Of a DNA stretch of 64,000 nt, positions 1 to 64,000 are shown in pieces; the stretch's first letter is position 1, and each line of letters opens with the position of its first letter. The notes beneath the pieces were generated by a model, which did not search any database, was not told the DNA's origin, and saw nothing but the letters and a program-made list of their open reading frames with translations. The stretch spans positions 27,053 to 91,052 of the forward strand of contig CAZYWG010000005.1 of NCBI GenBank assembly GCA_964651815.1, written 5' to 3'. The position numbers were made by a program, and so were the translations under genes. The DNA comes from an uncultured Gammaproteobacteria bacterium (GTDB taxonomy: Bacteria > Patescibacteriota > Microgenomatia > Levybacterales > GWA1-39-11).

Positions 1-1
1 T

Positions 2-2041
2 TCATTTTAGTTTAAACATCAAAATTATAATTCCAAAAATCGAAATTGAACTTACAAAAAGCCCTATATTTACCAAATCCTGCGGCGAGTAATAGACGTC
101 AAATTTATAAAACCCGTCTTGAGGTATTACAAAACTATTTAACTTCTGATTCTTCGATATTGAATACTGAATACTCGATACAGAATACCCTTTAGCTCTT
201 GCTACCCATCCCGGATCGAACCCTTCTGAAAAAACTAGAACGTCCCCTTTTCTTGCGTTGTTAACTTCAACGTCGTATTTTACCGGATTAACATTTTTGT
301 AGTTAATATTAATATTCTGGTTCTGGCTCCAGAAATGGTCGCGAACCCCATTTACTTCAAAAACCACAATTTTCCCAAAGTTTTTAACTTTTTTAAGCCA
401 TTTTATTTTTTCAAAACCCTTAACATATGACGAATATACTTTCTCACTATACTTTCTATCATTTAAGAAAATCTTGCCTTGTATATCAGACGGAATGATA
501 ATATATTTGATATTCTCTTCTTCAATTTGCTTCTCGTCATTACTAATTTTCCGAGCTAAAGCGCTCTCCGAGTATAAATTGTAATAATCTTGGGCCGCAA
601 TAATAGGATGGGTTGATGAATAAAAAGAGAATTGTGTAAAATTGGGTACCCATAGGGTCCTAAAAAAATGTTTTTGATTACTCATATAGTGTGTCAAATT
701 TTGATATTCAACTGGAATTTTGGTTGTCTTAAATGTTCCACTAACTTGTCCAGCAACAGCCTGGCGAATTGTTAACACCCAAAACAAAATAAATACACAG
801 ATAAGTGCCTTTTTTAAATTTAGATTTTTAAATTTATTTGAAAATTGAAAATTAAAAATTGAAAATTCAGTATTAGATTTTAACAACTCAGATATTTCGA
901 AAAGAGTAATCGGAATCAAAACGGAATATGAAATTGCAATTATCCCATACCATTTTGTTGAATCACGAAACATTACAAATCCTGGAAATTTTTGAAAAAG
1001 AAATACATAAAATTGCCCAAAAGGATCATTTGAGCCTTTAGCTAAGAACACGCCAATAAGTGCAATGAGCGAGAAAAATATTATTTTGTTTTTTTTCTGG
1101 TGATTGCGAATTATTAATAGTACGGCAAAAGCCAAAACTGGAATTACTAAAAATTCAGGTTGCATAAAATAAACTTTCCCAAAAATATTATCCGGCCAAT
1201 TGGGATGAAGTAGTGAAATTGTATTTTCAAAAGTAGCAAAACTTAAAAATTTAACAATCCCATCATTTGTGTATGCCGCCCCCAAACTTCCTAAGGGGTT
1301 TTGTCTAAATACTGCAAACGGGAAAAGCCAAAAAAAATGGATTAAAACAGTGACTAAACCGGGTATAACAGAAAACGGTATAAAAGTTTTGAATAATTTT
1401 TTTAAAAATCCGTTTTTTAAAATAAACAGCAAATAATAAACTGCAATAAGAACTAAAGTCACATAACCAATCCGCAAATCAAAGGCAATCTGCAGGGAGA
1501 AAATGACGCCTGCAATTATCGCCGACTTCAATTTATTTTGGTTATCCAAGATATTTAAAAACCCATAGGCAACCCATGGAATCAACGCGTAACCCATTCC
1601 AACACCTATTTGCCCTCCCCCCACAATCATTAGAGAATAAGAATTTGTAGTAAATATTAAAGATGATACGAGTGCTAACAAATTATCCTTTAAAAAATGT
1701 CTTTTAAAGAAAACATATGCTCCGGAAAGAGAAACTATAAGAAACGGAATAAACCAAACTAGCTTTTCAATTATTTCCCAAGGGATATGAAAGATATTAA
1801 AAGGTATTGCGCTTGTTGCAAGAGAATATGTATTAAGCGGTAATAGAAATATTATGCTTCCACCTACGCCATTGTTAAAATTAGCATCCCAACCAAACGG
1901 GAAAGACGCAAATTCACGAATTGTCTCAGGAAATCTATATCCCCAATCGCCAGCCGATAGTGAAAACGGTAAAAACCAAGATTTGAAAATGAGGAATAAA
2001 ATTAATACAAAATAGAGATAAATAAATTTGTTAATTTTCAT
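2..2041 (-). CDS. Large polytopic membrane protein, family A (GT-C-like candidate). The C-terminus runs off the window edge, so no stop codon is seen.
   Basis: 679-aa ORF with many hydrophobic segments. The N-terminal region (GDWGYRFPETIREFASFPFGWDANFNNG, and KFPGFVMFRDSTKWYG) is paralogous to the N-terminal region of 10612..13995. The C-terminal part carries DPGW...SFVIPQDGFYKFDVYY followed by a hydrophobic anchor. The ORF reaches coordinate 2. Confidence 0.6.
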   Translation of the reverse strand: MKINKFIYLYFVLILFLIFKSWFLPFSLSAGDWGYRFPETIREFASFPFGWDANFNNGVGGSIIFLLPLNTYSLATSAIPFNIFHIPWEIIEKLVWFIPFLIVSLSGAYVFFKRHFLKDNLLALVSSLIFTTNSYSLMIVGGGQIGVGMGYALIPWVAYGFLNILDNQNKLKSAIIAGVIFSLQIAFDLRIGYVTLVLIAVYYLLFILKNGFLKKLFKTFIPFSVIPGLVTVLIHFFWLFPFAVFRQNPLGSLGAAYTNDGIVKFLSFATFENTISLLHPNWPDNIFGKVYFMQPEFLVIPVLAFAVLLIIRNHQKKNKIIFFSLIALIGVFLAKGSNDPFGQFYVFLFQKFPGFVMFRDSTKWYGIIAISYSVLIPITLFEISELLKSNTEFSIFNFQFSNKFKNLNLKKALICVFILFWVLTIRQAVAGQVSGTFKTTKIPVEYQNLTHYMSNQKHFFRTLWVPNFTQFSFYSSTHPIIAAQDYYNLYSESALARKISNDEKQIEEENIKYIIIPSDIQGKIFLNDRKYSEKVYSSYVKGFEKIKWLKKVKNFGKIVVFEVNGVRDHFWSQNQNININYKNVNPVKYDVEVNNARKGDVLVFSEGFDPGWVARAKGYSVSSIQYSISKNQKLNSFVIPQDGFYKFDVYYSPQDLVNIGLFVSSISIFGIIILMFKLK

Positions 2042-2142
2042 TTGCTTAATGAATTATAGTTGATTATGTAAATCTTCTGCCACAAATGAATTCTATCATT
2101 TATCTTTATACTTTTAACATTGCAAATAACGCTAATTGCTTG

Positions 2143-2151
2143 TGATATAAT
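2143..2151 (+). promoter_or_regulatory. Extended -10 promoter element (TGaTATAAT) lying 6 nt upstream of the ATG at 2158, which implies a leaderless transcript.
   Basis: The sequence tgTGaTATAATcttgcaATG is read directly: TG at 2143-2144, TATAAT at 2146-2151, ATG at 2158. Confidence 0.4.
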
Positions 2152-2157
2152 CTTGCA

Positions 2158-2892
2158 ATGCTTAGAGAGGTTGCTATCAAAATATATGATGATTGGGCAC
2201 ATAGTTGCGAGAATACGATATTTTCGATGCTTGAAAAAAATAAAGATGCTTCAATCCTAGATTTGGGCAGCGGTGATGGGATATTCACAAAAAAAGTTGC
2301 AAAAAAAATTGGCTCTAAAAAAATCTCGGCAATTGAAGGTTTGAAAATAAAAATAAAAGACATAGATGTTAAAATCTCAAATTTAAATCATAAATTTCCA
2401 TATCCTTCCAATTCTTTCGACGTAGTAATGAGCACATACAGCATAGAACATCTTTATAACACCCCCTTATTTATTTCAGAAACCTTCCGAGTCTTGAAAA
2501 AAGGCGGATACACAATTGTAGCAACAGATAATCTTTCGTCCTGGGCAAATATAATTTCATTAATTTTAGGGTTTCAGGCTTTTTCAACGGCCTACTTAAT
2601 AAAAGGTAAGACTGTTGGAAATCCATTCGCAATCAGGTCCGAAGGGTTGGTAACTGATGGAGCAGCGCCAGATCCTAATTTTTCAAAAGAATGGAGAGAA
2701 ACCGGTGAATTTGGACATAACAAAGTTCTTTCATTTAGGGGTTTAGTTGATTCTTACAAAACACTTGGATTTAGGATAGAAAAAGTCAAAGGCGTAGGAT
2801 ACTTGCCCTTTAAAGGGGTGCTTTCAAAAACTTTTTCCCTAATTGATTCAAGACACTCTCACTTATTAGTTATGAAAGCAAGAAAAGTTTAA
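2158..2892 (+). CDS. Class I SAM-dependent methyltransferase. It is a paralog of 17465..18187.
   Basis: Contains the glycine-rich motif I (ILDLGSGDGIFTKKVAKK). It shares the blocks SIEHLYN, ATDNLSSWANI, GNPFA, HNKVL and RHSHLLVMKA with the 17465..18187 product. Confidence 0.8.
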   Translation: MLREVAIKIYDDWAHSCENTIFSMLEKNKDASILDLGSGDGIFTKKVAKKIGSKKISAIEGLKIKIKDIDVKISNLNHKFPYPSNSFDVVMSTYSIEHLYNTPLFISETFRVLKKGGYTIVATDNLSSWANIISLILGFQAFSTAYLIKGKTVGNPFAIRSEGLVTDGAAPDPNFSKEWRETGEFGHNKVLSFRGLVDSYKTLGFRIEKVKGVGYLPFKGVLSKTFSLIDSRHSHLLVMKARKV

Positions 2893-2898
2893 AAATTT

Positions 2899-4551
2899 TT
2901 ACAATTCTTGTCTAACTTTTTTAGAAATGTCCTTGACACTAAAATCTTGCTCATTATATTCAAGAGCAATAACAACACCACTTGATAATTTGTTTTCCTT
3001 CAAAACGTTTTTTAATAAGCCAATATCCGTGAAATAACCAAAACTCCTATCGCCTATCCTTCTGTACCCTTGTGAGTTAAGGTTCAATAAAAAGTCGTGG
3101 TTTAAAAACTTTCCCCATGTCGTTTCATTCCCAACAGAATATTTAACTAAAATATTCCAACCCGCTCCAGAACTAAAAGGTAACACCCAGTCCGGAGATA
3201 AACCAAATTCACTGTTGCGATAACACTTAACTTTGCACACAATATAAAAAATCGTGTTATTCGGAATGCTTGGATGAACTGCTTTGACATTGTTTAAAAA
3301 TGTGCGTCTTGCATATCCGCCGGTAACTTTATATTTTACTGCGGCTTGAATCTGTGAATATGAAGAATAAAAAAGTAGAACTAAAATAATTACTGCTACC
3401 ACTTTCTTAAATTTGTCCGCAACTTTAAATTTTCCGCTCGAAGAAAAAAGAAAGACTATGAATAAAGATGTAAAAAATAAAACAGGAACACTTGATAAAT
3501 ACAGATACCTTTCATCAACTATGTTTAAGTTCCTACCAGCAAATGAAAGTATTATGGCATTTAATAATATCCAACAAGAAAAGAAAATAATATATTTCAA
3601 CTTATCTTTGTTTTTCCAAAAAAACATTGATGCTGCAAATATCCATACAATTACACTGAAAAGGGAAATAAATGCCAAATCCATAAATACAGGATAGGCT
3701 TGTACAAATGAGACAGATATGCTCGGGTATGCCCAGGAAGTTTTATTAATTAGTAAATTAAAAACACCTGCAGCACTTATTAAGTTTTGTACAACAAGTT
3801 TTATTGGTAAACTCAATAAATTATAGATAACTGAGTTAAAATCAAAGCTTGATTCTTTAGGAATTGGGTCAATATTAAAAGCCTGAGAGACAACTCTAAT
3901 TATGAGAAACAAAAAAAGTCCTACAGCCAAATACATAAATGCTTTAATATTTCTTCCATTTAATTTCTCTCTATCGAAAGTCAGTAAATATACAACAAGT
4001 AAAGGCACTATAATAAAACCGTCTTCTCTAAATAACACCGAGCATAAAAACAAGCCGAAGAGAATAAATATATTCTTTATTGCAAAATATTTTTCCTTTA
4101 TACTCGCCAGATATATAAAAAATAAAACTATAAAAATGAAAGAACTTATGGTTGTCGAAAATATCGCTAAATGCATAAATGCTTCATAAGCTCTCCCATT
4201 GGTAGCAAAAAGAGTTGCCGTCAAAAATCCAATTCTATTATTTTTGCTGATTTTTGAGGTAAAAATAAAAACGAGTAACGTAGCTAAGGCATGCATCAAG
4301 AGCTCAATAAGAACATAATACTGTGAGTTCAATACAAAAACCTTATAAAGAATTAACCAAAAATAAAGTCCCAGGGGATTAAAATGGACGCCTTTACTAA
4401 TTAAGAATATCCACCAGGGTTGATTGTATGAATATATTATGTCGCCAAAAGCCCCCCATTCATCCTGCTGAAAAAAATTACCAAACAGACCATGAGTAAA
4501 GAATAAAATAATGGCGAAAAATAAAATGAAGTACAAAATATATTTCTTCAT
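2899..4551 (-). CDS. Polytopic membrane protein with a C-terminal soluble domain of about 170 aa; function unknown (possibly GT-C-like).
   Basis: 550 aa. The N-terminal roughly 380 aa are strongly hydrophobic. A DEWG motif sits near the first loop (FFQQDEWGAFGD). The tail is hydrophilic and rich in Cys, Gly and Arg. Confidence 0.55.
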   Translation of the reverse strand: MKKYILYFILFFAIILFFTHGLFGNFFQQDEWGAFGDIIYSYNQPWWIFLISKGVHFNPLGLYFWLILYKVFVLNSQYYVLIELLMHALATLLVFIFTSKISKNNRIGFLTATLFATNGRAYEAFMHLAIFSTTISSFIFIVLFFIYLASIKEKYFAIKNIFILFGLFLCSVLFREDGFIIVPLLVVYLLTFDREKLNGRNIKAFMYLAVGLFLFLIIRVVSQAFNIDPIPKESSFDFNSVIYNLLSLPIKLVVQNLISAAGVFNLLINKTSWAYPSISVSFVQAYPVFMDLAFISLFSVIVWIFAASMFFWKNKDKLKYIIFFSCWILLNAIILSFAGRNLNIVDERYLYLSSVPVLFFTSLFIVFLFSSSGKFKVADKFKKVVAVIILVLLFYSSYSQIQAAVKYKVTGGYARRTFLNNVKAVHPSIPNNTIFYIVCKVKCYRNSEFGLSPDWVLPFSSGAGWNILVKYSVGNETTWGKFLNHDFLLNLNSQGYRRIGDRSFGYFTDIGLLKNVLKENKLSSGVVIALEYNEQDFSVKDISKKVRQEL

Positions 4552-4554
4552 TAT

Positions 4555-6357
4555 TTAGTGAAAAAGGAAATCTTTAAAAATATTCTTTTTTGACTTTTGT
4601 TTTTTTATCATTTCTAACTTTTTTTTATACTTCGTAGCAATTTTCAAGTTGGTTTCGATACTAACCAAAAAATTACCGATTGCAAGATAATCTACTCCGG
4701 AGCTTAAAAAAGACCTCACAGCATCGTTAGGCGTACAGACAATTGGCTCTTCGTGCATATTAAAACTTGTATTAACAAGGCTTGGTATCCCTGTTATTTT
4801 GTAATACTCGGAAAGTATTTTGTAATAATTTGGATTATCCTTTTCTCGTAAAATCTGCGGCCTTGCTGTCCCGTCAACGTGAACTACAGCAGGGCTTACT
4901 TTTTTCATAAAAGGCGTGCATTCAAAAGTAATTGTCATAAACCTTGAAGAATATTCCGCCCCTTTTAAATCCTTAAAACACTTAGATGCAAATTTGTCTA
5001 GAGTGACCGGCGCAAACGGCATAAATTCAGTCCGTTTAAGTCGCTTATTAAGCCAATCGTTAGCTGTTTTATCGCGAGTATGATAAAGAATTGACCTATT
5101 CCCGAGTGCTCTCGGACCATATTCCATACGTCCTGCGAACCTTGCAACAATTTTTCCTGAAGAAATAAGTTCTGCAACTTTTGTTTCAATAATTTTCTCT
5201 CTTTTATATTTCAATTTATAAGAATCCAGAGTTTTTTTAATTTGCTCGCTTGTAAAATCTGGTCCAAAATAAACGTTTTGAGGTAGTTCTATTTTTTCCC
5301 CATTTGTGTATGCTGAATGAAGAGCTGCACCAAGCGCAAGTCCATCATCCCCCATTGCTTGGTGAATATAAATGTCACTAATTTCTTTCATCTCATGAAT
5401 TCTTTGATTAGCTTTAACGTTTGCGGCAACGCCACCCGCTAGCGCAATCTTATGTTCCCCCGTCTTCTTAACTGCATATTTAACAATTTCAACAAGACAG
5501 TCCTCAAGTCTTTTTTGAAATGCCGCTGCAATATCTTCCCGCTTAAACGGAGCAAGCTCTTCTGGAAGTTTTTTATTTACCAAATAAAAAGCGAGAAGCT
5601 TTAGGTATTTTTTGTGATTTAGTATAACTTTATCTTTTTTAATCCAAAGTAAATCCTCTGTGAATTTATAAAGTTTTCTAGGATCGCCATATGCTGACAA
5701 TCCGGTTATTTTTCCAGGATGTCTGTGCCGATCAAACCCCAAAATTTCTGTTACAATTTCATAAAATTTCCCCATGGAATTAGGGAGTTTGCTTTCAACT
5801 ATTTTTTCCCACTTGCCGCGTTTGACATGATGAATTGTGACAGTTTCAGTGAACCCCGAACCTTCATTAGCCATCACAAGACACTCATCCCAAGAAGACA
5901 GATAATAAGCCGCGTGCATATGTGCACTATGATGATGGTCAAAATCAATTTTCCCATTGAAACCCGCGAGTAATTTATCAACTTTATTTTTTGAAAAAAT
6001 AAATCTATATATATATGAAGGAAAACCGGACGCAATAAACAACTCTGCTAAAATCAGGAAGGGTTTCTTGAGCCAAAGCAAATACTCGCCTCCGGTTGAG
6101 GAGATTGGCCATATATTTTCTTTAAAATTCAACCACAAAGTACCAGGAAATGGGTCTTCAACGTAGGTTACAATATCTATGTCTTTTGGCTTAACTCCGG
6201 TATATTCAAAAAAATTCTTCAAAGCCCCAAGCGGAGCGTTTCTATCCATCTTTACCCTGGAAAAACGCTCATTTGAGGCAGCATATATTATTTTTCCATT
6301 CTCAACATATGCAACAGATGTATCATGCGTTCTTATATGTATACCCAATATTTTCAT
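4555..6357 (-). CDS. O-carbamoyltransferase of the NodU/CmcH/TobZ family.
   Basis: 600 aa. The N-terminal block ILGIHIRTHDTSVAYVENGKIIYAASNERFSRVK and the block HHHSAHMHAAYYLS are typical of the carbamoyltransferase Kae1-like domain. The C-terminal half includes RPQIL. Confidence 0.8.
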   Translation of the reverse strand: MKILGIHIRTHDTSVAYVENGKIIYAASNERFSRVKMDRNAPLGALKNFFEYTGVKPKDIDIVTYVEDPFPGTLWLNFKENIWPISSTGGEYLLWLKKPFLILAELFIASGFPSYIYRFIFSKNKVDKLLAGFNGKIDFDHHHSAHMHAAYYLSSWDECLVMANEGSGFTETVTIHHVKRGKWEKIVESKLPNSMGKFYEIVTEILGFDRHRHPGKITGLSAYGDPRKLYKFTEDLLWIKKDKVILNHKKYLKLLAFYLVNKKLPEELAPFKREDIAAAFQKRLEDCLVEIVKYAVKKTGEHKIALAGGVAANVKANQRIHEMKEISDIYIHQAMGDDGLALGAALHSAYTNGEKIELPQNVYFGPDFTSEQIKKTLDSYKLKYKREKIIETKVAELISSGKIVARFAGRMEYGPRALGNRSILYHTRDKTANDWLNKRLKRTEFMPFAPVTLDKFASKCFKDLKGAEYSSRFMTITFECTPFMKKVSPAVVHVDGTARPQILREKDNPNYYKILSEYYKITGIPSLVNTSFNMHEEPIVCTPNDAVRSFLSSGVDYLAIGNFLVSIETNLKIATKYKKKLEMIKKQKSKKNIFKDFLFH

Positions 6358-6358
6358 G

Positions 6359-7567
6359 TTAGTTCTTTAAAACGTGTCGATATAATTCATAATGTTTTTT
6401 TGCAATTATACTCCAATACCTGTTTGATGCAGACTTTCTGAGAGACTTTTTTGTTCTTTCATAAAAGTCATTATCTTCAATTAACTTTTGAAGTTTGCCT
6501 TTGAATGAAGAGGACTCTTGAAGGTCAAATAACAAACCAAAATTATTATCCATTACTTCCTGCGCAAGCGGCTTCACGTCAGCAACAAGTAATGGTTTTC
6601 CATATGCTAAAACAACTGATAAAACGCCACTTGTGTTGAATGAATATACTGCCGTGATAACACATATTTTAGCCATTCTATAGAGTTCATTTACTCCTTC
6701 TGCATCAACAAATCCTGTGATTAATACTGAGTTTTCAATTTTTTTCTTTTTTATCAGTTTCTGTATCTTATTTTTATATTGAACAAATTCGGGCATAACG
6801 TCTCCTGCCAGAACCATTACCCACTCTTTTTTTAGCTTAGGATCTTCAAATACACGAGTTAAAGAATCAATTAATAACTCGTAGCCTTTTCTGGGAGAAA
6901 AATATCCAAAAGACAAAATAATTTTTTTACCTTTAAGAATTGGAAATTGTTTAAACATATTTGGATTTTTCGGTAAAGAATCTCTGTCAGAAATTTCTCT
7001 AATACCATGTGCAATAGTTATTATCTTAGTTGTATTACCAGCATATTCCTCTACGAGTCTTGTTTTTAAAAGATCAGTATGAACTGTTACCTCATTTGAA
7101 AAAAAAACGATTAATTTATAAATACTAATAAGGAAAAGTTTCACTAAAAAACTATTCAAAAAGTTATCTTTTAGGCCAAACCCTTCTAAAAAACTTTTGT
7201 CTATTTGTTTTTTTGATACAACAGTATGAATAGTGACTACAACTTTAAATCCGGTCAGTCTTAGCAGCGAAATTAACCACGGAAAAAGAGCTGCAGAAAT
7301 TACTCCCCCATAAGTCTTGAATTCATGTTGCAAGTGAACCAAATTGGGTTTCTTTTTCAATATATATAAATAGATAGGAATAAAAGAAAAAGACCCCTTT
7401 AACCATACCAAATCCACGCCAGGAAGCTTACCATCAGTTACGGGTTCATTTTTCCTACCACAAAGAAATAACTCATCACGAGGCTTCATAACCTTAATAA
7501 ATCCCTGGCTTAAATCTCGAGTATAATTGGTATCTGGTAGAAAATTTGCAACAAAAACAACTTTCAT
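6359..7567 (-). CDS. Glycosyltransferase with GT-B fold (GT4-like).
   Basis: 402 aa. The C-terminal half has a GT4-like architecture (ILSFGYFSPRKGYELL...VLAGD...ITGFV). The stop overlaps the next start by 4 nt. Confidence 0.65.
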   Translation of the reverse strand: MKVVFVANFLPDTNYTRDLSQGFIKVMKPRDELFLCGRKNEPVTDGKLPGVDLVWLKGSFSFIPIYLYILKKKPNLVHLQHEFKTYGGVISAALFPWLISLLRLTGFKVVVTIHTVVSKKQIDKSFLEGFGLKDNFLNSFLVKLFLISIYKLIVFFSNEVTVHTDLLKTRLVEEYAGNTTKIITIAHGIREISDRDSLPKNPNMFKQFPILKGKKIILSFGYFSPRKGYELLIDSLTRVFEDPKLKKEWVMVLAGDVMPEFVQYKNKIQKLIKKKKIENSVLITGFVDAEGVNELYRMAKICVITAVYSFNTSGVLSVVLAYGKPLLVADVKPLAQEVMDNNFGLLFDLQESSSFKGKLQKLIEDNDFYERTKKSLRKSASNRYWSIIAKKHYELYRHVLKN

Positions 7568-8601
7568 TCTTTCATCCTCTCACTTTTAATATAAGTTAGA
7601 ACTTTTCTAAAACCGTCCACGTTTGAAATTTTTGGCTTCCAACCGAGTTTTTTAATCTTTGAAATATCAGCATACCTTGATGCAACTCCCACAGGCTTAT
7701 TAACTAAGGGGGCGATTTTAGGGTTGTATCCTTCAATCTTAGCCATAATTTTTATAACATCCAAAAAACTTGTTAACTTTCCACTTCCAATGTTACAAGC
7801 AGATCCGTCCTTAATATTTTTCATGATCACAAAAAAAGCTTCAATGCAGTCATCTATATGGACAAAATCCCGCCCTTGTTTTCCTGTCCCCCAGACAGTA
7901 AGTGGGTTTTCTTGTCTTACAACTCTTCTCGCAATTGCGGGTATTGGATATGAAAAATCCTGGTCTTCACCGTAACCTGAAAACGGCCTAACGCATGCAA
8001 TTGGAATTTTATATCTTTCCGCGGCAAGATTACTTAAATATTCCCCAGTTAACTTACTCCATCCGTATGTCATATCCGGAATTCCGGTATAAGTTGCAAA
8101 GTCAATAAAATTTTCTTTCAGAGCTTTGTGATTTTTTTTCTTTTGTAAAGTAATTGGGTATGCGGCACTTGAACTTGCGTACATGACAGACCCAACATCT
8201 CTACTCCGTCTAGTCAGCCAGTGGAAAAATATAGAATCAATTGCCAAATCCCTGGCAACTAGAATGGGGTCCCCGTCTATTAATTCTCGCCCTCCAACAA
8301 TTGATGCAAGATGAAAGATTTTTTTAAATGAAGGGAGCGTTTGTTTTTTAATTTCTTCATTAAATACTTCAATTGCGTCTTTCAGAATGAAATGAATTTT
8401 TTTACCTTGGCTATCATAACTAACATAGTTTTTACTTATCCTATTTTTTTTGAATGATTTCCCTAACCAGATGTCTGGGTGCTTTCCAATAGACAAATCA
8501 TCAATTACCCAGATCTCGCCGGAACTAATTTTTTTTATAAGGTTTCTTCCTACAAACCCGCACCCTCCTGTTATTAAGAATACTTTTTTGCCGGCTTTCA
8601 T
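7564..8601 (-). CDS. NAD-dependent nucleotide-sugar epimerase/dehydratase (extended SDR).
   Basis: Rossmann motif ITGGCGFVGRNL and catalytic YGWSK (YxxxK). Confidence 0.8.
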   Translation of the reverse strand: MKAGKKVFLITGGCGFVGRNLIKKISSGEIWVIDDLSIGKHPDIWLGKSFKKNRISKNYVSYDSQGKKIHFILKDAIEVFNEEIKKQTLPSFKKIFHLASIVGGRELIDGDPILVARDLAIDSIFFHWLTRRSRDVGSVMYASSSAAYPITLQKKKNHKALKENFIDFATYTGIPDMTYGWSKLTGEYLSNLAAERYKIPIACVRPFSGYGEDQDFSYPIPAIARRVVRQENPLTVWGTGKQGRDFVHIDDCIEAFFVIMKNIKDGSACNIGSGKLTSFLDVIKIMAKIEGYNPKIAPLVNKPVGVASRYADISKIKKLGWKPKISNVDGFRKVLTYIKSERMKE

Positions 8602-9692
8602 TTGATAAATAAATTCTGGTTTAAATTACTGAACTTTTTTCGCCCGTTCAAAAAATAATCAAACACAATACTACGTTTATACAAGGGATATGGGGGACGA
8701 ATTTTATTTCCCAATTTTAAAGAAATATGCTTTCTCCTATTTAAGACATGTGGAATAAGAGAGATAACTCTCATATGAGCCAAAACAACCATTAATGCAT
8801 TCACAAAAATCTTGTTGTCAATAATGTAATACCCAATTGCTACATAATCTAACATTATTCTGAATGGTAGATAAAGAATAAGCTCTCGTGGCGTAAGATT
8901 CTTAAGTATTAACAACAAGTGGTTCCTATGATGTAGATAAATCTTTTTATACTTAAACTTGCTCATTGTTCCTGAACCATAATGATAAACAACAGAAGTT
9001 GGAATAAAAGTCAATCTGTATCCATAGAAATTCATCCTCCAACACATATCTACTTCCTCGCCATATATAAAAAATATATCATCCAATACTCCCACTTTTT
9101 TTACTACTTCATACTTAGTTACCATACACGCACCAGAACACCATGCCAAATCAACCTGAGAATCATATTGCCCGCGATCTTTTTCGCACACAAAAAAAAC
9201 TCTTCCTCTTGCAAAAGGAAATCCATACATATCCATAAAACCTCCGGCTGCCCCAGCATAATCAAAGTATTTTCTATTTCTATTACTTTTTATTTTTGGT
9301 TGACATGCACCTACGTCGGGATTATTTTCCATATAACTAATAATTGGCTGCAACCATTTTTTAGATACAATCACATCATCATTCAAAAAAACAATATAAC
9401 CTGATTTAATTTTCCCAAGTGCGAAGTTACACCCGCCGGCAAACCCTTTATTCTTTTTTAACCTGTAAAAATTTGCATTTTTAAGCATTTTGTATTTGTC
9501 ATAAAATTTTTTGTATCCATCAGGTTTTGAATTATTATCAACAAAAAAAAATTTTAAATTTGGATACCCACATTTAAGCATCGCTTCAATACACTCACCT
9601 ACAAAATCAAATTGGTTGTATGTGAGAATTATTACATTTACAAGAGGGCTTTTGCTTTTTGGTTTCTCTTTTTTGAGATTCGTGGTTTTCAT
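8598..9692 (-). CDS. GT2 family glycosyltransferase (GT-A fold).
   Basis: VNVIILTYNQFDFVGECIEAM...VDNNS and GFAGGCNFAL, typical of GT2 rhamnosyl/galactosyl-transferase-like enzymes. Confidence 0.8.
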   Translation of the reverse strand: MKTTNLKKEKPKSKSPLVNVIILTYNQFDFVGECIEAMLKCGYPNLKFFFVDNNSKPDGYKKFYDKYKMLKNANFYRLKKNKGFAGGCNFALGKIKSGYIVFLNDDVIVSKKWLQPIISYMENNPDVGACQPKIKSNRNRKYFDYAGAAGGFMDMYGFPFARGRVFFVCEKDRGQYDSQVDLAWCSGACMVTKYEVVKKVGVLDDIFFIYGEEVDMCWRMNFYGYRLTFIPTSVVYHYGSGTMSKFKYKKIYLHHRNHLLLILKNLTPRELILYLPFRIMLDYVAIGYYIIDNKIFVNALMVVLAHMRVISLIPHVLNRRKHISLKLGNKIRPPYPLYKRSIVFDYFLNGRKKFSNLNQNLFIK

Positions 9693-9695
9693 ACA

Positions 9696-10298
9696 TTAAT
9701 CTTCAGTGATTTTTTTTACCACTCTTGCCGGATTTCCAACAACAATCGAATTTGGAGGAACGCTTTTCGTCACAATGGATCCGGCACCAACAACTGCTCC
9801 GTCACCTACAGAAACGCCGGGTAAAATTACAACGTGCGATCCTACCCAAACGTTTTTACCTATTGTGACTGGTTTGCTTGTATACCCTTTTTTATCAGAC
9901 AAGAGGTGGCTGTATTTTTCATGAGGAATTTTATGATTGAAGTCAGTAATAAATACATTTGGAGAAATCAAAGTATTGTCTCCAATTCGTAAAGTTTCAT
10001 GGGCAAAAATAAAAGTATAATCATGGATGTAAACATTATTTCCTATTAATATCTTCCCTTCAAATCCGGCTTTTAATCTTGCGCCATCCCCAATAAATGA
10101 ATTTTTACCTATACTAATTGAGTTTTTGACACTTTGAAAAATAATAACGTTTTTACCCAAAATTACCGAATATTCTAAGTTGTAATTTCTCAACCTTAGA
10201 AATAGAATTCGGACAATTGAAACCACTTTAGTCGAAATAATCATATTAATCTGGTATACGAATTCTACTAAACCTTTGTCTTTTAATTTTTTTAGCAT
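9696..10298 (-). CDS. Hexapeptide-repeat (left-handed beta-helix) sugar O-acetyltransferase, LacA/WbbJ-like.
   Basis: The C-terminus reads VTIGKNVWVGSHVVILPGVSVGDGAVVGAGSIVTKSVPPNSIVVGNPARVV, with clear hexapeptide repeats. Confidence 0.8.
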   Translation of the reverse strand: MLKKLKDKGLVEFVYQINMIISTKVVSIVRILFLRLRNYNLEYSVILGKNVIIFQSVKNSISIGKNSFIGDGARLKAGFEGKILIGNNVYIHDYTFIFAHETLRIGDNTLISPNVFITDFNHKIPHEKYSHLLSDKKGYTSKPVTIGKNVWVGSHVVILPGVSVGDGAVVGAGSIVTKSVPPNSIVVGNPARVVKKITED

Positions 10299-10625
10299 TT
10301 ATTTTTTTAGATTGTCTTTCAATAACAAAAGTGCTCCGGTAAACAAAAGAAAATAGCTTACATTTCCTAAAATCTCAGCAAGAAAATTGCTATTTATAAG
10401 AACTAGCAGCATCATTGCAAAAAAAAGTGAAACTCCAATTTTAATAAGACTTATCCCGTTTAATCCTGCAATAAATAAAATGCCAATCCACATAAATCCC
10501 GTTATTGAATATGGCAAGTACAAGTTAAGGTAAGGAATCTGTGGTAGTATAAAAAGACTAAAAGTAATTAATATTAAACCAACATAAAGTCCTTGTTTGT
10601 TAAAAGAAATTCTATTTTTTTCCAT
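10299..10625 (-). CDS. Small polytopic membrane protein (about 108 aa, 3-4 transmembrane segments). It could be a GtrA/GtcA-like small flippase.
   Basis: I recomputed the start to Met19 of the track ORF (MEKNRISF...; ATG at 10625-10623). The protein is hydrophobic throughout. Confidence 0.4.
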   Translation of the reverse strand: MEKNRISFNKQGLYVGLILITFSLFILPQIPYLNLYLPYSITGFMWIGILFIAGLNGISLIKIGVSLFFAMMLLVLINSNFLAEILGNVSYFLLFTGALLLLKDNLKK

Positions 10626-13600
10626 TCTTGCGACTATTGCTCCATAGTATATATGCAACCTGCAAAATAATAAACCCAAAAGTCAAAACAAGTCCTATTG
10701 AAAATAATTTTTGATTTTTAAATTGTAAACTAATCGTGGAATCCCCATTAGTATTCATACCCCAAGCATTTGCATAACCATTCATAACAAAATGGTTATC
10801 ATTCTTTTCATTGTTCGCATACATTTCCCATAGTGGAGAGTACCTTTCCGAAAAGAACAATATATATGGCTCTGTTGCTCCTTTAATGTCTACTCTATAA
10901 AGAGTTGGGTTTATTTTTGTAAATGAAACTTTTGGAGTACCATTAACTTTTTGTGACATATTTGTATAACTAAAAATTTCGGGAGTAACAATTTCCGTAA
11001 CTTGAATTTGCTTAAAAACCTGCGCTGGATCTATATCTTTTGCGGAACAAAACATAACATTTGCTCCCGTATCATTTGATTTTCCTGAAAACTGGACGTT
11101 AACTGAATCTTCTATTGAATCCGGAAAATTCAATTCAATGTCAGGAACCAAAGAATGTGGTTTTAGATTTTTTGAGCTCTCAGTTGTAAATGGAATATAA
11201 TACCTAAATACATACATAGATCCTCCTAAATGGGAATCAACATCTGCCGTTATAAGATACTTTTTTAAACCAGAATACGCAGGTATTGAAGATGTAATAC
11301 AATTAAGATCTTCTCCTTTGATTGTTGCAGGTTTGCCCACAGATCTTGTAAATAAATTTGGCATTGAAAAGTTAAGCGTTAATTGTTTATCTTGATGGTT
11401 TGTGGGAATTTCCTGATTTAGATTTAAATCCGAAAAAGCAAATTTTTGTCCGTCTATCTCATATGAAACAGGCAGAACAACATTTCCCTGAATATCACGT
11501 GGGAGTGTGTTTGAATTTAGATCTATTTTTCCACCAGAATTTGTAATGTCGTAAACATATGTATTTCTCCAGTGATTTGGATTTAACTCAGTATATATAT
11601 CACGATTAATATTTTTCATTTTTTCTGTATCTCGGATGAGACTTGACGCAATAGGATTTTGTAAATCTAGCTTGGAGAGATCAAGTCCATGATTTAAAAT
11701 CAACAACTGTAAAGTCATATAATCTTGAATACGCTTTATTTCACTGTAATTCTCGCTTTTTTTATAACTGTTTAAATAAATTGAATACAGCTGATCCAAA
11801 TAGTCTGACAAAAGATGTAGAGACTTCATCCACGTGGGCGAGGGATTCGCTTTGAAGTCTATCCTTTGAAGCTCAACCGTTCTTTTAAGCGACAACCCTA
11901 ACAATGCATTTGTCTTCTCATCTATAGTTCCCGCGCGATTAAGGCTTCTTTTTTCGAGCCAAAGTTTTAACGGATAAAAAAATGATGTAGGTAAAATCTT
12001 AGGAGATGTAATATCTGCCGAGATACCGGAAGTAAGAATTCCACAAGAAATGCAAGGAAGACTCGTAAATGTGCCCTGTACAGGAACGCTATTTTTTTCA
12101 TCTTCCGAATTATCTGTAAAATACCTGTAATTCGTGTCAACTATTGCACTGACTGGCGTATCTTTGGCAATTAAGTTCATAGACCCAATTGCCCTAATTT
12201 GTTTTGGGGTAACATCTTTTATTTCATATAAATCCCAGGCACCTTCTTGCCATATTTTACTGAAAACATCCGTGTTTTTGTCCAAAATCGCAGAATATAA
12301 TTGCGGATCTTCAGATAAGGATTTATCGTAATTAAAGGCAACATCGTGTGTTACCAATATATATTTAACATTTGTACTTTCTGCAAGAGATTTTAATAGT
12401 CTGAAATCACCAGTTCTTAGACTGGAATTCAAAGCACTTATGGTCTCATCTTCTGCAGTGTTATACCCAAATGCATCATTAATAACAAATCCTTTTCCAG
12501 TAACTAATGAAAATATTGGATAGGCAGCCCAATAACCCCAAGTATAAGCTTTTATATCACCAAAGTAGTTTGGGGGCGGGACAACTAACGTTCTGTATTC
12601 ACTTTTTTGTACATTGGCTTTCGCAAGATCCTTTACATAATCGGGAACTTTTAACATTGAACTAAAAGGTGCATCAAATGCAAAATTAGAATTAGTAAAA
12701 AAAGGATAATTGAAAGAAATTACAAAAGCCAAACACAAAATACCGAACAGAATACTTCTTTTAGGTAAAAATTTTACACTTAAGTTTGCAACCGTTACTC
12801 CTATTAGGATCGCAAACGCAAAGTAAACAATCGGCATGAATTTATAATAAGGTGATCGGAAAGCAGCAAATCCGGGTACTTTCTCCATCAATAAAATAAA
12901 TATATTCCCAAGCGGAGGATGAGCTCCTGCAGAAAAAAATAAACCCACCAAGGCAAGTATTACAAAGAAAAGGATATTATTTTTTTCTTTGTGAATTTTA
13001 GTAGTCAGTGGAGCAACAAAAGCTGCTATAGGAAAAATGAAGCTGCCTATGATTAATAATGGATTTTTCAAAAAAGGGTATGACCAAAGAAATGGCTTAT
13101 CATACCAATTGTTGTCACCATTTAGCCTGAAAAGATTTATAAGACTTGTATAAACGCTTATTGACTTAGCCCATTCAACTGCACCACTTACCCCCCCCAC
13201 TATTGTTACCTGATTTCCATATTGCAAATTAAAAGAAGCGAGAAACGGCAGTAAATAATAAGCGTTACTTAGAATAAAAAGTATCCCGCCCCAGAGAAAA
13301 AGTGTTAAAAATCGCTTTACATAATTAAACCCCTCGTTTTTAAAATTTACAAAAAGAAAATATAAAAAAATCAGAGCGGAGGAAATAATCACGGGCCCTA
13401 TCAATGGCACTCCCCGTATTCCCCCGGCACTAAAGAAAAAGTAAACTAAATTAAGATAAATAGCACTTTTTAATGCAGAAGTCTTTTTGTCAATAAACCT
13501 CAGTATAAAAAGTAAAAAAAGTGGAAGAAGAGCGTAGGAAACAAGAATCGCCTGTTCTCCTTGTAGCCAGAAAGAGTAAATATGCAGATTAAATATATAG

Positions 13601-13995
13601 ATAAATACAGCAATAAGACGAGCGGCCCACTGATTTTTTTTAGGAAAAAAATATGATGAAAACGCATACATTGAAAGTGAAAGCGTAAGAAACCAGAATA
13701 CAAATAACACTTTTTGCACATCAAATTGACTAATACCGAGAGCGTTAACTAGGGCAGGAAGAGCGCTAAATATCACTGCCCCAATTTCAATTGACATATC
13801 AACGCCAAAATTATGAGAAGAGAGCCATGAGAATGTCCTCTGTTGAAAATATTGAATATAGTTGATCGCATATCCAGAATCTAACCCAACAACAATATTA
13901 CCCGGCTTAAACCATAAAAGCGGGACAAGACTTATCAGAAAAAGAAAAATAATTTCTCCCAGGATATATTTTTTATTCTTCAGAAATTCCATCAT
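10612..13995 (-). CDS. Giant polytopic membrane protein of 1127 aa, family A (GT-C-like candidate; possibly similar to AftD/DUF3367-type arabinofuranosyltransferases).
   Basis: The N-terminal roughly 450 aa are multi-TM and paralogous to 2..2041. A hydrophilic domain of about 550 aa carries Cys pairs (LPCISCG; CITSS). The C-terminal part has Y-x-P-x-W...FKNQ before a terminal TM anchor. Confidence 0.65.
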   Translation of the reverse strand: MMEFLKNKKYILGEIIFLFLISLVPLLWFKPGNIVVGLDSGYAINYIQYFQQRTFSWLSSHNFGVDMSIEIGAVIFSALPALVNALGISQFDVQKVLFVFWFLTLSLSMYAFSSYFFPKKNQWAARLIAVFIYIFNLHIYSFWLQGEQAILVSYALLPLFLLFILRFIDKKTSALKSAIYLNLVYFFFSAGGIRGVPLIGPVIISSALIFLYFLFVNFKNEGFNYVKRFLTLFLWGGILFILSNAYYLLPFLASFNLQYGNQVTIVGGVSGAVEWAKSISVYTSLINLFRLNGDNNWYDKPFLWSYPFLKNPLLIIGSFIFPIAAFVAPLTTKIHKEKNNILFFVILALVGLFFSAGAHPPLGNIFILLMEKVPGFAAFRSPYYKFMPIVYFAFAILIGVTVANLSVKFLPKRSILFGILCLAFVISFNYPFFTNSNFAFDAPFSSMLKVPDYVKDLAKANVQKSEYRTLVVPPPNYFGDIKAYTWGYWAAYPIFSLVTGKGFVINDAFGYNTAEDETISALNSSLRTGDFRLLKSLAESTNVKYILVTHDVAFNYDKSLSEDPQLYSAILDKNTDVFSKIWQEGAWDLYEIKDVTPKQIRAIGSMNLIAKDTPVSAIVDTNYRYFTDNSEDEKNSVPVQGTFTSLPCISCGILTSGISADITSPKILPTSFFYPLKLWLEKRSLNRAGTIDEKTNALLGLSLKRTVELQRIDFKANPSPTWMKSLHLLSDYLDQLYSIYLNSYKKSENYSEIKRIQDYMTLQLLILNHGLDLSKLDLQNPIASSLIRDTEKMKNINRDIYTELNPNHWRNTYVYDITNSGGKIDLNSNTLPRDIQGNVVLPVSYEIDGQKFAFSDLNLNQEIPTNHQDKQLTLNFSMPNLFTRSVGKPATIKGEDLNCITSSIPAYSGLKKYLITADVDSHLGGSMYVFRYYIPFTTESSKNLKPHSLVPDIELNFPDSIEDSVNVQFSGKSNDTGANVMFCSAKDIDPAQVFKQIQVTEIVTPEIFSYTNMSQKVNGTPKVSFTKINPTLYRVDIKGATEPYILFFSERYSPLWEMYANNEKNDNHFVMNGYANAWGMNTNGDSTISLQFKNQKLFSIGLVLTFGFIILQVAYILWSNSRKNGKK

Positions 13996-13999
13996 TAAA

Positions 14000-15025
14000 T
14001 CAATCTTTATATTCTTGAATGCTACCGGCCAAATATTTGTAATAAGAGAGTCTCGGGTTCCGGGTTATATATTTTTTAAGATCAGAGTCTGAGATGACAC
14101 GAATTTTTTTTTGTATTTTTTTTCTTTTTTTGAGTAAGTCAGGCATTTTTAAAACCCAACATATATTCCCTTTTTGAACTGAATATGCCTTAGGTAAATC
14201 CCCTTTAATGATAGATAATAAAACAAATATCTCGCCCATTATAAATTGCACAGGAAGAATCTTTACGAGTTCACGAATGCTAAAATTTTTAACATAAGAA
14301 TAGTATCTATTGCGGAATGACCTAAAAAGTGAATCGTTACTGCTTGTCATGGTCAGTGTGTCTCCTCCACCCCAATGATAGACTACGCTTGTTGGATCGT
14401 ATAAAACTTTTTTCCCGGAAAGCCACATTCTATGGCAAAGGTCTGTCTCCTCAACATATGACAAAAATGATTCATCAAGACCTCCCAGATCTAGATAATC
14501 TTTTTTTGAGATTATAAAACATGCGCCTTTTATTGAATACCCAAACATTTTATCTTTGTATTTTTTCAACTTCCACGGCTTCATATAACCAAAGTGATAA
14601 AGAAATCCTGTCCAAGTCATGAAAGACGCCACAGAATCAAGAAGATCTGTATGAATCATACTTCTAATCTGTGGTTGAATAATTCCAATAGTCTTGTCAT
14701 TTTCCAGCTGCTCAACCAGAGGTGTTAGAAAATTAGGCGTCACTGCTGCATCGTTATCAATTGCCAAAATATATTTACCGGATGCTTTTGAAACTCCTAA
14801 ATTTTTGCCGCCTGCGTACCCAATGTTTTTCTTTAAATTTACGAGTTTTACGTTAGGATAACTCCTCTTAACGAATTCTTCGCTGTCATCAGTTGATCCA
14901 TTATTTATAACAACAATTTCAAATCTCGGGTACTTAAGTTTTTCTATTGATAAAAGGCATTTTTCAAGTCGTTTTTTACCGTTCCAATTTAATATTACAA
15001 AGGAAACAAGGGGGTAATTTTTCAT
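14000..15025 (-). CDS. GT2 family glycosyltransferase.
   Basis: LVSFVILNWNGKKRLEKCL...IVVINNGSTDDS, GYAGGKN and AIDNDA. I moved the start to MKNYPL (ATG at 15025-15023), which gives an ATGA overlap with the stop of the upstream gene. Confidence 0.8.
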   Translation of the reverse strand: MKNYPLVSFVILNWNGKKRLEKCLLSIEKLKYPRFEIVVINNGSTDDSEEFVKRSYPNVKLVNLKKNIGYAGGKNLGVSKASGKYILAIDNDAAVTPNFLTPLVEQLENDKTIGIIQPQIRSMIHTDLLDSVASFMTWTGFLYHFGYMKPWKLKKYKDKMFGYSIKGACFIISKKDYLDLGGLDESFLSYVEETDLCHRMWLSGKKVLYDPTSVVYHWGGGDTLTMTSSNDSLFRSFRNRYYSYVKNFSIRELVKILPVQFIMGEIFVLLSIIKGDLPKAYSVQKGNICWVLKMPDLLKKRKKIQKKIRVISDSDLKKYITRNPRLSYYKYLAGSIQEYKD

Positions 15026-15891
15026 ATTTTGTTTTCCTGGAGAAATTCTAAGTATTTCTTCAAAGATAATTTCCAATGAGGAAGTTTTATGTTTAGTGAA
15101 TTCAATTTTGCCGTATTTAAAGCAGTAAATATTGGAGTCCTAACTCCTCCATAAATTCCATGTCTATCAACGGGTTTTACTTTTAATTTTAGCTCTCTCA
15201 CTTTTACTATTTCTTGCGCAAATTCGGCAGAAGATGCATGCCCCTCATTTACCACGTTAAAAACACCAGTAGCCTTCTTTTTAATAAGAGCAAGCACTCC
15301 CAAAGCGAGATCTGGGGCGTAGGCAAAACTTGAAACCTGTTCTGAAGAGATTTCAATTTCTGAAACTTTTTTTGCCTGATTTAAAATGTATAGAACAAAA
15401 TTTCCTTTTTTTTCACGGCTTCCTTCAACTCCGCCAAAAATAATTGATGTTCTGACAACGATACTATTAGAGTTATAATTTAATGTTGCAATTTCGCCAG
15501 CAAATTTAGATAGTCCGTACATTTGAATAGGATTGGCTAGATCTGTCTCTTTGTATGGCTGTATCTTTTCCCCATCAAACACTTTGTCCGTTGAAAAATA
15601 AACGAGTTTTATTTTTCCCTCACGGCAAATATCCGCTAACATTTTTTCAGCAGCAGAATTAATCGCAAACGCGCGCTCCGGAAATTTTTCGCATTCGGGA
15701 ACTACGTGATATGCCGCCGTATTAATAACTACGTCCGGTTTGACTTCTTTTATTTTTTCTCGAACTCGATTGTAATCTAGTATATTTAAATCCTTTTGAC
15801 CAAAAGAGAATTTTTCGTATTTAAGTTTTCTGGAAAGTTTATCTATTTCTCGGCCTACTTGCCCGTTTTTACCAATAAGAAGTATTTTCAT
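15022..15891 (-). CDS. RmlD-like dTDP/NDP-4-dehydro-6-deoxyhexose reductase.
   Basis: MKILLIGKNGQVGREI at the N-terminus and YGLSKFAGE (YxxxK). The length of about 289 aa is typical of RmlD. I moved the start to MKILLIG (ATG at 15891-15889). Confidence 0.7.
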   Translation of the reverse strand: MKILLIGKNGQVGREIDKLSRKLKYEKFSFGQKDLNILDYNRVREKIKEVKPDVVINTAAYHVVPECEKFPERAFAINSAAEKMLADICREGKIKLVYFSTDKVFDGEKIQPYKETDLANPIQMYGLSKFAGEIATLNYNSNSIVVRTSIIFGGVEGSREKKGNFVLYILNQAKKVSEIEISSEQVSSFAYAPDLALGVLALIKKKATGVFNVVNEGHASSAEFAQEIVKVRELKLKVKPVDRHGIYGGVRTPIFTALNTAKLNSLNIKLPHWKLSLKKYLEFLQENKI

Positions 15892-15917
15892 CCGGAATAA
15901 TATGGGCAGAATAAAAC

Positions 15918-16367
15918 CTATCTCATAACAATATCCCAAGAATATGGAATTTTTTTATCGAACGGATCTATACGTGTCATTTCTGTTGGATCATGAGGCA
16001 TATCGGGACAACTTGCAAGAATTGATGGTTTGGTACCGATTGTTTTGTAACCGTTTACAACGCCTATTGGAATTTGAACCAAACAATAATTATCATCTCC
16101 AATAAATATTTCTTGAATTTCTTTATACGTTTTGGAACTTTTTCTGTCGTCATACAAAACAAGCTTAACCATTCCTTCAATTACACAATAGTTCAGAGTC
16201 ATTTTTTTATGGAGATGCCAACCTTTTATTACTCCCGGGTACGCTTTTGAAAAATAAATTTCTCCAAATGTTGAAAACTCGGGGTCACTAGATCTCAGCA
16301 TATGCATAATTGTTCCTCGCTCATCTGGTATTTTTTTAAGTTGTTTAACTATAACTCCTTCAATCAT
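15918..16367 (-). CDS. RmlC-family cupin (NDP-4-keto-6-deoxyhexose 3,5-epimerase or isomerase).
   Basis: 149 aa, with IPDERGTIMHM...KGWHLHKK...VIEG.VKLVLYDDRKSS...IPIGVVNGYKTIG, which matches the conserved blocks of RmlC. Confidence 0.75.
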   Translation of the reverse strand: MIEGVIVKQLKKIPDERGTIMHMLRSSDPEFSTFGEIYFSKAYPGVIKGWHLHKKMTLNYCVIEGMVKLVLYDDRKSSKTYKEIQEIFIGDDNYCLVQIPIGVVNGYKTIGTKPSILASCPDMPHDPTEMTRIDPFDKKIPYSWDIVMR

Positions 16368-16427
16368 ATTTTTATAAATCTACCGAATATAGTAACATAA
16401 TTTTGTGGCTTTATAAAGGCACGAGGA

Positions 16428-17468
16428 TTATTTTTCCCAAAAGAGATTTTTATCTATTTTTCCGTCATCAATTAATTTTTTTAAAACGGAAAGTCTTGTA
16501 TATTTACCGGATTCAAAATCCTTTTTTCCGTAATTAACAGATTTCAATTCACTTATTAAATTTTTAACCGAGCGATTCATACCCCATTTCTGATTCACCT
16601 CAGGGAAAAATTTGTAAAAAAGATCAAATTTGACTTTGTAACTTCTGGTGTCGCTGCCATGCTCTCCGGTAAAAACTATTTTACAGGATGGCAAGTTTTT
16701 TTTGACTATTCCAACAAGATCTTTTACTTGAAAGTTACTATCGTTAAATCCTATGTTAATAACTCGCCCGTTGAGACTGTCTTTTTTTGTCTCCAAAAAC
16801 AGAATAAATATATCAGAAAGATCCCTAACATCAATTAAAGGTCTCCATGGTGTGCCGTCGCTCATGATTCTAATTTCACCATAAGCTAGTGCAGTTGTTA
16901 CTAAATTGTTTACTACTAAATCATTCCTAAATCTTGGCGAAAACCCGTAAACCGTGGAGTTCCTCATAAGACCTACAAAAAAATTAGAATCAGCGAGTTT
17001 TTTTAAAGCATTCTCCGTGTCAATTTTAGACTTAGCATACGCTGTTAATGGATTCACTTTTGATGTTTCATCAACTACTCCACTTTTAGCAATACCATAT
17101 ATACTGCATGAAGAAGAAAAAAGAAACTTTTTAACTCCTGCTTTTTTCGCGAGTTTTGCAAGACGGACTGATGATCTATAGTTAATTTCACGGGTTAAAC
17201 CGGGATTAATTTCACCCATAGGATCATTCGACAAAGCGCTTAAGTGAATTATTGCATCAAATCCTCTAACATCGCTTGTTTCCAACAACCTAACATCTTT
17301 TGTAATTTTCCGATATTTTGCAAGCGAATTTTTTGGAACCAAACTATCATTAAAAAACCCTGCGTCAATACCCGTAACGTCATAACCTTTATCCAAAAGC
17401 TTTGGAACAAGCACAGAACCTATATATCCGCGGTCCCCCGTTACTAAAATTTTCTTTAAATTATTCAT
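16428..17468 (-). CDS. NAD-dependent nucleotide-sugar epimerase/dehydratase (extended SDR).
   Basis: KILVTGDRGYIGSVLV and YAKSK. I moved the start to MNNLKKILV (ATG at 17468-17466), which gives an ATGA overlap with the stop of the methyltransferase gene. Confidence 0.75.
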   Translation of the reverse strand: MNNLKKILVTGDRGYIGSVLVPKLLDKGYDVTGIDAGFFNDSLVPKNSLAKYRKITKDVRLLETSDVRGFDAIIHLSALSNDPMGEINPGLTREINYRSSVRLAKLAKKAGVKKFLFSSSCSIYGIAKSGVVDETSKVNPLTAYAKSKIDTENALKKLADSNFFVGLMRNSTVYGFSPRFRNDLVVNNLVTTALAYGEIRIMSDGTPWRPLIDVRDLSDIFILFLETKKDSLNGRVINIGFNDSNFQVKDLVGIVKKNLPSCKIVFTGEHGSDTRSYKVKFDLFYKFFPEVNQKWGMNRSVKNLISELKSVNYGKKDFESGKYTRLSVLKKLIDDGKIDKNLFWEK

Positions 17469-18187
17469 TTTTTTGCTCTTAAAATCAATAGATGTGAATG
17501 GCGAGGATCTAAAGAACACAACAGTTTTGAAATTATTCCAAAAAACGGGAAATACCCTACTCCAATCACAGTTTCGATTTGAAAACCATACTCCAGAAAA
17601 ACATCAGTTAAAGTTTTGTACGCTAAAACTTTGTTATGACTTAATTCACCAAGACTATCCCCTTTTTCAACAATAAAACCCCCGTTCGAAGCAAATGGAT
17701 TACCTAGCGGTCTATCTGCCAAACCGTAAGCAGATGAAAAAGGTTGCCATCCCAAAAAAAGTGAAAATATGTTCGGCCAACTGGCAAGATTATCTGTAGC
17801 AATTAAAATGTATCCACCTTTTTTAAGGATTCTTTTTGCTTCCTGAATAAAAATGTTAATATTGTAAAGGTGCTCAAGACTAAAGTGGCTTATCACAATG
17901 TCAAAATAATTATCTTTCAATGGAAGCTTGTGATTAATATTTGCTGAAATAATTTTGATTTTACTTTTGTTGATTTGTCGTTTTATTTTCCCTGGTTCTA
18001 TTCCTATTATTTCCTTAGCGGTTGCTTTTTCAGCAAACAACAACGTAAGTCTTCCGTCGCCGCAACCAAGATCCGCGAGTTTAGCATTCTTTTTGGGTTT
18101 TATAAGATTTATAAATGCGGTATTTTCTTCTTGTGTCCATTGTGTTTCGAAAATATACTTTGCATAACTTTTAAATATTGAGACCAT
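17465..18187 (-). CDS. Class I SAM-dependent methyltransferase. It is a paralog of 2158..2892.
   Basis: LADLGCGDGRLTLLFAEK (motif I), plus the blocks LEHLYN, ATDNLASWPNI, GNPFA, HNKVL and RHSHLLILRA shared with 2158..2892. Confidence 0.8.
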   Translation of the reverse strand: MVSIFKSYAKYIFETQWTQEENTAFINLIKPKKNAKLADLGCGDGRLTLLFAEKATAKEIIGIEPGKIKRQINKSKIKIISANINHKLPLKDNYFDIVISHFSLEHLYNINIFIQEAKRILKKGGYILIATDNLASWPNIFSLFLGWQPFSSAYGLADRPLGNPFASNGGFIVEKGDSLGELSHNKVLAYKTLTDVFLEYGFQIETVIGVGYFPFFGIISKLLCSLDPRHSHLLILRAKK

Positions 18188-18193
18188 AAAAAT

Positions 18194-18994
18194 TTATCTC
18201 CAGACTTTCCATTTTGGATCCTTTTTCCATTGTTTGTTTAATTCTTCCATATCTTGGTATGTATCCATTGCTGCCCAAAAGCCTTCATGTATAAAAACGG
18301 CCAATTGCTTATCGTCACACATTCTTGGAAATGCATCATGAATCATTTCTCCAGGTTTAAGATAGTCAAAAATCTTGGTTGAAAATATCATAAAACCTCC
18401 ATTGACATATTGATTAAACTTGGGCTTTTCTTGAAATCTTTTTATCATCCCGTCCTTATCTGAAATAATAAGGCCCCATTTAGATTTAGGATGAACACCT
18501 GTAATAACTCCAGTAATTTTCTTTTGTTCATAGAATTTTAGGAGATCGTTTATATTTATATCAGAAACTCCATCACCATAAGTCACCATGAATTTATCGC
18601 CTTTCAGATATTTTCTGACTTTTGCAAGCCTGTCACCTGTTGACGTTTCCTGGCCCGTATCAACAAAAGTGATGTTAAAATCATCGTGCTTACGTTTGTT
18701 ATTTTTGTGTAAGGATTTATTCCCGGTTTTTGTATTGAGAGAAAAATCATGCTGAAAATATTCTTGATTAATAAAATAATCTTTTATGTAATCTCCTTTA
18801 TAGCCAAGAGCTACAATGAAATTATTAAAACCATAATGTGCGTAAATTTTCATAATATGCCACAGAATAGGTTTTCCCCCAACAGTAACCATAGGCTTTG
18901 GCCGGAATTCAGTTTCTTCTTTCATCCGTGAACCTTGTCCACCACAGAAAATCACAATTGGAATTTTTAATAAATCACTTTTGTCTTTTGACAT
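18194..18994 (-). CDS. rfbF: Glucose-1-phosphate cytidylyltransferase (RfbF-like NDP-glucose pyrophosphorylase).
   Basis: IVIFCGGQGSRMKEETEFRPKPMVTVGGKPILWHIMKIYAHYGFNNFIVALGYKGDYIKDYF closely matches the RfbF/DdhA signature. The length of 266 aa fits. Confidence 0.8.
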   Translation of the reverse strand: MSKDKSDLLKIPIVIFCGGQGSRMKEETEFRPKPMVTVGGKPILWHIMKIYAHYGFNNFIVALGYKGDYIKDYFINQEYFQHDFSLNTKTGNKSLHKNNKRKHDDFNITFVDTGQETSTGDRLAKVRKYLKGDKFMVTYGDGVSDININDLLKFYEQKKITGVITGVHPKSKWGLIISDKDGMIKRFQEKPKFNQYVNGGFMIFSTKIFDYLKPGEMIHDAFPRMCDDKQLAVFIHEGFWAAMDTYQDMEELNKQWKKDPKWKVWR

Positions 18995-19052
18995 TTTCGG
19001 TCCTTGAATGGTAGCAAATTATATCTTTTTTTACAAGGAAACTAAACTCCTG

Positions 19053-20099
19053 CTAGATTAATTTTTTAGTCCATGTTGCCGGAGTATCCTTTGTAGTTAT
19101 TTCGAGTTTGCTTAAGTATCTAAATTTTTGAGGACCTATGGTTTTTGCCCATTCAATCATTTTTAAAACGCCCTCATCTAAATCAACTGTTGTCTTAAAA
19201 CCTAGGATTTTCTCCGCTTTACCAACTGTACACCAAGCATCCACCACCTCCATGGGCCTAATAGGTATATATTTCGGTTTAAATTTTTTTGGTATTTTAC
19301 CATCCTGAAAAAAATGTTTCAAAACAATTTTAGATAGCTGGTTTATTGTATGTTCCTTTGTTGGTCCTATATTAAAAATCTGGTTCTCAGCTTTTTTTAA
19401 AAATCCTGAATTCATAATGTAGGGAGTAAAATCTTCAATATACGAAAATGCCCTTTTTTGATTGCCGTCACCATATATGTAGTAATTTTTCTTTCTAAGT
19501 AAGCAGTTAATAAATATTCCTATTACATTCCTGTAAGGGTCTGCAATATTCTGTCTTGGACCATATACATTATGCGGACGAATTATTACATATTTGAATC
19601 CATGTACTTGACTTAATATTTCCGTAGAGCGCTCCATTGCTGCTTTTGATATTCCATAAATATCCTCGGGTAATCTCTCCATCCCTTCATCAAACGGTGG
19701 CTTTTGCGATCCATAAACACTCATAGAAGAAGTCAAAATCATTTTTTCAAACCCTATATTGATGCATGGGGTTAATAAGTTTAAGTAAGCCATATAATTC
19801 CTCTCCGTGCAATTTATTGGTGTAAATTGACTCCTACCCTCTGTAGCGTCCGCCGCGAGATGAAAAACTATTTCGGGTCTTACTTTATTGATATATTTAT
19901 CTGTTTTTTTACCATCTCGAAGATCGAGCACCTCAAAAAAACTTTTTGGGTTGATATTTTCTTTATATCCACCGGACAGGTCATCCACTCCGTAAACTCT
20001 ATGTCCCAACTTAATAAGTCCGTCTACCAGATGGCTCCCCATAAAACCTGCTGCACCTGTTACTAGTATTCTCTTTTTTTTGTTAGATTTTTTTTGCAT
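19053..20099 (-). CDS. NDP-sugar dehydratase/epimerase (extended SDR, UXS/RmlB-like). This is the probable 4,6-dehydratase partner of RfbF.
   Basis: RILVTGAAGFMGSHLVDGLIKLGHRVYGVDDLSGGYKENI and YGISK. The gene lies directly 5' of the rfbF-like gene. Confidence 0.7.
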   Translation of the reverse strand: MQKKSNKKKRILVTGAAGFMGSHLVDGLIKLGHRVYGVDDLSGGYKENINPKSFFEVLDLRDGKKTDKYINKVRPEIVFHLAADATEGRSQFTPINCTERNYMAYLNLLTPCINIGFEKMILTSSMSVYGSQKPPFDEGMERLPEDIYGISKAAMERSTEILSQVHGFKYVIIRPHNVYGPRQNIADPYRNVIGIFINCLLRKKNYYIYGDGNQKRAFSYIEDFTPYIMNSGFLKKAENQIFNIGPTKEHTINQLSKIVLKHFFQDGKIPKKFKPKYIPIRPMEVVDAWCTVGKAEKILGFKTTVDLDEGVLKMIEWAKTIGPQKFRYLSKLEITTKDTPATWTKKLI

Positions 20100-20814
20100 G
20101 AATTATAAGAAAGTAAGAATTTAGATTCTTTACGTCTGCAACTTCAACTTCTTTTCTAAATGGATTTAAAATCGTTGACGGATATTTGATACTAAAACTA
20201 AATCCACATTCTTTTAATAACGCGACAACATTCTCGAGTCTGTTTTTTTTATTTTTTTTACCTCCATGAAACTCCATAATTATTTCTTGCACAAATTTAA
20301 GTTTATGTTTAATTTCAGAAAGCACTATCATTTCCATTCCCTCAATATCTATTTTTAACAAGTCTACACTTCTGTTAATATACTCCGACAATTTAGTACT
20401 CGGTACGTAAATTGTTTCGTAGTCCAGGACATTATACCAATCATTTTTTACTCCTGCATCACCCCAATTCCAACCGTTTTTTTGTGTCGCTACGTAATAC
20501 GGAATTTTTCCTTTTTTAAGTCCAACTGCTTTTTTAATTAATGTAACATTTTTTAAAAAGTTTTGGGAAATGTTTTTTTCAAGAGTTTCTGCTGTTTTTG
20601 GGTTTGCTTCAAAAGAAAGAATATGTGATTCAGGATATATTTTTTTAAAATACAACACGCTTAATCCTATATGAGATCCACAATCAATAATGAACGGATT
20701 TTTTCTCTCGGATTTAAACTTGTATTGCCGCAACAAAAAAATATCTTTATAAATTGAAAACGTCTCAATAACATTTGAAAAATTAATTGAATAGCCCCCT
20801 ATCTTTATTCTCAT
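20083..20814 (-). CDS. FkbM-family methyltransferase.
   Basis: FIIDCGSHIGLSVLYFKKIYPESHILSFEANPKTAE is the characteristic FkbM domain core. Confidence 0.75.
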   Translation of the reverse strand: MRIKIGGYSINFSNVIETFSIYKDIFLLRQYKFKSERKNPFIIDCGSHIGLSVLYFKKIYPESHILSFEANPKTAETLEKNISQNFLKNVTLIKKAVGLKKGKIPYYVATQKNGWNWGDAGVKNDWYNVLDYETIYVPSTKLSEYINRSVDLLKIDIEGMEMIVLSEIKHKLKFVQEIIMEFHGGKKNKKNRLENVVALLKECGFSFSIKYPSTILNPFRKEVEVADVKNLNSYFLIIHAKKI

Positions 20815-20816
20815 GT

Positions 20817-21383
20817 TTAATGTTTTAATTTGTTTAAACGCTTAATAATTTTTGCTGGAACCCCGCCTACTGCCACATTTGGCGGAATGTCGTGAGTTAC
20901 AACTGCATTAGCCCCCACATAGACATTATTCCCAATTTTCACGCCCCCAACAATTCTCGCTCCGGCAAAAACATATACGTCATTCCCTATTTTGGGGGTC
21001 AGATTTCCACCTGAAGGGGTCCCTTTCATACCTATTGTAATTGGGCCAATGAGAGTAAGATTACTTCCGGCAACAACCGTTTGGGAAAATGTAATACCCC
21101 TATTATGAATGTATAGACTTCTACCTATTTTTACACTTGGAGGTATGTCAATGTCTAAAACAAAGTACGTATATAAAAAGTAAATCGGATACAAAAAAAT
21201 TCCTATTAGCTTTTCGAGCTTATTCCCCTGATAAAGAAGATTCCTTTCAAATCTATAACATACTGAGAAAAAAGCTCCTGGATTATGAAATATCACAAAA
21301 ACCTTCAAAAAAAAGTTTGGGTTTTTGTGAAGAGATAAATACCTTTCCCAATCGGAGAGGATGAGGCTGACTAAGTTTTCCAT
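20817..21383 (-). CDS. Hexapeptide acetyltransferase, serine-acetyltransferase (CysE/WcaB)-like. It is probably a sugar O-acetyltransferase.
   Basis: SAT-like N-terminus (NPGAFFSVCYRFERNLLYQG). The C-terminus has hexapeptide repeats (IGNDVYVFAGARIVGGVKIGNNVYVGANAVVTHDIP). Confidence 0.7.
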   Translation of the reverse strand: MENLVSLILSDWERYLSLHKNPNFFLKVFVIFHNPGAFFSVCYRFERNLLYQGNKLEKLIGIFLYPIYFLYTYFVLDIDIPPSVKIGRSLYIHNRGITFSQTVVAGSNLTLIGPITIGMKGTPSGGNLTPKIGNDVYVFAGARIVGGVKIGNNVYVGANAVVTHDIPPNVAVGGVPAKIIKRLNKLKH

Positions 21384-22312
21384 TTTGTTTTGGTATTCTT
21401 AAAATAATCTATTGTTTTCTTAAGTCCTTCAGTGAAGCCAACATTTTCTTGTATGGTCATTAGTTTTGATCCATTTGACTTATTTACTTTATTTTTTTTG
21501 CCTCCTAAATTTTGTTGTTTGTTGAATCTAAAAACATTTTTATTACCTGTTAATTTAACAATTATTTTTGCAAGACTAAGTATAGAAATGCTGTTTGAGC
21601 TAATTATATCAACTGGTACAGAATTAGAATATTTCTCTACAAGATTTAGAAGATTTTCAACTAAATCGATGACAAACAAAAAGGATTTTTCCTCTGTCCC
21701 ATCACCCCAAATAGAAATTCCTTCTCCTGAAAGTGATTGCTCTATAAATGAAGGTATTACGCGCCCTTTATCTATATCCGGATCATCTCCCGGTCCATAT
21801 GTATTACCCGGTCTTGCAACTGCAATTTTCATTCCGAATTGGCTTGTATAAAGCCTCGCAATGTCTTCTGAAAATTTTTTTGATAATATATAGCCATCAT
21901 TTTCTTCATCTCTGTAAACTTCTATTGAACTCATCAAAAGTACTCTATTTACTTTGTTCAAGCGTGCGGCCTCTATAATGTTTAATACAATTTGAGTATT
22001 AACTCTCAAAATCTGAGCTGAATTTTTCGCCTTAAAATTTCTACTTCCATCTATTGCAGCGAAGTTTAATACAATATCCTGCTCGCGAATATTGTTTACA
22101 CAATCTTCAAAAATAAGCAGATCTGACTTAATTATTTTAATTTTATTTTCAAGATCCCCAAGGTTATTTTTGATTTTTTTGGAATCTGTCTTTTTTGAAA
22201 CAATTGCTGTTACATTTGCACCTTTACTAACCAAAAGTTCGACCATATTAGAGCCTATAAAACCCGCAGCACCTGTAACTACAACTTTTTTATCTTTCCA
22301 GAAATTTTTCAT
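21371..22312 (-). CDS. NAD-dependent nucleotide-sugar epimerase/dehydratase (extended SDR).
   Basis: KVVVTGAAGFIGSNMVELL and YILSK (YxxxK). Confidence 0.7.
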   Translation of the reverse strand: MKNFWKDKKVVVTGAAGFIGSNMVELLVSKGANVTAIVSKKTDSKKIKNNLGDLENKIKIIKSDLLIFEDCVNNIREQDIVLNFAAIDGSRNFKAKNSAQILRVNTQIVLNIIEAARLNKVNRVLLMSSIEVYRDEENDGYILSKKFSEDIARLYTSQFGMKIAVARPGNTYGPGDDPDIDKGRVIPSFIEQSLSGEGISIWGDGTEEKSFLFVIDLVENLLNLVEKYSNSVPVDIISSNSISILSLAKIIVKLTGNKNVFRFNKQQNLGGKKNKVNKSNGSKLMTIQENVGFTEGLKKTIDYFKNTKTKWKT

Positions 22313-23148
22313 TTTAATAAAGATGAAAACACAATTCCGCTAAAACCCGCCAAATACTCCATGCTTCTCATGATAATAAATGCCACAGCATCAATAGGCC
22401 TCATAACAAAAAGCTTCCAATTTTTAATATATGCTTTTCTTATTGGAAAATAGGAAACCACTCCGGCCTTTGGTCTTTTTGAGATATACTTAATTGAATC
22501 GCGGCCGTACATAAATCTTTTTTTCATTAATTTGAAAAGCTCCAATTTTCCTTCGTTGTGTCCTACTATATTTTTAGTTCTACCAACGTTATATTTTTTT
22601 TCCAAAAGTTTCTGGTGTAGATCCCAATCATCCCCTCCACCACCAAGTGTTTCATCAAGCCCACCCAGTTTTTTCCAAACATCCTTTTTGAAAAATCTTG
22701 GAGCTTCAATAGAATCATCTCCCCAATAACATCTCCTTTCAAGATTTTTTGCAGAGGCCCAAATACCTTCACCAAAAGAGTCTTCCGGAATTATTAAAGC
22801 ATCAAATCTTTTCTCACATAATTCGGTAGCCTCACTTAATAATCCTTTAGAAAGCTCCATGTCAGCGTCAACGTAATAAATGTATTTACCTCTTGCCTTT
22901 TTAGCCCCGTAATTTCTTTTATGAGGTGCATCAAAAGTACCACTAGCCACTTTTGGAACAAACTCATAAATTACAGATTTGTATTTTTTTGCAATTTCAA
23001 GCGTTTTGTCGCTAGAATTACCATCAACAATTATTAGTTCAATCGATAGGTATGTTTGTGACTTAATACTTTTTAAACAATTTTCCAAAAAACGGGATGA
23101 ATTCTTTGTAGGAATAATAACCGATACCAATTCTTTTCTCATAAACAT
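22309..23148 (-). CDS. GT2 family glycosyltransferase.
   Basis: VSVIIPTKNSSRFLENCLKSIKSQTY...IIVDGNSSDKT and a DAD-like YYVDADME motif. Confidence 0.75.
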   Translation of the reverse strand: MFMRKELVSVIIPTKNSSRFLENCLKSIKSQTYLSIELIIVDGNSSDKTLEIAKKYKSVIYEFVPKVASGTFDAPHKRNYGAKKARGKYIYYVDADMELSKGLLSEATELCEKRFDALIIPEDSFGEGIWASAKNLERRCYWGDDSIEAPRFFKKDVWKKLGGLDETLGGGGDDWDLHQKLLEKKYNVGRTKNIVGHNEGKLELFKLMKKRFMYGRDSIKYISKRPKAGVVSYFPIRKAYIKNWKLFVMRPIDAVAFIIMRSMEYLAGFSGIVFSSLLK

Positions 23149-24479
23149 TATTGTTCATTATACTGCATTACAGCCAGAATACTTAGAATTATGTATACAA
23201 AAAACCACGATTTGTTAATTATATTTGAAAAAATGTTTCCTTTTTTTATATTTGAAATCTGTAAAAAAAGAGGCAATACCCAACTAATTATTGCTACTCG
23301 AAATATAAAATAAGAAAACCCAAAGGCAGGCATCCATACATTTTGTAAAAGGCTCGTTCCCACAAAAACTAGAAAGAGGAAAGTTAGAAAATAATTTTTG
23401 TTAAAATATTCTTTCAAAAATAAAGCTATCGAAATTATCAAATATGGATAAAATGGAAATCTGTACCACCCATGCCCTGCTTCATCAGGTATTCCTGCAA
23501 GAAAGATTAAAAAGTAAGAGAGAAATGGAAAAATGATAAAAATGTTTTTCTTAATGTCTTTTATTAATAACAAAAATATGGCAAACCAGCCAAAATAAAT
23601 CCACCCGTCCGTATAAAAACGATCAATAAGGTAGGGCTTCTGGAATAAAGCATAGATACTGTTAAAAGCAAGGTCGTAACGGTTCAGTTGCAAACTCCAC
23701 AAAGAAAGAAAAAGATTTCGGTCAAAATAAAATCCGTAAACAAAATAAATCAAAAATATAGGCAAAACAACAGAAAGGAAAAACAATATATCTCTATATC
23801 GCTTAAGAAACAAAAAAATCAAAACAATTGAAAACGCGCCGGCAAGCCAAGGTACTTTTGAAATACTTAGTAAACCACATAATATAGCTGCAATATTTCT
23901 ATATCGCGTTTTTTTAGTTTTCAAATATTTAGAAATTAAATAAAGCGAAAGAAGCCATATAGGTATGAAAAAATTCTCGTTCTGTAAAATTCTAGAGCCA
24001 ACTGCAATGGACGGAACAACGGCATACAACAACCCAGCAATAAGCGCAATACCTTTATCTTGATATAGTTCATGCGTTAAAAGCATTACAAGCCCTATGC
24101 TAATAACTCCCAGAATCAACGCCAAGCCTCGAATGTGTCTCAGATCAATGTGATATATATCTTTTGCTCCTGACATAAGTGCGAATGTCCCGGCAATCAA
24201 TCCAAAAAAGGGTGGGTGTTCAAGATAAGGCGTAACAAGTCTGAAAGGCGTCTTTTGATATATTATGTTTTTTGTTTTTTTATATTGAGGATGAGGTGAC
24301 CATGATGTTGGGATATGATTCTGAATCAAACTTATGCCCTGCCATGTCCAAGCATACTCGTCAAAAGTCGCTCCAAGCCTTGGCCAAGTGTATAGATTAT
24401 GAATTCTAAGAAAAAATCCCAACAGAAGTATAAGTAAAAAAATAATTAGACAAATTCTATTTTTGATCGATTTAACCAT
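23148..24479 (-). CDS. PMT_2/ArnT-like GT-C glycosyltransferase (GT39/83-like) and a distant paralog of the tandem array at 38345..45102.
   Basis: 443-aa polytopic protein. The first loop has the DE motif (LGATFDEYAWTWQGISL) characteristic of PMT/ArnT-type GT-C enzymes. Confidence 0.55.
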   Translation of the reverse strand: MVKSIKNRICLIIFLLILLLGFFLRIHNLYTWPRLGATFDEYAWTWQGISLIQNHIPTSWSPHPQYKKTKNIIYQKTPFRLVTPYLEHPPFFGLIAGTFALMSGAKDIYHIDLRHIRGLALILGVISIGLVMLLTHELYQDKGIALIAGLLYAVVPSIAVGSRILQNENFFIPIWLLSLYLISKYLKTKKTRYRNIAAILCGLLSISKVPWLAGAFSIVLIFLFLKRYRDILFFLSVVLPIFLIYFVYGFYFDRNLFLSLWSLQLNRYDLAFNSIYALFQKPYLIDRFYTDGWIYFGWFAIFLLLIKDIKKNIFIIFPFLSYFLIFLAGIPDEAGHGWYRFPFYPYLIISIALFLKEYFNKNYFLTFLFLVFVGTSLLQNVWMPAFGFSYFIFRVAIISWVLPLFLQISNIKKGNIFSNIINKSWFFVYIILSILAVMQYNEQ

Positions 24480-24483
24480 AAGG

Positions 24484-25593
24484 TTATTTTATGACCGAAT
24501 TAAATTTGTTAAAGGTTTTATCCCAAGTATATTTTCTTCTCTCCTCAATTGCCCCCTTTTGTAATGCACTATACTTCTTTTTGTTTTCTAATATTTCTTG
24601 TACAAGTTTTGCCATTTCATTTGGCGTGTTCTTGGAACAAAGATACCCGTTAACATTATTTACCAGCACCTCTCTCAATCCCTCTACATTATAGACAACG
24701 GACGGTGTGCCGCGTGCTCCCGCTTCATGGACCGTTAATCCCCACCCTTCTTTTGCAGACGGAGATATCAAAACTTGTGACTTTTCAAGTAATTTGTTTT
24801 TTAAATTGTCATCGGTAAAACCCCAAAATTTTACATTTTCAGACAATGAAAAGCGAGCTATCATATTTATAAGATATTTTGTGTATTCCTTATCTCCTCT
24901 GCCTACTATCCAAAGCATTATTTTAGGAAATGTTTTTTTTAAAATTGCAGCAACTTTAATTGCGTCCTCTATTCCTTTTTGTTTTGTAATTCTACCCACA
25001 AAAATTATAGTTGGGAATTCGTTTTTTTTGGGAAGAGAACTTATTATTGGTGTGCTACATCCCAAAGGAAGAATATCTATTTTTGAAGTTGAAAACCCTA
25101 AAGTTTTCAATTCTTCTTTAGAAGACTCGGAAATCGTTAATATGCGATTAGATTTATAAAGTAGTGGATAAATTGCTTCAACTGTTTTCCCAAGAATATT
25201 AAAAGGAAATTTAACCGCAACATCCCACAATTTTCCTGCAACTTCACAAATCAGAACGACTTTTTTTTCTTTTACATATAACGGAGTAAAAAATGGTGCG
25301 CCGTGAATTTCGTCAATAACCAGATCTATTTTCCCTTTTAGATTTTTACTGTAGTACCTGAAAGCTTTGTAATGAACTGATGATAAAAGAGTTCTTACGT
25401 CGGGATTTCCATCTCTTAATATCTTCACTCCATCAATTATTTCCGCCTGTTTTGCTCCGGTAAATTTAGATGAGAACTGGATAACTTCATGTTTGTTGCG
25501 GATGAGTCTTTTTGCGAGTTCATGTGTGAGAATTTCTGCGCCGCCGGATTGAGGGTTTTTAATATCCCGCCAGTTTAAAATCAATATTCTCAT
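24484..25593 (-). CDS. GT4 family glycosyltransferase (GT-B).
   Basis: EGWGLTVHEAGARGTPSVV (E-x7-E motif) and KIMLWIVGRGD. Confidence 0.8.
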   Translation of the reverse strand: MRILILNWRDIKNPQSGGAEILTHELAKRLIRNKHEVIQFSSKFTGAKQAEIIDGVKILRDGNPDVRTLLSSVHYKAFRYYSKNLKGKIDLVIDEIHGAPFFTPLYVKEKKVVLICEVAGKLWDVAVKFPFNILGKTVEAIYPLLYKSNRILTISESSKEELKTLGFSTSKIDILPLGCSTPIISSLPKKNEFPTIIFVGRITKQKGIEDAIKVAAILKKTFPKIMLWIVGRGDKEYTKYLINMIARFSLSENVKFWGFTDDNLKNKLLEKSQVLISPSAKEGWGLTVHEAGARGTPSVVYNVEGLREVLVNNVNGYLCSKNTPNEMAKLVQEILENKKKYSALQKGAIEERRKYTWDKTFNKFNSVIK

Positions 25594-25607
25594 CCTTTAT
25601 ATAAAAT

Positions 25608-26366
25608 CTATTCGTGTATCTTATCATAATAGTGAGTTATTTTTAATCGATAAAACACAGCTGTTGTATCCCAAAGCATCCAAAATATCACTCTCCAAAA
25701 CGAAGCCGACGTAATACTACTCGCGTTGTTGAAGTTTAGCTTTATCGGGGACTCTATAATATTTGTGTACCCTAATTTTTGCGCAACGGCAAGAACTTCA
25801 ATATCAAAAGCAAATCTTTTTATAGCAATTCGAGAAAATACCTCTTTTGCCACATTTTTCCTGAAAATCTTAAGTCCCACTTGAGTATCCTTTATTTTGT
25901 ATCCAAATAAAAGGTGAGTAATCATTCTATACCCCCATGATAATATTCTTCTTATAAAAGGGTAGTTTACTTTCGAATCCGGATGCAATTTGCTACCGAC
26001 AACAATATCAGCATCACTGAGTTGCATTAAATCCAATGCTACTGAAAGCTCTGATGGCTCAAGATCCATACCTGCATCAATAAAACCTACCACATCTCCC
26101 GTAGCCTTTAAGATTCCATATTTTACAGCATACCCTTTTCCTCTATTTTTCTCATATCCTAACACGGTCAGATTTTTTATATTTGTCTTTTTTGAATTTT
26201 TAAACGTATCGTCTAAAAAACCATCCACAACAACAATAATTTCATATTCGTAATGTAAAAGAGATAAGGCATTGTTTATATTTTTAATATCACGCTCGAT
26301 TGTCTTTTGTTGTTTATAAGCGGGAATAACTATAGAAATTTTGTTTATTTTAGGAGTTTCTGGCAC
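25608..26366 (-). CDS. GT2, a DPM1/CsbB/GtrB-like polyprenyl-phosphate sugar synthase.
   Basis: 252 aa with ISIVIPAYKQQKTIERDI...EIIVVVDGFLDDT, NRGKGYAVKYG and GFIDAGMD. It is short and single-domain like DPM1-type enzymes, and it lies adjacent to a MOP flippase. Confidence 0.7.
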   Translation of the reverse strand: MPETPKINKISIVIPAYKQQKTIERDIKNINNALSLLHYEYEIIVVVDGFLDDTFKNSKKTNIKNLTVLGYEKNRGKGYAVKYGILKATGDVVGFIDAGMDLEPSELSVALDLMQLSDADIVVGSKLHPDSKVNYPFIRRILSWGYRMITHLLFGYKIKDTQVGLKIFRKNVAKEVFSRIAIKRFAFDIEVLAVAQKLGYTNIIESPIKLNFNNASSITSASFWRVIFWMLWDTTAVFYRLKITHYYDKIHE

Positions 26367-27609
26367 GCGGATAGTATAGCAAAAGAGAAATTAGAAGTAC
26401 AAATGTAACAATTATTGAAACATAAATTACTTGAGTTATATTCTCGTGAAACAAGACAATTAAAAGTATTTGAGAAATTGCCGCTACAGCTACCGGGATT
26501 GAAGTCATTGTTTTATGTATAGATAAATAAAAATTTGCGAGTAGTGAGCAAATTGAATATAAGGACATAAAAATCGCAAACAAGCCAAGATACTCTGCAA
26601 CAGCTAAATACTTAGGGCCAAAGAGAAGACCTACCATCAATTTTGACTCGGCAAAGTAAATTAACGTTATAAAAACACATATAAATAATGTAATTAAAAA
26701 TCCCCAAAGTAGGAATTTTAAATACTTCTCTCCATTAGCGTGACTTTCTGAAGCCATAGGAAATATTACCAAAACTATAGGAGAGGCACCAAAATATATA
26801 ATCTTCCCAAGAACAGATAGCGCAGAATAGTATCCGGAGTTTACGCTACTCAAAAAGTGTCTTACAAGAATGACGTCTGTTGTAAAAAGAGAAGTTAATG
26901 CAAGGGTTGTCACAAAAGTCGGTAATGCAAATTTAATCAACTCTTTTTTGTGCGGAAAACTGGAAGTTAAAGATAGTTTTCGTTTTAACAAACTTTTTAT
27001 CAAATAATACGAAAGAAAAAGCGCTAACAAAAAACCAATCCCTATTGAAGCAAACGCTCCCTCCACCCTGAACCCTAAATAAACAAGAATTACGCCGAGC
27101 ACTAATTTTATTCCTGTCTCGATGAAACTCAGAACACTAAAATTGAAGAAAGAGGACATCCCTTGAATAGTACTTTTGTTTAAAACATAAACCAGATTTA
27201 TTAAAAAAGTTATTGAAAGCAAAAACACAAGCAGAAAAGATGAGAGATGGAGAAAGTTTTTAATAAAAGGGGAGAACAAAATCAATAAAACGCTTATTCC
27301 TGATCCATACAATATAATTTTTCCTAGCAAATAATTGTAAAAGTCTGAAATTGAAGCGTAATCTTTTTTCCCTTTATATCTGGAAACAAATTTGACTATT
27401 ACAAAAGTGAGGGCAAGAGTCGGGACAAATAAAATATAAAGAAGCGATATCAAACTTTCGAGTGCTCCGTAAAATGAGACTCCAAGCATCCTACCCATAA
27501 GTAAGTGATAAAAATAATTTCCAAAGTTTAGAAAACCCGTTCCCAAAAATACCCAGAAAGTTGCGGAAATAAAATTGTTCGAAAGTGTTTTTTTAAGTAG
27601 TGCTTTCAT
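26350..27609 (-). CDS. MOP-superfamily (Wzx-like) polysaccharide flippase.
   Basis: 419 aa with about 12 predicted hydrophobic segments. The Gly-rich helices are typical of 'polysaccharide biosynthesis protein' flippases. Confidence 0.6.
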   Translation of the reverse strand: MKALLKKTLSNNFISATFWVFLGTGFLNFGNYFYHLLMGRMLGVSFYGALESLISLLYILFVPTLALTFVIVKFVSRYKGKKDYASISDFYNYLLGKIILYGSGISVLLILFSPFIKNFLHLSSFLLVFLLSITFLINLVYVLNKSTIQGMSSFFNFSVLSFIETGIKLVLGVILVYLGFRVEGAFASIGIGFLLALFLSYYLIKSLLKRKLSLTSSFPHKKELIKFALPTFVTTLALTSLFTTDVILVRHFLSSVNSGYYSALSVLGKIIYFGASPIVLVIFPMASESHANGEKYLKFLLWGFLITLFICVFITLIYFAESKLMVGLLFGPKYLAVAEYLGLFAIFMSLYSICSLLANFYLSIHKTMTSIPVAVAAISQILLIVLFHENITQVIYVSIIVTFVLLISLLLYYPRARNS

Positions 27610-28648
27610 AAATTGTTACTAAATCTTTGATGGATTTTTTGACTGTAAATATTTCTGCTTGTTTTAACCCTTTTTCGGAAAGTTCTTGTCTTAATTTTCC
27701 ATCGTTAATAAGTTTAGATATACCATTTGCTATGTCTTTCGAATCAAGTGCATCTACATAATAAACGGCATTTCCCCCAACTTCCTCAAGGCTTCCCTCT
27801 TTTGTAGTTATCACGGGACACCCACAATTCATAGCTTCTAGAACAGGCAATCCAAAACCTTCATAAATTGAAGGCATTACAAGGGCAGAAGCTAAATTGT
27901 AAATTTTTATCAAATCGACATTTGGAACAAAACCAAGCTTAACAAACTGTGTAGTATTTATTTCTCGTAAAACTTTTTTTAAATCATCATTCCATTTGTT
28001 TGAAGAAACATCTGACATTTGACTACCCCAAATTTTTCCCACCATAACTAAGGTGACATTTGTTTTCTTAACAGCTTCAACTAGTCTCGATAAATTTTTA
28101 TTCCATGTTGCATCCCCTACATATAAAATGAAACTCTCGGGCAAATTATATTTTTTTTGAATTTGAGATGTTTTTATTTCGTCTAATTTAAGTTTTTTAA
28201 ACGTTTGGTCTGCAGCGAGATATACAGTCTTCACTTTGTTATCCGATACACCGATTATCCTCTGTATGTCTTTTTTTGAACAATTTGAATCAGTAATAAC
28301 ACAACTCGCTTTTTTTAAAAGTCTTTTTTGAACTTGCCATTTCATGTTACCTTTAAAACCAGCCGGAAAGTGATCAGGGAACGCAATTGGCGTTAAATCA
28401 TGAACAGTAACTACAAATTTTTGGGGAGATTTAAATGGAAGCGTTAAGAAAAAAGGGTCAAAATAAGGATAGTGAATTAAATCAGCATTTTTGGGAAATG
28501 ACTTATCTTCAACAAAAACATACTCGTTTTTTCCATCATACTTTGCAAGGTTTTGAATAAGCATATTAATGTACGCACCAACACCACGAACCTTGTGAGC
28601 AGAATTAGAACTTTTAATCACGGGAGAGATATCTATAGCAATCTTCAT
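27593..28648 (-). CDS. GT4 family glycosyltransferase.
   Basis: EGFGLPVLEAMNCGCPVITT (E-x7-E) and VTLVMVGK. Confidence 0.8.
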   Translation of the reverse strand: MKIAIDISPVIKSSNSAHKVRGVGAYINMLIQNLAKYDGKNEYVFVEDKSFPKNADLIHYPYFDPFFLTLPFKSPQKFVVTVHDLTPIAFPDHFPAGFKGNMKWQVQKRLLKKASCVITDSNCSKKDIQRIIGVSDNKVKTVYLAADQTFKKLKLDEIKTSQIQKKYNLPESFILYVGDATWNKNLSRLVEAVKKTNVTLVMVGKIWGSQMSDVSSNKWNDDLKKVLREINTTQFVKLGFVPNVDLIKIYNLASALVMPSIYEGFGLPVLEAMNCGCPVITTKEGSLEEVGGNAVYYVDALDSKDIANGISKLINDGKLRQELSEKGLKQAEIFTVKKSIKDLVTIYESTT

Positions 28649-30327
28649 TCTTTAATTATATCAATAGTTTTAAAACTTATTAATGCAATAACTAGAATCG
28701 TTCCTAAGAAATATAGATATGATATCTTTTGCACTAACGTACTATCGAGCCATATATTAATTGAGTGATTTCCGGGGGGAATTCTAAGCAAAATTAACCC
28801 TTTCTCATTCATTACTTTTAGATTTTTACCATCTATTTTTGCACTCCAACCGGGAAAATAAGCTGTATTAACTCTTATAATAGATGTTGTATTTAGTATA
28901 GCTTTAAAAGTATATGACGATGTACGCTCAAATATCTCCTTAATATTTCCGTCTCCTGAAGTAATCTCAATTTTATGTTTTGCTTTTTTCGGAATCTGAA
29001 TTAACCACTTTGTGTTAAATACATTTCCTGGACTATTTGTTCCGTCTGTAAAATTAGACCTTGCAAGATAATAGGCATCGTTCCTCTTATGATAAAATGG
29101 TGCCTTTGCATAATTAAGGGTCAATCCCACAGAGATTATAATTAACAAAAGTGATACAAACGTTTGTAATTTTTTCTTTTTCATAAACAAATCGTTGCTA
29201 ACTAACGCTCCGGCAACAAATGAACAAATAAGTATTTCCAAACTTAAAAGCCTCCAAGGAAATTGAAAGTAGTTAATTAGTGGGACATTGCGCCAAAACC
29301 AAAAAGAATATGGAGTCATAAGGAAAAAAACAAAAATAAATAAAGCAATTAAGAACGCCAATAAAATTCTTTGTTTCTTAAGTTTAAACATGAGAAAGAA
29401 GGAGATTATTATCGCAAAAATGTTTACAATACCTATTTGAACTGACATTGGGTTCAACAGATCGTTAGGTGAAAGTCCAAACCCCCATGAAGGTATAATT
29501 AATTGATATATTTCTGAGAAATTATGAGTTATATCAAATATTTGCAGTCCCCCGACGTAACTTGTCTCTAATATTGCTGGTAACCAAAAAGGTGAAGCAA
29601 TTCCAAAACCAAGCGCAATAATTATTCCCAAATTTAGGATTCCATTTCTTTTATTTTCTAGTCGTGTAATGATAAACAACGCATATAAAACAAAGAACAA
29701 GAAAAAGATCAGAGCTAGGATGTTATGTGCCAAAATTAACAAACCCAAAGATAAACAAGACAGAATCATAAAACGTCGCTTTCCCGTTTCACAAAAAGTC
29801 ATGTAACTCCAAAGTAACGCGGGAAATATTCCAAGACTCATCACCTCCCCAACCGAACCTCTTACATAAACATCGACAAAGTGATATGGTGAAAAAGTAT
29901 AGAATGTTGCACATACTACACCACCTAATTCTCCCCAATATTTTCTTGACCATAGATAAAAAAAAATAGATCCGAAAATTGTTGTAATCGCCATATCCAA
30001 TTTAAAAGAATCTATAAATCCAAATCCAATTATGTGAAAAATGCAGGCCAAGTAGTTTGGCAGTGGATAATTATAGGAAAACAAAGGAATTCCAAACCCA
30101 TTGTTGAAGTCCGGAGCCCACCTGGGATATAAAATTCCGTCTGAAAGAACTTTGTAGAATTGTGTAAATCTTAAAACGTGGTATTCTCCATCATGAGTCG
30201 GCGGAATTCCATAATTATGCAAATTGAATACCGCAATAAAGGAAATAATTGTTACTGATGCAAGAAATTTATACTTTGTAAATAACGCCTTCATTATTAT
30301 TGAAAAGTTTTTTAAAGTTTTTATCAA
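28645..30327 (-). CDS. Family B polytopic membrane protein (YfhO-superfamily-like GT-C candidate), paralog B1.
   Basis: N-terminal motif THDGEYHVLRF...LYPRWAPDFNNGFGIPLFSYNYPLPNYL. C-terminal module YFPGWSAKIDGKNL...GLILLRIPPGNHSINIW followed by a TM anchor. The start is ambiguous (Met1 or Met12). Confidence 0.65.
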   Translation of the reverse strand: MIKTLKNFSIIMKALFTKYKFLASVTIISFIAVFNLHNYGIPPTHDGEYHVLRFTQFYKVLSDGILYPRWAPDFNNGFGIPLFSYNYPLPNYLACIFHIIGFGFIDSFKLDMAITTIFGSIFFYLWSRKYWGELGGVVCATFYTFSPYHFVDVYVRGSVGEVMSLGIFPALLWSYMTFCETGKRRFMILSCLSLGLLILAHNILALIFFLFFVLYALFIITRLENKRNGILNLGIIIALGFGIASPFWLPAILETSYVGGLQIFDITHNFSEIYQLIIPSWGFGLSPNDLLNPMSVQIGIVNIFAIIISFFLMFKLKKQRILLAFLIALFIFVFFLMTPYSFWFWRNVPLINYFQFPWRLLSLEILICSFVAGALVSNDLFMKKKKLQTFVSLLLIIISVGLTLNYAKAPFYHKRNDAYYLARSNFTDGTNSPGNVFNTKWLIQIPKKAKHKIEITSGDGNIKEIFERTSSYTFKAILNTTSIIRVNTAYFPGWSAKIDGKNLKVMNEKGLILLRIPPGNHSINIWLDSTLVQKISYLYFLGTILVIALISFKTIDIIKE

Positions 30328-32104
30328 GGAACTTTAAATTGGCTAGCGATTCATTTTTAGCAAAATTGTTTTTATAAATTATAATATATTTTACGTTTTG
30401 TGATTTTAGGATATTTAATATTTCTAGTTTATTTTTCCCCGCTAAAATCTCTTCCCTCTGTTTGATTCTTTCATTCGGGTCTCCCCCAGACGTGAATATT
30501 ACGTGTTCTATCCCAAGAAACGTTTTTTTCCCAACTATTGATGCCGGATCATAAATATCTCCATTAGTTATGCTGAGCTCTTCCGGTTTTATATGTTTGT
30601 CCATCCAGCTCCCAATTGCCGTGTATTTGTAATCTTGGATTCGCGCATAAACATCATTTTTCACAACTAGTAAATGAAGTGCACCTGATAAACTAATTAA
30701 AACAATAAAGACTGCAGCCATTATTTTGTTAAACATTGCCCCTTTTATTAACTTGTAAATACCCCAGGCGACAAACATATCAAAGCAGATTATCCACACA
30801 TTAAAAAACTTATGGTTATCAAAAATATCTTTTGCGAATTGAAATGAACAAGCAAGAATGAAAAGAACTGAAAAACAATAAAACATCTTTTTTTGAAAAG
30901 TATTTGAGCTGAAAAAGGATATGACAAAAACAGGAGGCGCGAACCCCAAATTCCATATCCAAAACATAATAAATCTTGTAATCGATAGGTTATCCGCAAC
31001 AAGAAATCCGGGTCTTAGTAAAATCGAATTGCTAGAAGTAAGTCTTATCAATAAAAATTGTGGTCCTGCTACAAAAATCGCACCTAAGATTGTTGGTATA
31101 ATATTTTTCCTAAATTCTTTAAAAAGTATCGCAATGAGCAAGAGCACCAAGATGATACATAAAATTATTGACTCATGCCAAAAAACAAAAAGTCCGATCA
31201 ATATGCCTAAAAAAATCTGATGGCGCCTGAATAACTCAGTTGATTTAGAAATCGATATCAGGATAATAAAAAAACAAAAAGCGAGCGCAAATATAATGTG
31301 TCTTTGATTAAGAAGCACATTGACATTCAAAAAATATCTATCTATTAACACTCCAAAGAAATTAACTGCCGGATAGGAATTGTGATTATAAAGATTTTTA
31401 AGTGAAATACCCATTTTTTGAAATATCTCAATAAATGATAAGTCTCCATTAAAAATAAATAGAAAGATTGTAAGTGCGCCTACAAAACGATTTTTAAAAA
31501 TTTTGTTGGTAAACTCTATGACAGCCGACACAAGAGCTAAAAAGGAAAAAGAACTTATAAGATTAACTGCGTAGTCAATTCTAAGACCCAGATATTCTAG
31601 GATGCCGATATAAAAATCATGTATAAAATGATACATAAGATCCTTACCCCCAAAAAACGGGACTTCAGGAATGTAATTACCTCCGGTGGTTAACAATCTC
31701 GCAAAAGGAATATGTGTTCCAAAATCCCAGTAAATATTTGATTCGATCAAAAATATGTGTTTTGAAACTTCATATGACAATGATCTCTCAAAAACCCCAA
31801 AGGTTAGTAGAAAAAGAATTAAATACAAAACATGTACTTTAACTAGCGTTTGTTTTTTAATTACTTTAAATGCTTTTTTATATGTAAAAATGATATTTAA
31901 AACTGATACGACAAAATAAATTGTGAGAGAAAGAGATAAGTTTTTTGTAATTATTAAAAGTACAACAATTAATGAGATGCTAATAACAGATCCACAAATA
32001 AATGAAGTTGCAATAAATATTTTTTTGAAATTTTGAGGTAAAAAAAATATCGAGGCAACTAAACCATTGTAAATAATGGATAAAAGAAACAAAACCCAGT
32101 ACAT
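30269..32104 (-). CDS. Polytopic membrane protein with a C-terminal soluble domain; unclassified GT-C-like candidate.
   Basis: 611 aa. The N-terminal roughly 480 aa have many TM segments. The C-terminal roughly 130 aa are hydrophilic. Confidence 0.5.
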   Translation of the reverse strand: MYWVLFLLSIIYNGLVASIFFLPQNFKKIFIATSFICGSVISISLIVVLLIITKNLSLSLTIYFVVSVLNIIFTYKKAFKVIKKQTLVKVHVLYLILFLLTFGVFERSLSYEVSKHIFLIESNIYWDFGTHIPFARLLTTGGNYIPEVPFFGGKDLMYHFIHDFYIGILEYLGLRIDYAVNLISSFSFLALVSAVIEFTNKIFKNRFVGALTIFLFIFNGDLSFIEIFQKMGISLKNLYNHNSYPAVNFFGVLIDRYFLNVNVLLNQRHIIFALAFCFFIILISISKSTELFRRHQIFLGILIGLFVFWHESIILCIILVLLLIAILFKEFRKNIIPTILGAIFVAGPQFLLIRLTSSNSILLRPGFLVADNLSITRFIMFWIWNLGFAPPVFVISFFSSNTFQKKMFYCFSVLFILACSFQFAKDIFDNHKFFNVWIICFDMFVAWGIYKLIKGAMFNKIMAAVFIVLISLSGALHLLVVKNDVYARIQDYKYTAIGSWMDKHIKPEELSITNGDIYDPASIVGKKTFLGIEHVIFTSGGDPNERIKQREEILAGKNKLEILNILKSQNVKYIIIYKNNFAKNESLANLKFLDKNFKKLFNNNEGVIYKV

Positions 32105-33216
32105 TATAAAGTCAACTTCCTATTTTTAATCGTGTTGAAAATAATAAATAAAATCAATGGTATAAATGTTAAAAAATTTCGAATTACAGGAGTTGGCATT
32201 AAATATGTTCCTAAAAGCATATATGGAATGTATCGTAAAAGAAGCCCAAAAGTAAAAATTATTACATAAAGCCTGATAGTTTTATTTTGTACTAACGAGA
32301 CAAAAGGAATAATCCAAATTGCATACCATGTATAAAGTTCTTCCCTAATTGGCGATAGAATAAACACAAAAAACATCAGTAAAAAAGAATAAAAATAAAT
32401 AGTATTCCAGTTAACATCCTTTTTACTATTTTTTTTCCAAAAATAATATACATACACGGGAATTAAAAAAAGTGTCGCGTATTTTATCAATATAGAAGCC
32501 AGCAAAAACAATAAGGCAAACCCCGTTTTTTTACTTTTTAGTAAGTGGAGAGATAAAAGTGCAAAAAATATCATAACAACATCGTTGTGTCCATTAATGA
32601 ACGTTTCGATTAAAACCAATGGGCTTGTGGCAAAATATAATACAGAATACATACTTTTAGTGATCTTCCAAATTAAAAAAACAACTCCAAAAAAGAAAGA
32701 TGAAACCAAAATTTTAAATAGAACAATCGATAATAAGTAGTTCCCAAAAGATAAGTAGAACGGAATTGAAGTTAAAAAAATCCAAACTGGACCATATAAA
32801 GCAATTTTATTTGCAGCGCGAGTGAATAACAACATTGGGTCCCCAATAAATTCCACAGGCATTACAATGTATGGGTTTTCAAAATAATGAAACGCAACTT
32901 TCGCCGTGGCAATATAGTTAAATATGTCAAATGATAACGCGGCAGGATAAGCAAAAATCCCAAATAAAGGTAAAATTAAGTACTTTTTTATTCCGTCAAA
33001 TTTTACAGTATTTGAATAATTAAGAATTAAAATATAACAACAAAAGAATGCAGAAACGAATAGGAAAAAAATGACGGTTGTGAGTAAGCGATTTGTATAG
33101 GCAAAATCCGAAAAAATACTTTTTAAATAAATGACATTTGTATCAACAAATAGATAGCTAAATGCAGAAAATAGAATAAACAATAATGAATAAAGAAAAA
33201 CTATTTTTTTAATCAT
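32104..33216 (-). CDS. Polytopic membrane protein; possibly a GT87/DUF2029-like GT-C or a polymerase-like protein.
   Basis: 370 aa, hydrophobic throughout, with a charged cytoplasmic loop at WKKNSKKD. Confidence 0.45.
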   Translation of the reverse strand: MIKKIVFLYSLLFILFSAFSYLFVDTNVIYLKSIFSDFAYTNRLLTTVIFFLFVSAFFCCYILILNYSNTVKFDGIKKYLILPLFGIFAYPAALSFDIFNYIATAKVAFHYFENPYIVMPVEFIGDPMLLFTRAANKIALYGPVWIFLTSIPFYLSFGNYLLSIVLFKILVSSFFFGVVFLIWKITKSMYSVLYFATSPLVLIETFINGHNDVVMIFFALLSLHLLKSKKTGFALLFLLASILIKYATLFLIPVYVYYFWKKNSKKDVNWNTIYFYSFLLMFFVFILSPIREELYTWYAIWIIPFVSLVQNKTIRLYVIIFTFGLLLRYIPYMLLGTYLMPTPVIRNFLTFIPLILFIIFNTIKNRKLTL

Positions 33217-33228
33217 ATAGTTGCTTGA

Positions 33229-33759
33229 TTAATTAACAATTTCTTGACGAATTTTTATGGAGTTCAAGATTTCACCCGACAGATTTAGTTTTGTCCCTTC
33301 GGATTTTTCAGACTGCCAATAAAAATTGATTGGCGTAGAATTTTTAATTTTATTTAACTCCTCGATATGTTTTTCTGCAGCCTCCTTCAATATCTCTTCT
33401 TTATCCTTTACGTTCTTTCCGTCATGTAAAGCAGAGTCTAAATTTGGCTTTATTTTTTTAAAATATCCGTCCGATTTACGCAGCGCTTTTACTGCGAGTA
33501 GGTATTGTTTATAATCAAACAAAACTTTTGCTTCAACAAGATACTTGTCCGACTCTTTAAAGTCATAATTAAATTGTCCAAAGTCACCAAAATACCAATA
33601 TTTCATGAGTGTCTCTTTAACTAAATCAAGTTTATAGAAAATGCTACCCGGCATTGAGGATGGATATGGAAGAACGTAAGAAGATTCTGCAAAAACCGGT
33701 TGGCAAATAATGTACAGGATAAATAAAAGAAAAAGGGTAAAAAAAAATCGAGTTCTCAT
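33229..33759 (-). CDS. Secreted or membrane-anchored hypothetical protein (DUF5667-like N-terminal region; Lys/Glu-rich alpha-helical C-terminus).
   Basis: I moved the start to MRTRFFF (ATG at 33759-33757, giving an ATGA overlap with the galE stop). A signal-peptide-like region (FTLFLLFILYIICQPVFA) is followed by the YVLPYPSSMPGSIFYKL motif. Confidence 0.5.
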   Translation of the reverse strand: MRTRFFFTLFLLFILYIICQPVFAESSYVLPYPSSMPGSIFYKLDLVKETLMKYWYFGDFGQFNYDFKESDKYLVEAKVLFDYKQYLLAVKALRKSDGYFKKIKPNLDSALHDGKNVKDKEEILKEAAEKHIEELNKIKNSTPINFYWQSEKSEGTKLNLSGEILNSIKIRQEIVN

Positions 33760-34754
33760 TTTGAATTCTGAACTTTCAATTCTGAATTCTGGGAGTGCCA
33801 CTTCCATGCGCTTTGAATTATAGTTTCGAGGTCTGAATATTTTGGAATGAAGTTGAGCTCTTTTTTTATTTTTGATGGATCTGCGACCAACTGACCAGGA
33901 TCTCCACTACGTCTCGCTTTTTCTAAAATGTTTATTTTTTTACCACTTACTTTTTCAATTGCCGAGATAACTTGCCTATTTGAATAACTGAGACCCGTAC
34001 CAACATTATAAAAATAGCTCCCTGCAGCTTTACCAAGCATTTCTAAGGCCAGAATATGCGCTTCCACAAGATCAAGAACATGGATGTAGTCCCTAACACA
34101 CGTTCCATCGGGTGTATCGTAATCCGATCCAAACAAATTAAAATTAGAATTCGCTATTACCGCTTTAATAGCTAGCGGGATAATATGGGTCTCAGGAATA
34201 TGATTTTCCCCAAGACTCCCATCAAGCGCACCTCCGCACGCATTAAAATATCTAAGACAAGCAAATGCTATATGTGGGTTTTCCCTTTGTAAGTTTGCGA
34301 GAATTTTTTCTACTTTAAGCTTGCTCTCTCCGTATGGGCTGGTTGGGTTTTTAGGATGATCTTCAGGAATAGGTATTTTTATTGGATTGCCGTAAACTGC
34401 AGCGGTTGATGAAAAAATAAATTTTTCAACTCCTGCGGCAATCGCTGCTTTAAAAAGATTTTCAGAACCTACAACGTTATTTTGTTCATAAAGCTCGGGG
34501 ATCTTTGTTGACTCCTCAACTGAAATATATCCCGCAAAATGTAGGATTGATTCAAACTCATTGTGCTTAAATAAATCTTCGACACTATTCTTGTCTTTAA
34601 TATCAATTTGCTCAAATTTAGCGCTTTTGTCAAGGGCTTCTTTATATCCTCTTTCAAGGCTATCTAAAATAGTGATGTCATCCCCACGTTCAAGAAGCGC
34701 GCGCGCCATAAAACTCCCTATATAACCTGCTCCACCCGTAACTAGAATTTTCAC
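33756..34754 (-). CDS. galE: UDP-glucose 4-epimerase.
   Basis: VKILVTGGAGYIGSFMARALLERGDDITILD and YGESK, with overall GalE-like blocks. The likely true start is the GTG at 34754-34752, preceded by AAAGGAGAAAAGAA (Shine-Dalgarno). The GTGA overlaps the upstream stop. Confidence 0.8.
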   Translation of the reverse strand: MKILVTGGAGYIGSFMARALLERGDDITILDSLERGYKEALDKSAKFEQIDIKDKNSVEDLFKHNEFESILHFAGYISVEESTKIPELYEQNNVVGSENLFKAAIAAGVEKFIFSSTAAVYGNPIKIPIPEDHPKNPTSPYGESKLKVEKILANLQRENPHIAFACLRYFNACGGALDGSLGENHIPETHIIPLAIKAVIANSNFNLFGSDYDTPDGTCVRDYIHVLDLVEAHILALEMLGKAAGSYFYNVGTGLSYSNRQVISAIEKVSGKKINILEKARRSGDPGQLVADPSKIKKELNFIPKYSDLETIIQSAWKWHSQNSELKVQNSK

Positions 34755-35533
34755 TTCTTTTCTCCTTTCAAATATTTTATATAAGAAACAGGAAATCTCA
34801 AGGCAGAAAATAATGAAAATGTAAACCCTTGCCAAGAATCATAAAACCCCTTATGCCTCCCATAAGTTATTACAAACCATTGCGATGGCTTAAAGACCAA
34901 ATAACCCAATCCGTAGATTGTTTTTTTTAGGGAATTTTTGTCTTTCATGTCGTCTTTTATTTGTCCCGCAATTAAATCATTGTATCTGTTCCATTTTGCC
35001 AGATAAAACCCAAAGTTTTTATAAGGGTAATGTAACAAAGCATTTTTTAAATATCCCACTTTTCCTTCGACCTGCGCCTGTTCATGAACGTCATGCTGTG
35101 GAAGTTTTCCTTTTCCTCGTCTATAAAGCCTCAAAGTATAGTCTGGATATTGTCCACCTTTCATAAGAAACCGCCCAAGAAAAAAATTCTTCCTGGGAAT
35201 CCAAAACCCATTGTATTCAGAGCTTTCATTAATTTTTTCCTCAATCTCTTTTGCTAGTTCAGGAGGAACTACTTCATCCGCATCCATTTGCAAAACCCAT
35301 TCACTTTTTGCCATATCTATCGCCATTTGTTTGTTAATGTGAAAGTTTGGTTTATTTGTAGTAATTTTAACTTGGGCCTCGAATTGCATAGCAATTTCAA
35401 CGGTTTTATCTATTGAGGTGCCATCAACAATCACAATCTCGTCCGCAATATCTCTAACGGATTCAAGGCATCTTGCTAAATTTTCTTCTTCATTAAATGT
35501 GGCAAGAACAACTGATAGGATTTGTTTTTTCAT
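34751..35533 (-). CDS. GT2 family glycosyltransferase (paralog group with 52528..53283 and 59332..60267).
   Basis: LSVVLATFNEEENLARCLESVRDIADEIVIVDGTSIDKT, and a C-terminal LHYPYKNFGFYLAKWNRY block shared with the two paralogs. Confidence 0.8.
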   Translation of the reverse strand: MKKQILSVVLATFNEEENLARCLESVRDIADEIVIVDGTSIDKTVEIAMQFEAQVKITTNKPNFHINKQMAIDMAKSEWVLQMDADEVVPPELAKEIEEKINESSEYNGFWIPRKNFFLGRFLMKGGQYPDYTLRLYRRGKGKLPQHDVHEQAQVEGKVGYLKNALLHYPYKNFGFYLAKWNRYNDLIAGQIKDDMKDKNSLKKTIYGLGYLVFKPSQWFVITYGRHKGFYDSWQGFTFSLFSALRFPVSYIKYLKGEKK

Positions 35534-35560
35534 GGAATAATAATACCGTTTCTTGACTAA

Positions 35561-36844
35561 TTAGTAAACATCTTTACCCTTTTGACGCATGAAATAATAG
35601 TAAATATACGACTCGGGAACTCCAACTTGGAAGTCTATCTTTTGGTTAAAAGTGGCAGCATTTCTAGGTCTTGATTCTCTTTTATATAAACCTTCATCAG
35701 TATACGGTAAAAAATTTATAAAATTGAAAATACAATAGTATGAAAGTAAAATCGCTATTACTATCTTGGGTACTAAATTTTTGATTGACCAAACCGAATA
35801 AATAAGGTAAGCAATAATTAACAGAGCGATAAAACGGCTATTAGAAAAGTAGTAGTCACTCATTTCGCCAGAATATATTGTAAAAATTACCCATGGAACT
35901 AGAAAATAAAGCAGAATTAAGTACAAAAATTTAAACTTGGCAGGTTCTACAGTTTTTTTGAAGTAAACAATAATGAAGATGATTGGAAAAATTATTTTGA
36001 TTTTCTTGATCCAGTCAAATATTACATACGGGTCAAATTGGACAACCGAATCGCCAATTATTTGGATCATTCGTTTTAAATGAAACCCATGGGAGTAAGT
36101 ATTTAGATATATGATATTTGATCCGGAAGTTTTATTAGATAATGTGTAGGCAATGTTTGGTATAAGCCATATTAGAAAAAGAGGAATAGATATTAAACAA
36201 TATTTGATAGTTTCCAGTCTTCTTGGGAAAAAAGGTAAACAAAAAAAAATTATTATCGGGAAAAAAATTGCAGTAAAGTGAATATTGAACATAAAACCTA
36301 CTGCAATAGCAAGAAACATTATCTTCTTTACATCACCCATCATAACTCTGTAAATCAAGTAAAAAATTATGAGCGATATTGCTGGAATAAAGTCTACAGG
36401 CCACTGTATTCTATCGAAAATTATGGCAGGAAGAGCGAAAGTATTTATCAAAACAGCAATTAACGCTATTTCTTTGTTAAATAGTTTTTTTGAAAAAAAG
36501 TACAAAGTCCAAAAAGTAAATATACTTGTCAAGCCCGCAAATATCTCAGACGCCACAGGATTTAAATTTGTAAGTGCGTAGAATACGGAAATTAAGTAGT
36601 AATAAGCGGGTCCAATATATATTCCGCTATTGGTTTTTGCCACCATTCCTACCAAAGGAAACCTATGATTAACTAAAATGTTTTTCGCTGCCCAGGCATT
36701 ATCAACCTGATCATACCCAAACGGATTTTTTAAATCCATTTGATAAAACCTCAAGAAAAGCTCAAAAGCAAAGATTAAAAGAAGTGTTAGTAAAAACTTA
36801 TTTTTAAGAACCCACTTATTGTACTTCTTGAACTTTTTTCCCAT
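35561..36844 (-). CDS. Polytopic membrane protein; unclassified GT-C-like candidate.
   Basis: 427 aa. The first loop has FGYDQVDNAWAAKNIL, a D-x-x-D-like motif. Multiple TM segments. Confidence 0.5.
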   Translation of the reverse strand: MGKKFKKYNKWVLKNKFLLTLLLIFAFELFLRFYQMDLKNPFGYDQVDNAWAAKNILVNHRFPLVGMVAKTNSGIYIGPAYYYLISVFYALTNLNPVASEIFAGLTSIFTFWTLYFFSKKLFNKEIALIAVLINTFALPAIIFDRIQWPVDFIPAISLIIFYLIYRVMMGDVKKIMFLAIAVGFMFNIHFTAIFFPIIIFFCLPFFPRRLETIKYCLISIPLFLIWLIPNIAYTLSNKTSGSNIIYLNTYSHGFHLKRMIQIIGDSVVQFDPYVIFDWIKKIKIIFPIIFIIVYFKKTVEPAKFKFLYLILLYFLVPWVIFTIYSGEMSDYYFSNSRFIALLIIAYLIYSVWSIKNLVPKIVIAILLSYYCIFNFINFLPYTDEGLYKRESRPRNAATFNQKIDFQVGVPESYIYYYFMRQKGKDVY

Positions 36845-38343
36845 TAGTGGATTCTGGTTTGAACTATTATTCCGCTTGGAAATTTGCGTGTATTTACTAT
36901 TTTTCCGTCATTTGCACGGATTTTCAACCAATCCGTCACGCGCATGGGATATTGATTGTCCGGCTCTATAATAAAATATGCTAGATTTGCTTGTGATACA
37001 GGTTTGTAGTGATATTTGCGCGGACCATACCAATCAAATAAATACTTGTATGTAAAGTCATGCACAGGCGGGGTATAAACAACATATTTAAATTTTTTAT
37101 TTGAAGCCTCTTTGTAAATATAATCGATTACAGCTACTTGATTCCTATATACTGACGCGTCGCCAATAAAAACAGGCCTTGTCAAGCTTGTTACAAATGC
37201 TTCAGGATTAAAATTCAGAAAGAAAAGTATTACCAAAAAAATATATGGGAAAAAATATCTACCTACTTTTTTGGGAGGTATCAAATTCAAACTTATTGAA
37301 ACAATTAGTACATATATTATTGGTAGTCCAACTAAATAGTGCGGCCAAATCTCATGGCTGAAAAATACTGTTCCTATTAAAAAAGTGATGATGATGACCC
37401 CACAAAAGAGGATAATGTTTTTGACCAGCTTTGTGGCTTTTCTATAAAAATATATGATGACGCTTATTGATAATATTAAAAAAATTACACCAAGAAATTT
37501 ATACCCTGCGGAAACTGAAGACGAAAATTGATCGATAAAAATATTTATGCGATTTAATAAAATTTCTACGTAATTTGAGCTATGTGCTTCACCGTGAGAT
37601 AAAAAGTTGATCAACGCTTTAGTCATTAAAAAGTTGTGCCTTAATTCAAAAAAAATCCGAGGAGAGAAAATAATTAACGTTCCAACAATAAATGACATAA
37701 TCGATTTTAGCGGAATGCTTATTTTTTTAATTACCAAAATAGAAATTATAGTGCCGGTCATAAAAAGAGTACCAAATACAATTTCTATATCTATACATAA
37801 CGCCAGTAGGATACCTAAAAAAAGATAATTCCAATTTCTTTCCTTCCTATCCGTTGATACATTTGTTATTATCCAAATAATTAAGAGGACGAAAAAGGGC
37901 GCAATGTTTGGATTCCAAATTTGTGCCGATAAAGAAATCAAAGCTGGCGACACACTTACCAAGGCGGCAAATGATAATCCTAATGATTCTCCATTTATTT
38001 TTTTGCCAACCAGATAAGCCAAAACAATTGAAGCGATTCCAATGCTTGCCATAACAAAGGCTATTCCCTGCGGATTACCCCCAAAAATAACAAAGAACGG
38101 GAAAAGCAGAATATACCACCAAGGACCATAAAATATTCCCGGCAGCCCTGTTGTAGCCCCAATTAATGGTATCTTGTGTGTGAGTAGAATACTCCTTAGT
38201 GCGAGCATGTCACGGCCCACATCATAAGTGAACGCAAAAGAATTAGTAAAAACTCCAAAAAACCTAAGGTAAATACCAATTAGAATAATTCCGTAAAGAA
38301 TTGAAAGATTTCTTTTGAATAAATTCGAGAATTTAAATCCCAT
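36844..38343 (-). CDS. Polytopic membrane protein; unclassified GT-C-like candidate.
   Basis: 499 aa. The N-terminal roughly 380 aa are multi-TM. The C-terminal roughly 110 aa are a hydrophilic domain. Confidence 0.5.
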   Translation of the reverse strand: MGFKFSNLFKRNLSILYGIILIGIYLRFFGVFTNSFAFTYDVGRDMLALRSILLTHKIPLIGATTGLPGIFYGPWWYILLFPFFVIFGGNPQGIAFVMASIGIASIVLAYLVGKKINGESLGLSFAALVSVSPALISLSAQIWNPNIAPFFVLLIIWIITNVSTDRKERNWNYLFLGILLALCIDIEIVFGTLFMTGTIISILVIKKISIPLKSIMSFIVGTLIIFSPRIFFELRHNFLMTKALINFLSHGEAHSSNYVEILLNRINIFIDQFSSSVSAGYKFLGVIFLILSISVIIYFYRKATKLVKNIILFCGVIIITFLIGTVFFSHEIWPHYLVGLPIIYVLIVSISLNLIPPKKVGRYFFPYIFLVILFFLNFNPEAFVTSLTRPVFIGDASVYRNQVAVIDYIYKEASNKKFKYVVYTPPVHDFTYKYLFDWYGPRKYHYKPVSQANLAYFIIEPDNQYPMRVTDWLKIRANDGKIVNTRKFPSGIIVQTRIH

Positions 38344-38344
38344 T

Positions 38345-40036
38345 TTAAGTGCCAGCTATCTTTATAGCCGGCTTTCCGTCAAGATTACGAATCTCTTGAA
38401 TTAACCCTACACCTTCCGGTATTTCATCCTTTGTACTTATATATAATACGCCTTTCCTCTGTGAATCTTGACTCCAATCAATAGAACGAAATGTATATTT
38501 TCCAAAAGAATGATGCGAGACAAAGCTTCCAGAACTATTTTCACCAATCTTTTGGTATTCTGCAGGCGGATACTTTAAATAAAACAAGAAAAACATGTAT
38601 GACTTATCCATAGGCTGGTGATCGGAAACAACAATTTCACTATATTTGTTACCTATCTTATTAACAACATCAACTGCTTTCTCATATCCATATTGCCAAT
38701 CTTCAGAACTATAATAATTTTGCTGGACAAAATATTGGTCCAGGTAATAGGAAAAATTGAATATAAAAAGTAATATACAAAAGGCGGAAATTATGTATTT
38801 TACTTTAACAAAAGAGATTTTATATTTGAGATCTAATAACCAAAAAAAGACTGCAACCAACCCTATACCGGAAAGTATTTGATATGTAGGAAGAAAATTT
38901 AATGTTCGCACGGCATGTGGAACACCGGTTGTAATTGAGGCTGGGATTGCTGCTGCCAAAAACCAAAGGAAAACTAATTTCTTACTGTTCTTGTCAAAAT
39001 CTCCAAAAAACAACATGTATATTCCTATCAAAATTAAAGGTAGCTCAAAAAGATAAATCATACCCATACCGGGCGCGTGGTGTCTTGAAATGTCTCCGGT
39101 CATAAATAGCCAATTGAGATCAAAATGGGAAAGGTAGCCTGAAATAATTGTAATTCCATAAATCAACCTCCTGTTATCAAATAAGAGTCCCAGGCGGTCG
39201 CTATTCAATTTGTCTAGATTCAGTCTTTGGCTACTATTTTTCAATACTTCCGTTTGATAAGAAAATATGCTGGTCCCTGATACCCTAAGAAGAGCAGCCC
39301 TATTATTAAGTATGTAAAAAATCATGGGCGAAACAATTATAATTCCAACAACTATTGACGTGATTAAATATTTCCTAGGAATTGAGATTAGCTTTCTAAA
39401 ATAAACGGCGACTAATATCAAAACAAGTAAGGGTGTGAACACTTTTTCACTTTGATAAACATATATACATAAACCCGCAAAAAAAGCAGAAAGAGATAAC
39501 ATCCAGGGTTTCTTTAATCCCTTAACAAAAAAAAGTGCAGTTAGAATATTTAACGCAACTCCCACATTAGACTCAAAAGCAACTCTAGAAAATTGAAGAG
39601 ACCACGGAGAAATTGCAAAAAGAGAACTCGCTGCGAGCGCAAAAAAATCTTTTTTAGGATTATGTTCAAATAATTCTCTTACCAGATAGAACACCGCGAT
39701 AACTGATATAACTCCAAATATTGCTGACGGCAGTCTAACGGCCGCAACATTTAAACCAAACATTAAAACAGTCGGAACAGCAAGATATGCATAAAGTGCA
39801 GGCTTATAATCATCAAATGAGCGGAGTACAACTGGTAAAAATTTCCCGAATTCATCTCGCCCTGTGTGAATTATTGAGTAAGCGTCATAACCGAGAGCTA
39901 CCTCATCCCAATCAGGGGAAGGTGGGACATGACCCAATTGCCACAAACGCAAAATTGTTGCCAAAACAACTATTGCAAACAGCACGATATAAACGGCACT
40001 TCTTATTCTTAATTCATGCTTCATGATTCTAATCAT
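38345..40036 (-). CDS. PMT_2/ArnT-like GT-C glycosyltransferase (GT39/83-like), tandem copy 4 of 4.
   Basis: LWQLGHVPPSPDWDEVALGYDAYSIIHTGRDEFGKFLP. The DE motif in the first periplasmic loop and the overall ArnT/PMT-like topology are present. Confidence 0.7.
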   Translation of the reverse strand: MIRIMKHELRIRSAVYIVLFAIVVLATILRLWQLGHVPPSPDWDEVALGYDAYSIIHTGRDEFGKFLPVVLRSFDDYKPALYAYLAVPTVLMFGLNVAAVRLPSAIFGVISVIAVFYLVRELFEHNPKKDFFALAASSLFAISPWSLQFSRVAFESNVGVALNILTALFFVKGLKKPWMLSLSAFFAGLCIYVYQSEKVFTPLLVLILVAVYFRKLISIPRKYLITSIVVGIIIVSPMIFYILNNRAALLRVSGTSIFSYQTEVLKNSSQRLNLDKLNSDRLGLLFDNRRLIYGITIISGYLSHFDLNWLFMTGDISRHHAPGMGMIYLFELPLILIGIYMLFFGDFDKNSKKLVFLWFLAAAIPASITTGVPHAVRTLNFLPTYQILSGIGLVAVFFWLLDLKYKISFVKVKYIISAFCILLFIFNFSYYLDQYFVQQNYYSSEDWQYGYEKAVDVVNKIGNKYSEIVVSDHQPMDKSYMFFLFYLKYPPAEYQKIGENSSGSFVSHHSFGKYTFRSIDWSQDSQRKGVLYISTKDEIPEGVGLIQEIRNLDGKPAIKIAGT

Positions 40037-41682
40037 ATTGTGTATGCCACTAAAGCAGGTTTGCCATCGAGTGTATTAAAAGTTTTCAAGATTTTAATAT
40101 TTTTGGGTAAGTTAAACGGCGTATTAATATAAAGGACTTTTTTTGAACTTGAAATTTTGTAATTGAAATCATCCGGAAAAAGATATTTTCCAAAACTTTC
40201 TACCGTCACAAATCCAAAAGGGTCTCTTTTTATTTTTGCGCTGTTTATAAAATCTTGAGATAGAGTTTTTGAGTAGAACAAATAATAAATGTAAGGCCGC
40301 CCTAATGAGTTTGTCACTTGAATGTAGTCATATTTATTCTGCACAGACCTTACATACGCAATTGAATCTTTATAACCGTATTGCCATTCTGCGGAGAACT
40401 CTTGCGGATAATGATTGTAGTATTCGTATTCAAAATAAGCAAAGTTTAAAAGACACGCAATCACTACTAGGCCAATTGCGACAAACTTTAAATCTAATCC
40501 ATAAATCCTCTTTTTTATTGGCTCAAGCATATTATACAAACCGTAAGCCGCGAGTATTTGAACTGTTGGAAGAGTAGTTTCTATCCTAAGAGCATGTGGC
40601 GTTTCTCGGGCTGTAGCGGCCGGAATTATTCCAGCGAGGAGCCATATGGGAATAATCCACCACTCTCCCTCTTTTTTCTTAAACAGCAATAAAACTCCCC
40701 CAATAATAAAAATAGATTCCCAGATATACGCCTCTCCCACGCTCTGGATTGAAAACTTAGGGTTTCCGTCTCCTCGTATAAATAAGAATAGGGGACTTAA
40801 ATTATCAAAATAATGCTTAAAATATTCTAATGAATATAAAACTCTTCGGTTGTGAATAATTTTTGACCAAACGGCTCCATGGTCATTGGCAATCTCTTGA
40901 TTTGATATTTTTACAATTGACGGATCGCTAAAAATATTTACTTCTTGAAACCGTGTTTTTGATTGAGGAGTCAACAAAAAGAAAAATAGTGGAATAAATA
41001 ATACTATACCCACGAGCGAAGCCAAAATTACTTCTCTTTTTATTTTCCACAGTTGATTTCTAAACGCAAATGTCAAAATTACAACAATTAAGGGAGCGAA
41101 AACGCGCGAAGTGTTAAACGTATTCATAGAAATGACAAAAGAAATTGCTGATAAAATTAGGTACCATTTATTAGATTGAATTGCTCCTAAAAATAGCCAA
41201 ATCCCGCTCGCCAAAAAAAATGTCGCTACGTTTGCTTCAAAAGCAGCGCGCGAAAGCATTATGTGCCACGGGCTAATAGCCAATATAAACATTGAAATTA
41301 AAGCATAATTTTCTGAATTTTTGGACTTCCAAAAAATTCTTTTGACAAGAAAATATGTAATAAAGACGGTAAGAATCCCAAAAATTGCCGATGGAAACCT
41401 TGTGGCAAATTCATTAACACCAAAAAATTTGACGGGAAGGACATCTAGATAGGCGTAAACGGGTGGTTTATAGTCGCCGAATGACTCAAGATAGACTATT
41501 GGAAGTTTGCCGAACTCGTCGTGTCCTGTTGTCCCAAGTGAGTATGCATTGTAACCCCAAGCAGCTTCATCCCATGTAAGACTTGGCGGATTATTGCCTA
41601 GTTGATAAAGTCTTAAAAAAGTGGCAATAAATACTATGAAGAGAATTAGAATAAGACTTTTATACTTTTTAAGATACAGCAT
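40033..41682 (-). CDS. PMT_2/ArnT-like GT-C glycosyltransferase, tandem copy 3 of 4.
   Basis: LYQLGNNPPSLTWDEAAWGYNAYSLGTTGHDEFGKLP. 4-nt overlap with its neighbours. Confidence 0.7.
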   Translation of the reverse strand: MLYLKKYKSLILILFIVFIATFLRLYQLGNNPPSLTWDEAAWGYNAYSLGTTGHDEFGKLPIVYLESFGDYKPPVYAYLDVLPVKFFGVNEFATRFPSAIFGILTVFITYFLVKRIFWKSKNSENYALISMFILAISPWHIMLSRAAFEANVATFFLASGIWLFLGAIQSNKWYLILSAISFVISMNTFNTSRVFAPLIVVILTFAFRNQLWKIKREVILASLVGIVLFIPLFFFLLTPQSKTRFQEVNIFSDPSIVKISNQEIANDHGAVWSKIIHNRRVLYSLEYFKHYFDNLSPLFLFIRGDGNPKFSIQSVGEAYIWESIFIIGGVLLLFKKKEGEWWIIPIWLLAGIIPAATARETPHALRIETTLPTVQILAAYGLYNMLEPIKKRIYGLDLKFVAIGLVVIACLLNFAYFEYEYYNHYPQEFSAEWQYGYKDSIAYVRSVQNKYDYIQVTNSLGRPYIYYLFYSKTLSQDFINSAKIKRDPFGFVTVESFGKYLFPDDFNYKISSSKKVLYINTPFNLPKNIKILKTFNTLDGKPALVAYTI

Positions 41683-41683
41683 A

Positions 41684-43393
41684 TTATTTCAGCATTAATT
41701 CCAGCATTTTCTGACTATTCTCATATTCTAACAAATCTGTAGAGTTAACTGCCTTAAAAATTGTATTTCCCAATTTATCTTTAACAACAAAAACGGGAGT
41801 TATTATTTTTGGAAAATCTACTGGGTTTGATACTATTAAAACCTTTTGGTTGGACAATTTTTTTAGTTGGCTTGCCGTGGGTGGATTATCGACAAAATAT
41901 ATATTATTAATTCTGTCAATTGATATCCATCCGTCCTCACCTGTTTTGTAATCCACCCCTTCCTTTTTTTGAAAAGATGAAGGATCATATTTTTTGTAAA
42001 AAAGATAATAGATGTATTGCTTTGCATCATTTAAATGCCTTGAAATGTATATACGGTCATAGCCAGTTTCAACAGAATATGTTTTTTGCATCAATTCTCT
42101 ATAACCATATTGGGAGAAAATGGAATAATTGTTCTTAAAATAACTGTTGTAAAGTATGTAAAAAGAAGTAAAGCTGAACAAAATTACTAAAATAAATGCC
42201 AAGCTAAATAATCGTCCAAACTTTTGCTTGTTCAAAACGTCAAATAGGAAAAAAGCTCCAATTCCATTAAGAATAGCAAGATAAGGAATCATAATAGACG
42301 CTCTTGTATAATTTCCATCACTTGTCAAAGAATCAGGTAATGCCGATAGTAAAAATAAAAGAATAAAAATAATATTAAGTTTTCGCTGTTTTTCTTGCCT
42401 TAATAAAAAAACGATTCCTAGAATTAATAACGGAAAACAAAAAAGATAATCTAAACCTCTAAGTGGCAATATTGAAAACTGTGTCGCTGTACCATTTATA
42501 TATAAAAAATTGGGTGAAAAATGGGACAAATAATTCTTGACAAATATACTTATAAAAAGAGCGATTTTATTATCAGCTATTTTACAAATGTTGGGATTTA
42601 CTATTGCAAGACACTGTCCTCTTTCATCGTTAAGAGTATTAATAAGACCAATACTATTGATGTTAGTTGTTATTCCAACTTGTGAAAATCTTACTGAAGC
42701 AGAATTTTTTTGGAAAATTATTGGGGATATAAGAATCAAAAAAAATATTAATACATAAAATAATGGTTTGAATCCTAGTTCTTTCTTATAATTTGCGTAA
42801 AGAATTAAAAACAATGTAATTGGAGCATACAGAATATAAGCGGAGTATGTATACATGCAGGCTGCAAGAAAAAAAGAGGAAATTAGGAGATCCTTTCGGG
42901 ATTTTTGTATAAATCCAAAAAATAACGCCAGAATTAAAAATAAAACAGCAATATTTGATTCATGCCCTATTCTATTTAGCCCAAACGCCCAGGGCATTAT
43001 TGCAAGTAAAACTGCCGAAAGCAAAGCTGCTTTAGAATTGACTAATTTCTTAACTAGAAAAAACAATACAATAACTGATAAAACACCTGCCAGTGCCGAC
43101 ATAAACCTTATAGAAAATTCGCTGAGTCCAAATAGTGCTATAGGGATTATTGAGGTATATCTAAATACAGGAGGTTGAAAATCCCCAAAACCTATAAAAT
43201 TGCTTATTGGCAAGAAATTATTCCATTGATCGTGCCCTGTCTTAAGTAGCGAATATGCATCATACCCAGCGTTCGCTTCATCATTTAAAAAGCCTGCAGG
43301 AATATTCCCCAATTGGTAAAAACGTAGAAATGTAGTGAATGCGAAAACTGCAATTAATATTATTGTTAGTTTGTTTTTAAACAAATTTTTCAT
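41684..43393 (-). CDS. PMT_2/ArnT-like GT-C glycosyltransferase, tandem copy 2 of 4.
   Basis: FYQLGNIPAGFLNDEANAGYDAYSLLKTGHDQWNNFLP. Confidence 0.7.
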   Translation of the reverse strand: MKNLFKNKLTIILIAVFAFTTFLRFYQLGNIPAGFLNDEANAGYDAYSLLKTGHDQWNNFLPISNFIGFGDFQPPVFRYTSIIPIALFGLSEFSIRFMSALAGVLSVIVLFFLVKKLVNSKAALLSAVLLAIMPWAFGLNRIGHESNIAVLFLILALFFGFIQKSRKDLLISSFFLAACMYTYSAYILYAPITLFLILYANYKKELGFKPLFYVLIFFLILISPIIFQKNSASVRFSQVGITTNINSIGLINTLNDERGQCLAIVNPNICKIADNKIALFISIFVKNYLSHFSPNFLYINGTATQFSILPLRGLDYLFCFPLLILGIVFLLRQEKQRKLNIIFILLFLLSALPDSLTSDGNYTRASIMIPYLAILNGIGAFFLFDVLNKQKFGRLFSLAFILVILFSFTSFYILYNSYFKNNYSIFSQYGYRELMQKTYSVETGYDRIYISRHLNDAKQYIYYLFYKKYDPSSFQKKEGVDYKTGEDGWISIDRINNIYFVDNPPTASQLKKLSNQKVLIVSNPVDFPKIITPVFVVKDKLGNTIFKAVNSTDLLEYENSQKMLELMLK

Positions 43394-45102
43394 TTTGTAA
43401 TTGACATAACCTTAAATGCCGCAGTGTTATCGCTTCTCTTAATAATCGCTATTTTTTCGACTCCTTCACTCGGCGTCTCACATTGCCCATCATCTACATA
43501 TAAAATTCCTTTTTCTCCAACTAATTTTGTTACTAAAATACCCGTTTTTTTATCAGTATCTTGGTACGCCCTGAGTGGACACCCATCTTTTGATATATGA
43601 TACTTATCAAATGAAACGCTTCCATAATCCTGGCCTATTGTATTCTTTTTAAGAATATTTTGAACAATTTTTGGATCATAACTGTTGTAGAAAAAAATAA
43701 ACATTGAAGGACTTCCGTATGAATCTGAAATTACTACCTTTTTATATTTAAGTGTGTATTTGTTTAGAGTTGACACCAATTCGCGGTATCCTTCTTCGCG
43801 AAACCAAGGCCTATGAACAACCTGCTGGACGTAGTAAGAATAAAGATAGAAAGATAAACTATATGCAATTACAACAGCAACACAAAACATTGCAAATCTG
43901 AATACCCACTTATTTTTAAAACTTGTAAAAAAATTATAAATTTCACACAAACCAAGCGCCGAAATAATTGATAGAGCGGGAAAAATAATAAGAGTTCGTT
44001 GGAGATTTGGCACATCGTCAAAAGTCAGAGCACTTCCCACAGGTGCGAGAGCCACCCAACCAAGAATTAATACTCCCAACTTTTTGTCATTTCTAAATAA
44101 GCTCCAAATACCCAAAAATAAAAGGGGAATATCAAAAAAATACAAAATTCCCATATCAGGAACTCTATATCTTGCCGGCAATCCTTGATCAGTAAAGAGA
44201 AAAGAATATGAAAAATGTTGAAAATAATTTTGTGCAAATGTTGTTGAATAATTGAGAATTTTATTATGAAAAACCCGGGCAATCTGTGGCGGAACATTCA
44301 TCACCCCATCTTCTCTAAGTTCTTCATTTAATACCAGCTGTGTTTGAGGATTCTGAAATATAGATAATGTCCTTAGCCTGAAGGAGAGAGTTGGCGAAAG
44401 AATTATTAATGCAACAGGAATAATTATTAAAAGAATGTATAAAGCAATGGGGCTAAAAAATTTTTTGACTCCGCTTTTTTTATTCGCAAATAAAGTCACA
44501 ACTAACAATATCGGAATAAAAAGTGGCAGAAAACTTCTGGGTGCTTGGTACGTCAAAAGGGTTATTAAAAGAGAAAGATAACTTAGAATAAGAAGATAAA
44601 ATTTATTCTTCTCATTCCATAATAAAAATAACCAGATTCCAAGAGATATAAAAAATACAACTATAACATTCTCCGTTGAGACACGCGATAAGTTAATATT
44701 CCACGGAGAAATTGCGATAAAAAATGCTGCAAATATTGCAATAGTTTCTGAGTTTTTAAACTTTGAAAAAAGTTTATTAGTAAGTAAAAAGGTTGTCAGA
44801 ATAGTTAAGCTTCCAAACAACGCTGCAGCAAACCTTACAGAAAATTCATTCAAACCAAAAAGAATTATAAAAGGAATTGAAAAATACGAATAACCCGCCG
44901 GACTATAAAGAAAAGACTTAAAGTGAATGGGTAGAAAACCGCCGGTAATCTCACTCCCAGTTTTGAGTATCGAATAAGCGTTATACCCGAGGTATGCTTC
45001 GTCTGTGTGAAAGCCTAATGGGATTAAACCAAGTTTGTAAAACCGGAGAGCTGTACCAAGTAAAAAAATGATCAATAAAAAAACATATACTTTTTTCGTC
45101 AT
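43390..45102 (-). CDS. PMT_2/ArnT-like GT-C glycosyltransferase, tandem copy 1 of 4.
   Basis: FYKLGLIPLGFHTDEAYLGYNAYSILKTGSEITGGFLP. Confidence 0.7.
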   Translation of the reverse strand: MTKKVYVFLLIIFLLGTALRFYKLGLIPLGFHTDEAYLGYNAYSILKTGSEITGGFLPIHFKSFLYSPAGYSYFSIPFIILFGLNEFSVRFAAALFGSLTILTTFLLTNKLFSKFKNSETIAIFAAFFIAISPWNINLSRVSTENVIVVFFISLGIWLFLLWNEKNKFYLLILSYLSLLITLLTYQAPRSFLPLFIPILLVVTLFANKKSGVKKFFSPIALYILLIIIPVALIILSPTLSFRLRTLSIFQNPQTQLVLNEELREDGVMNVPPQIARVFHNKILNYSTTFAQNYFQHFSYSFLFTDQGLPARYRVPDMGILYFFDIPLLFLGIWSLFRNDKKLGVLILGWVALAPVGSALTFDDVPNLQRTLIIFPALSIISALGLCEIYNFFTSFKNKWVFRFAMFCVAVVIAYSLSFYLYSYYVQQVVHRPWFREEGYRELVSTLNKYTLKYKKVVISDSYGSPSMFIFFYNSYDPKIVQNILKKNTIGQDYGSVSFDKYHISKDGCPLRAYQDTDKKTGILVTKLVGEKGILYVDDGQCETPSEGVEKIAIIKRSDNTAAFKVMSITK

Positions 45103-46748
45103 ACAAGCACATTGTTAATCTTCTTTTTGAAAACCCACATCAGAATTAAAACAATTATAGAAAACAAGCTTATATAATCTGCAAATTGCCTCGAGCGAGT
45201 TTCTTGAAATTTAATCTCGGCCTTATGCTTTCCGTTCGGAACATTAAAAGTTATTAATCCCCTATGGTTCATATCCTGAAATTGAATAAGTGTTTCCTGT
45301 TTATCTACATAAACTTTCCATCCTGGAAAGTAAACTGTATTGTCAACTATAGTCATCTTTGTTTTTGCTAATAGAGTAAGAACATGCAAGTTGCTTTTCT
45401 TCTTTTCGCTTTCTATTTCACCTTTTCCGGAAATTATTTCATATTGGTTATTGGCCCTCTTCCAAAAATCACCAGCAGTCCATATAGAACTCGTTCTCAA
45501 ATGATAATCCGTAGTCCCTTGATAAGAATTGTAAAAATTATCCGTATGATTTACATACCCTTGGACTTTTATAAATGGGGCGGAAAAAATGATAAACAAA
45601 ACCATAGCTAAAAGTAGTAGGGTTTTACTTTTAATGTAATTCATTATGTAAAAAATTACTATGCAAGCACTAAAACCTGAAAGCGCGGTAAACCGCCAAG
45701 GATAACCCATTTGCCTCACTACTGGAAGATGCTCCCATAAAATTTTTGAGTATTCCGTAGTCATAAAAGCTGCCCCTAAAAAAATTATTAGCCAAAAAAC
45801 TATTTCCTTCCTATACTTCTTAATTCTTGATAAAAATAAAATTGTAAGCAGTGGTAAAACAAGATATAAAATACCTATCTGCGGTGAAAGCCCGTTTTTT
45901 AAATTGATATCCGGACCAAATCCCCACGGAGAATAAAGTAAGTGAAAAATAGGTACAAAATTTGTCTTATATAAAGTGTCGACCATAAGTTTTTCGTAGA
46001 CAAACTTCCCTTCCAGAATTGCAGGTAACCAGAAAAAACATGACACACCTAACCCGACTAAAAAAATGAACAAAGAACGAATAAATCCATATAGGCTTTT
46101 GGCAAAAACAATAGAATAAAGAAAAAATACAGGTGAAAATATGGCTGCCATCCCATTATGGGATAATACAAAGAAGCCGTAAGCAAAACTTCCTAAAATT
46201 ATAGCTGTGATACGTTTCTCTTTTTGGGCATTATCAATTGACAAAAAAATCAATGGGATAAAAATAAAACTCAACATTTCAGCAACGTCCCCTCTCACAA
46301 ATGTATCAAGGAGCCTATAAGGCAGAACTAAATATATTATTGATGTTGCGAAGGCAATTTCTTTCTTTGAATTTTTTGAAAGCCAATGGAAAAGTAAAAT
46401 GGGACCAAGCAAGAAACTCGCTGACATAATTAACTTATACGTGTTTTCGTATGATATTCCTCCAAAATGAATAAAGCTCGCAAGATAACCTGGTAGTGGA
46501 TAAAAGAAAATAAAAAGAGGAGAACCATATCCATAGTTTAAGTTGCCTGCCCACCTTGGGATCATTTGACCGTCTAAAAAAGCTTTAAAATACGCGGCGA
46601 ATCTTGCTACGTGAGCTTCACCATCCTGCGACATGTAAAAATTTGAATGCAAAATAGGAAACAAAAGAAGCAAGCCTATCAAAAAAATAAGAAGACTATA
46701 AAAATTTTCAACAATTAATTTACGAACCTGTATTTTAAAAGTTTCCAT
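45099..46748 (-). CDS. Family B polytopic membrane protein (YfhO-superfamily-like GT-C candidate), paralog B2.
   Basis: SQDGEAHVARF...MIPRWAGNLNYGYGSPLFIFFYPLPGYL at the N-terminus. YFPGWKVYVDKQETLIQFQDMNHRGLITFNVPNGKHKAEIKF near the C-terminus, followed by a TM anchor. Confidence 0.65.
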   Translation of the reverse strand: METFKIQVRKLIVENFYSLLIFLIGLLLLFPILHSNFYMSQDGEAHVARFAAYFKAFLDGQMIPRWAGNLNYGYGSPLFIFFYPLPGYLASFIHFGGISYENTYKLIMSASFLLGPILLFHWLSKNSKKEIAFATSIIYLVLPYRLLDTFVRGDVAEMLSFIFIPLIFLSIDNAQKEKRITAIILGSFAYGFFVLSHNGMAAIFSPVFFLYSIVFAKSLYGFIRSLFIFLVGLGVSCFFWLPAILEGKFVYEKLMVDTLYKTNFVPIFHLLYSPWGFGPDINLKNGLSPQIGILYLVLPLLTILFLSRIKKYRKEIVFWLIIFLGAAFMTTEYSKILWEHLPVVRQMGYPWRFTALSGFSACIVIFYIMNYIKSKTLLLLAMVLFIIFSAPFIKVQGYVNHTDNFYNSYQGTTDYHLRTSSIWTAGDFWKRANNQYEIISGKGEIESEKKKSNLHVLTLLAKTKMTIVDNTVYFPGWKVYVDKQETLIQFQDMNHRGLITFNVPNGKHKAEIKFQETRSRQFADYISLFSIIVLILMWVFKKKINNVLV

Positions 46749-47452
46749 AAGGCAACTGCACCATCGGTAACGGTATTTAGTTTTTTTCCTTCTTCGTATC
46801 CACGAGGTGTTGTTTTTATCGGAATTTCTTTAATTTTTAAACCTTTTTTTAAAAGCTTGGCAGTAATCTCAGGTTCAAAGTCAAAACGTTTAGAGGAAAG
46901 ATTCATATTTAGCACGGCTTTTCTAGGGAAAAGCTTATAACACGTTTCCATATCTGTGATCCACTGTCCGTACAATACACTTGTGATAAGACTTAAAAAT
47001 CTATTACCAATATAATGAATTAAAAACTGTGGTCTTCTTTCTTCATTTTTAAAGTGAGGAAGCCTATTTAGCCGGGTTCCATAAACAACGTCATTTTTTT
47101 CTTTAATATAGGAAAATAATATGGGGATGTCTGTTGGGTCGTATTCTAAATCGGCATCTTGAATAATAATATAGTCTCCCGTTGCATCATTTATTCCCGT
47201 GCGGACTGCTGCTCCCTTTCCCAAGTTTTCCCCATGCTTTATAAACTTAAAATTACTTGTTTTCGAATTATTTGAGTTTTTGTTAAAAAAACCGGTCTCT
47301 GTAATTTGCTCTACAGTAGAATCACTTGAACCATCATCAACCACAATTACTTCAACCGTAACATTTTTGATTATTACCTTTTTTACACGGTGTAAAACTT
47401 TGGAAATGGTTTTCTCTTCGTTAAAAACCGGAATAATTATTGATAACTTCAT
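46715..47452 (-). CDS. GT2, a DPM1/CsbB/GtrB-like polyprenyl-phosphate sugar synthase.
   Basis: 245 aa with LSIIIPVFNEEKTISKVL...VIVVDDGSSDST, ENLGKGAAVRTGINDATGDYIIIQDADLEYDP and a C-terminal TM-less tail, as in DPM1-like enzymes. Confidence 0.75.
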   Translation of the reverse strand: MKLSIIIPVFNEEKTISKVLHRVKKVIIKNVTVEVIVVDDGSSDSTVEQITETGFFNKNSNNSKTSNFKFIKHGENLGKGAAVRTGINDATGDYIIIQDADLEYDPTDIPILFSYIKEKNDVVYGTRLNRLPHFKNEERRPQFLIHYIGNRFLSLITSVLYGQWITDMETCYKLFPRKAVLNMNLSSKRFDFEPEITAKLLKKGLKIKEIPIKTTPRGYEEGKKLNTVTDGAVALWKLLKYRFVN

Positions 47453-48387
47453 TTATGTAATAACTCGGAATCCTTTTTTCTATATTGTTTTTTTTGTTTT
47501 TTCCTTTTCTGAATTATAGCAGGAATTCTTACAACCGCATAGAAAAATCCAATAAAGAAAGCAGTATCAAAATTAATAATCGCGTGAGCAAAATGATATG
47601 GAAGCCAAAGTGTGTGCGAAATTATTAAATTAGAGTCTGTTATATTCTTCCAAATAAATGTGAATTGATTTCTATAAGCAATTTTTTTAATTTGATTATT
47701 TTTGTAATGTTTTTTAATTGCTCCTTTATCGTGATGGTGCTCAACTACACTTTTTGGTTCAAATAGAATGTTATATCCGGATTTTTGTGCTCTGTAGGAA
47801 AGATCTATGTCTTCCCAATAAAAAGGGTTGTATAACGGGTCAAACCCTCCAATTTCCTCAAATATCTTCCGGCGAATAAGGCTGCTTCCACCGGAAATCC
47901 AAAATGTATCTTTTTTGTCAACTTCTCCCCTAGAATGAACTAGAAAGCCCCGCGACCAGCGAGCAACTCCCCTTCCACGTAAAATTACTTTTTCTTCTTC
48001 AATGCTCTTATCCATTAATCCAACTCCAAAAAGTTCTTCATTTTTAACAAAATGTTTTATTGCATCATCTAAGAAATTTTCTTCTACGACAATATCAGTG
48101 TTCAAAAGAAAAACCAAATCGCTATTACAAGCACTCACGCCGTTGTTAACATTTGATGAAAACCCTAAATTCTTTTTGTTCCTTAACAACCTTAATTTTA
48201 TAGGGTGGGTTTTTTTTATTTTTTCAACAAAAATATTAAGAGCATTGAAATCCTCTTCTTTTGAAAAGTCATCTGTTATAACAATTTGGCCAACATTATA
48301 TTTTGAGATATATTTGATTAAAATCGGGAGATTTTTTTCTATCAAATTAAAACCGTTATAATTAGGAATTACTACATCTATTTTCAT
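47449..48387 (-). CDS. GT2 family glycosyltransferase.
   Basis: IDVVIPNYNGFNLIEKNLPIL; DxD region LLNTDIVVEE; C-terminal FYWEDIDLSYR (GT2 'ED' motif). Confidence 0.75.
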   Translation of the reverse strand: MKIDVVIPNYNGFNLIEKNLPILIKYISKYNVGQIVITDDFSKEEDFNALNIFVEKIKKTHPIKLRLLRNKKNLGFSSNVNNGVSACNSDLVFLLNTDIVVEENFLDDAIKHFVKNEELFGVGLMDKSIEEEKVILRGRGVARWSRGFLVHSRGEVDKKDTFWISGGSSLIRRKIFEEIGGFDPLYNPFYWEDIDLSYRAQKSGYNILFEPKSVVEHHHDKGAIKKHYKNNQIKKIAYRNQFTFIWKNITDSNLIISHTLWLPYHFAHAIINFDTAFFIGFFYAVVRIPAIIQKRKKQKKQYRKKDSELLHK

Positions 48388-50675
48388 AATAATGAGTCAT
48401 AAAATTCTATAGTGTGAGTCCCTGATGGCACTACGATTCCTCGAAAAGTGTAATCTGTTAAATATATTCTACCCGCTTCACCATCTATTTTAACTTTCCA
48501 TGTTGGATAATAAACATCTGTTAAAACCAAAAATCCTTCTCCTTTGTTGGTTGACACAAGTATTATTTTGTTTGCTGAATATTCATTAATTTTTACGAGT
48601 CCTGTTTCCCAGCTTTTTTTAAACCTTGAATCGTTACCCGAATTCTCTACTACGGCTACGTGGTTTAGCAAATTGTTTGGATCGAAAATCGCATTGATCG
48701 CGCTTTGCTTGTCACGAGCAGGTATTGTCGACGAAACAAAAAACGCTCGAGGGAATGCTAAAGTATTTTCATAAACATTTACGTGTCCCTCAGAAAGTAC
48801 AGGTGTTAACTTATCATCATGCAAAATAGAAGACGAAAGCACAAACCTAACTCCTAAGAAATCCGTCAGGCGCGATTTTGTATCTTGCAAAGTTATTATC
48901 CTATTAAATCCAAATGGTGTTGATATATCCGCTTTATTTCTTGAAGTTGCTGAAGCAAACTCACCGTAACGCATTAGATATAATGGATCATATCCATCTA
49001 CGGTTTGTAAATGATACATAACAGAAAAATTAGGTGGTAGAATTTGAGAGTCCGTGCTCATAACACGAAATAAGCCACTCTGGTTTTGTAAATATGATAA
49101 GACGCGAGTGCTCGGAAAGAGATATTCTTTATTTGTAAACGGTTCAAACTTCCAGCCAAAACGAATTAAATCAAAAAAAGTAAGTATCAGCAAAATTGAA
49201 AAAAACAGATAATCAATTTTGGGATTTTTTATTTTGTAGGTAAATCGTAGAATTATAAAAATTACATAAATGACTGAAAAGATAAAAGTAGGCAAAAATA
49301 GATTCTGCCTCGCAACCATTACTTGATCTTGTGTAAATATTCCAAAACTCCCGAACAACACAAATATCCAAAGTCCAATAAATACGAAGCTCGCGCCGGA
49401 AATTAGATAAATTATATTCTTTTTTTGTTTTGTGTAGTAATCAAAACCTAGCGCTGCAAGTACAGCCAATGAAAAATCTATTACAAAAATTAGCCTTGTA
49501 GGTTGTGCTGTAGACAAAAATGGAATATGTAAAACAAATGGAATTTTAGATATTTGAGTGGGTAATGCAAAGATTAACGATATGAGTAGGATCAGAAAGA
49601 ATAATATGGTTTTTTTATCACGCCTGAAAAAAACAGCAAAAAGCGCGGCCAAAAGTGGAAATATTCCTACATATCCAACAAACTCCGCGTAATTCCAAAT
49701 CCCTGTGTAATTTAGCGTTGCGGGATTTCCAAAAAAATCCGGGGCCACAAATTGAACTAAATTTTGCCACGGAATAAACCATCCGGTATTTTTGTAACCT
49801 ATAAGATCGGCGTCTCTTGCTGAAAGAAGAATGAATTGAAGACTAGGATACCATTGGACAAAAGTAATGAGCAAGAACAATGCATTTATAATAATGTAGG
49901 TTAACAATAGTTTGCCTTTATTTTTTTGCTCAAAAAGTCGGACCATAAAATATAATGATGACAAAACATACATATAAAAAAACGTTTGCAAATGTCCTGC
50001 AAAAAATGAAGAAATTAATGTGATAACTAAAATCAAACACCACACCCCCACTTTTTTGCTCATTATTGCTGCTTCTTTATTAATTATTCCTATCGTAATT
50101 TTGTCGATTGATAACAATATTAATGGCAGCCATAACGCAGTATTCAATATATTCCCCCACTCCATCCAGGCAACAAAAAATCCGCTAAAGGAAAACGTTA
50201 TTGCACCTAGTAAACATGCCTCTTTTTTAAGCTTTAAATTTTCAAGATACAAAAACATAAAAAATCCTGCGAGTATTGGCTGAAGAATTATTAAAAACGA
50301 CCATGCATTTTTGAATGGAAGAAAAAAATACAAAAAGTTTAAAGGGTAAAATGCGCTTGATTGAAAATTTGCAAGGAGCGGCGTTCCCGAAAAATTATAT
50401 GGATTCCAGATTGGAAGTTCCAGCTTTTTTCCTGCATCAATCACCAAATTCTTCCACGGATAAGTTTGCCTAACAGGATCTGTTATCAAGAAATTTTTGA
50501 ACGGGATACCTCTTGGATAATTGTTGGCGTAAATATCACGAAATGGATAATAAAGCCCGACAATCGTATCAGAAGGGATTGGTAATAAGTCTGAAATAAT
50601 AGTTTTCTGAAAGTAGAATAGACATGACAAAACTAATAAAAACAAAAATAAATTCTTTTTTATAAAATCAATCAT
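48384..50675 (-). CDS. YfhO-like GT-C membrane glycosyltransferase.
   Basis: 763 aa. N-terminal YYPFRDIY...TYPWKNLVIDAGKKLELPIWNPYNFSGTPLLANFQSSAFYPLNFLYF. C-terminal YYPTWKVKIDGEAGRIYLTDYTFRGIVVPSGTHTIEFY. Confidence 0.65.
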   Translation of the reverse strand: MIDFIKKNLFLFLLVLSCLFYFQKTIISDLLPIPSDTIVGLYYPFRDIYANNYPRGIPFKNFLITDPVRQTYPWKNLVIDAGKKLELPIWNPYNFSGTPLLANFQSSAFYPLNFLYFFLPFKNAWSFLIILQPILAGFFMFLYLENLKLKKEACLLGAITFSFSGFFVAWMEWGNILNTALWLPLILLSIDKITIGIINKEAAIMSKKVGVWCLILVITLISSFFAGHLQTFFYMYVLSSLYFMVRLFEQKNKGKLLLTYIIINALFLLITFVQWYPSLQFILLSARDADLIGYKNTGWFIPWQNLVQFVAPDFFGNPATLNYTGIWNYAEFVGYVGIFPLLAALFAVFFRRDKKTILFFLILLISLIFALPTQISKIPFVLHIPFLSTAQPTRLIFVIDFSLAVLAALGFDYYTKQKKNIIYLISGASFVFIGLWIFVLFGSFGIFTQDQVMVARQNLFLPTFIFSVIYVIFIILRFTYKIKNPKIDYLFFSILLILTFFDLIRFGWKFEPFTNKEYLFPSTRVLSYLQNQSGLFRVMSTDSQILPPNFSVMYHLQTVDGYDPLYLMRYGEFASATSRNKADISTPFGFNRIITLQDTKSRLTDFLGVRFVLSSSILHDDKLTPVLSEGHVNVYENTLAFPRAFFVSSTIPARDKQSAINAIFDPNNLLNHVAVVENSGNDSRFKKSWETGLVKINEYSANKIILVSTNKGEGFLVLTDVYYPTWKVKIDGEAGRIYLTDYTFRGIVVPSGTHTIEFYDSLL

Positions 50676-50678
50676 AAA

Positions 50679-51752
50679 CTAACTATTAACAATTTTTTCA
50701 ACCTCATCACAAAATCTATTGCATGCAAAGTCATTTGCACGTTTTTTCGCGGCAACGGACATGCTTTCCCAAATTTTATCTTCTGTTGCAAGTAGTCTTG
50801 TTTTATCTCCAAGTTCTTCCAAATTGTCCCACAAAAAGCCACTCACATTATCCTCTATTATCTCTTTCTGCCCGCCGGCATTAATCACAATAGGAACAAC
50901 CCCCGCTCCCATTGCTTCAACCGTTGAAATTCCAAAATGTTCTGCAGCCTCCGGGTGCTCCTCTAAATTCTCTCCAAATCCTGAAGCATGCCAGTAAATT
51001 TTTGCTTTTGAATAGTAATCCCATAGCTCATTATTTGTTTTGTTAATAGCAAATTCAATAGGTACACCTTTTGCGTTTTTTTTGAATTCACCAAATTCAT
51101 TTTCATCTTCTTCCCTGACGCTTACGGCAAGTACAAATTTCCAATTCTTAAAATGTTTCGACATTTTTTTAAACGCGTCAATCATAACACCTTGCTTTTT
51201 ATAATCTTTAACCCCTCCTATGGTTGCATCAACTACTCTAAACCTTCCTACATGAAGAATGATATTTTCTTTTTTAATGTGTTTTGGATGAAGCTCAACG
51301 GGAGGATACAAAACTAAACCATCCACGCCCAGCTGACGATCGATGTAACTTTTTGTATAGTAAGAATTATAGAAAATTTTATTCACTCGCGAAAGCTTAA
51401 CTTTATTTTTTAATCCACCCCCTGCGCCTTCTATTGGTCTCTGGATGTGAAGAAATAATTTTTTGGATAAAGAAAGCGGGATACTACCGTCGGAAAGAAC
51501 TATTATTACGTCGAATTTTCTGGTTTCCAAAACTCTTTTTAAAAAACTTACAGAAGGTCCAAAAACATTTGCACCGAGCTTCACTTTTGAAAGATTCAAA
51601 GAAAATCTGGTTGCTACATTTTCAAAATCCTCGCGAGTGTTCCAGAATACGGTTACATCATGATTTGAAGATAAACATGAAGCAATTGTAAGCATGTATT
51701 TTTCTCCCCCGCCGCAATCATCAAGATAAGGGTCGTAGATTCCAATTTTCAT
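50679..51752 (-). CDS. GT4 family glycosyltransferase. It is the first gene of the downstream sub-operon.
   Basis: EHFGISTVEAMGAGVVPIVINAGGQKEII (E-x7-E). It is preceded by the only sizeable intergenic region in the array. Confidence 0.75.
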   Translation of the reverse strand: MKIGIYDPYLDDCGGGEKYMLTIASCLSSNHDVTVFWNTREDFENVATRFSLNLSKVKLGANVFGPSVSFLKRVLETRKFDVIIVLSDGSIPLSLSKKLFLHIQRPIEGAGGGLKNKVKLSRVNKIFYNSYYTKSYIDRQLGVDGLVLYPPVELHPKHIKKENIILHVGRFRVVDATIGGVKDYKKQGVMIDAFKKMSKHFKNWKFVLAVSVREEDENEFGEFKKNAKGVPIEFAINKTNNELWDYYSKAKIYWHASGFGENLEEHPEAAEHFGISTVEAMGAGVVPIVINAGGQKEIIEDNVSGFLWDNLEELGDKTRLLATEDKIWESMSVAAKKRANDFACNRFCDEVEKIVNS

Positions 51753-51795
51753 CTTATATTTTTAAATTTAGCCTAGATTTCAAAATGTTAATGTC

Positions 51796-51807
51796 TGGAT
51801 TAATCCA
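51796..51807. promoter_or_regulatory. 12-bp perfect palindrome TGGATTAATCCA in the intergenic region. It is a candidate operator site.
   Basis: Read directly from the sequence, and the sequence equals its own reverse complement. It lies 44-55 nt upstream of the start of the GT4 gene on the minus strand. Confidence 0.35.
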
Positions 51808-51854
51808 AATCGTTTGTATAAACATTCGCACCGTATGTTTTATTTTATCAGCTA

Positions 51855-51883
51855 TTGATTCTCTTTAAAAGCTATGCTACATT
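51855..51883 (+). promoter_or_regulatory. Sigma70-like promoter (-35 TTGATT, 17-nt spacer, -10 TACATT) ending 6 nt before the ATG at 51890, which implies a leaderless transcript.
   Basis: TTGATTctctttaaaagctatgcTACATTatttatATG, read directly from the sequence. Confidence 0.4.
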
Positions 51884-51889
51884 ATTTAT

Positions 51890-52123
51890 ATGGATCCGCA
51901 AGTTCTTAATTCACCGTATTTGTTGCTGGTTCTTTTTGTTTGGTCTCTTTTTTGGAGTGGAATAGCACTTTGGAGAGCGGCAAATTTAAAGCAAAGAAAT
52001 TGGTTTATTGCTCTACTCGTACTACATACCGTTGGAATATTAGAAATAATTTATCTCTTTCGCTTTGCTAAAAAGAAAATGACTCTTGCTGAAATGCGCT
52101 CCTGGCTCCCAAATAGTAAATAG
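51890..52123 (+). CDS. Small two-TM membrane protein, DUF5652-like.
   Basis: 77 aa. LFWSGIALWRAANLKQRNWFIALLVLHTVGILEIIYLF resembles the conserved core of a small-protein family that is abundant in CPR genomes (recalled, not searched). Confidence 0.5.
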   Translation: MDPQVLNSPYLLLVLFVWSLFWSGIALWRAANLKQRNWFIALLVLHTVGILEIIYLFRFAKKKMTLAEMRSWLPNSK

Positions 52124-52283
52124 GAACTCAAAGAAAACACTGAAAATTTGTTTACAGTTGATTGGGATGTTGCCCTTTGTTAGAATTCGAATAATGTCAT
52201 TCCACGAGAATATTCGACTCTCGAGAGAAATCGAAAGAGATATTGAAAAAGATAGATAAACTGACGCTTCATACAAAGACCAA

Positions 52284-52526
52284 TTGATACGTGTGGAAGA
52301 AAAACTTGCAAACAATCCTGACTTAACAGTAGGTCAAAGATATAGACTCGAATGGAATTTTTGGGCTTTGAGACACCAATTGACGTTTGGACGAATGCGT
52401 AAAACAGGTGGAATAAAATTACCTGAATATCTTAAATCAACAAATCCTAATAATCCGCACTATGAACCGGTCGAAGAAACCTATCACAGATTAAGAGCAG
52501 CAATTAGGCCCTACTCTCAAACCTAA
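52284..52526 (+). CDS. Hypothetical small protein (80 aa, TTG start). The coding status is doubtful.
   Basis: The ORF begins with TTG and has no in-frame ATG upstream (a TAA at 52257). I recognise no motif. It lies in the only non-glycosylation gap. Confidence 0.2.
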   Translation: MIRVEEKLANNPDLTVGQRYRLEWNFWALRHQLTFGRMRKTGGIKLPEYLKSTNPNNPHYEPVEETYHRLRAAIRPYSQT

Positions 52527-52550
52527 GCTATCTGTTTGAGCGCTGTTTTT
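52516..52550. terminator. Weak hairpin (CTCAAAC, 11-nt loop, GTTTGAG) followed by CGCTGTTTTT, at the convergence of the 52284..52526 (+) and 52528..53283 (-) genes. It may be a terminator for plus-strand transcription.
   Basis: Inverted repeat at 52516-52522 and 52534-52540, and a T-run at 52546-52550. The stem is only 7 bp and AT-rich. Confidence 0.25.
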
Positions 52551-53283
52551 CCCACAGCTTTGCGTAGGTTATAAATAGTGAAAATGCTTGGTAAATTCCT
52601 TCTATCACGCCTGTAGTTCCATTCTTCCACCCTCCCTGGCCAAAATATGACCCAATAAACTCTGTAATCATGACTCTTGGAAAACGCCACAGGCTCATCT
52701 TAGGATGAGATGATTTTAACCGTAAGTCAGATTCATACTCAGACCACTCATTAGTTTTTGCAACCATTTGCTCTAAATTACGGTGAGTATAATGTAAGAT
52801 AGGCTCTTTTATTGTTGCTAGTCTCCCTTGGACAATTGGTGATTCGTGTACAACGCCCCGCCACTCTTTTAATTTAGACTTTTTAAAAACGCGCCCCACA
52901 CGATCAGCAAAATTCCAATCCTTTCCGTAAAAAAAAGTTTTGCGACGAACCCAAAACCCAACTACTTCAGGATTCTCCCGGGTGTTTTGAATTTTGAGTT
53001 TTAATTCGTGTATAAACTCATTTGTAGCGCGTTCATCGGAATCAATGTAAAAAATCCATTCGTTTTTTGCAACTGACGCAGCCAAATTTCTTTGGTCTGC
53101 AAAATTTCTGAATGTATTCTTGACAATATTTGCTCCTAATTTTTCTGCAATTTCTGGCGTCGAGTCTGTAGAATCATCAATAACAATTATTTCGTCTGCA
53201 AAACTCTTGACAGATTTTATAGCGTCTCCAATTACATCCTCTTCGTTTTTTGAAATTATGAGTACTGAGATTTTTTCTTCCAT
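52528..53283 (-). CDS. GT2 family glycosyltransferase (paralog group with 34751..35533 and 59332..60267).
   Basis: ISVLIISKNEEDVIGDAIKSVKSFADEIIVIDDSTDSTPEIAEKLGANIV and the C-terminal LHYTHRNLEQMVAKTNEW block. Confidence 0.8.
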   Translation of the reverse strand: MEEKISVLIISKNEEDVIGDAIKSVKSFADEIIVIDDSTDSTPEIAEKLGANIVKNTFRNFADQRNLAASVAKNEWIFYIDSDERATNEFIHELKLKIQNTRENPEVVGFWVRRKTFFYGKDWNFADRVGRVFKKSKLKEWRGVVHESPIVQGRLATIKEPILHYTHRNLEQMVAKTNEWSEYESDLRLKSSHPKMSLWRFPRVMITEFIGSYFGQGGWKNGTTGVIEGIYQAFSLFITYAKLWEKQRSNR

Positions 53284-55592
53284 AAATACATTGCAACACT
53301 TACAGTTCCTAGAGCACCTAAAACTGCGAGGGTTAATCCAATTTTAAAGCTTGAAGGATAATAAGTAAATGTTATGAGGTGCTGACCTTCTGGAACTATT
53401 ACTCCTCTAAACGTATAATCAGCTCTGTAAATTTTTGTCGGTTTGCCGTCCACAAAAGCTTCCCACCCTGAATAAAAAGGGTCAGTTAAAACAAGAAGGG
53501 CCCGATTCTTAGTGGTTGTTTGAATGCTAACCCTGTTAGATTCATAAGACTTTATCACTGCATCACCCAGCATATCATTTGATAGAGGAACAATAGGGTT
53601 ATCTTCCAGAACTGCTGTTTTACTTAAATCTAAATCTTTCAGAAATATAGTTTGCAAAATTTCCCTGGTATCCGTAATCTTTTTGTAATTTGAAACTACA
53701 AAAGCACGTTTAAATGCCTTGTTGTTAGTCAAGATTTGATATTTATCATCAGCATATGTCAGTTGGAATTGATCAACCGGATAAGTCCAAAATGGAAAAG
53801 CCCAGATAGCGCGTCCGTCTGCAACTTTGTGAATTATGTATTTTACTCCGAGAAAATTTATAATTCGTCCTGTGTAGACAGCATTTTTTGAGAGGTTAAC
53901 AACAGATCTTTCCGGCGTATGATATTCCCCATCCGGTGCTGCATTGATAAATTCACCATATCTACCAATATACAATGGGTCATATCCTTCTAATCCTCCA
54001 ATTCTAAGTGTAAGTGCTAATTCCTGGCCAAAAGAGCCAAATGCTCTATCATAACTATTTGACCCTGAGATAACCTTTTGAATTGGAACATCTGGATATA
54101 CTAAATTCTTTGGGTCAAAAGGTTGCCACTTTGCAGCAAATCTATAACTATCAAATGCACATATCAAAATTATTAGGACACCGAAAATGGTGATTATTTT
54201 TTTACTCTTTCCAAGTCTTGATAGAATAAATCCAATTAGGAACATTCCAAAGAAAACTGTGGGAAGTTTTAAGTTTGAAAGTGCTGTTGGAATTTGTTCT
54301 ACCGGTATAAAAAGTTTCAGCAAGATTGTTGTCCAAAGTACACCAAAAGTTAATAAAAATGCTGTGCACAAGATTGTAGTTTTGTTAAATTTTTTGTTTT
54401 TAACATCAGACATTAAATTTTCATATCCAAATGCTGCAAGCACAGCAGCTGAAAAACTAAAAATGACGATAACACGACTTGCAGCGCTAGTGGAAAGTAC
54501 TGGAACCCGGGCAGCTACTAATAAGTCCAGAAGAGGTGTTTGAAAAGCAAGTAAAATGGAAATGATAGAACCTAAAGCAAAAAAGATCACGTAAGGATTT
54601 TTTTTCCTAAAACTATTGAAAGCCAGAATTAAAGGGATTAAACCAATGTATGAATTCCACTCTGCGTAATGCCCAAACCAAGCATTACGTGTCACAGGAT
54701 TACCAAATATGTCGGGAGCGAGTAACGTAGGGAAATAGGTCCAGGGAATCACCTCCGTTTTCATAAATAATTGACTTCTGACTGATTGAGCGTATAGCTC
54801 TATTGATGGAAGAAGCTGCGGCGCACAAATTAACAAACCAGTACAAATTGAAATAACGCTTAATAAAGACTGCTCAATTTTTCTTGTCGTCGCGAACTTG
54901 AATAATATATAAGCAGTTGTAAATAACAAAAAGTATAGACTCGTTTGAAAATGGCCTGAAAAAAATGATAATGGAATTGAAGAAGTTAATAATACTGTAA
55001 AATACCATTTTTTTGTTTCATAAAAACGTTCTATAGCAAAAAGTGCGAGCGGTAAATATAAAATTGCATATACCAATGTCCCGTAAGCCATCCAAGTTGT
55101 TATAAATCCACAAAACATAAAAGAAATTGCTGATACTAAACTCGCAACATTTGAAAGCTTTAATGATCTGACAAATAAATAGGTAAAAATACCTGCAAGA
55201 AGCGGCTGAAATAAAATTTGAATACTCCACGCATTAACGAATGGCAAAATAAAATAAATGAAATTAAATGGAGATAGTGCGGCGGACTGATAATTAGCAA
55301 GAAGTGGTGTCCCAGAAAAACTATATTGATTCCACAAAGGGATAGAACCACTTTTCCAAATATCTATTACTAATTTTTTCCAAGGGTAAATTTGACCAAT
55401 TACATCAGGTGTAGCTGTATTTTTTACAAGTCCAGAGAAACTAACATATTCGTTCCAGGGTCCAAAATTTGTGGCAAGATATGTAGAAGGAAATGGAATT
55501 TTTCCGGAAATAAAATAAGGGCTTGAGAAAACAAACCAAATCAAAACAATAACAGCAATAGGCCAGATCTTATTTATTTTTAACATCGACAT
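53256..55592 (-). CDS. YfhO-like GT-C membrane glycosyltransferase.
   Basis: 778 aa. N-terminal IYPWKKLVIDIWKSGSIPLWNQYSFSGTPLLANYQSAALSPFNFIYFILP. C-terminal FYSGWEAFVDGKPTKIYRADYTFRGVIVPEGQHLITFTYYP followed by a TM anchor. Confidence 0.65.
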   Translation of the reverse strand: MSMLKINKIWPIAVIVLIWFVFSSPYFISGKIPFPSTYLATNFGPWNEYVSFSGLVKNTATPDVIGQIYPWKKLVIDIWKSGSIPLWNQYSFSGTPLLANYQSAALSPFNFIYFILPFVNAWSIQILFQPLLAGIFTYLFVRSLKLSNVASLVSAISFMFCGFITTWMAYGTLVYAILYLPLALFAIERFYETKKWYFTVLLTSSIPLSFFSGHFQTSLYFLLFTTAYILFKFATTRKIEQSLLSVISICTGLLICAPQLLPSIELYAQSVRSQLFMKTEVIPWTYFPTLLAPDIFGNPVTRNAWFGHYAEWNSYIGLIPLILAFNSFRKKNPYVIFFALGSIISILLAFQTPLLDLLVAARVPVLSTSAASRVIVIFSFSAAVLAAFGYENLMSDVKNKKFNKTTILCTAFLLTFGVLWTTILLKLFIPVEQIPTALSNLKLPTVFFGMFLIGFILSRLGKSKKIITIFGVLIILICAFDSYRFAAKWQPFDPKNLVYPDVPIQKVISGSNSYDRAFGSFGQELALTLRIGGLEGYDPLYIGRYGEFINAAPDGEYHTPERSVVNLSKNAVYTGRIINFLGVKYIIHKVADGRAIWAFPFWTYPVDQFQLTYADDKYQILTNNKAFKRAFVVSNYKKITDTREILQTIFLKDLDLSKTAVLEDNPIVPLSNDMLGDAVIKSYESNRVSIQTTTKNRALLVLTDPFYSGWEAFVDGKPTKIYRADYTFRGVIVPEGQHLITFTYYPSSFKIGLTLAVLGALGTVSVAMYLWKKKSQYS

Positions 55593-56739
55593 GAAAAACG
55601 TTTAATATTTTTAGTATTGCAGATGTTGCAAGAATATACAAAAAAGGCAAAAGAGGCAAAAAATATCTGACTGATGTATATCCTACTGAAAGCATTAAAC
55701 TGTAAACTACAATCCACAAAAGCATTAAAATCTCCGGCGATACCATCTTCGTTCTCTTTAGGTAGGTAACAAACAACGCTACTATAATTAGAACTACAGA
55801 TAATGGCCAAATTATGTTCCAATTTACGTCATGCAAAATTGCCCTTGTCCCCCACCAAGTATGCCAATTATTAAAAAGTAACAAATCCCAAAAAGAAAGC
55901 GGATTAGTAATGGCAGACTTGTGGTAAAGAAGAATATATTTTTGTACACCCAATATCTTTATCAAAGAATATCCGTTGATAATAGTAACCGTATAAGATA
56001 AGAACAATATGATAAGTGAAAGTGGTTGCAACAGAAGAAATGTAATAAACTTTTTACTAAAGTCACGTCTAAATATAAAAAACAGAATCATAGAGATAAG
56101 CATAAAAACTCCAGTGATAAAAAATCGAATACTAATTACAAATCCAATCCCCAAGGCAACAAGCACAAACCATCTTATATAATTTTTACTGTCGACTCCT
56201 TTTAAAAAGAAATAAAATGTGAACAATATAAAAGGGAGTTGTGCAACTTCTCCAAGTGGCGTGGTAGATAATTTTTCAATCATTAAAGGCTCATTTAAAA
56301 AAATCGCCAATGGAATTAAAGCAAATGCATTCTTATTAAGTAGGAATTTTCCCAGTAAAAAAACTGCACATCCGGAAGCAAAAAAAAGAGGAATAGTAAA
56401 CGTATTTTCATTATCAAAAAGTAAAATTGAAAGTGAAACAATATATCTTCCTAAAGGTGGATGATCATGAACAATTAGTATTGGGCTGAGACCCCTTAAA
56501 AAGATTCCTCCTGCAAAAGCTTCGAACGTTTCATCGGGAATAATAACTGGGTTTTTCTTTTTTGCATATTGGGATGAATAATATAAGCTTTTGAGAGCAG
56601 GATATTCTTTAGCATAATGTCTTGAAAAAAATTTGTCTCTATTTTTGTAAATTGTGTTTATCGGGTTAATTAAGATTAAAAGAAGAAAAATTAGTGCAAA
56701 CAACTTATTTGATAATATCTTGTTAATTTTTAGTAACAT
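55570..56739 (-). CDS. Polytopic membrane protein (389 aa); unclassified GT-C-like candidate.
   Basis: About 10 hydrophobic segments. It sits between a family B gene and a YfhO-like gene. Confidence 0.5.
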   Translation of the reverse strand: MLLKINKILSNKLFALIFLLLILINPINTIYKNRDKFFSRHYAKEYPALKSLYYSSQYAKKKNPVIIPDETFEAFAGGIFLRGLSPILIVHDHPPLGRYIVSLSILLFDNENTFTIPLFFASGCAVFLLGKFLLNKNAFALIPLAIFLNEPLMIEKLSTTPLGEVAQLPFILFTFYFFLKGVDSKNYIRWFVLVALGIGFVISIRFFITGVFMLISMILFFIFRRDFSKKFITFLLLQPLSLIILFLSYTVTIINGYSLIKILGVQKYILLYHKSAITNPLSFWDLLLFNNWHTWWGTRAILHDVNWNIIWPLSVVLIIVALFVTYLKRTKMVSPEILMLLWIVVYSLMLSVGYTSVRYFLPLLPFLYILATSAILKILNVFHVDVKNK

Positions 56740-58405
56740 AAAGTCTTTTTGGAAAAATTAAAAGTCCAATTATTATAAAAGCCGATACAATAGAAATTAA
56801 TTCCGACAAAATCCTAATTTTTGTATCCTTAAATATAACGTCAACTGTGTGGTTTCCCGAAGTTATAAAATAAGTAATCAAACCACGATTTGCAGGATCT
56901 TGAAACTGAACCTGATCATCTTTAACACCATCAATATAAACTGTCCAATTGGGAAAATATAAAGTGTTCTCACGAATTTCACTATTGGTAGATGCAATTA
57001 TTCGATATTTATGGTGTGTTGAATTTCTTGAAGTCAGATCAATTTTAGCCTGTCCTCCAATTACTTCTGCCTGTGCCGCGGGTTTTTTCTCCATGAATCT
57101 GACTGACCAAATCGGTGCACTTTCCCCAGTATCAGTCGTGCCATTATAAACTCCCGAATAAAAAGATTCAGGTTTTATAATATATCCGATTGGTTGCCAG
57201 TAATTCCATTGAAAGATAAGAATGAAGAGCATGGAAAATAAAAGAAGAATGAATTGATTTTTTTTACTAGTTTTATTAACAACTATGGCTCCCATAACTG
57301 CTGCGGCAAAAATGGCAGTTGCAAGAAATCTCCATGGGAATTGAAATTTTTCAAGAATGCTAAAAGTTTTCCAAACAAAAGTTGAAATGGAAAGCATAAT
57401 AAAAACGCTCCCTAAAAAGTACAGAATAACACTTAAGTATAATATTAGACTTGTCTTTTCTTTATTGAAACGCTTGTAAGCAGTAGCCAAAAATGCCAAG
57501 ACTGCAATCCATTGTAAAAGTCCTAATTGGACAGAAAAACTTCCTGACAATCCATAAATCCAAGACCCATAAAACAAATCTTTTATCTGGACAAAATGGT
57601 AAAACGCCTCATCTTTTGTCACTATATCTCTCAATGTGTATTTACCTTCTAAAAGCGCCGGAACCCAAAAAAAAGCAGCTAAACCAAATCCTAAAATTAA
57701 CGCACTCATAAATTGATACGCAAGGATTTTTCTGTTTTTAGAATTGTAGATTAAATAAACGCCATACAAAGTTATAAATGGTAAAAACATAAGACTCATA
57801 GCGTTATGCGCTAAGATAAGAGCGCAAATTGAAACCGATATTCCGGCAAAATATGCAGAATTAATTTGCTTAAGTCTTGTCACAGATTCAGCGTTATTTG
57901 AACTCTTAAGCATGAAAAATAAAATTAGCGGAGGGAAAATAAAAGCTACTTGTTCTCCAATATCTCCCCTAATATAAAAGTCCACAAATCTATATGGTGC
58001 AAAATTATAAAGAACTGAGCCTATTGTTGCTGCAGTTTCCCCTAAAAATTCATTCAGCCAAAGATACATCGTGATTCCACTTAGAATGAATGCCATACCC
58101 ATAACTAATTTGAATGAATCAACAAAGGAAAATCCCAAAAAATGAAATAATGAAGAAACATAAGAAGGTAAAGGGTAAAGAAACGTTAAAATAGGATGTC
58201 CGTATCCCCAATTTAAATTTCCTGCCCATCGAGGAATAATATTACCCTCTGAAAGTGACAAATAAAAATTAGCTATTCTGGCAACATGATCCTGCCCGTC
58301 GTGGGTGAGTGGAAGACCTGTGTGAAACAGAGGAACAACAGGAATAAAACTGAGAACCAGAATTATAATAATGCCAAAATGCTTTTTAAATAATTTCTCC
58401 AACAT
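56723..58405 (-). CDS. Family B polytopic membrane protein (YfhO-superfamily-like GT-C candidate), paralog B3.
   Basis: THDGQDHVARI...IIPRWAGNLNWGYGHPILTFLYPLPSYV at the N-terminus. YFPNWTVYIDGVKDDQVQFQDPANRGLITYFITSGNHTVDVIF near the C-terminus, followed by a TM anchor. Confidence 0.65.
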   Translation of the reverse strand: MLEKLFKKHFGIIIILVLSFIPVVPLFHTGLPLTHDGQDHVARIANFYLSLSEGNIIPRWAGNLNWGYGHPILTFLYPLPSYVSSLFHFLGFSFVDSFKLVMGMAFILSGITMYLWLNEFLGETAATIGSVLYNFAPYRFVDFYIRGDIGEQVAFIFPPLILFFMLKSSNNAESVTRLKQINSAYFAGISVSICALILAHNAMSLMFLPFITLYGVYLIYNSKNRKILAYQFMSALILGFGLAAFFWVPALLEGKYTLRDIVTKDEAFYHFVQIKDLFYGSWIYGLSGSFSVQLGLLQWIAVLAFLATAYKRFNKEKTSLILYLSVILYFLGSVFIMLSISTFVWKTFSILEKFQFPWRFLATAIFAAAVMGAIVVNKTSKKNQFILLLFSMLFILIFQWNYWQPIGYIIKPESFYSGVYNGTTDTGESAPIWSVRFMEKKPAAQAEVIGGQAKIDLTSRNSTHHKYRIIASTNSEIRENTLYFPNWTVYIDGVKDDQVQFQDPANRGLITYFITSGNHTVDVIFKDTKIRILSELISIVSAFIIIGLLIFPKRLYVTKN

Positions 58406-58423
58406 ATTGTCAACTCAAGTATT

Positions 58424-59335
58424 CTAGATCGAAAAACTTCCACGGCCAAATCTACGTAAATAATAATCACGAACTCCTTTTTTTTGCCATGGCCTTCCGG
58501 AAGCAAGAATCTTAAAACTTTCACGAATTAACGCTACCTTAGTTCTTATAGGTGCATAGCGTTCGCCAAATAATAGTCGATTTCGTGTGATGTAATAATC
58601 CTGAAGGATCGAACCGCTTCCGGATGATCCGGCGTTTATATGCCACATAACAGCTTTTGGTTCATAAAGAATTTTGTATCCTGCTTTTTTAATTCTTTGA
58701 GTCAAATCCGCATCCTCATAATACAGAAAGAATTTGTCATCAAAAAGCCCAATTTTATTTAAAACTTCTGTTTTTATCAAAAAACAACAACCCGTTGCTA
58801 AATCAGTCTCTTTTTTTACGTCGAATTGCCCTTGATCCACTTCGTCAACTCCAATATTGTGTCCTATCAAATTGTCCCAATCCATTTCTCCACCCGCATA
58901 CCAAATGACCTTCCCAAGATCCGAATTTTTATATCTATCTTTATGAAATTCAAAACCTTTAGCAAAATATATTTTAGGCAAAACCCCTCCAACATTTTCA
59001 CCATTTGCCGCTCCTACTAAATTCCCAATCAAATTTTCACTAACTTCTGTATCGTTATTGAGAAGCATTACAAAATCCGCATCGTGGTTAATTCCATATC
59101 TCATACCCTCATTACATCCTCCGGTGAATCCTAAGTTCTTCTCATTTTCAATAAATATTACATACGGGAATTTCTTTTTTATAATATCTAGATACCCATC
59201 ATTTGAAGCATTATCTACAACTACAATTTCTATCTTTATCTCTTTTGTTTTTTTATTTTTAGCAAGCGACTCAAGACAAGCAACTGTTTTCTCTCCACCT
59301 TTGTAATTCAAGATTACTACGTAAACGCTTTTCAT
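58424..59335 (-). CDS. GT2 family glycosyltransferase.
   Basis: VYVVILNYKGGEKTVACLESL...IVVVDNASNDG, GFTGGCN and a C-terminal YYEDADL motif. Confidence 0.8.
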   Translation of the reverse strand: MKSVYVVILNYKGGEKTVACLESLAKNKKTKEIKIEIVVVDNASNDGYLDIIKKKFPYVIFIENEKNLGFTGGCNEGMRYGINHDADFVMLLNNDTEVSENLIGNLVGAANGENVGGVLPKIYFAKGFEFHKDRYKNSDLGKVIWYAGGEMDWDNLIGHNIGVDEVDQGQFDVKKETDLATGCCFLIKTEVLNKIGLFDDKFFLYYEDADLTQRIKKAGYKILYEPKAVMWHINAGSSGSGSILQDYYITRNRLLFGERYAPIRTKVALIRESFKILASGRPWQKKGVRDYYLRRFGRGSFSI

Positions 59336-60267
59336 TTTTTGATTTTTGAGGAAGATATTTTTCTTGCAGTTTTTAAAAGTATTTTTTTAAAGGGGTTTTT
59401 TGCGTTATCAATTAAATTTGAGGTAGCCCAATATTTTACCTTTTCTCCCGAGTTTTTTAACTCCTCTTTAACATTTTTCAAGAAAGTTGGTTCGTTAACC
59501 TCTATAAACTTATTTTTCTCCCAAAGTTTGGCAAAAACAACCTCCATATAAAATGCTTGCAGTATTGAAAGAACCAAACCATGTAAACCGTCTCTGAATC
59601 CTTTTTGTAAAAAAAATGTTTTAACAAAATCGTCAACTGGAAATCGGATAGCATCTAAAAAATTGAAATTGTAATCTTTCACAAGATTTTCTGCTTCAAT
59701 ATCAGTATAGTTATTTAGTTTTTTTATGTATTGTGAAATTGAATTGTAATTATTATGTAAAATTGGACTTTCAATTTTTATTGTTTCACCATTTACAGTT
59801 AATGCGTGATGGACCTCGTTTTTTTCAAACTTCCCTTTTCCGCGGCGAAAAAATTTCAACTGATAATCTGGCCACCACATATCACTCTGAATCCATTTAC
59901 CGAATATTATATTTTTGCGTGGAACCCATATACCGCTAACATTATTATTTGTGTCGTCGATTGTTCTTTTTATTTCGTCAGCGAGTTCTTCAGAAATTTG
60001 TTCATCTGCATCCAAGCTTAAAATCCAATCGCCTGAGGCTTTTGAAAAACCAAAATTTTTTTGTAAGTCTATTTCCTGTGGATTATTTTTTTGAGAATAT
60101 ATTTTTTTAGTATATTTTTTGGCAAAATCAAGCGTTTTATCGGAAGATTCATGATCTATAACAATAATCTCATCTGCCAAATTTTCAACAGAAGTAAGGC
60201 AAGAATCAATGTTTTCTTCCTCATTATACGCAGACACAACCACAGATAAAGTGTTTTTTTTGCTCAT
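59332..60267 (-). CDS. GT2 family glycosyltransferase (paralog group with 34751..35533 and 52528..53283).
   Basis: LSVVVSAYNEEENIDSCLTSVENLADEIIVIDHESSDKTLDFAKKY. Confidence 0.8.
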   Translation of the reverse strand: MSKKNTLSVVVSAYNEEENIDSCLTSVENLADEIIVIDHESSDKTLDFAKKYTKKIYSQKNNPQEIDLQKNFGFSKASGDWILSLDADEQISEELADEIKRTIDDTNNNVSGIWVPRKNIIFGKWIQSDMWWPDYQLKFFRRGKGKFEKNEVHHALTVNGETIKIESPILHNNYNSISQYIKKLNNYTDIEAENLVKDYNFNFLDAIRFPVDDFVKTFFLQKGFRDGLHGLVLSILQAFYMEVVFAKLWEKNKFIEVNEPTFLKNVKEELKNSGEKVKYWATSNLIDNAKNPFKKILLKTARKISSSKIKK

Positions 60268-61706
60268 TTTTTGATTATCCGCCTAATATCACTTACTACT
60301 TCTTTCCCTTTAAAGGCGTACATTATACTAAAGTAAATTCCGCCACAAACAGTGCTCATAATAATTAATTCCGGCAGACTTCTTACAAAATAGGCGCAAG
60401 AAAAATATGTGATTATTCCCATTATACCAGCTGATACTATTGGTTGATAAATACTACCCCAAAATTTGAAGTCCACAATTTTTCTTACCAAATGTACTGT
60501 ATATAAAATAGTAAGTGTCACCAAAAATGAGGCAATTGCAACCCCATTGTAACTGTAAAAGTGAATCATAAGGGGTGTTATAATCCATATTAAAATCGTC
60601 CACACAACCATAAGTTGCAGGGTCCATTTAACTTTCCCGTTGGAGTCCAAAACATTAATTAGTATTCCGGAAAGAGAAGATACCATTGCGTTAAGCGAGA
60701 AAAAAACAACAGAAATATACGCACCTTCCCATTTATTATGCCAATGTGGAAAATAACGGATAAGTGACGGCCCCGCAATTATTAATCCTGTCAAAAGAGG
60801 GAACATAATAAGCGCAACAAAAAACAAAGATTTCTCAATTGACAGCCTCAGCATTTTCTTATCATCTTGAAACCTTGCGTAGGTAGAAAAAGTAACACGA
60901 GTCACGCTATCAACAAAGTATCTGTATGGATAAAAAGCAAGGCTTTGGGCAACACCAATAAATCCTATCTGAGCAAAGCTTAAGAACCTCGCCAAAATTA
61001 CCGTTAAAAAATCGTCCTTAATTGTTGCAAGAACGTTTTTTGCTTGGAATTGTAACCCAAATTTCAAATGCACAAGAGACGCCTTATGAACTCCAACCCC
61101 AAATTCCCAAGGTGAAACCAGAAAATAAAATGGAACACTTGAAATACTTGAGACTAAAAACGCCCAAGTATACGCAGTTATTCCAAAACGATTCAAAACC
61201 AAAGTTAAAAGAATAAGATTAAACACTACAGATTCCACAAGTTGTGGAATAACTAGTTTGTGAAAATGAATTTTACGCTCAAGAAGTATTGACGGAATCA
61301 CTTTAAATGAAGAAAGAAAAATTGTAAAGACTAGAGCAAGCAACAATCCGTAGGCATCATTATTTAGTCGCAATAATGAAGAGAGCGGTGACCTTAAAAT
61401 CAGTGTTAAAAAGAATACCCCCCCAGTTAGCGCGGCTTGTAATGTAAAACTTGTGCGCAGATCCTCACGCGTCAATTCTTCCTTTTTTTGGACTAATGCA
61501 GCACCAAAACCAAAATCCGTAAAAAAACTAATGACCCTTTGAATTGCTATAACTACCGTGTATATTCCAACTTGAGCAGGGGTGAAAATACTAAAAATTA
61601 TGATTGAAGTACCTACTGTCAAAACATCAAGAATGACAGTTCTTGAAATAAATGCAACAATCCCCTTTAGTGTTTGCTCAATAATTGAAGAATTAGAATT
61701 TTCCAT
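60264..61706 (-). CDS. MOP-superfamily (Wzx-like) polysaccharide flippase.
   Basis: 480 aa with about 12-14 hydrophobic segments and the typical 'polysaccharide biosynthesis protein' topology. It lies immediately 3' of a DPM1-like GT2. Confidence 0.6.
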   Translation of the reverse strand: MENSNSSIIEQTLKGIVAFISRTVILDVLTVGTSIIIFSIFTPAQVGIYTVVIAIQRVISFFTDFGFGAALVQKKEELTREDLRTSFTLQAALTGGVFFLTLILRSPLSSLLRLNNDAYGLLLALVFTIFLSSFKVIPSILLERKIHFHKLVIPQLVESVVFNLILLTLVLNRFGITAYTWAFLVSSISSVPFYFLVSPWEFGVGVHKASLVHLKFGLQFQAKNVLATIKDDFLTVILARFLSFAQIGFIGVAQSLAFYPYRYFVDSVTRVTFSTYARFQDDKKMLRLSIEKSLFFVALIMFPLLTGLIIAGPSLIRYFPHWHNKWEGAYISVVFFSLNAMVSSLSGILINVLDSNGKVKWTLQLMVVWTILIWIITPLMIHFYSYNGVAIASFLVTLTILYTVHLVRKIVDFKFWGSIYQPIVSAGIMGIITYFSCAYFVRSLPELIIMSTVCGGIYFSIMYAFKGKEVVSDIRRIIKK

Positions 61707-61708
61707 TT

Positions 61709-62428
61709 TTAAATCCTAGCGTTATGAATATCTGACCACAAAATTAGACTCTCTAAAACTGCCCTGACAACAACAGGAAGATTTGCACCTGTCTGAAGTC
61801 CAAATTGCCTTTGATAATGACTAACTTCAACTTGAGTTATTTTTAATTTTTTTCTTTTTGCTTTTGCCAAAATTTCAGTAGTTACCATTGCGCCCTCCGA
61901 CCTCAAAGGCATAATCTGGCTTAGTGCTCCTCGTGTAAACATCTTAAAACCGCAATCAATATCCTTAAACCAGAATCCAAACAATACAAAATCCCAAATT
62001 TTAAGTAAGTTCATGAGGAGCAATCTTTTTCCAAGATTATGGTCACGCCTTTTTTTTCTAAATCCAATAACCATATCTGAGTTATTAATCTCATCAACAA
62101 ATTTTGTGACCTCTGAAAAATCAAATTGTCCGTCGCCATCAGTAAAAACAATATATTTATATTTTGCAGCATCAAAACCCGCTTTCAGTGCAGCCCCATA
62201 TCCGCGGTTAGGCTTATGAGACACAACTTTTATATTTTTGTTTTGTTTAGCCAAACCTTTCCCTTCCTCAAGGGTACCGTCGGACGACCCATCATCAATT
62301 ATTATTACTTCCCACACATTTGCCACGTTTGGTGCTACAGCAATAGCCTTAGAAACAACTTGACTTACATTTTTCTCCTCATTCCAGAAGGGGAAGAAGA
62401 TGGATAACTCAGGAAGTTTTTTTGCCAT
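61709..62428 (-). CDS. GT2, a DPM1/ArnC/GtrB-like polyprenyl-phosphate sugar synthase.
   Basis: LSIFFPFWNEEKNVSQVV...VIIIDDGSSDGT...HKPNRGYGAALKAGFDAAKYKYIVFTDGDGQFD. The length of 239 aa fits. Confidence 0.75.
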   Translation of the reverse strand: MAKKLPELSIFFPFWNEEKNVSQVVSKAIAVAPNVANVWEVIIIDDGSSDGTLEEGKGLAKQNKNIKVVSHKPNRGYGAALKAGFDAAKYKYIVFTDGDGQFDFSEVTKFVDEINNSDMVIGFRKKRRDHNLGKRLLLMNLLKIWDFVLFGFWFKDIDCGFKMFTRGALSQIMPLRSEGAMVTTEILAKAKRKKLKITQVEVSHYQRQFGLQTGANLPVVVRAVLESLILWSDIHNARI

Positions 62429-63959
62429 AAAAAATATTGGATTTACTTATTATAACAAGGATCATGGCTATAACTCCAACAGTTGATAGCATATCAGAAA
62501 TTATCTCGATTATTGTTTGGGAAGACTTGAACTTAACTGAACGGAGTCCGCCGGGAACTTCTGTAAAAAAACCATTGCTTTCGCTCCTGAGACTAGGATC
62601 AAACTGAAGCTTTTGAGTAGGATCATTAGGCTTTACAAAATTTTTTGGCAAATACTCATCGGAAATTTTGGATGCGGTCCATGTAAGATATTCTGAATTT
62701 GTGTAATAACTAACATTTCTATTTAAATTTCTCTGTGGAACAAATAGTTTCGTATTAAACAATAAAGTTGAAAAAATAACAAGGACAGCCAAAATTATCC
62801 CTAAATTTTTATGATATCTTTCTCCAAAAGACCATACCAAAAATCCAATGAGAAAACTTGTAAATACACCCGCAAAATTTAGGAATCTCCACGGAAATTG
62901 CAAGAAATTCATAAAAGGCGCTTGCCACAAAATTTTTGACGAGGCTTGCATCATAAATATTGAAAAAAATAGAAAACAAAATGACATTAGTGTAATAACC
63001 TTTCTCTCTTTGAGTTTTTTAAAACTTAAAAATAATAGAATTAAAGCCAGAACGACAAATGCAATATTGGATTTTCCAAGCCTAAAGCTCAAACCATCAA
63101 TGCACCCCGGCGCAGAACCCCCAAAACCCCAAGGACTGTCCCAAAGTTGACTAATACATACAAAGTTTTGAGAAAAGTCTGATCCACCAACAAGCTGTGA
63201 CGCAATGTTGGTAAATTTCACCTCGCTAACTGCTGGCACCACATAAAAAGCGGATAGAAGAAATGACAAGAGAAATATTAAACAGTAAGAAATGATAAGA
63301 TTTTTTTTATTTTTCCCAAAGATTAGAGAGAACAGAATAAAAATTCCTAAAAACAACGCTAGCATAAAAGCGGACAGATTGTGTGATAAAACTACTGCAG
63401 AAATAGATAATGATGCTAAAGTAATATATTTTTTAGAAATTGTTTTTTTTTCGATTGAGAAAATTTTAAAAAACGATAAAAATACAATTGGAAGGAAAGC
63501 GTAAGCAAAAATTTCTGCAAGGTCCCCTCTCACATATATATTTACAGCGTGATAAGGAAAGTACAAATAAACGATCGATGCAACTAGACCTGGAATTTTA
63601 CCAAAAAAGTTTTCGGTCAAAAAATACATTGATATCCCCGCAAGTAAAATTCCAATGACAAAAATTATTTTTGTAGAAACTAACGCATCAAATCCTAAGA
63701 TATTAACTAAGCCACCTAAATAATAAGGCAGTACGGAGTAGAAATTAAATATTGGGTAACCAAGTCCATATCCAAGATCTGCAACCCATCTTACTGGAAG
63801 TGCCCCGGATAAAATACTTTTCCCCATTTCAAAAACTCTTGCAACCTGCACGTCATCATGAATTTGGAAAAAACCATTTGAAAAAAAAGGGATGACTGAA
63901 AAAACTGAAAGTACAAAATATAAGATTATATTTATTTTATCTGAAATAATTTTATTCAT
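62409..63959 (-). CDS. Family B polytopic membrane protein (YfhO-superfamily-like GT-C candidate), paralog B4. It is the most divergent of the four.
   Basis: IHDDVQVARVF...LPVRWVADLGYGLGYPIFNFYSVLPYYL. The C-terminus has a TM anchor. The upstream ORF appears to end with a TGA overlapping this ATG, so the operon continues beyond the window. Confidence 0.6.
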   Translation of the reverse strand: MNKIISDKINIILYFVLSVFSVIPFFSNGFFQIHDDVQVARVFEMGKSILSGALPVRWVADLGYGLGYPIFNFYSVLPYYLGGLVNILGFDALVSTKIIFVIGILLAGISMYFLTENFFGKIPGLVASIVYLYFPYHAVNIYVRGDLAEIFAYAFLPIVFLSFFKIFSIEKKTISKKYITLASLSISAVVLSHNLSAFMLALFLGIFILFSLIFGKNKKNLIISYCLIFLLSFLLSAFYVVPAVSEVKFTNIASQLVGGSDFSQNFVCISQLWDSPWGFGGSAPGCIDGLSFRLGKSNIAFVVLALILLFLSFKKLKERKVITLMSFCFLFFSIFMMQASSKILWQAPFMNFLQFPWRFLNFAGVFTSFLIGFLVWSFGERYHKNLGIILAVLVIFSTLLFNTKLFVPQRNLNRNVSYYTNSEYLTWTASKISDEYLPKNFVKPNDPTQKLQFDPSLRSESNGFFTEVPGGLRSVKFKSSQTIIEIISDMLSTVGVIAMILVIISKSNIFYGKKTS

Positions 63960-64000
63960 TTATTAATTAGTTTTGAAACTTGTTTTTTGTAAACCATTAT
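63958..64000 (-). CDS. 3' end (last 13 codons, ...MVYKKQVSKLINK*) of an upstream minus-strand gene. Its stop TGA overlaps the ATG at 63959.
   Basis: Reading the minus strand from 64000 gives an open frame ending in AAATGA, where the ATG is the start of the next gene. The fragment is too short to classify. Confidence 0.25.

Follow-up and report, generated by a model that had tools for sequence, protein, structure and literature searches.

Four PF10131-family GT-C paralogs in a conserved surface-glycan superlocus of Microgenomates and their proposed role in outside sugar transfer

What do four membrane proteins with a conspicuous common N-terminal motif contribute to a locus dense in glycosyltransferase genes? 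We addressed this question for a 64,000-nucleotide stretch of DNA, analysed as a whole and hereafter called the window. The four genes, which we refer to as family B, lie in a surface-glycan superlocus of ~70 kb that is conserved in Microgenomates (candidate phyla radiation).

The four genes and their family

The boundaries that a first-pass annotation had given for these genes are exact, and the encoded proteins are 560, 549, 560 and 516 aa long (B1 to B4):

28645..30327, minus strand: B1, PF10131 GT-C paralog (PF10131 45.6 bits, cut-off 26.4)
45099..46748, minus strand: B2, PF10131 GT-C paralog (PF10131 50.3 bits)
56723..58405, minus strand: B3, PF10131 GT-C paralog, structure-modelled (PF10131 40.9 bits)
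62409..63959, minus strand: B4, PF10131 GT-C paralog (PF10131 64.8 bits)

The listed frame of B1 opens with a TTG at 30327. Its 100% identical database copy, P0001 (549 aa), starts from an ATG at position 30294, the more probable of the two starts. That the four are true paralogs, as had been proposed, is borne out by both BLASTP (pairwise E from 1.8e-40 to 8.5e-103) and a four-way alignment (27-33% identity, 53 invariant columns). B4 is the most divergent, its C-terminal outer domain being short by ~45 residues (alignment gap, columns 449-498). The closest relative of B2 among the fetched loci is just 41% identical, which makes B2 the rarest subtype.

Each of the four proteins scores above the gathering cut-off of PF10131 (PTPS_related), one of the two families against which the annotation had suggested testing them. 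No other Pfam family reaches its cut-off, the remaining matches being few, weak and sub-threshold. The PF10131 match is confined to the first half of the 621-position model (~1-316), and family B is therefore a short, divergent subtype. More than 1000 close homologs are assigned to PF10131, with matching NCBI naming. PF10131 belongs to clan GT-C and is listed as 'function unknown' (PMC7801869); our literature search found no member with tested activity, nor did we find a solved structure related to family B at the sequence level. Judged by sequence, the four proteins are new members of a large, already catalogued and experimentally uncharacterised family.

Relationship to YfhO proteins

The window also encodes two members of the YfhO family (PF09586, gathering threshold 28.5 bits):

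48384..50675, minus strand: YfhO-family GT-C, 763 aa (PF09586 97.5 bits)
53256..55592, minus strand: YfhO-family GT-C, 778 aa (PF09586 83.7 bits)

Searched against all other window proteins, an HMM of the four family-B proteins matches only these two (E 4.5e-6 and 6e-4, respectively). Comparison by hhalign gives a probability of 88% (E 3e-6) across the transmembrane (TM) core, and a C-terminal beta-domain motif, 'YFPGW-x-DG...G-x-H', is common to both groups. In both, TM1 leads into a long outer loop that bears a conserved Asp; the TM bundle comes next, and an outer domain sits between the penultimate and final TM helices. Family B is the more compact version of this layout. The description of family B as a divergent branch of the YfhO superfamily thus holds in the sense of remote homology and common architecture. 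The N-terminal segment does recur in the YfhO-like ORFs, as was further suggested, but with fewer shared residues than claimed: D, W, G-x-P and L alone stay constant in a six-sequence alignment, and 'YPL' is unaligned. The loop Asp is the sole acidic residue invariant across both groups.

YfhO proteins transfer GlcNAc to LTA in B. subtilis and S. aureus and act on WTA in Listeria, and their partner genes, a CsbB/GtrB/PgfS-like GT2 and a flippase, are similar in kind to the candidate partners encoded near family B. It is conceivable that family B consists of YfhO members that Pfam under-detects and that glycosylate teichoic acid; besides the homology and architecture described above, a precomputed PF09586 match accompanies PF10131 in many close homologs. 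We regard this as improbable. None of the four proteins was listed for PF09586 at E <= 0.1, although all pass PF10131; the YfhO ORFs exceed them by ~220 residues and have a far larger outer domain; family B carries an EL1 signature of its own (HDG-x2-HV-x-R...PRW); and among the window genes we recognised none for teichoic-acid synthesis. Moreover, bona fide YfhO genes hold separate conserved positions in the same locus, which argues that the two are distinct lineages.

The N-terminal loop motif

The signature lies in EL1, a ~65-residue outer loop after TM1. Expressed as D-x(2-4)-[HQ]V-x-R-x(10-20)-[PV]RW[AV]-x(3-4)-[NG]-x-G-x-G-x-P and scanned against the six-frame translation of the window, it has exactly four matches, one per gene:

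30085-30192, minus strand: EL1 motif of B1
46518-46625, minus strand: EL1 motif of B2
58193-58300, minus strand: EL1 motif of B3, DGQDHVAR...IPRWAGNLNWGYGHP
63753-63857, minus strand: EL1 motif of B4

The N-terminal residues were aptly called nearly invariant. Asp (in B3 Asp36, codon 58298-58300), Arg, Arg-Trp, G-x-P and L-P-x-Y do not vary among the four proteins. In B2, Gln replaces the first His; in B4, the second His becomes Gln, Pro-Arg-Trp becomes Val-Arg-Trp and Tyr-Pro-Leu-Pro becomes Ser-Val-Leu-Pro. A second acidic residue is always found within three positions of the invariant Asp: DGE in B1 and B2, DGQD in B3 and DD in B4. As in GT-C enzymes, in which the motif takes the form DxD, DxE, DDx or DxxD, this acidic motif occupies the first extracytoplasmic loop, 8-10 residues past TM1.

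Among 132 relatives, D36, R43, G69, G147, P249 and G295 are present in every one, and H35, R59, P71, R146, E151, H200, N201, E253, W358 and R359 in at least 95%. Loop charges that follow the positive-inside rule place this conserved set on the outer side of the membrane. An hhalign comparison of family B with the seven PMT_2 paralogs of the window (probability 95.3%, E 2.3e-8) pairs the family-B Asp with the invariant PMT_2 Asp (D38, 'DE' motif), and equivalent loop Asp residues are essential in GtlB (PMC5836110). The annotation had read the N-terminal motif as a catalytic or metal/phosphate-binding site. The alignment with the 'DE' Asp and the outer-face position are consistent with the catalytic reading, and make the Asp a candidate catalytic residue.

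The relation to PMT_2 and other GT39/GT83-type enzymes (PMT, ArnT, GtlB, GacL) has its bounds: family B has no PMT_2 or PMT Pfam match, carries PRW...N-G-x-G-x-P...YPLP in place of an HPPL-type motif, and possesses a C-terminal beta-sandwich and terminal TM helix that those enzymes lack.

Fold and outer domain

The annotation's polytopic topology is confirmed by the structure model, with 12 helices, and by the loop charges. The predicted multi-helix membrane core can be superposed on solved GT-C enzymes. The layout of B3 is as follows:

residues 10-27: TM1
residues 28-93: EL1
to residue ~398: TM bundle
residues 446-525 (56831..57070, minus strand): extracytoplasmic beta-sandwich, between TM11 and the C-terminal TM anchor
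residues 529-550: C-terminal TM helix

Within the bundle, R146, E151, H200, N201, E253, W358 and R359 all face outward. The outer domain of family B is a beta-sandwich of ~125 residues whose best match is the outer domain of AftD, followed, weakly, by accessory domains of carbohydrate enzymes; the B3 beta-sandwich is possibly a module that binds the acceptor glycan. A similar feature has been described in YfhO as a 'large outer loop between the last two helices' (PMC5836110).

These features also bear on the name '6-pyruvoyl-tetrahydropterin synthase-related', which hints at a pterin-related role, and on the idea that family B might be non-catalytic. PIG-U/GAB1 are such GT-C-fold scaffolds in the GPI transamidase. 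Either role is very improbable here, given that the EL1 Asp and a set of outward-facing charged residues are retained across the 132 relatives, that a Pfam scan of the four proteins found no PTPS catalytic domain, and that the genomic context is entirely glycan synthesis.

Gene order and age of the paralogs

It had been suggested that family-B genes and blocks of GT2 genes form repeated modules. B4 and B2 do adjoin GT2 genes (B2 shares 34 nt with the GT2 gene upstream of it, and six tandem PMT_2 genes come after B2) and B3 follows two, but B1 does not, being flanked by a membrane protein without an assigned family and a GT4. The arrangement is an old conserved order, not a recent duplication of modules. 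Each paralog forms its own orthogroup, with synteny conserved in Levy-, Gottesman- and Roizmanbacteria, and Microgenomates loci carry 4-5 family-B paralogs in fixed positions; a fifth gene of the present locus lies just outside the window. The B1 orthogroup keeps an MptA_B gene upstream and a GT4 downstream, the latter directly after B1 in 44 cases, and the order B1 - GT4 - Wzx - GT2 is kept in most fetched loci, as B4 - GT2 - Wzx is in other genomes. The four paralogs, or five with the gene beyond the window, are ancient, each the ortholog of a distinct subfamily with a fixed slot.

Genomic neighbours and proposed function

Several neighbouring genes encode candidates for the synthesis and export of a lipid-linked sugar:

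61709..62428, minus strand: GT2, polyprenyl-phosphate-sugar synthase type, 239 aa, directly downstream of B4
60264..61706, minus strand: Wzx-type flippase (Polysacc_synt_3), two genes downstream of B4 (PF13440 148.6 bits)
46715..47452, minus strand: GT2, polyprenyl-phosphate-sugar synthase type, 245 aa, directly upstream of B2, overlapping
26350..27609, minus strand: second Wzx-type flippase, two genes downstream of B1 (PF13440, PF01943)
25608..26366, minus strand: third polyprenyl-P-synthase-like GT2, three genes downstream of B1 (NCBIfam ArnC, PpgS, PgfS)

The best PDB sequence matches of the GT2 beside B4 are ArnC (6.7e-15), GtrB sll0501 and PfDPMS, and those of the GT2 beside B2 are ArnC (2e-14), PfDPMS (7.5e-14) and GtrB (1.2e-13). 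In NCBIfam, the former matches AglJ, PgaC/IcaA, PgfS, ArnC and PpgS best and the latter AglJ, PgfS, ArnC and PpgS, although the ArnC/DPMS/GtrB-type matches of these GT2s fall far under the equivalog cut-offs, as do all those of the former. The GT2 beside B4 has no C-terminal TM domain, with one borderline hydropathy segment at 136-154; we propose that it makes the donor. No GT2 of this type is adjacent to B3. The flippases present are of Wzx type, and none of GtrA type was recognised. An ORF at 10299-10679 encodes a 126-aa protein with 4 TM helices and no Pfam match.

This combination of GT2, flippase and GT-C resembles the multi-component transmembrane glycosylation systems, in which a GT-A enzyme, a flippase and a GT-C enzyme act together (PMC8035078). 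We hypothesize, with a probability of roughly 70%, that the family-B GT-C glycosyltransferases take a sugar from a polyprenyl-phosphate-sugar and transfer it, on the outer side of the membrane, to a surface glycan. The fold and the adjacent ArnC/DPMS/GtrB-like GT2 genes point to a lipid-phosphate-linked donor. Paralogy, family membership, fold, topology, conservation and synteny are shown directly; the donor type, the acceptor and the residue roles we infer from genomic context and by analogy. The neighbouring GT2s would place a sugar on polyprenyl phosphate at the cytoplasmic side, the lipid-sugar would be flipped across the membrane, and each family-B enzyme would then contribute one particular sugar or linkage to the growing surface glycan or glycoconjugate. 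The loop Asp would serve as catalytic base, the Arg/His/Glu cluster may bind the phosphate of the lipid, perhaps with the aid of a metal, and the beta-sandwich may help to hold the acceptor.

Wzx-type flippases classically move polyprenyl-PP-oligosaccharides. Their position two genes from B4 and B1, adjacent GT4 genes potentially able to assemble a lipid-PP-linked unit, and the absence of any detected Wzy or O-antigen-ligase Pfam family from the window would suit en-bloc transferases (OST-, ligase- or polymerase-like) that join or polymerise such flipped oligosaccharides onto a protein or polymer instead of transferring single sugars from polyprenyl-P-sugar. We consider this unlikely. The OST signature WWD, or indeed any WW, is absent from all four proteins, which share 10-14% identity and no sequence-level match with AglB, STT3 and PglB and lack both the WWDxG motif and the OST-type C-terminal domain, a large domain compared with the family-B beta-sandwich. 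Moreover, the nearest sequence relatives, YfhO and PMT_2, use polyprenyl-P-monosaccharides (PMC8035078, PMC12041528), B4 and B2 adjoin ArnC/DPMS/GtrB-like GT2s, and a missing polymerase could be among several polytopic window proteins without an assigned family.

Protein O-glycosylation would involve the same chemistry and donor, but the sugars would go to Ser/Thr-rich stretches in proteins of the surface, S-layer or pili, not to a polysaccharide or lipoglycan. The YfhO-family enzymes PgtC2 and PgfM1 modify Ser/Thr-rich disordered regions of streptococcal surface proteins with lipid-sugars made by GtrB/PgfS (PMC12041528), the window GT2s score 64 and 78 bits on the PgfS model, and PMT_2 relatives are plentiful in the locus. 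This alternative is possible but doubtful, as the ~29 recognisable glycosyltransferases of the window, together with its sugar-nucleotide modifying enzymes, fit a complex polymer better than simple decoration, and a fixed slot for each paralog suggests successive linkage-specific steps. The weak resemblance of the beta-sandwich to carbohydrate-enzyme accessory domains also speaks against it, and an unsystematic look at the window revealed no obvious Ser/Thr-rich acceptor gene. Stepwise transfer to a surface glycan by family B would recall the mycobacterial envelope GT-C set (AftA/AftB/AftD, EmbA-C, MptA/MptB, PimE), a likeness in logic rather than in family, with no sequence-level relationship and from a different phylum.

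Family assignment and fold

The four family-B genes are present as open reading frames (ORFs) where the first-pass annotation had placed them, in a window of ~33% G+C whose ORFs lie nearly all on the minus strand. They are considered here with the two YfhO ORFs of the same locus:

28645-30327, minus strand: B1, 560 aa
45099-46748, minus strand: B2, 549 aa
56723-58405, minus strand: B3, 560 aa
62409-63959, minus strand: B4, 516 aa
48384-50675: YfhO ORF, 763 aa
53256-55592: YfhO ORF, 778 aa

B1 is called from a TTG at 30327, and P0001, an identical database protein of 549 aa, begins at the ATG at 30294, which is more likely to be the true start. B1-B4 can be aligned over their full lengths, at 27-33% identity and with 53 columns invariant (pairwise BLASTP E-values of 1.8e-40 to 8.5e-103).

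All four score above the gathering threshold of PF10131 (PTPS_related; 41-65 bits against 26.4), and the Pfam search gave no match to YfhO (PF09586) in any of them, whereas it identifies the 763-aa and 778-aa ORFs as genuine YfhO; of the two families initially put forward, PF10131 is the correct assignment. The paralogs are new members of a known, functionally uncharacterised GT-C family, which has been placed in GT-C clan CL0111 with "function unknown" (PMC7801869) and for which our literature search gave neither a tested function nor a solved structure. That search led only to the TMTC paper and to a transcriptome study of no relevance. A profile search found more than 1000 homologs, all PF10131, and an exhaustive HMMER scan 17,581 representatives (50% identity clusters, E <= 1e-3), which makes this a large family and one that was catalogued before. 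The few named homologs are a "6-pyruvoyl-tetrahydropterin synthase-related protein", hypothetical proteins or uncharacterized membrane proteins, from Levybacteria, Parcubacteria or Patescibacteria-group metagenome-assembled genomes (MAGs), and the "PTPS-related" database name is misleading. NCBIfam assigned B3 to no family, and when the PDB was searched by sequence, neither the family-B profiles (A2 and A1) nor a YfhO-like ORF gave anything meaningful, leaving family B with no sequence-level relative there. Haloferax AglS, a Dol-P-Man mannosyltransferase, might be a further member of PF10131. At the level of structure, the B3 model matched a series of GT-C enzymes, and Foldseek returned the identical set.

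Structural matches, with scores
AglB, 22.6
Pmt4, 21.4
AftD, 20.1
AftA, 19.6
STT3B, 19.5
ALG12, 18.8
ArnT, 18.1
PglB, 17.0

Conserved motif and relationship to YfhO

The paralogs had been grouped by a nearly invariant N-terminal motif (HDG-x2-HV-x-R...P-R-W...Y-P-L-P), a description that holds: a regular expression run over the six-frame translation of the whole window matched only four times, once per gene, and the Asp, Arg, Arg-Trp, G-x-P and L-P-x-Y are unchanged in B1-B4. Variation, in one paralog each, affects the two His residues, the Pro in PRW and the Tyr-Pro in YPLP. Searched against the other 48 ORFs of the window, a family-B HMM found no further strong member; the YfhO ORFs score weakly and a 1127-aa ORF marginally.

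The same annotation saw in family B a divergent branch of YfhO, of which the remote homology stands and the membership does not. The family-B HMM reaches the two YfhO ORFs at E-values of 4.5e-6 and 6e-4, hhalign relates the families at 88% probability across the transmembrane (TM) core, and in HMMER alignments the family-B C-terminal motif vYFPgWkvkiDGk...RG...vP.G.H falls on the outer domain at the C-terminus of each YfhO ORF. When the six N-termini are aligned, the D, W, G-x-P and L are invariant. In YfhO the last two helices enclose a large outer loop (PMC5836110), and family B has this layout too. From this combination we therefore regard family B as a compact sister lineage of YfhO, outside that family; plain YfhO membership fails on the Pfam test, and within the locus the two kinds of gene occupy separate conserved positions. 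The original observation was thus real and its interpretation essentially right, once PF10131 is assigned and YfhO is taken as a remote sister.

Topology and putative active site

Model helices and a positive-inside count of loop charges place the N-terminus of B3 in the cytoplasm, followed by TM1 (residues 10-27) and the outer loop EL1 (28-93). Ten more TM helices extend to about residue 398, and an outer segment (399-528) containing a beta-sandwich (446-525) precedes the final TM helix (529-550). Among 132 relatives from related loci, D36, R43, G69, G147, P249 and G295 (B3 numbering) are invariant, and H35, R59, P71, R146, E151, H200, N201, E253, W358 and R359 are at least 95% conserved; all of them map to the outer side under the predicted topology. 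A non-catalytic or pterin-related role for family B is contradicted by these invariant, outward-facing charged residues, and by the lack of any PTPS domain.

In every paralog, a second acidic residue follows the motif Asp within three positions (DGE, DGE, DGQD or DD). Such forms are the "modified DxD" of GT-C enzymes, and the equivalent loop Asp residues are essential in GtlB (PMC5836110). Profile-profile comparison of family B with the seven PMT_2 paralogs of the window gave a probability of 95.3% (E 2.3e-8) and paired the family-B Asp with the invariant Asp of the PMT_2 "DE" motif. Together with the conserved residues, these alignments make the earlier reading of the motif as a catalytic or phosphate/metal-binding site a well-founded one, which we likewise infer. 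Putative functional residues for PF10131 would be D36, R43, R59, R146, E151, H200, N201 and R359.

Gene content and proposed mechanism

The whole window is devoted to glycan biosynthesis. It encodes 11 GT2, four GT4, seven PMT_2, two YfhO, one MptA_B-family and four family-B proteins as well as two Wzx-type flippases, along with epimerases/dehydratases, RmlD, a nucleotidyltransferase, acetyl/acyltransferases, methyltransferases and a carbamoyltransferase. Read as transcribed, the genes follow one another in this order:

Part 1: B4 - GT2 - Wzx - GT2 - GT2 - B3 - membrane protein - YfhO - GT2 - (gap)
Part 2: GT4 - YfhO - GT2 - GT2 - B2 - six PMT_2 - GT2 - epimerase - DUF5667
Part 3: MptA_B - membrane protein - B1 - GT4 - Wzx - GT2 - GT4 - PMT_2, and onward

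Individual features include:

35561-45102: PMT_2 (PF13231) array, six genes head to tail, 18-35% mutual identity
23148-24479: seventh PMT_2
4555-6357: carbamoyltransferase
20083-20814: FkbM methyltransferase
9696-10298 and 20817-21383: hexapeptide acyltransferases
2158-2892 (plus strand) and 17465-18187: class-I methyltransferases

The carbamoyltransferase, methyltransferases and acyltransferases indicate a glycan decorated with carbamoyl, methyl and acyl groups. In the family-B region a single intergenic gap is of notable size (51752-52528). It contains a plus-strand ORF (51890-52123; 77 aa, two TM helices, DUF5652), which with the methyltransferase at 2158-2892 makes up the only convincing plus-strand genes of the window. 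Promoter and terminator scans of this gap gave matches no better than those in shuffled sequence.

The GT2s adjoining B4 (61709-62428) and B2 (46715-47452) are short, soluble proteins. Among solved structures they are best matched by ArnC, GtrB and Dol-P-Man synthase, and in NCBIfam by AglJ, PgfS, ArnC and PpgS, the latter all under the equivalog cut-offs; every one of these is a polyprenyl-phosphate-sugar synthase. [quoted passage not shown] In the best-supported account, cytoplasmic GT2s would make polyprenyl-phosphate sugars, these would be flipped across the membrane, and each family-B enzyme would, at the outer face, pass the sugar on to a growing glycan or glycoconjugate of the cell surface. 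The Asp of EL1 could serve as base, the conserved Arg, His and Glu residues could bind a metal or the lipid phosphate, and the beta-sandwich could engage the acceptor; fold, topology, conservation and context are shown by the analysis, whereas donor, acceptor and residue roles we infer. The acceptor could also be a protein. In systems of this kind, the YfhO-type GT-Cs act on teichoic acids or on protein regions rich in Ser/Thr (PMC5836110, PMC12041528). The context gives PF10131 a testable hypothesis, that of an outward-facing GT-C transferase supplied by neighbouring lipid-phosphate-sugar synthases.

Membrane proteins without a Pfam family

Five large membrane proteins of the window remained without a family in the Pfam search at E <= 1, as did the MptA_B-family protein; they are listed here together with the DUF5667 protein:

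55570-56739: 389-aa polytopic protein, found between B3 and YfhO, as also in several further genomes
10612-13995: 1127-aa protein, ~10 TM helices, big outer region, C-terminal TM
2-2041: 679-aa protein, ~10 TM helices, big outer region, C-terminal TM
30269-32104: 611-aa polytopic protein, 12 TM helices
2899-4551: 550-aa polytopic protein, 11 TM helices
32104-33216: 370-aa protein, PF26314 (MptA_B_family) by precomputed annotation
33229-33807: DUF5667 protein, 192 aa, one N-terminal TM, charged helical outer part

The 389-aa protein has IIPDETFEAFAGG directly after TM1 and HPPLGRY 20 residues on. We take these DE and HPPL signatures to be those of PMT/ArnT-type GT-C enzymes, so the protein is probably another, undetected GT-C. 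The 1127-aa and 679-aa proteins are paralogous (28% identity over 420 aa) and may be further distant GT-Cs, judging from their similarities: the N-terminus of the former aligns weakly to family-B EL1-TM4, including an Asp at the HDG position (BLASTP 1e-7 to B4; hhalign against family B E 2.9e-4, probability 40%), and the latter has a sub-threshold match to GT-C_AftD. The PF26314 model is probably newer than the Pfam version searched. The MptA_B gene directly precedes B1 in 39 related loci, and in the window the 611-aa protein intervenes.

An en-bloc role for family B, as oligosaccharyltransferase (OST), ligase or polymerase, is suggested by the OST structural matches and by the presence of two Wzx flippases in a window with no recognisable Wzy polymerase or ligase. 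This role is weakened by the absence of a WWD motif, the small outer domain and a closer sequence kinship to YfhO and PMT_2, and the lack of a Wzy or ligase beside two flippases makes the 611-aa and 550-aa proteins candidates for that function. The DUF5667 protein, which nearly all related loci keep in the block epimerase - DUF5667 - MptA_B - B1, might regulate chain length or help to handle the acceptor.

A conserved superlocus in Microgenomates

When each species was represented by one genome, a scan turned up 283 relatives; the top 80 come from Levybacteria, Gottesmanbacteria, Roizmanbacteria and unclassified Patescibacteria MAGs. Two blocks of genes around them keep their order to a striking degree:

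Block 1: PMT_2 array - B - GT2 - epimerase - DUF5667 - MptA_B - (membrane protein) - B1 - GT4 - Wzx - GT2 - GT4 - PMT_2
Block 2: B - B4 - GT2 - Wzx - GT2 - GT2 - B3 - (membrane protein) - YfhO - GT2 - GT4 - YfhO - GT2 - GT2 - (B2)

In most related loci, arrays of 2-6 PMT_2 genes lie ahead of the same GT2 - epimerase block. On clustering, B1-B4 fall into four different groups, each with its own neighbours and with nearest orthologs 41-60% identical; it follows that the duplications are old, and the copies presumably differ in function. What had been described as repeated modules with GT2 blocks is, given this synteny, better termed one long, conserved assembly line. In 39 related loci (including L003, L011 and L013), a family-B gene ~50% identical to B3 lies between the PMT_2 array and the equivalent of the GT2 at 34751-35533; it is absent from the window (34751-36844), where B2 precedes the array, so family-B content varies between genomes.

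On contigs with B4, the locus runs ~8 kb past the window end, in the order def (a divergent peptide deformylase gene on the opposite strand), then GT2 - MptA_B - PMT_2 - YfhO - 521-aa protein - B4. The window holds the greater part of a superlocus of ~70 kb that is encoded on one strand and conserved across Microgenomates. GT-C enzymes number at least 14 in it, and there may be 17 or more (4-5 PF10131, 2-3 YfhO, 7-8 PMT_2 and 1-2 MptA_B, plus three undetected candidates). We tentatively propose, at a probability of roughly 0.35, that it is an extracytoplasmic, stepwise glycan assembly line, in which the PF10131 paralogs would be CPR-expanded, linkage-specific GT-Cs building an undescribed major envelope glycopolymer. 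Its logic would be comparable to that of mycobacterial LAM/arabinogalactan synthesis or of N-glycan extension in the ER lumen. A literature search for a described Microgenomates or CPR glycan locus found nothing relevant.

Microgenomates are ultra-small and have few biosynthetic pathways, and they conserve this surface-glycan block with its unusually many GT-Cs, which bears on envelope building and host contact in episymbiotic or free-living CPR cells. Current understanding is not overturned; annotation is refined and an uncharacterised envelope polymer pointed to, and the interest lies in the superlocus itself and in a clean functional hypothesis for PF10131.

Many related MAG records (L002, L004, L006-L009 and others) are implausibly titled "uncultured Gammaproteobacteria bacterium"; since their synteny is nearly identical to that of the Levybacteria and Gottesmanbacteria records, the titles look like placeholders or taxonomic errors. 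The 521-aa protein directly upstream of B4 (6762-8327 of related locus L082) belongs to family B as its fifth paralog (hhalign probability 100%, E 8e-60); it has no precomputed Pfam match and carries TDDG...R...PVRF in place of HDG...R...PRW; its last codons correspond to window positions ~63956-64000 and its body lies beyond the window end. Four database relatives, P0121 (1116 aa), P0122 (1093 aa), P0123 (3329 aa) and P0133 (1670 aa), each contain 2-6 family-B-length matches per predicted protein, and are either tandem fusions or adjacent paralogs merged in gene calling, for example by alternative-code read-through.

Follow-up and report, generated by a model that had tools for sequence, protein, structure and literature searches.

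Four PMT_2-type GT-C genes in a 64-kb glycan island comprise a constant B-A pair and two accessory paralogs in a flanking variable slot

Within the 64-kb stretch of DNA analysed here (the window), which comes from the genome of a tiny uncultured Levybacteria (Patescibacteria) bacterium, four consecutive genes on the minus strand, named A to D, encode proteins that we assign, with the help of a structural model, to the GT-C (GT-C_A, PMT_2-type) membrane glycosyltransferases. Comparison with related loci showed that B followed by A forms a core that is constant across Levybacteria and Gottesmanbacteria, while C and D, together with their neighbours E, F and G, are accessory genes in two variable slots flanking this pair. 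We favour, with moderate confidence, a reading in which A to D are active GT-C enzymes that decorate a surface glycopolymer, each paralog at its own site or linkage, with B-A as the core and the others as accessory modules of the slots. The window itself is a glycan island encoded on a single strand, with at least 14 GT-C-type genes, 11 GT2 genes, 5 GT4 genes, 2 genes for Wzx-like flippases and many genes for sugar-nucleotide enzymes.

According to the ORF listing of the window, the four genes encode proteins of 563 aa (A, 38345..40036), 549 aa (B, 40033..41682), 569 aa (C, 41684..43393) and 570 aa (D, 43390..45102), in agreement with an earlier note on this DNA, which had described consecutive genes of 549-570 aa at these coordinates. 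A is the downstream and B the upstream member of the core pair, and C and D both belong to slot 1. The same note had reported 4-nt overlaps between all neighbours. Such overlaps (ATGA) are found at the A/B junction, where the stop codon of B lies over the start codon of A, at C/D and also at D/E, but a single nucleotide lies between B and C (TAA-T-ATG, 41682/41684) and likewise between A and F.

The four genes sit inside a run of seven consecutive GT-C genes in the order G, F, A, B, C, D, E. Gene E (45099..46748, minus strand; 549 aa), which precedes D in slot 1, encodes a PTPS_related-type membrane protein of the GT-C clan (PF10131, E 1.8e-13), and hhalign found no significant similarity between it and A-D. 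Slot 2 holds two PMT_2-type GT-C genes on the minus strand, F directly downstream of A (36844..38343; 499 aa; PF13231, E 7.9e-7) and G (35561..36844; 427 aa; PF13231, E 3.8e-8); by blastp, F is weakly similar to A-D (E 1e-4 to 1e-5). A more distant PMT_2 paralog, H (23148..24479, minus strand; 443 aa; PF13231, E 5e-12), carries a looser DE motif, LGATFDEYAWTWQG, and was aligned by hhalign to the A-D profile over its N-terminal ~170 aa with a probability of 81% (E 1.2e-5). The “fifth distant member” of the earlier note is thus a real PMT_2 protein, although F, G and E are extra members that it had left out.

Pairwise blastp comparison of A-D gave 30.5-34.4% identity over ~500-590 columns, with scores of 162-277 bits (E 1e-47 to 1e-90). 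Since the best of 100 shuffled versions compared with A-D scored 25 bits, hydrophobic composition does not account for this similarity. The clear resemblance that had been noted among the four genes extends over their full length, and a mutual identity of ~30% bears out the view that the copies are diverged and old and not recent. A is sister to B (distance 0.67, versus 0.74-0.75 to C and D), and C and D each form a deep clade of their own.

The distribution of these genes was examined in 80 related Levybacteria and Gottesmanbacteria loci ranked by similarity to A, and because of this ranking the sample covers only Microgenomates-type genomes. Orthologs of A were present in all 80 loci at 45-67% identity, and B was followed directly by A in each of the 78 informative loci, in which the contig was long enough; when loci were chosen through B instead, the pair was adjacent in 4 of 4. 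Orthologs of C (at least 40% identity) occurred in 9 of the 80 loci, those of D in 10 and those of E in 5, and F and G had orthologs in 23 loci each. The complete order D-C-B-A was found in only two loci besides the window (L003 and L006), and about 20 other paralog clades fill the same two slots. Accessory orthologs vary in identity in step with A (rho 0.70 for C and 0.90 for F). The proposed origin of A-D by one tandem quadruplication, retained as a unit, is not supported as such by a set in which only B-A is constant and C and D are patchy; the label misleads, and the arrangement is a B-A core with optional C and D.

Given this constancy, we also considered that B and A might together form one GT-C enzyme as an obligate heterodimer, in the manner of Pmt1-Pmt2 of yeast or EmbA-EmbB of mycobacteria, with C and D representing further homo- or heterodimer units and not independent duplicates, an idea that fits either of the acceptor models discussed below. 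Besides the order and adjacency of B-A in both the A-selected and the B-selected loci, the modal 4-nt overlap at the B-A junction of related loci, which suggests translational coupling, the sister relationship of A and B and their correlated divergence (rho 0.76) all point in this direction, and GT-C dimers are among the structural matches of B (EmbA-EmbB, 7bvf; Pmt4 homodimer, 9i5k). But kept adjacency also fits two sequential steps on one substrate, correlated divergence is expected from shared phylogeny, and a B-A fusion was absent from the top 150 family representatives, whose lengths are all ~510-600 aa. We regard the heterodimer as possible, though on the improbable side.

The assignment to GT-C enzymes, which the earlier note had worded as PMT/ArnT-like, is borne out at the levels of sequence and of predicted structure. 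All four proteins pass the gathering threshold of Pfam PMT_2 (PF13231; 26.1 bits) with 44.3 (A, E 2.9e-11), 58.2 (B), 65.3 (C) and 33.1 bits (D), as do F, G and H. An AF2 model of B (pLDDT 86.7, pTM 0.88) contains helices that fit ~11 TM helices plus EL1 helices, and all of its Foldseek matches with E<=0.02 are GT-C enzymes (ArnT, STT3, Pmt4, ALG9, EmbA/B/C and AftD), the best being ArnT 5ezm (E 5e-7, TM 0.5, 12-13% identity). The comparison with ArnT and PMT structures that had been suggested as a check thus returned the GT-C fold, with ArnT first and Pmt4 among the matches, and A, C and D align to B over their full length. At the C-terminus, the model of B has an extracytoplasmic alpha/beta domain (residues 430-549; 40036..40395, minus strand; pLDDT 91.6), and a Foldseek search of the PDB with this domain yielded no match (best E 0.13). 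A, C and D carry its counterpart, and the alignment of the four domains shows conserved GY, Y and FY positions.

The same evidence bears on two narrower assignments. The first is that A-D are ArnT-type modifiers of lipid A or the LPS core, like ArnT or RgtA-D. In favour of it, ArnT is the best structural match and the only hit of the family sequence profile in the PDB (E 1.2e-4, in the KPP...TM2-TM7 region), and JGI labels orthologs “Ara4N transferase-like”. With the NCBIfam ArnT equivalog NF009784, however, scores rose no higher than 19.4 bits (D), the cut-off being 567, the Lys of the ArnT-aligned KPP motif is replaced by Q in C and by S in D, and no LPS or lipid A genes were found within the 64-kb island. 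Patescibacteria (CPR) are not known to synthesise lipid A, which also counts against ArnT-type function, and we consider this explanation hardly credible. ArnT shares with A-D the GT-C_A fold and a C-terminal extracytoplasmic domain, and its donor, a polyprenyl-phosphate monosaccharide, would by analogy be expected for A-D as well. Apart from the low identity, the Cupriavidus metallidurans enzyme (GT83; 5ezm/5f15) differs in having an ArnT-type Asp pattern instead of the DE motif, an LPS context, and 13 TM helices compared with an apparent ~11 in A-D, whose C-terminal domain is without a PDB match.

The second possibility is that A-D are PMT-type protein O-glycosyl(mannosyl)transferases, which would transfer mannose from polyprenyl-phosphate-mannose to Ser/Thr of secreted proteins, pilins or S-layer proteins, the paralogs being specialised by protein substrate as in fungal Pmt1/2/4 or human TMTC1-4. 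B passes the Pfam PMT family (PF02366; 55.0 bits, cut-off 22.7), Pmt4 structures are among its Foldseek matches, the ~11 TM helices inferred from its model equal those of PMTs, its DE (residues 38-39, where helix 37-52 begins) directly precedes the first extracytoplasmic helix in a PMT-like manner, and the orthologs are annotated at NCBI as “glycosyltransferase family 39 protein”. Against this, A and C had no match to PF02366 in the Pfam search and D, with 19.4 bits, fails its cut-off; the NCBIfam search of A-D reached no equivalog cut-off, with at best 21.2 bits (C) against 800 for the Pmt equivalog NF058602; the PDB profile search found ArnT and no PMT; and the gene context is one of polysaccharide assembly. 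Taken with the incomplete Rx2Y motif described below, these results leave protein O-mannosylation a rather unlikely alternative to our preferred glycopolymer reading.

A motif in the first loop had been described as common to the four proteins. Using the regular expression [YW][QK]LG..P.....DE[AV]..GY[DN]AYS on the six-frame translation of the window, exactly four matches were obtained, one in each gene and all on the minus strand: WQLGHVPPSPDWDEVALGYDAYS in A (39875..39943, with D44-E45), YQLGNNPPSLTWDEAAWGYNAYS in B (41539..41607), YQLGNIPAGFLNDEANAGYDAYS in C (43250..43318) and YKLGLIPLGFHTDEAYLGYNAYS in D (44971..45039). The motif is therefore shared by all four, with the correction that A carries V and not A after DE. 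EL1 is the most conserved region of A-D (49% identity, 19 of 66 columns invariant), and D44-E45 (A numbering), which provide the acidic residue that GT-C enzymes have in the first extracytoplasmic loop, are invariant in A-D and 98-100% conserved across all 10 larger paralog clades. Given this conservation and the low scores of the shuffled sequences, the motif is a conserved catalytic-type loop and not low-complexity hydrophobic sequence.

Other residues of catalytic type are kept to a similar degree. R30, D44, E45, R101, R151, E155, R251 and R377 are 98-100% conserved in clades A, B and C and in most others, the exceptions being E155, conserved to 70% in clade D, and R251, which is variant or missing in three small clades. 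In the TM3-TM4 loop, R151-x3-E155 is conserved to 100% (R151) and 94% (E155) overall; R377, which precedes TM10, is 99-100% conserved, without an aromatic residue at +3. Mutagenesis of the M. tuberculosis PMT identified three elements (PMC12331936): EL1 carries DE, EL2 holds a further acidic residue in an Rx4-6D-type arrangement, and EL5 has the Rx2Y motif. By sequence, the conserved residues of the A-D family appear to correspond to these positions (DE in EL1, the second acidic residue in EL2 and Arg in EL5), with the Rx2Y motif only partial. Judged from these sequence patterns, all four copies look catalytically active. The fixed differences that set the clades apart are concentrated in the C-terminal domain and in EL4, adjacent to the conserved Arg that is R366 of B and R377 of A, and distinct specificities of the four paralogs are plausible.

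Most related genomes do without C and D, which might suggest that A-D are redundant or decaying duplicates without distinct roles. This explanation is already disfavoured and, in our judgement, very unlikely, as all four ORFs are intact and full-length, every one has clade members of 40-71% identity as orthologs elsewhere, in the genomes of other bacteria, and the catalytic-type residues are retained in nearly every clade. The low mutual identity together with the retained orthologs indicates long-term purifying selection on each paralog.

Under the favoured glycopolymer reading, each of A-D would comprise ~11 TM helices, a first extracytoplasmic loop bearing the DE motif and a C-terminal extracytoplasmic alpha/beta domain. 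A cytoplasmic GT2 enzyme from the same operon-like block of genes (gt2a, perhaps others) would load a sugar onto polyprenyl phosphate, the lipid-linked sugar would then be flipped, and each GT-C enzyme would pass it to a cell-surface acceptor outside the membrane. The most likely acceptor would be a wall or surface glycopolymer made by the surrounding island; the paralogs would differ in the site or linkage that they serve, and C, D, E, F and G in the slots may diversify the surface glycan between lineages. As a counterpoint, the DE motif and the PF02366 match of B point equally to protein O-glycosylation.

The gene gt2a (46715..47452, minus strand; 245 aa; PF00535, E 4e-33) encodes a GT2 enzyme that resembles polyprenyl-phosphate-sugar synthases and is a candidate donor synthase on the basis of its sequence. 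Its best NCBIfam matches, which are nearly full length, are AglJ, PgfS, ArnC, PpgS and a Dol-P-hexose transferase, with scores of 55-98 bits that are all far below the cut-offs of 325-529. It occurs in 48 of the 80 loci immediately upstream of B or slot 1, as part of a conserved backbone that also includes gt2b (47449..48387, minus strand; 312 aa; 42 of 80 loci) and gt2c (34751..35533, minus strand; 260 aa; 60 of 80 loci), both GT2 genes, the latter lying directly downstream of A or slot 2. Two more GT2 genes are similar to gt2a (61709-62428 and 25608-26366). The candidate flippases are the two Wzx-like Polysacc_synt proteins of the island (26350-27609 and 60264-61706), and no GtrA-family flippase was matched among the window ORFs. 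The pathway for the acceptor polymer is incomplete in the window, where the analysis recognised neither an initiating phosphoglycosyltransferase nor a Wzy polymerase or a ligase.

Among known systems, the favoured reading follows the logic of multi-component transmembrane glycosylation, in which a GT2 polyprenyl-P-sugar synthase and a GtrA/Wzx flippase serve a wall-decorating GT-C enzyme; GtlB, GacL and GtsC, all PMT_2 proteins, are among the GT-C enzymes known from it (PMC8035078; PMC11127046). The likeness is one of Pfam family and system logic, and such systems usually have one GT-C enzyme per decoration, compared with seven GT-C genes in a row and at least 14 per 64 kb in the window, where no GtrA homolog was found. 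In the mycobacterial embCAB/Aft/MptA-B set, one operon carries GT-C paralogs that lie in tandem and diverged long ago. Each has a separate acceptor or linkage, the glycan is built outside the membrane from polyprenyl-P-sugars, and EmbA and EmbB form a heterodimer. Emb and AftD are among the Foldseek matches of B, and the island holds an MptA_B-family gene, but the mycobacterial enzymes are of the GT53/Arabinose_trans type and not PMT_2, Emb proteins are longer (~1,050 aa) and carry CBM domains, and mycobacteria belong to an unrelated phylum. The Rhizobium proteins RgtA, RgtB, RgtC and RgtD are, by description, PMT_2/ArnT-like paralogs that transfer GalA to different positions of one glycoconjugate, with polyprenyl-P-GalA as donor. 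They differ in that the acceptor is the LPS core or lipid A of a diderm bacterium, RgtA and RgtB acting on the outer Kdo (PMC4402001). The GT39 PMTs (M. tuberculosis PMT, yeast Pmt1-Pmt2 and Pmt4) resemble A-D in the DE upstream of the first loop helix, the conserved Arg/acidic pair in EL2, the conserved Arg in EL5 and the Pfam PMT match of B, and they provide precedents for paralog families with different substrates and for heterodimers; A-D differ from them in lacking a MIR domain, in the incomplete Rx2Y and in the polysaccharide gene context.

On the favoured reading, the array is a useful but unsurprising example of surface-sugar diversification, this kind of sugar transferase being already well known. 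A bolder reading, which we consider doubtful, joins several of the above ideas: B-A would be an obligate heterodimeric GT-C enzyme that builds a Microgenomates-type envelope, the slots would be a plug-in site, and the C-terminal domain would recognise the acceptor. If so, B-A would be universal and probably essential in Microgenomates-type Patescibacteria, as the bacterial equivalent of Pmt1-Pmt2 or EmbA-EmbB; gain and loss of C, D, E, F, G and the ~20 other clades would vary the surface glycan, for instance where phages or host recognition exert selection; and the family-specific C-terminal domain, without a solved structural relative, would be an acceptor-recognition module.

Two further features of the island were observed: its MptA_B-family gene lies at 32104-33216, and YfhO-type genes adjoin GT2 genes in the window.

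The four GT-C/PMT_2 paralogs were confirmed by the ORF listing as consecutive minus-strand genes: A at 38345-40036 (563 aa), B at 40033-41682 (549 aa), C at 41684-43393 (569 aa) and D at 43390-45102 (570 aa). The results of an all-against-all blastp showed that the proteins share 30.5–34.4% identity over nearly their full length (E 1e-47 to 1e-90, 162–277 bits). Since 100 shuffled versions reached at most 25 bits, the first-loop motif on which the earlier note had based their kinship is not a product of hydrophobic low complexity. An artefact of this kind is also ruled out for the similarity as a whole, as the best-kept region is the polar loop 1, not the TM helices. Mean identity in this first extracytoplasmic loop is 49%, with 19 of 66 columns invariant, compared with 25–33% in the TM regions and 27% in the C-terminal domain. 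In a six-frame translation of the window, the motif [YW][QK]LG..P.....DE[AV]..GY[DN]AYS occurs exactly four times, once in each gene, although the residue after DE in A is Val and not the proposed Ala. The 4-nt overlap (ATGA) claimed for every junction was found at A/B and C/D, and also between D and the PTPS_related gene E (45099-46748), but B and C are separated by a 1-nt spacer, the same as between A and the PMT_2 gene F (36844-38343).

The copies had been described as diverged and not recent, and this view is upheld: with 30–34% identity and a separate orthologous clade for each copy, recent duplication or gene conversion is ruled out. The “fifth distant member” H (23148-24479, minus strand) is a genuine PMT_2 protein with a looser DE motif, but further extra members exist. 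E was considered as a fifth close paralog and rejected (hhalign probability 2.9%), being GT-C at clan level only through its Pfam PTPS_related match.

All four proteins scored above the Pfam PMT_2 (PF13231) gathering score, and B additionally passed PMT (PF02366). None of the seven proteins A to G reached an NCBIfam equivalog, with the Pmt, ArnT and Agl23 models far under their cut-offs. An ArnT-type modification of lipid A by A–D is disfavoured, given how far the ArnT model fell short. An AlphaFold2 model of B, built from 64 sequences (pLDDT 86.7, pTM 0.88), has two parts, a helical membrane module that extends to around residue 428 and, after it, a C-terminal alpha/beta domain. All significant Foldseek matches of this model in the PDB are GT-C enzymes, namely ArnT (5ezm/5f15, E 5e-7, TM 0.5), STT3 subunits, Pmt4, ALG9, EmbA/B/C and AftD, and a search of the PDB with the 64-sequence profile matched ArnT as its sole chain (E 1.2e-4). 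Because structure and profile agree in this way, the GT-C fold, as predicted, is confirmed. The extracytoplasmic C-terminal domain (about 120 aa in B, 40036-40395, minus strand, with equivalent ends in A, C and D) carries conserved WQYGY and YxxLFY motifs. When modelled separately it reached a pLDDT of 91.6, and Foldseek recognised no PDB relative of the isolated domain (best E 0.13, noise only). A profile of the four paralogs collected 5,556 clusters of 50% identity at E ≤ 1e-30. An exact copy of B occurs in NCBI and Logan, within a 102.6-kb contig, and the orthologs of B, from Patescibacteria/Levybacteria MAGs, are publicly labelled “glycosyltransferase family 39 protein”.

The arrangement of the genes was then compared across 80 related loci, obtained from a scan of one genome per species and almost all from Levybacteria/Levyibacteriota or Gottesmanbacteria MAGs, by ORF calling, blastp against the window proteins and distance clustering of 227 A–D-like proteins. 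A and B belong to large orthologous clades (81 and 73 members; within-clade distance 0.42–0.44, A–B distance 0.67), and C and D to small deep clades (8 and 10 members; 0.74–0.77 to all others), with about 20 further clades beyond these. B lies immediately upstream of A in 78 of 78 loci with an uncut contig; the contigs of L021 and L066 start at A. The commonest B/A junction is a 4-nt overlap (26 of 73), and when loci were picked through B orthologs, an A ortholog of 63–68% identity followed directly in four of four. This invariant, tightly coupled pair may carry out two sequential steps, or may form a heterodimer, for which Pmt1-Pmt2 and EmbA-EmbB are precedents.

Around the pair, a backbone spanning window positions 33756-53283 is kept across Levybacteria and Gottesmanbacteria, in the order gt2_52, gt4_50, yfhO48, gt2b, gt2a, slot 1, B, A, slot 2, gt2c and an epimerase gene. 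Slot 1, upstream of B, holds zero to three variable GT-C genes (E, D, C or other clades), and slot 2, downstream of A, holds zero to five genes (F, the PMT_2 gene G, an A-like clade x1, F-like genes or a PTPS_related gene). Both are empty in minimal loci. The slots are hypervariable and occupied by differing GT-C clades, which results in 33 distinct A–D-family architectures in the 80 loci. Counted at ≥40% identity, A is present in 80 loci, B in 76, gt2c in 60 and gt2a in 48, and C, D and E in 9, 10 and 5, respectively; L003 and L006 are the only loci that repeat the window's D-C-B-A order. Given the separate clades, the constant B-A pair, the variable slots and the patchy distribution of C and D, the term “tandem quadruplication” used in the earlier note is a wrong description, and the array is better regarded as a conserved core pair with accessory paralogs in a variable slot. 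Orthologs of C and D turn up at all levels of divergence, with identities that rise and fall with that of A (rho 0.70 for C), so ancient paralogy with differential retention fits better than recent acquisition. Recent horizontal insertion of C and D is not supported by this correlation, nor by their GC content, which is only slightly different.

Several residues (A numbering: R30, P38, D44, E45, R101, R151, E155, R251, G338, R377 and G392) are 98–100% conserved in clades A, B and C and in most others examined. Only E155 and R251 depart from this: E155 is at 70% in clade D, and R251 gives way to Lys in clade x2 and varies or is missing in x3 and x5. Redundant or decaying copies are therefore disfavoured as an explanation of A–D, as catalytic-type residues are conserved in most clades. 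Mutagenesis of the M. tuberculosis PMT has shown that the loop 1 DE, a second acidic residue in loop 2 and the Arg of an Rx2Y motif in loop 5 are essential (PMC12331936). The corresponding positions in the A–D family are D44-E45 directly before the first loop helix, R151-x3-E155 between TM3 and TM4, and R377 before TM10, the last without an aromatic residue at +3. Loop 1 has almost no positions that are fixed within a clade and different between clades; such positions are concentrated in loop 4 (B 290–313), at 355 and 368 beside the conserved R366 of B (R377 in A), and in the C-terminal domain. In the KPP motif that aligns with ArnT, the Lys is replaced by Q in C and by S in D. This is the pattern that distinct acceptor or sugar specificities would produce, without proving them.

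Nearly all genes of the 64-kb window lie on the minus strand and belong to glycan metabolism, forming one giant glycan island in which A–D are the middle of seven consecutive GT-C genes, in the order E-D-C-B-A-F-G (G at 35561-36844). At least 14 GT-C-type membrane proteins have Pfam support: seven PMT_2 (A, B, C, D, F, G and H), four PTPS_related (starting at 28645, 45099, 56723 and 62409), two YfhO (48384 and 53256) and one MptA_B (32104). The window further encodes 11 GT2 and five GT4 proteins, two Wzx-like flippases, at least six epimerases/dehydratases, a nucleotidyltransferase, dTDP-sugar enzymes, and methyl-, acetyl- and carbamoyltransferases; within it, neither a phosphoglycosyltransferase nor a Wzy, ligase or GtrA protein could be recognised. 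Two genes upstream of A–D, gt2a (46715-47452, minus strand, 245 aa) has its best NCBIfam matches, all under curated cut-offs, among polyprenyl-phosphate-sugar synthases (AglJ, PgfS, ArnC, PpgS and Dol-P-hexose transferase), and two more GT2 genes of this type are present. We propose that a GT2 enzyme would make a polyprenyl-phosphate sugar, a flippase would export it, and every GT-C would transfer the sugar outside the membrane, a role known for the PMT_2-type GT-Cs GtlB, GacL and GtsC (PMC8035078). Since the context is of polysaccharide type, a surface glycopolymer is favoured as the acceptor. PMT-like protein O-glycosylation by A–D is a serious rival, to which the DE motif and the PF02366 match of B both point.

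The genomes of Patescibacteria (CPR) measure roughly 1 Mb, and these bacteria need contact with other cells; to our knowledge, hardly anything is known about their surface chemistry. Here, glycan genes take up at least 64 kb of one such genome and encode at least 14 putative lipid-sugar-dependent membrane transferases, and the comparison sets a constant core (gt2b-gt2a-B-A-gt2c-epimerase) apart from the two hypervariable GT-C slots. This gives testable targets: the B-A pair, which may be an essential envelope enzyme, the putative serotype-like modifiers C and D, and the new C-terminal domain. No new enzymatic principle emerges from the array; several well-documented systems (embCAB, Aft, Pmt1/2/4, TMTC1-4, Rgt and Gtr) have tandem, diverged GT-C paralogs, each with its own specificity, and the genes are already annotated as GT39/ArnT-like in public records. 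What is new, descriptively, is the core-pair-plus-variable-slot organisation, the GT-C gene density in a very small genome, and a family-specific C-terminal domain without a solved relative.

A literature search on GT39, GT-C and glycosyltransferases in CPR/Patescibacteria/Microgenomates found no paper on these genes, and in a Saccharibacteria pilus preprint pilin glycosylation is predicted only.

Many locus records (L002, L006, L008, L015, L019, L021, L052 and others) are titled “uncultured Gammaproteobacteria”, Limnocylindrales, Acidiferrales, Saccharimonadales or Pacearchaeota; on Levybacteria-type loci, such titles are probably placeholder or wrong taxonomic labels, or the contigs are mis-binned. 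Between gt2a and slot 1, several close relatives (L083-L086, at about 3700-6000 in each) carry a gene for a SAM-methyltransferase of about 197 aa, truncated to 100 aa in L086; the window has no such gene at that position.

Promoter and terminator counts over 34–53.5 kb were no higher than in shuffles and thus uninformative on operon structure, and Rfam gave no match in the whole window; a tRNA scan was also negative. Both results hold for 51753-52527. This 776-bp stretch, the only sizeable non-coding gap of the island, holds two small plus-strand ORFs (51890-52123, 77 aa with two hydrophobic helices; 52284-52526, 80 aa) and could mark the edge of an operon or serve as a divergent promoter region. 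Beside it, on the minus strand, a YfhO-type GT-C gene (53256-55592) is followed directly by a gene for a GT2 protein of 251 aa (52528-53283), a pair reminiscent of the CsbB/YfhO lipoteichoic-acid glycosylation pair of Firmicutes.

Five large minus-strand ORFs have no significant Pfam family: 2-2041 (679 aa, faint AftD GT-C match, E 0.059), 2899-4551 (550 aa), 10612-13995 (1127 aa, faint DUF5667 match), 30269-32104 (611 aa) and 55570-56739 (389 aa). They could be additional divergent GT-Cs, or surface proteins serving as glycosylation substrates. A DUF5667 protein (33229-33807, minus strand, 192 aa) adjoins the MptA_B-family GT-C-like gene (32104-33216, minus strand); the two genes co-occur downstream of the epimerase gene in about one quarter to one third of related loci (each in 20–29 of 80), with a chain regulator or an acceptor as possible roles. 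The 149-aa ORF at 15918-16367 (minus strand) matches both dTDP-4-dehydrorhamnose 3,5-epimerase (E 2.6e-13) and Polysacc_synt_C (E 2.6e-7), which is odd for its size, and overlaps a neighbouring RmlD-like gene; its start or gene boundaries may be miscalled. Lastly, a NodU/CmcH-type carbamoyltransferase gene inside the island (4555-6357, minus strand; Carbam_trans_N E 1e-39, Carbam_trans_C E 1e-60) suggests carbamoylated sugars in the surface glycan.
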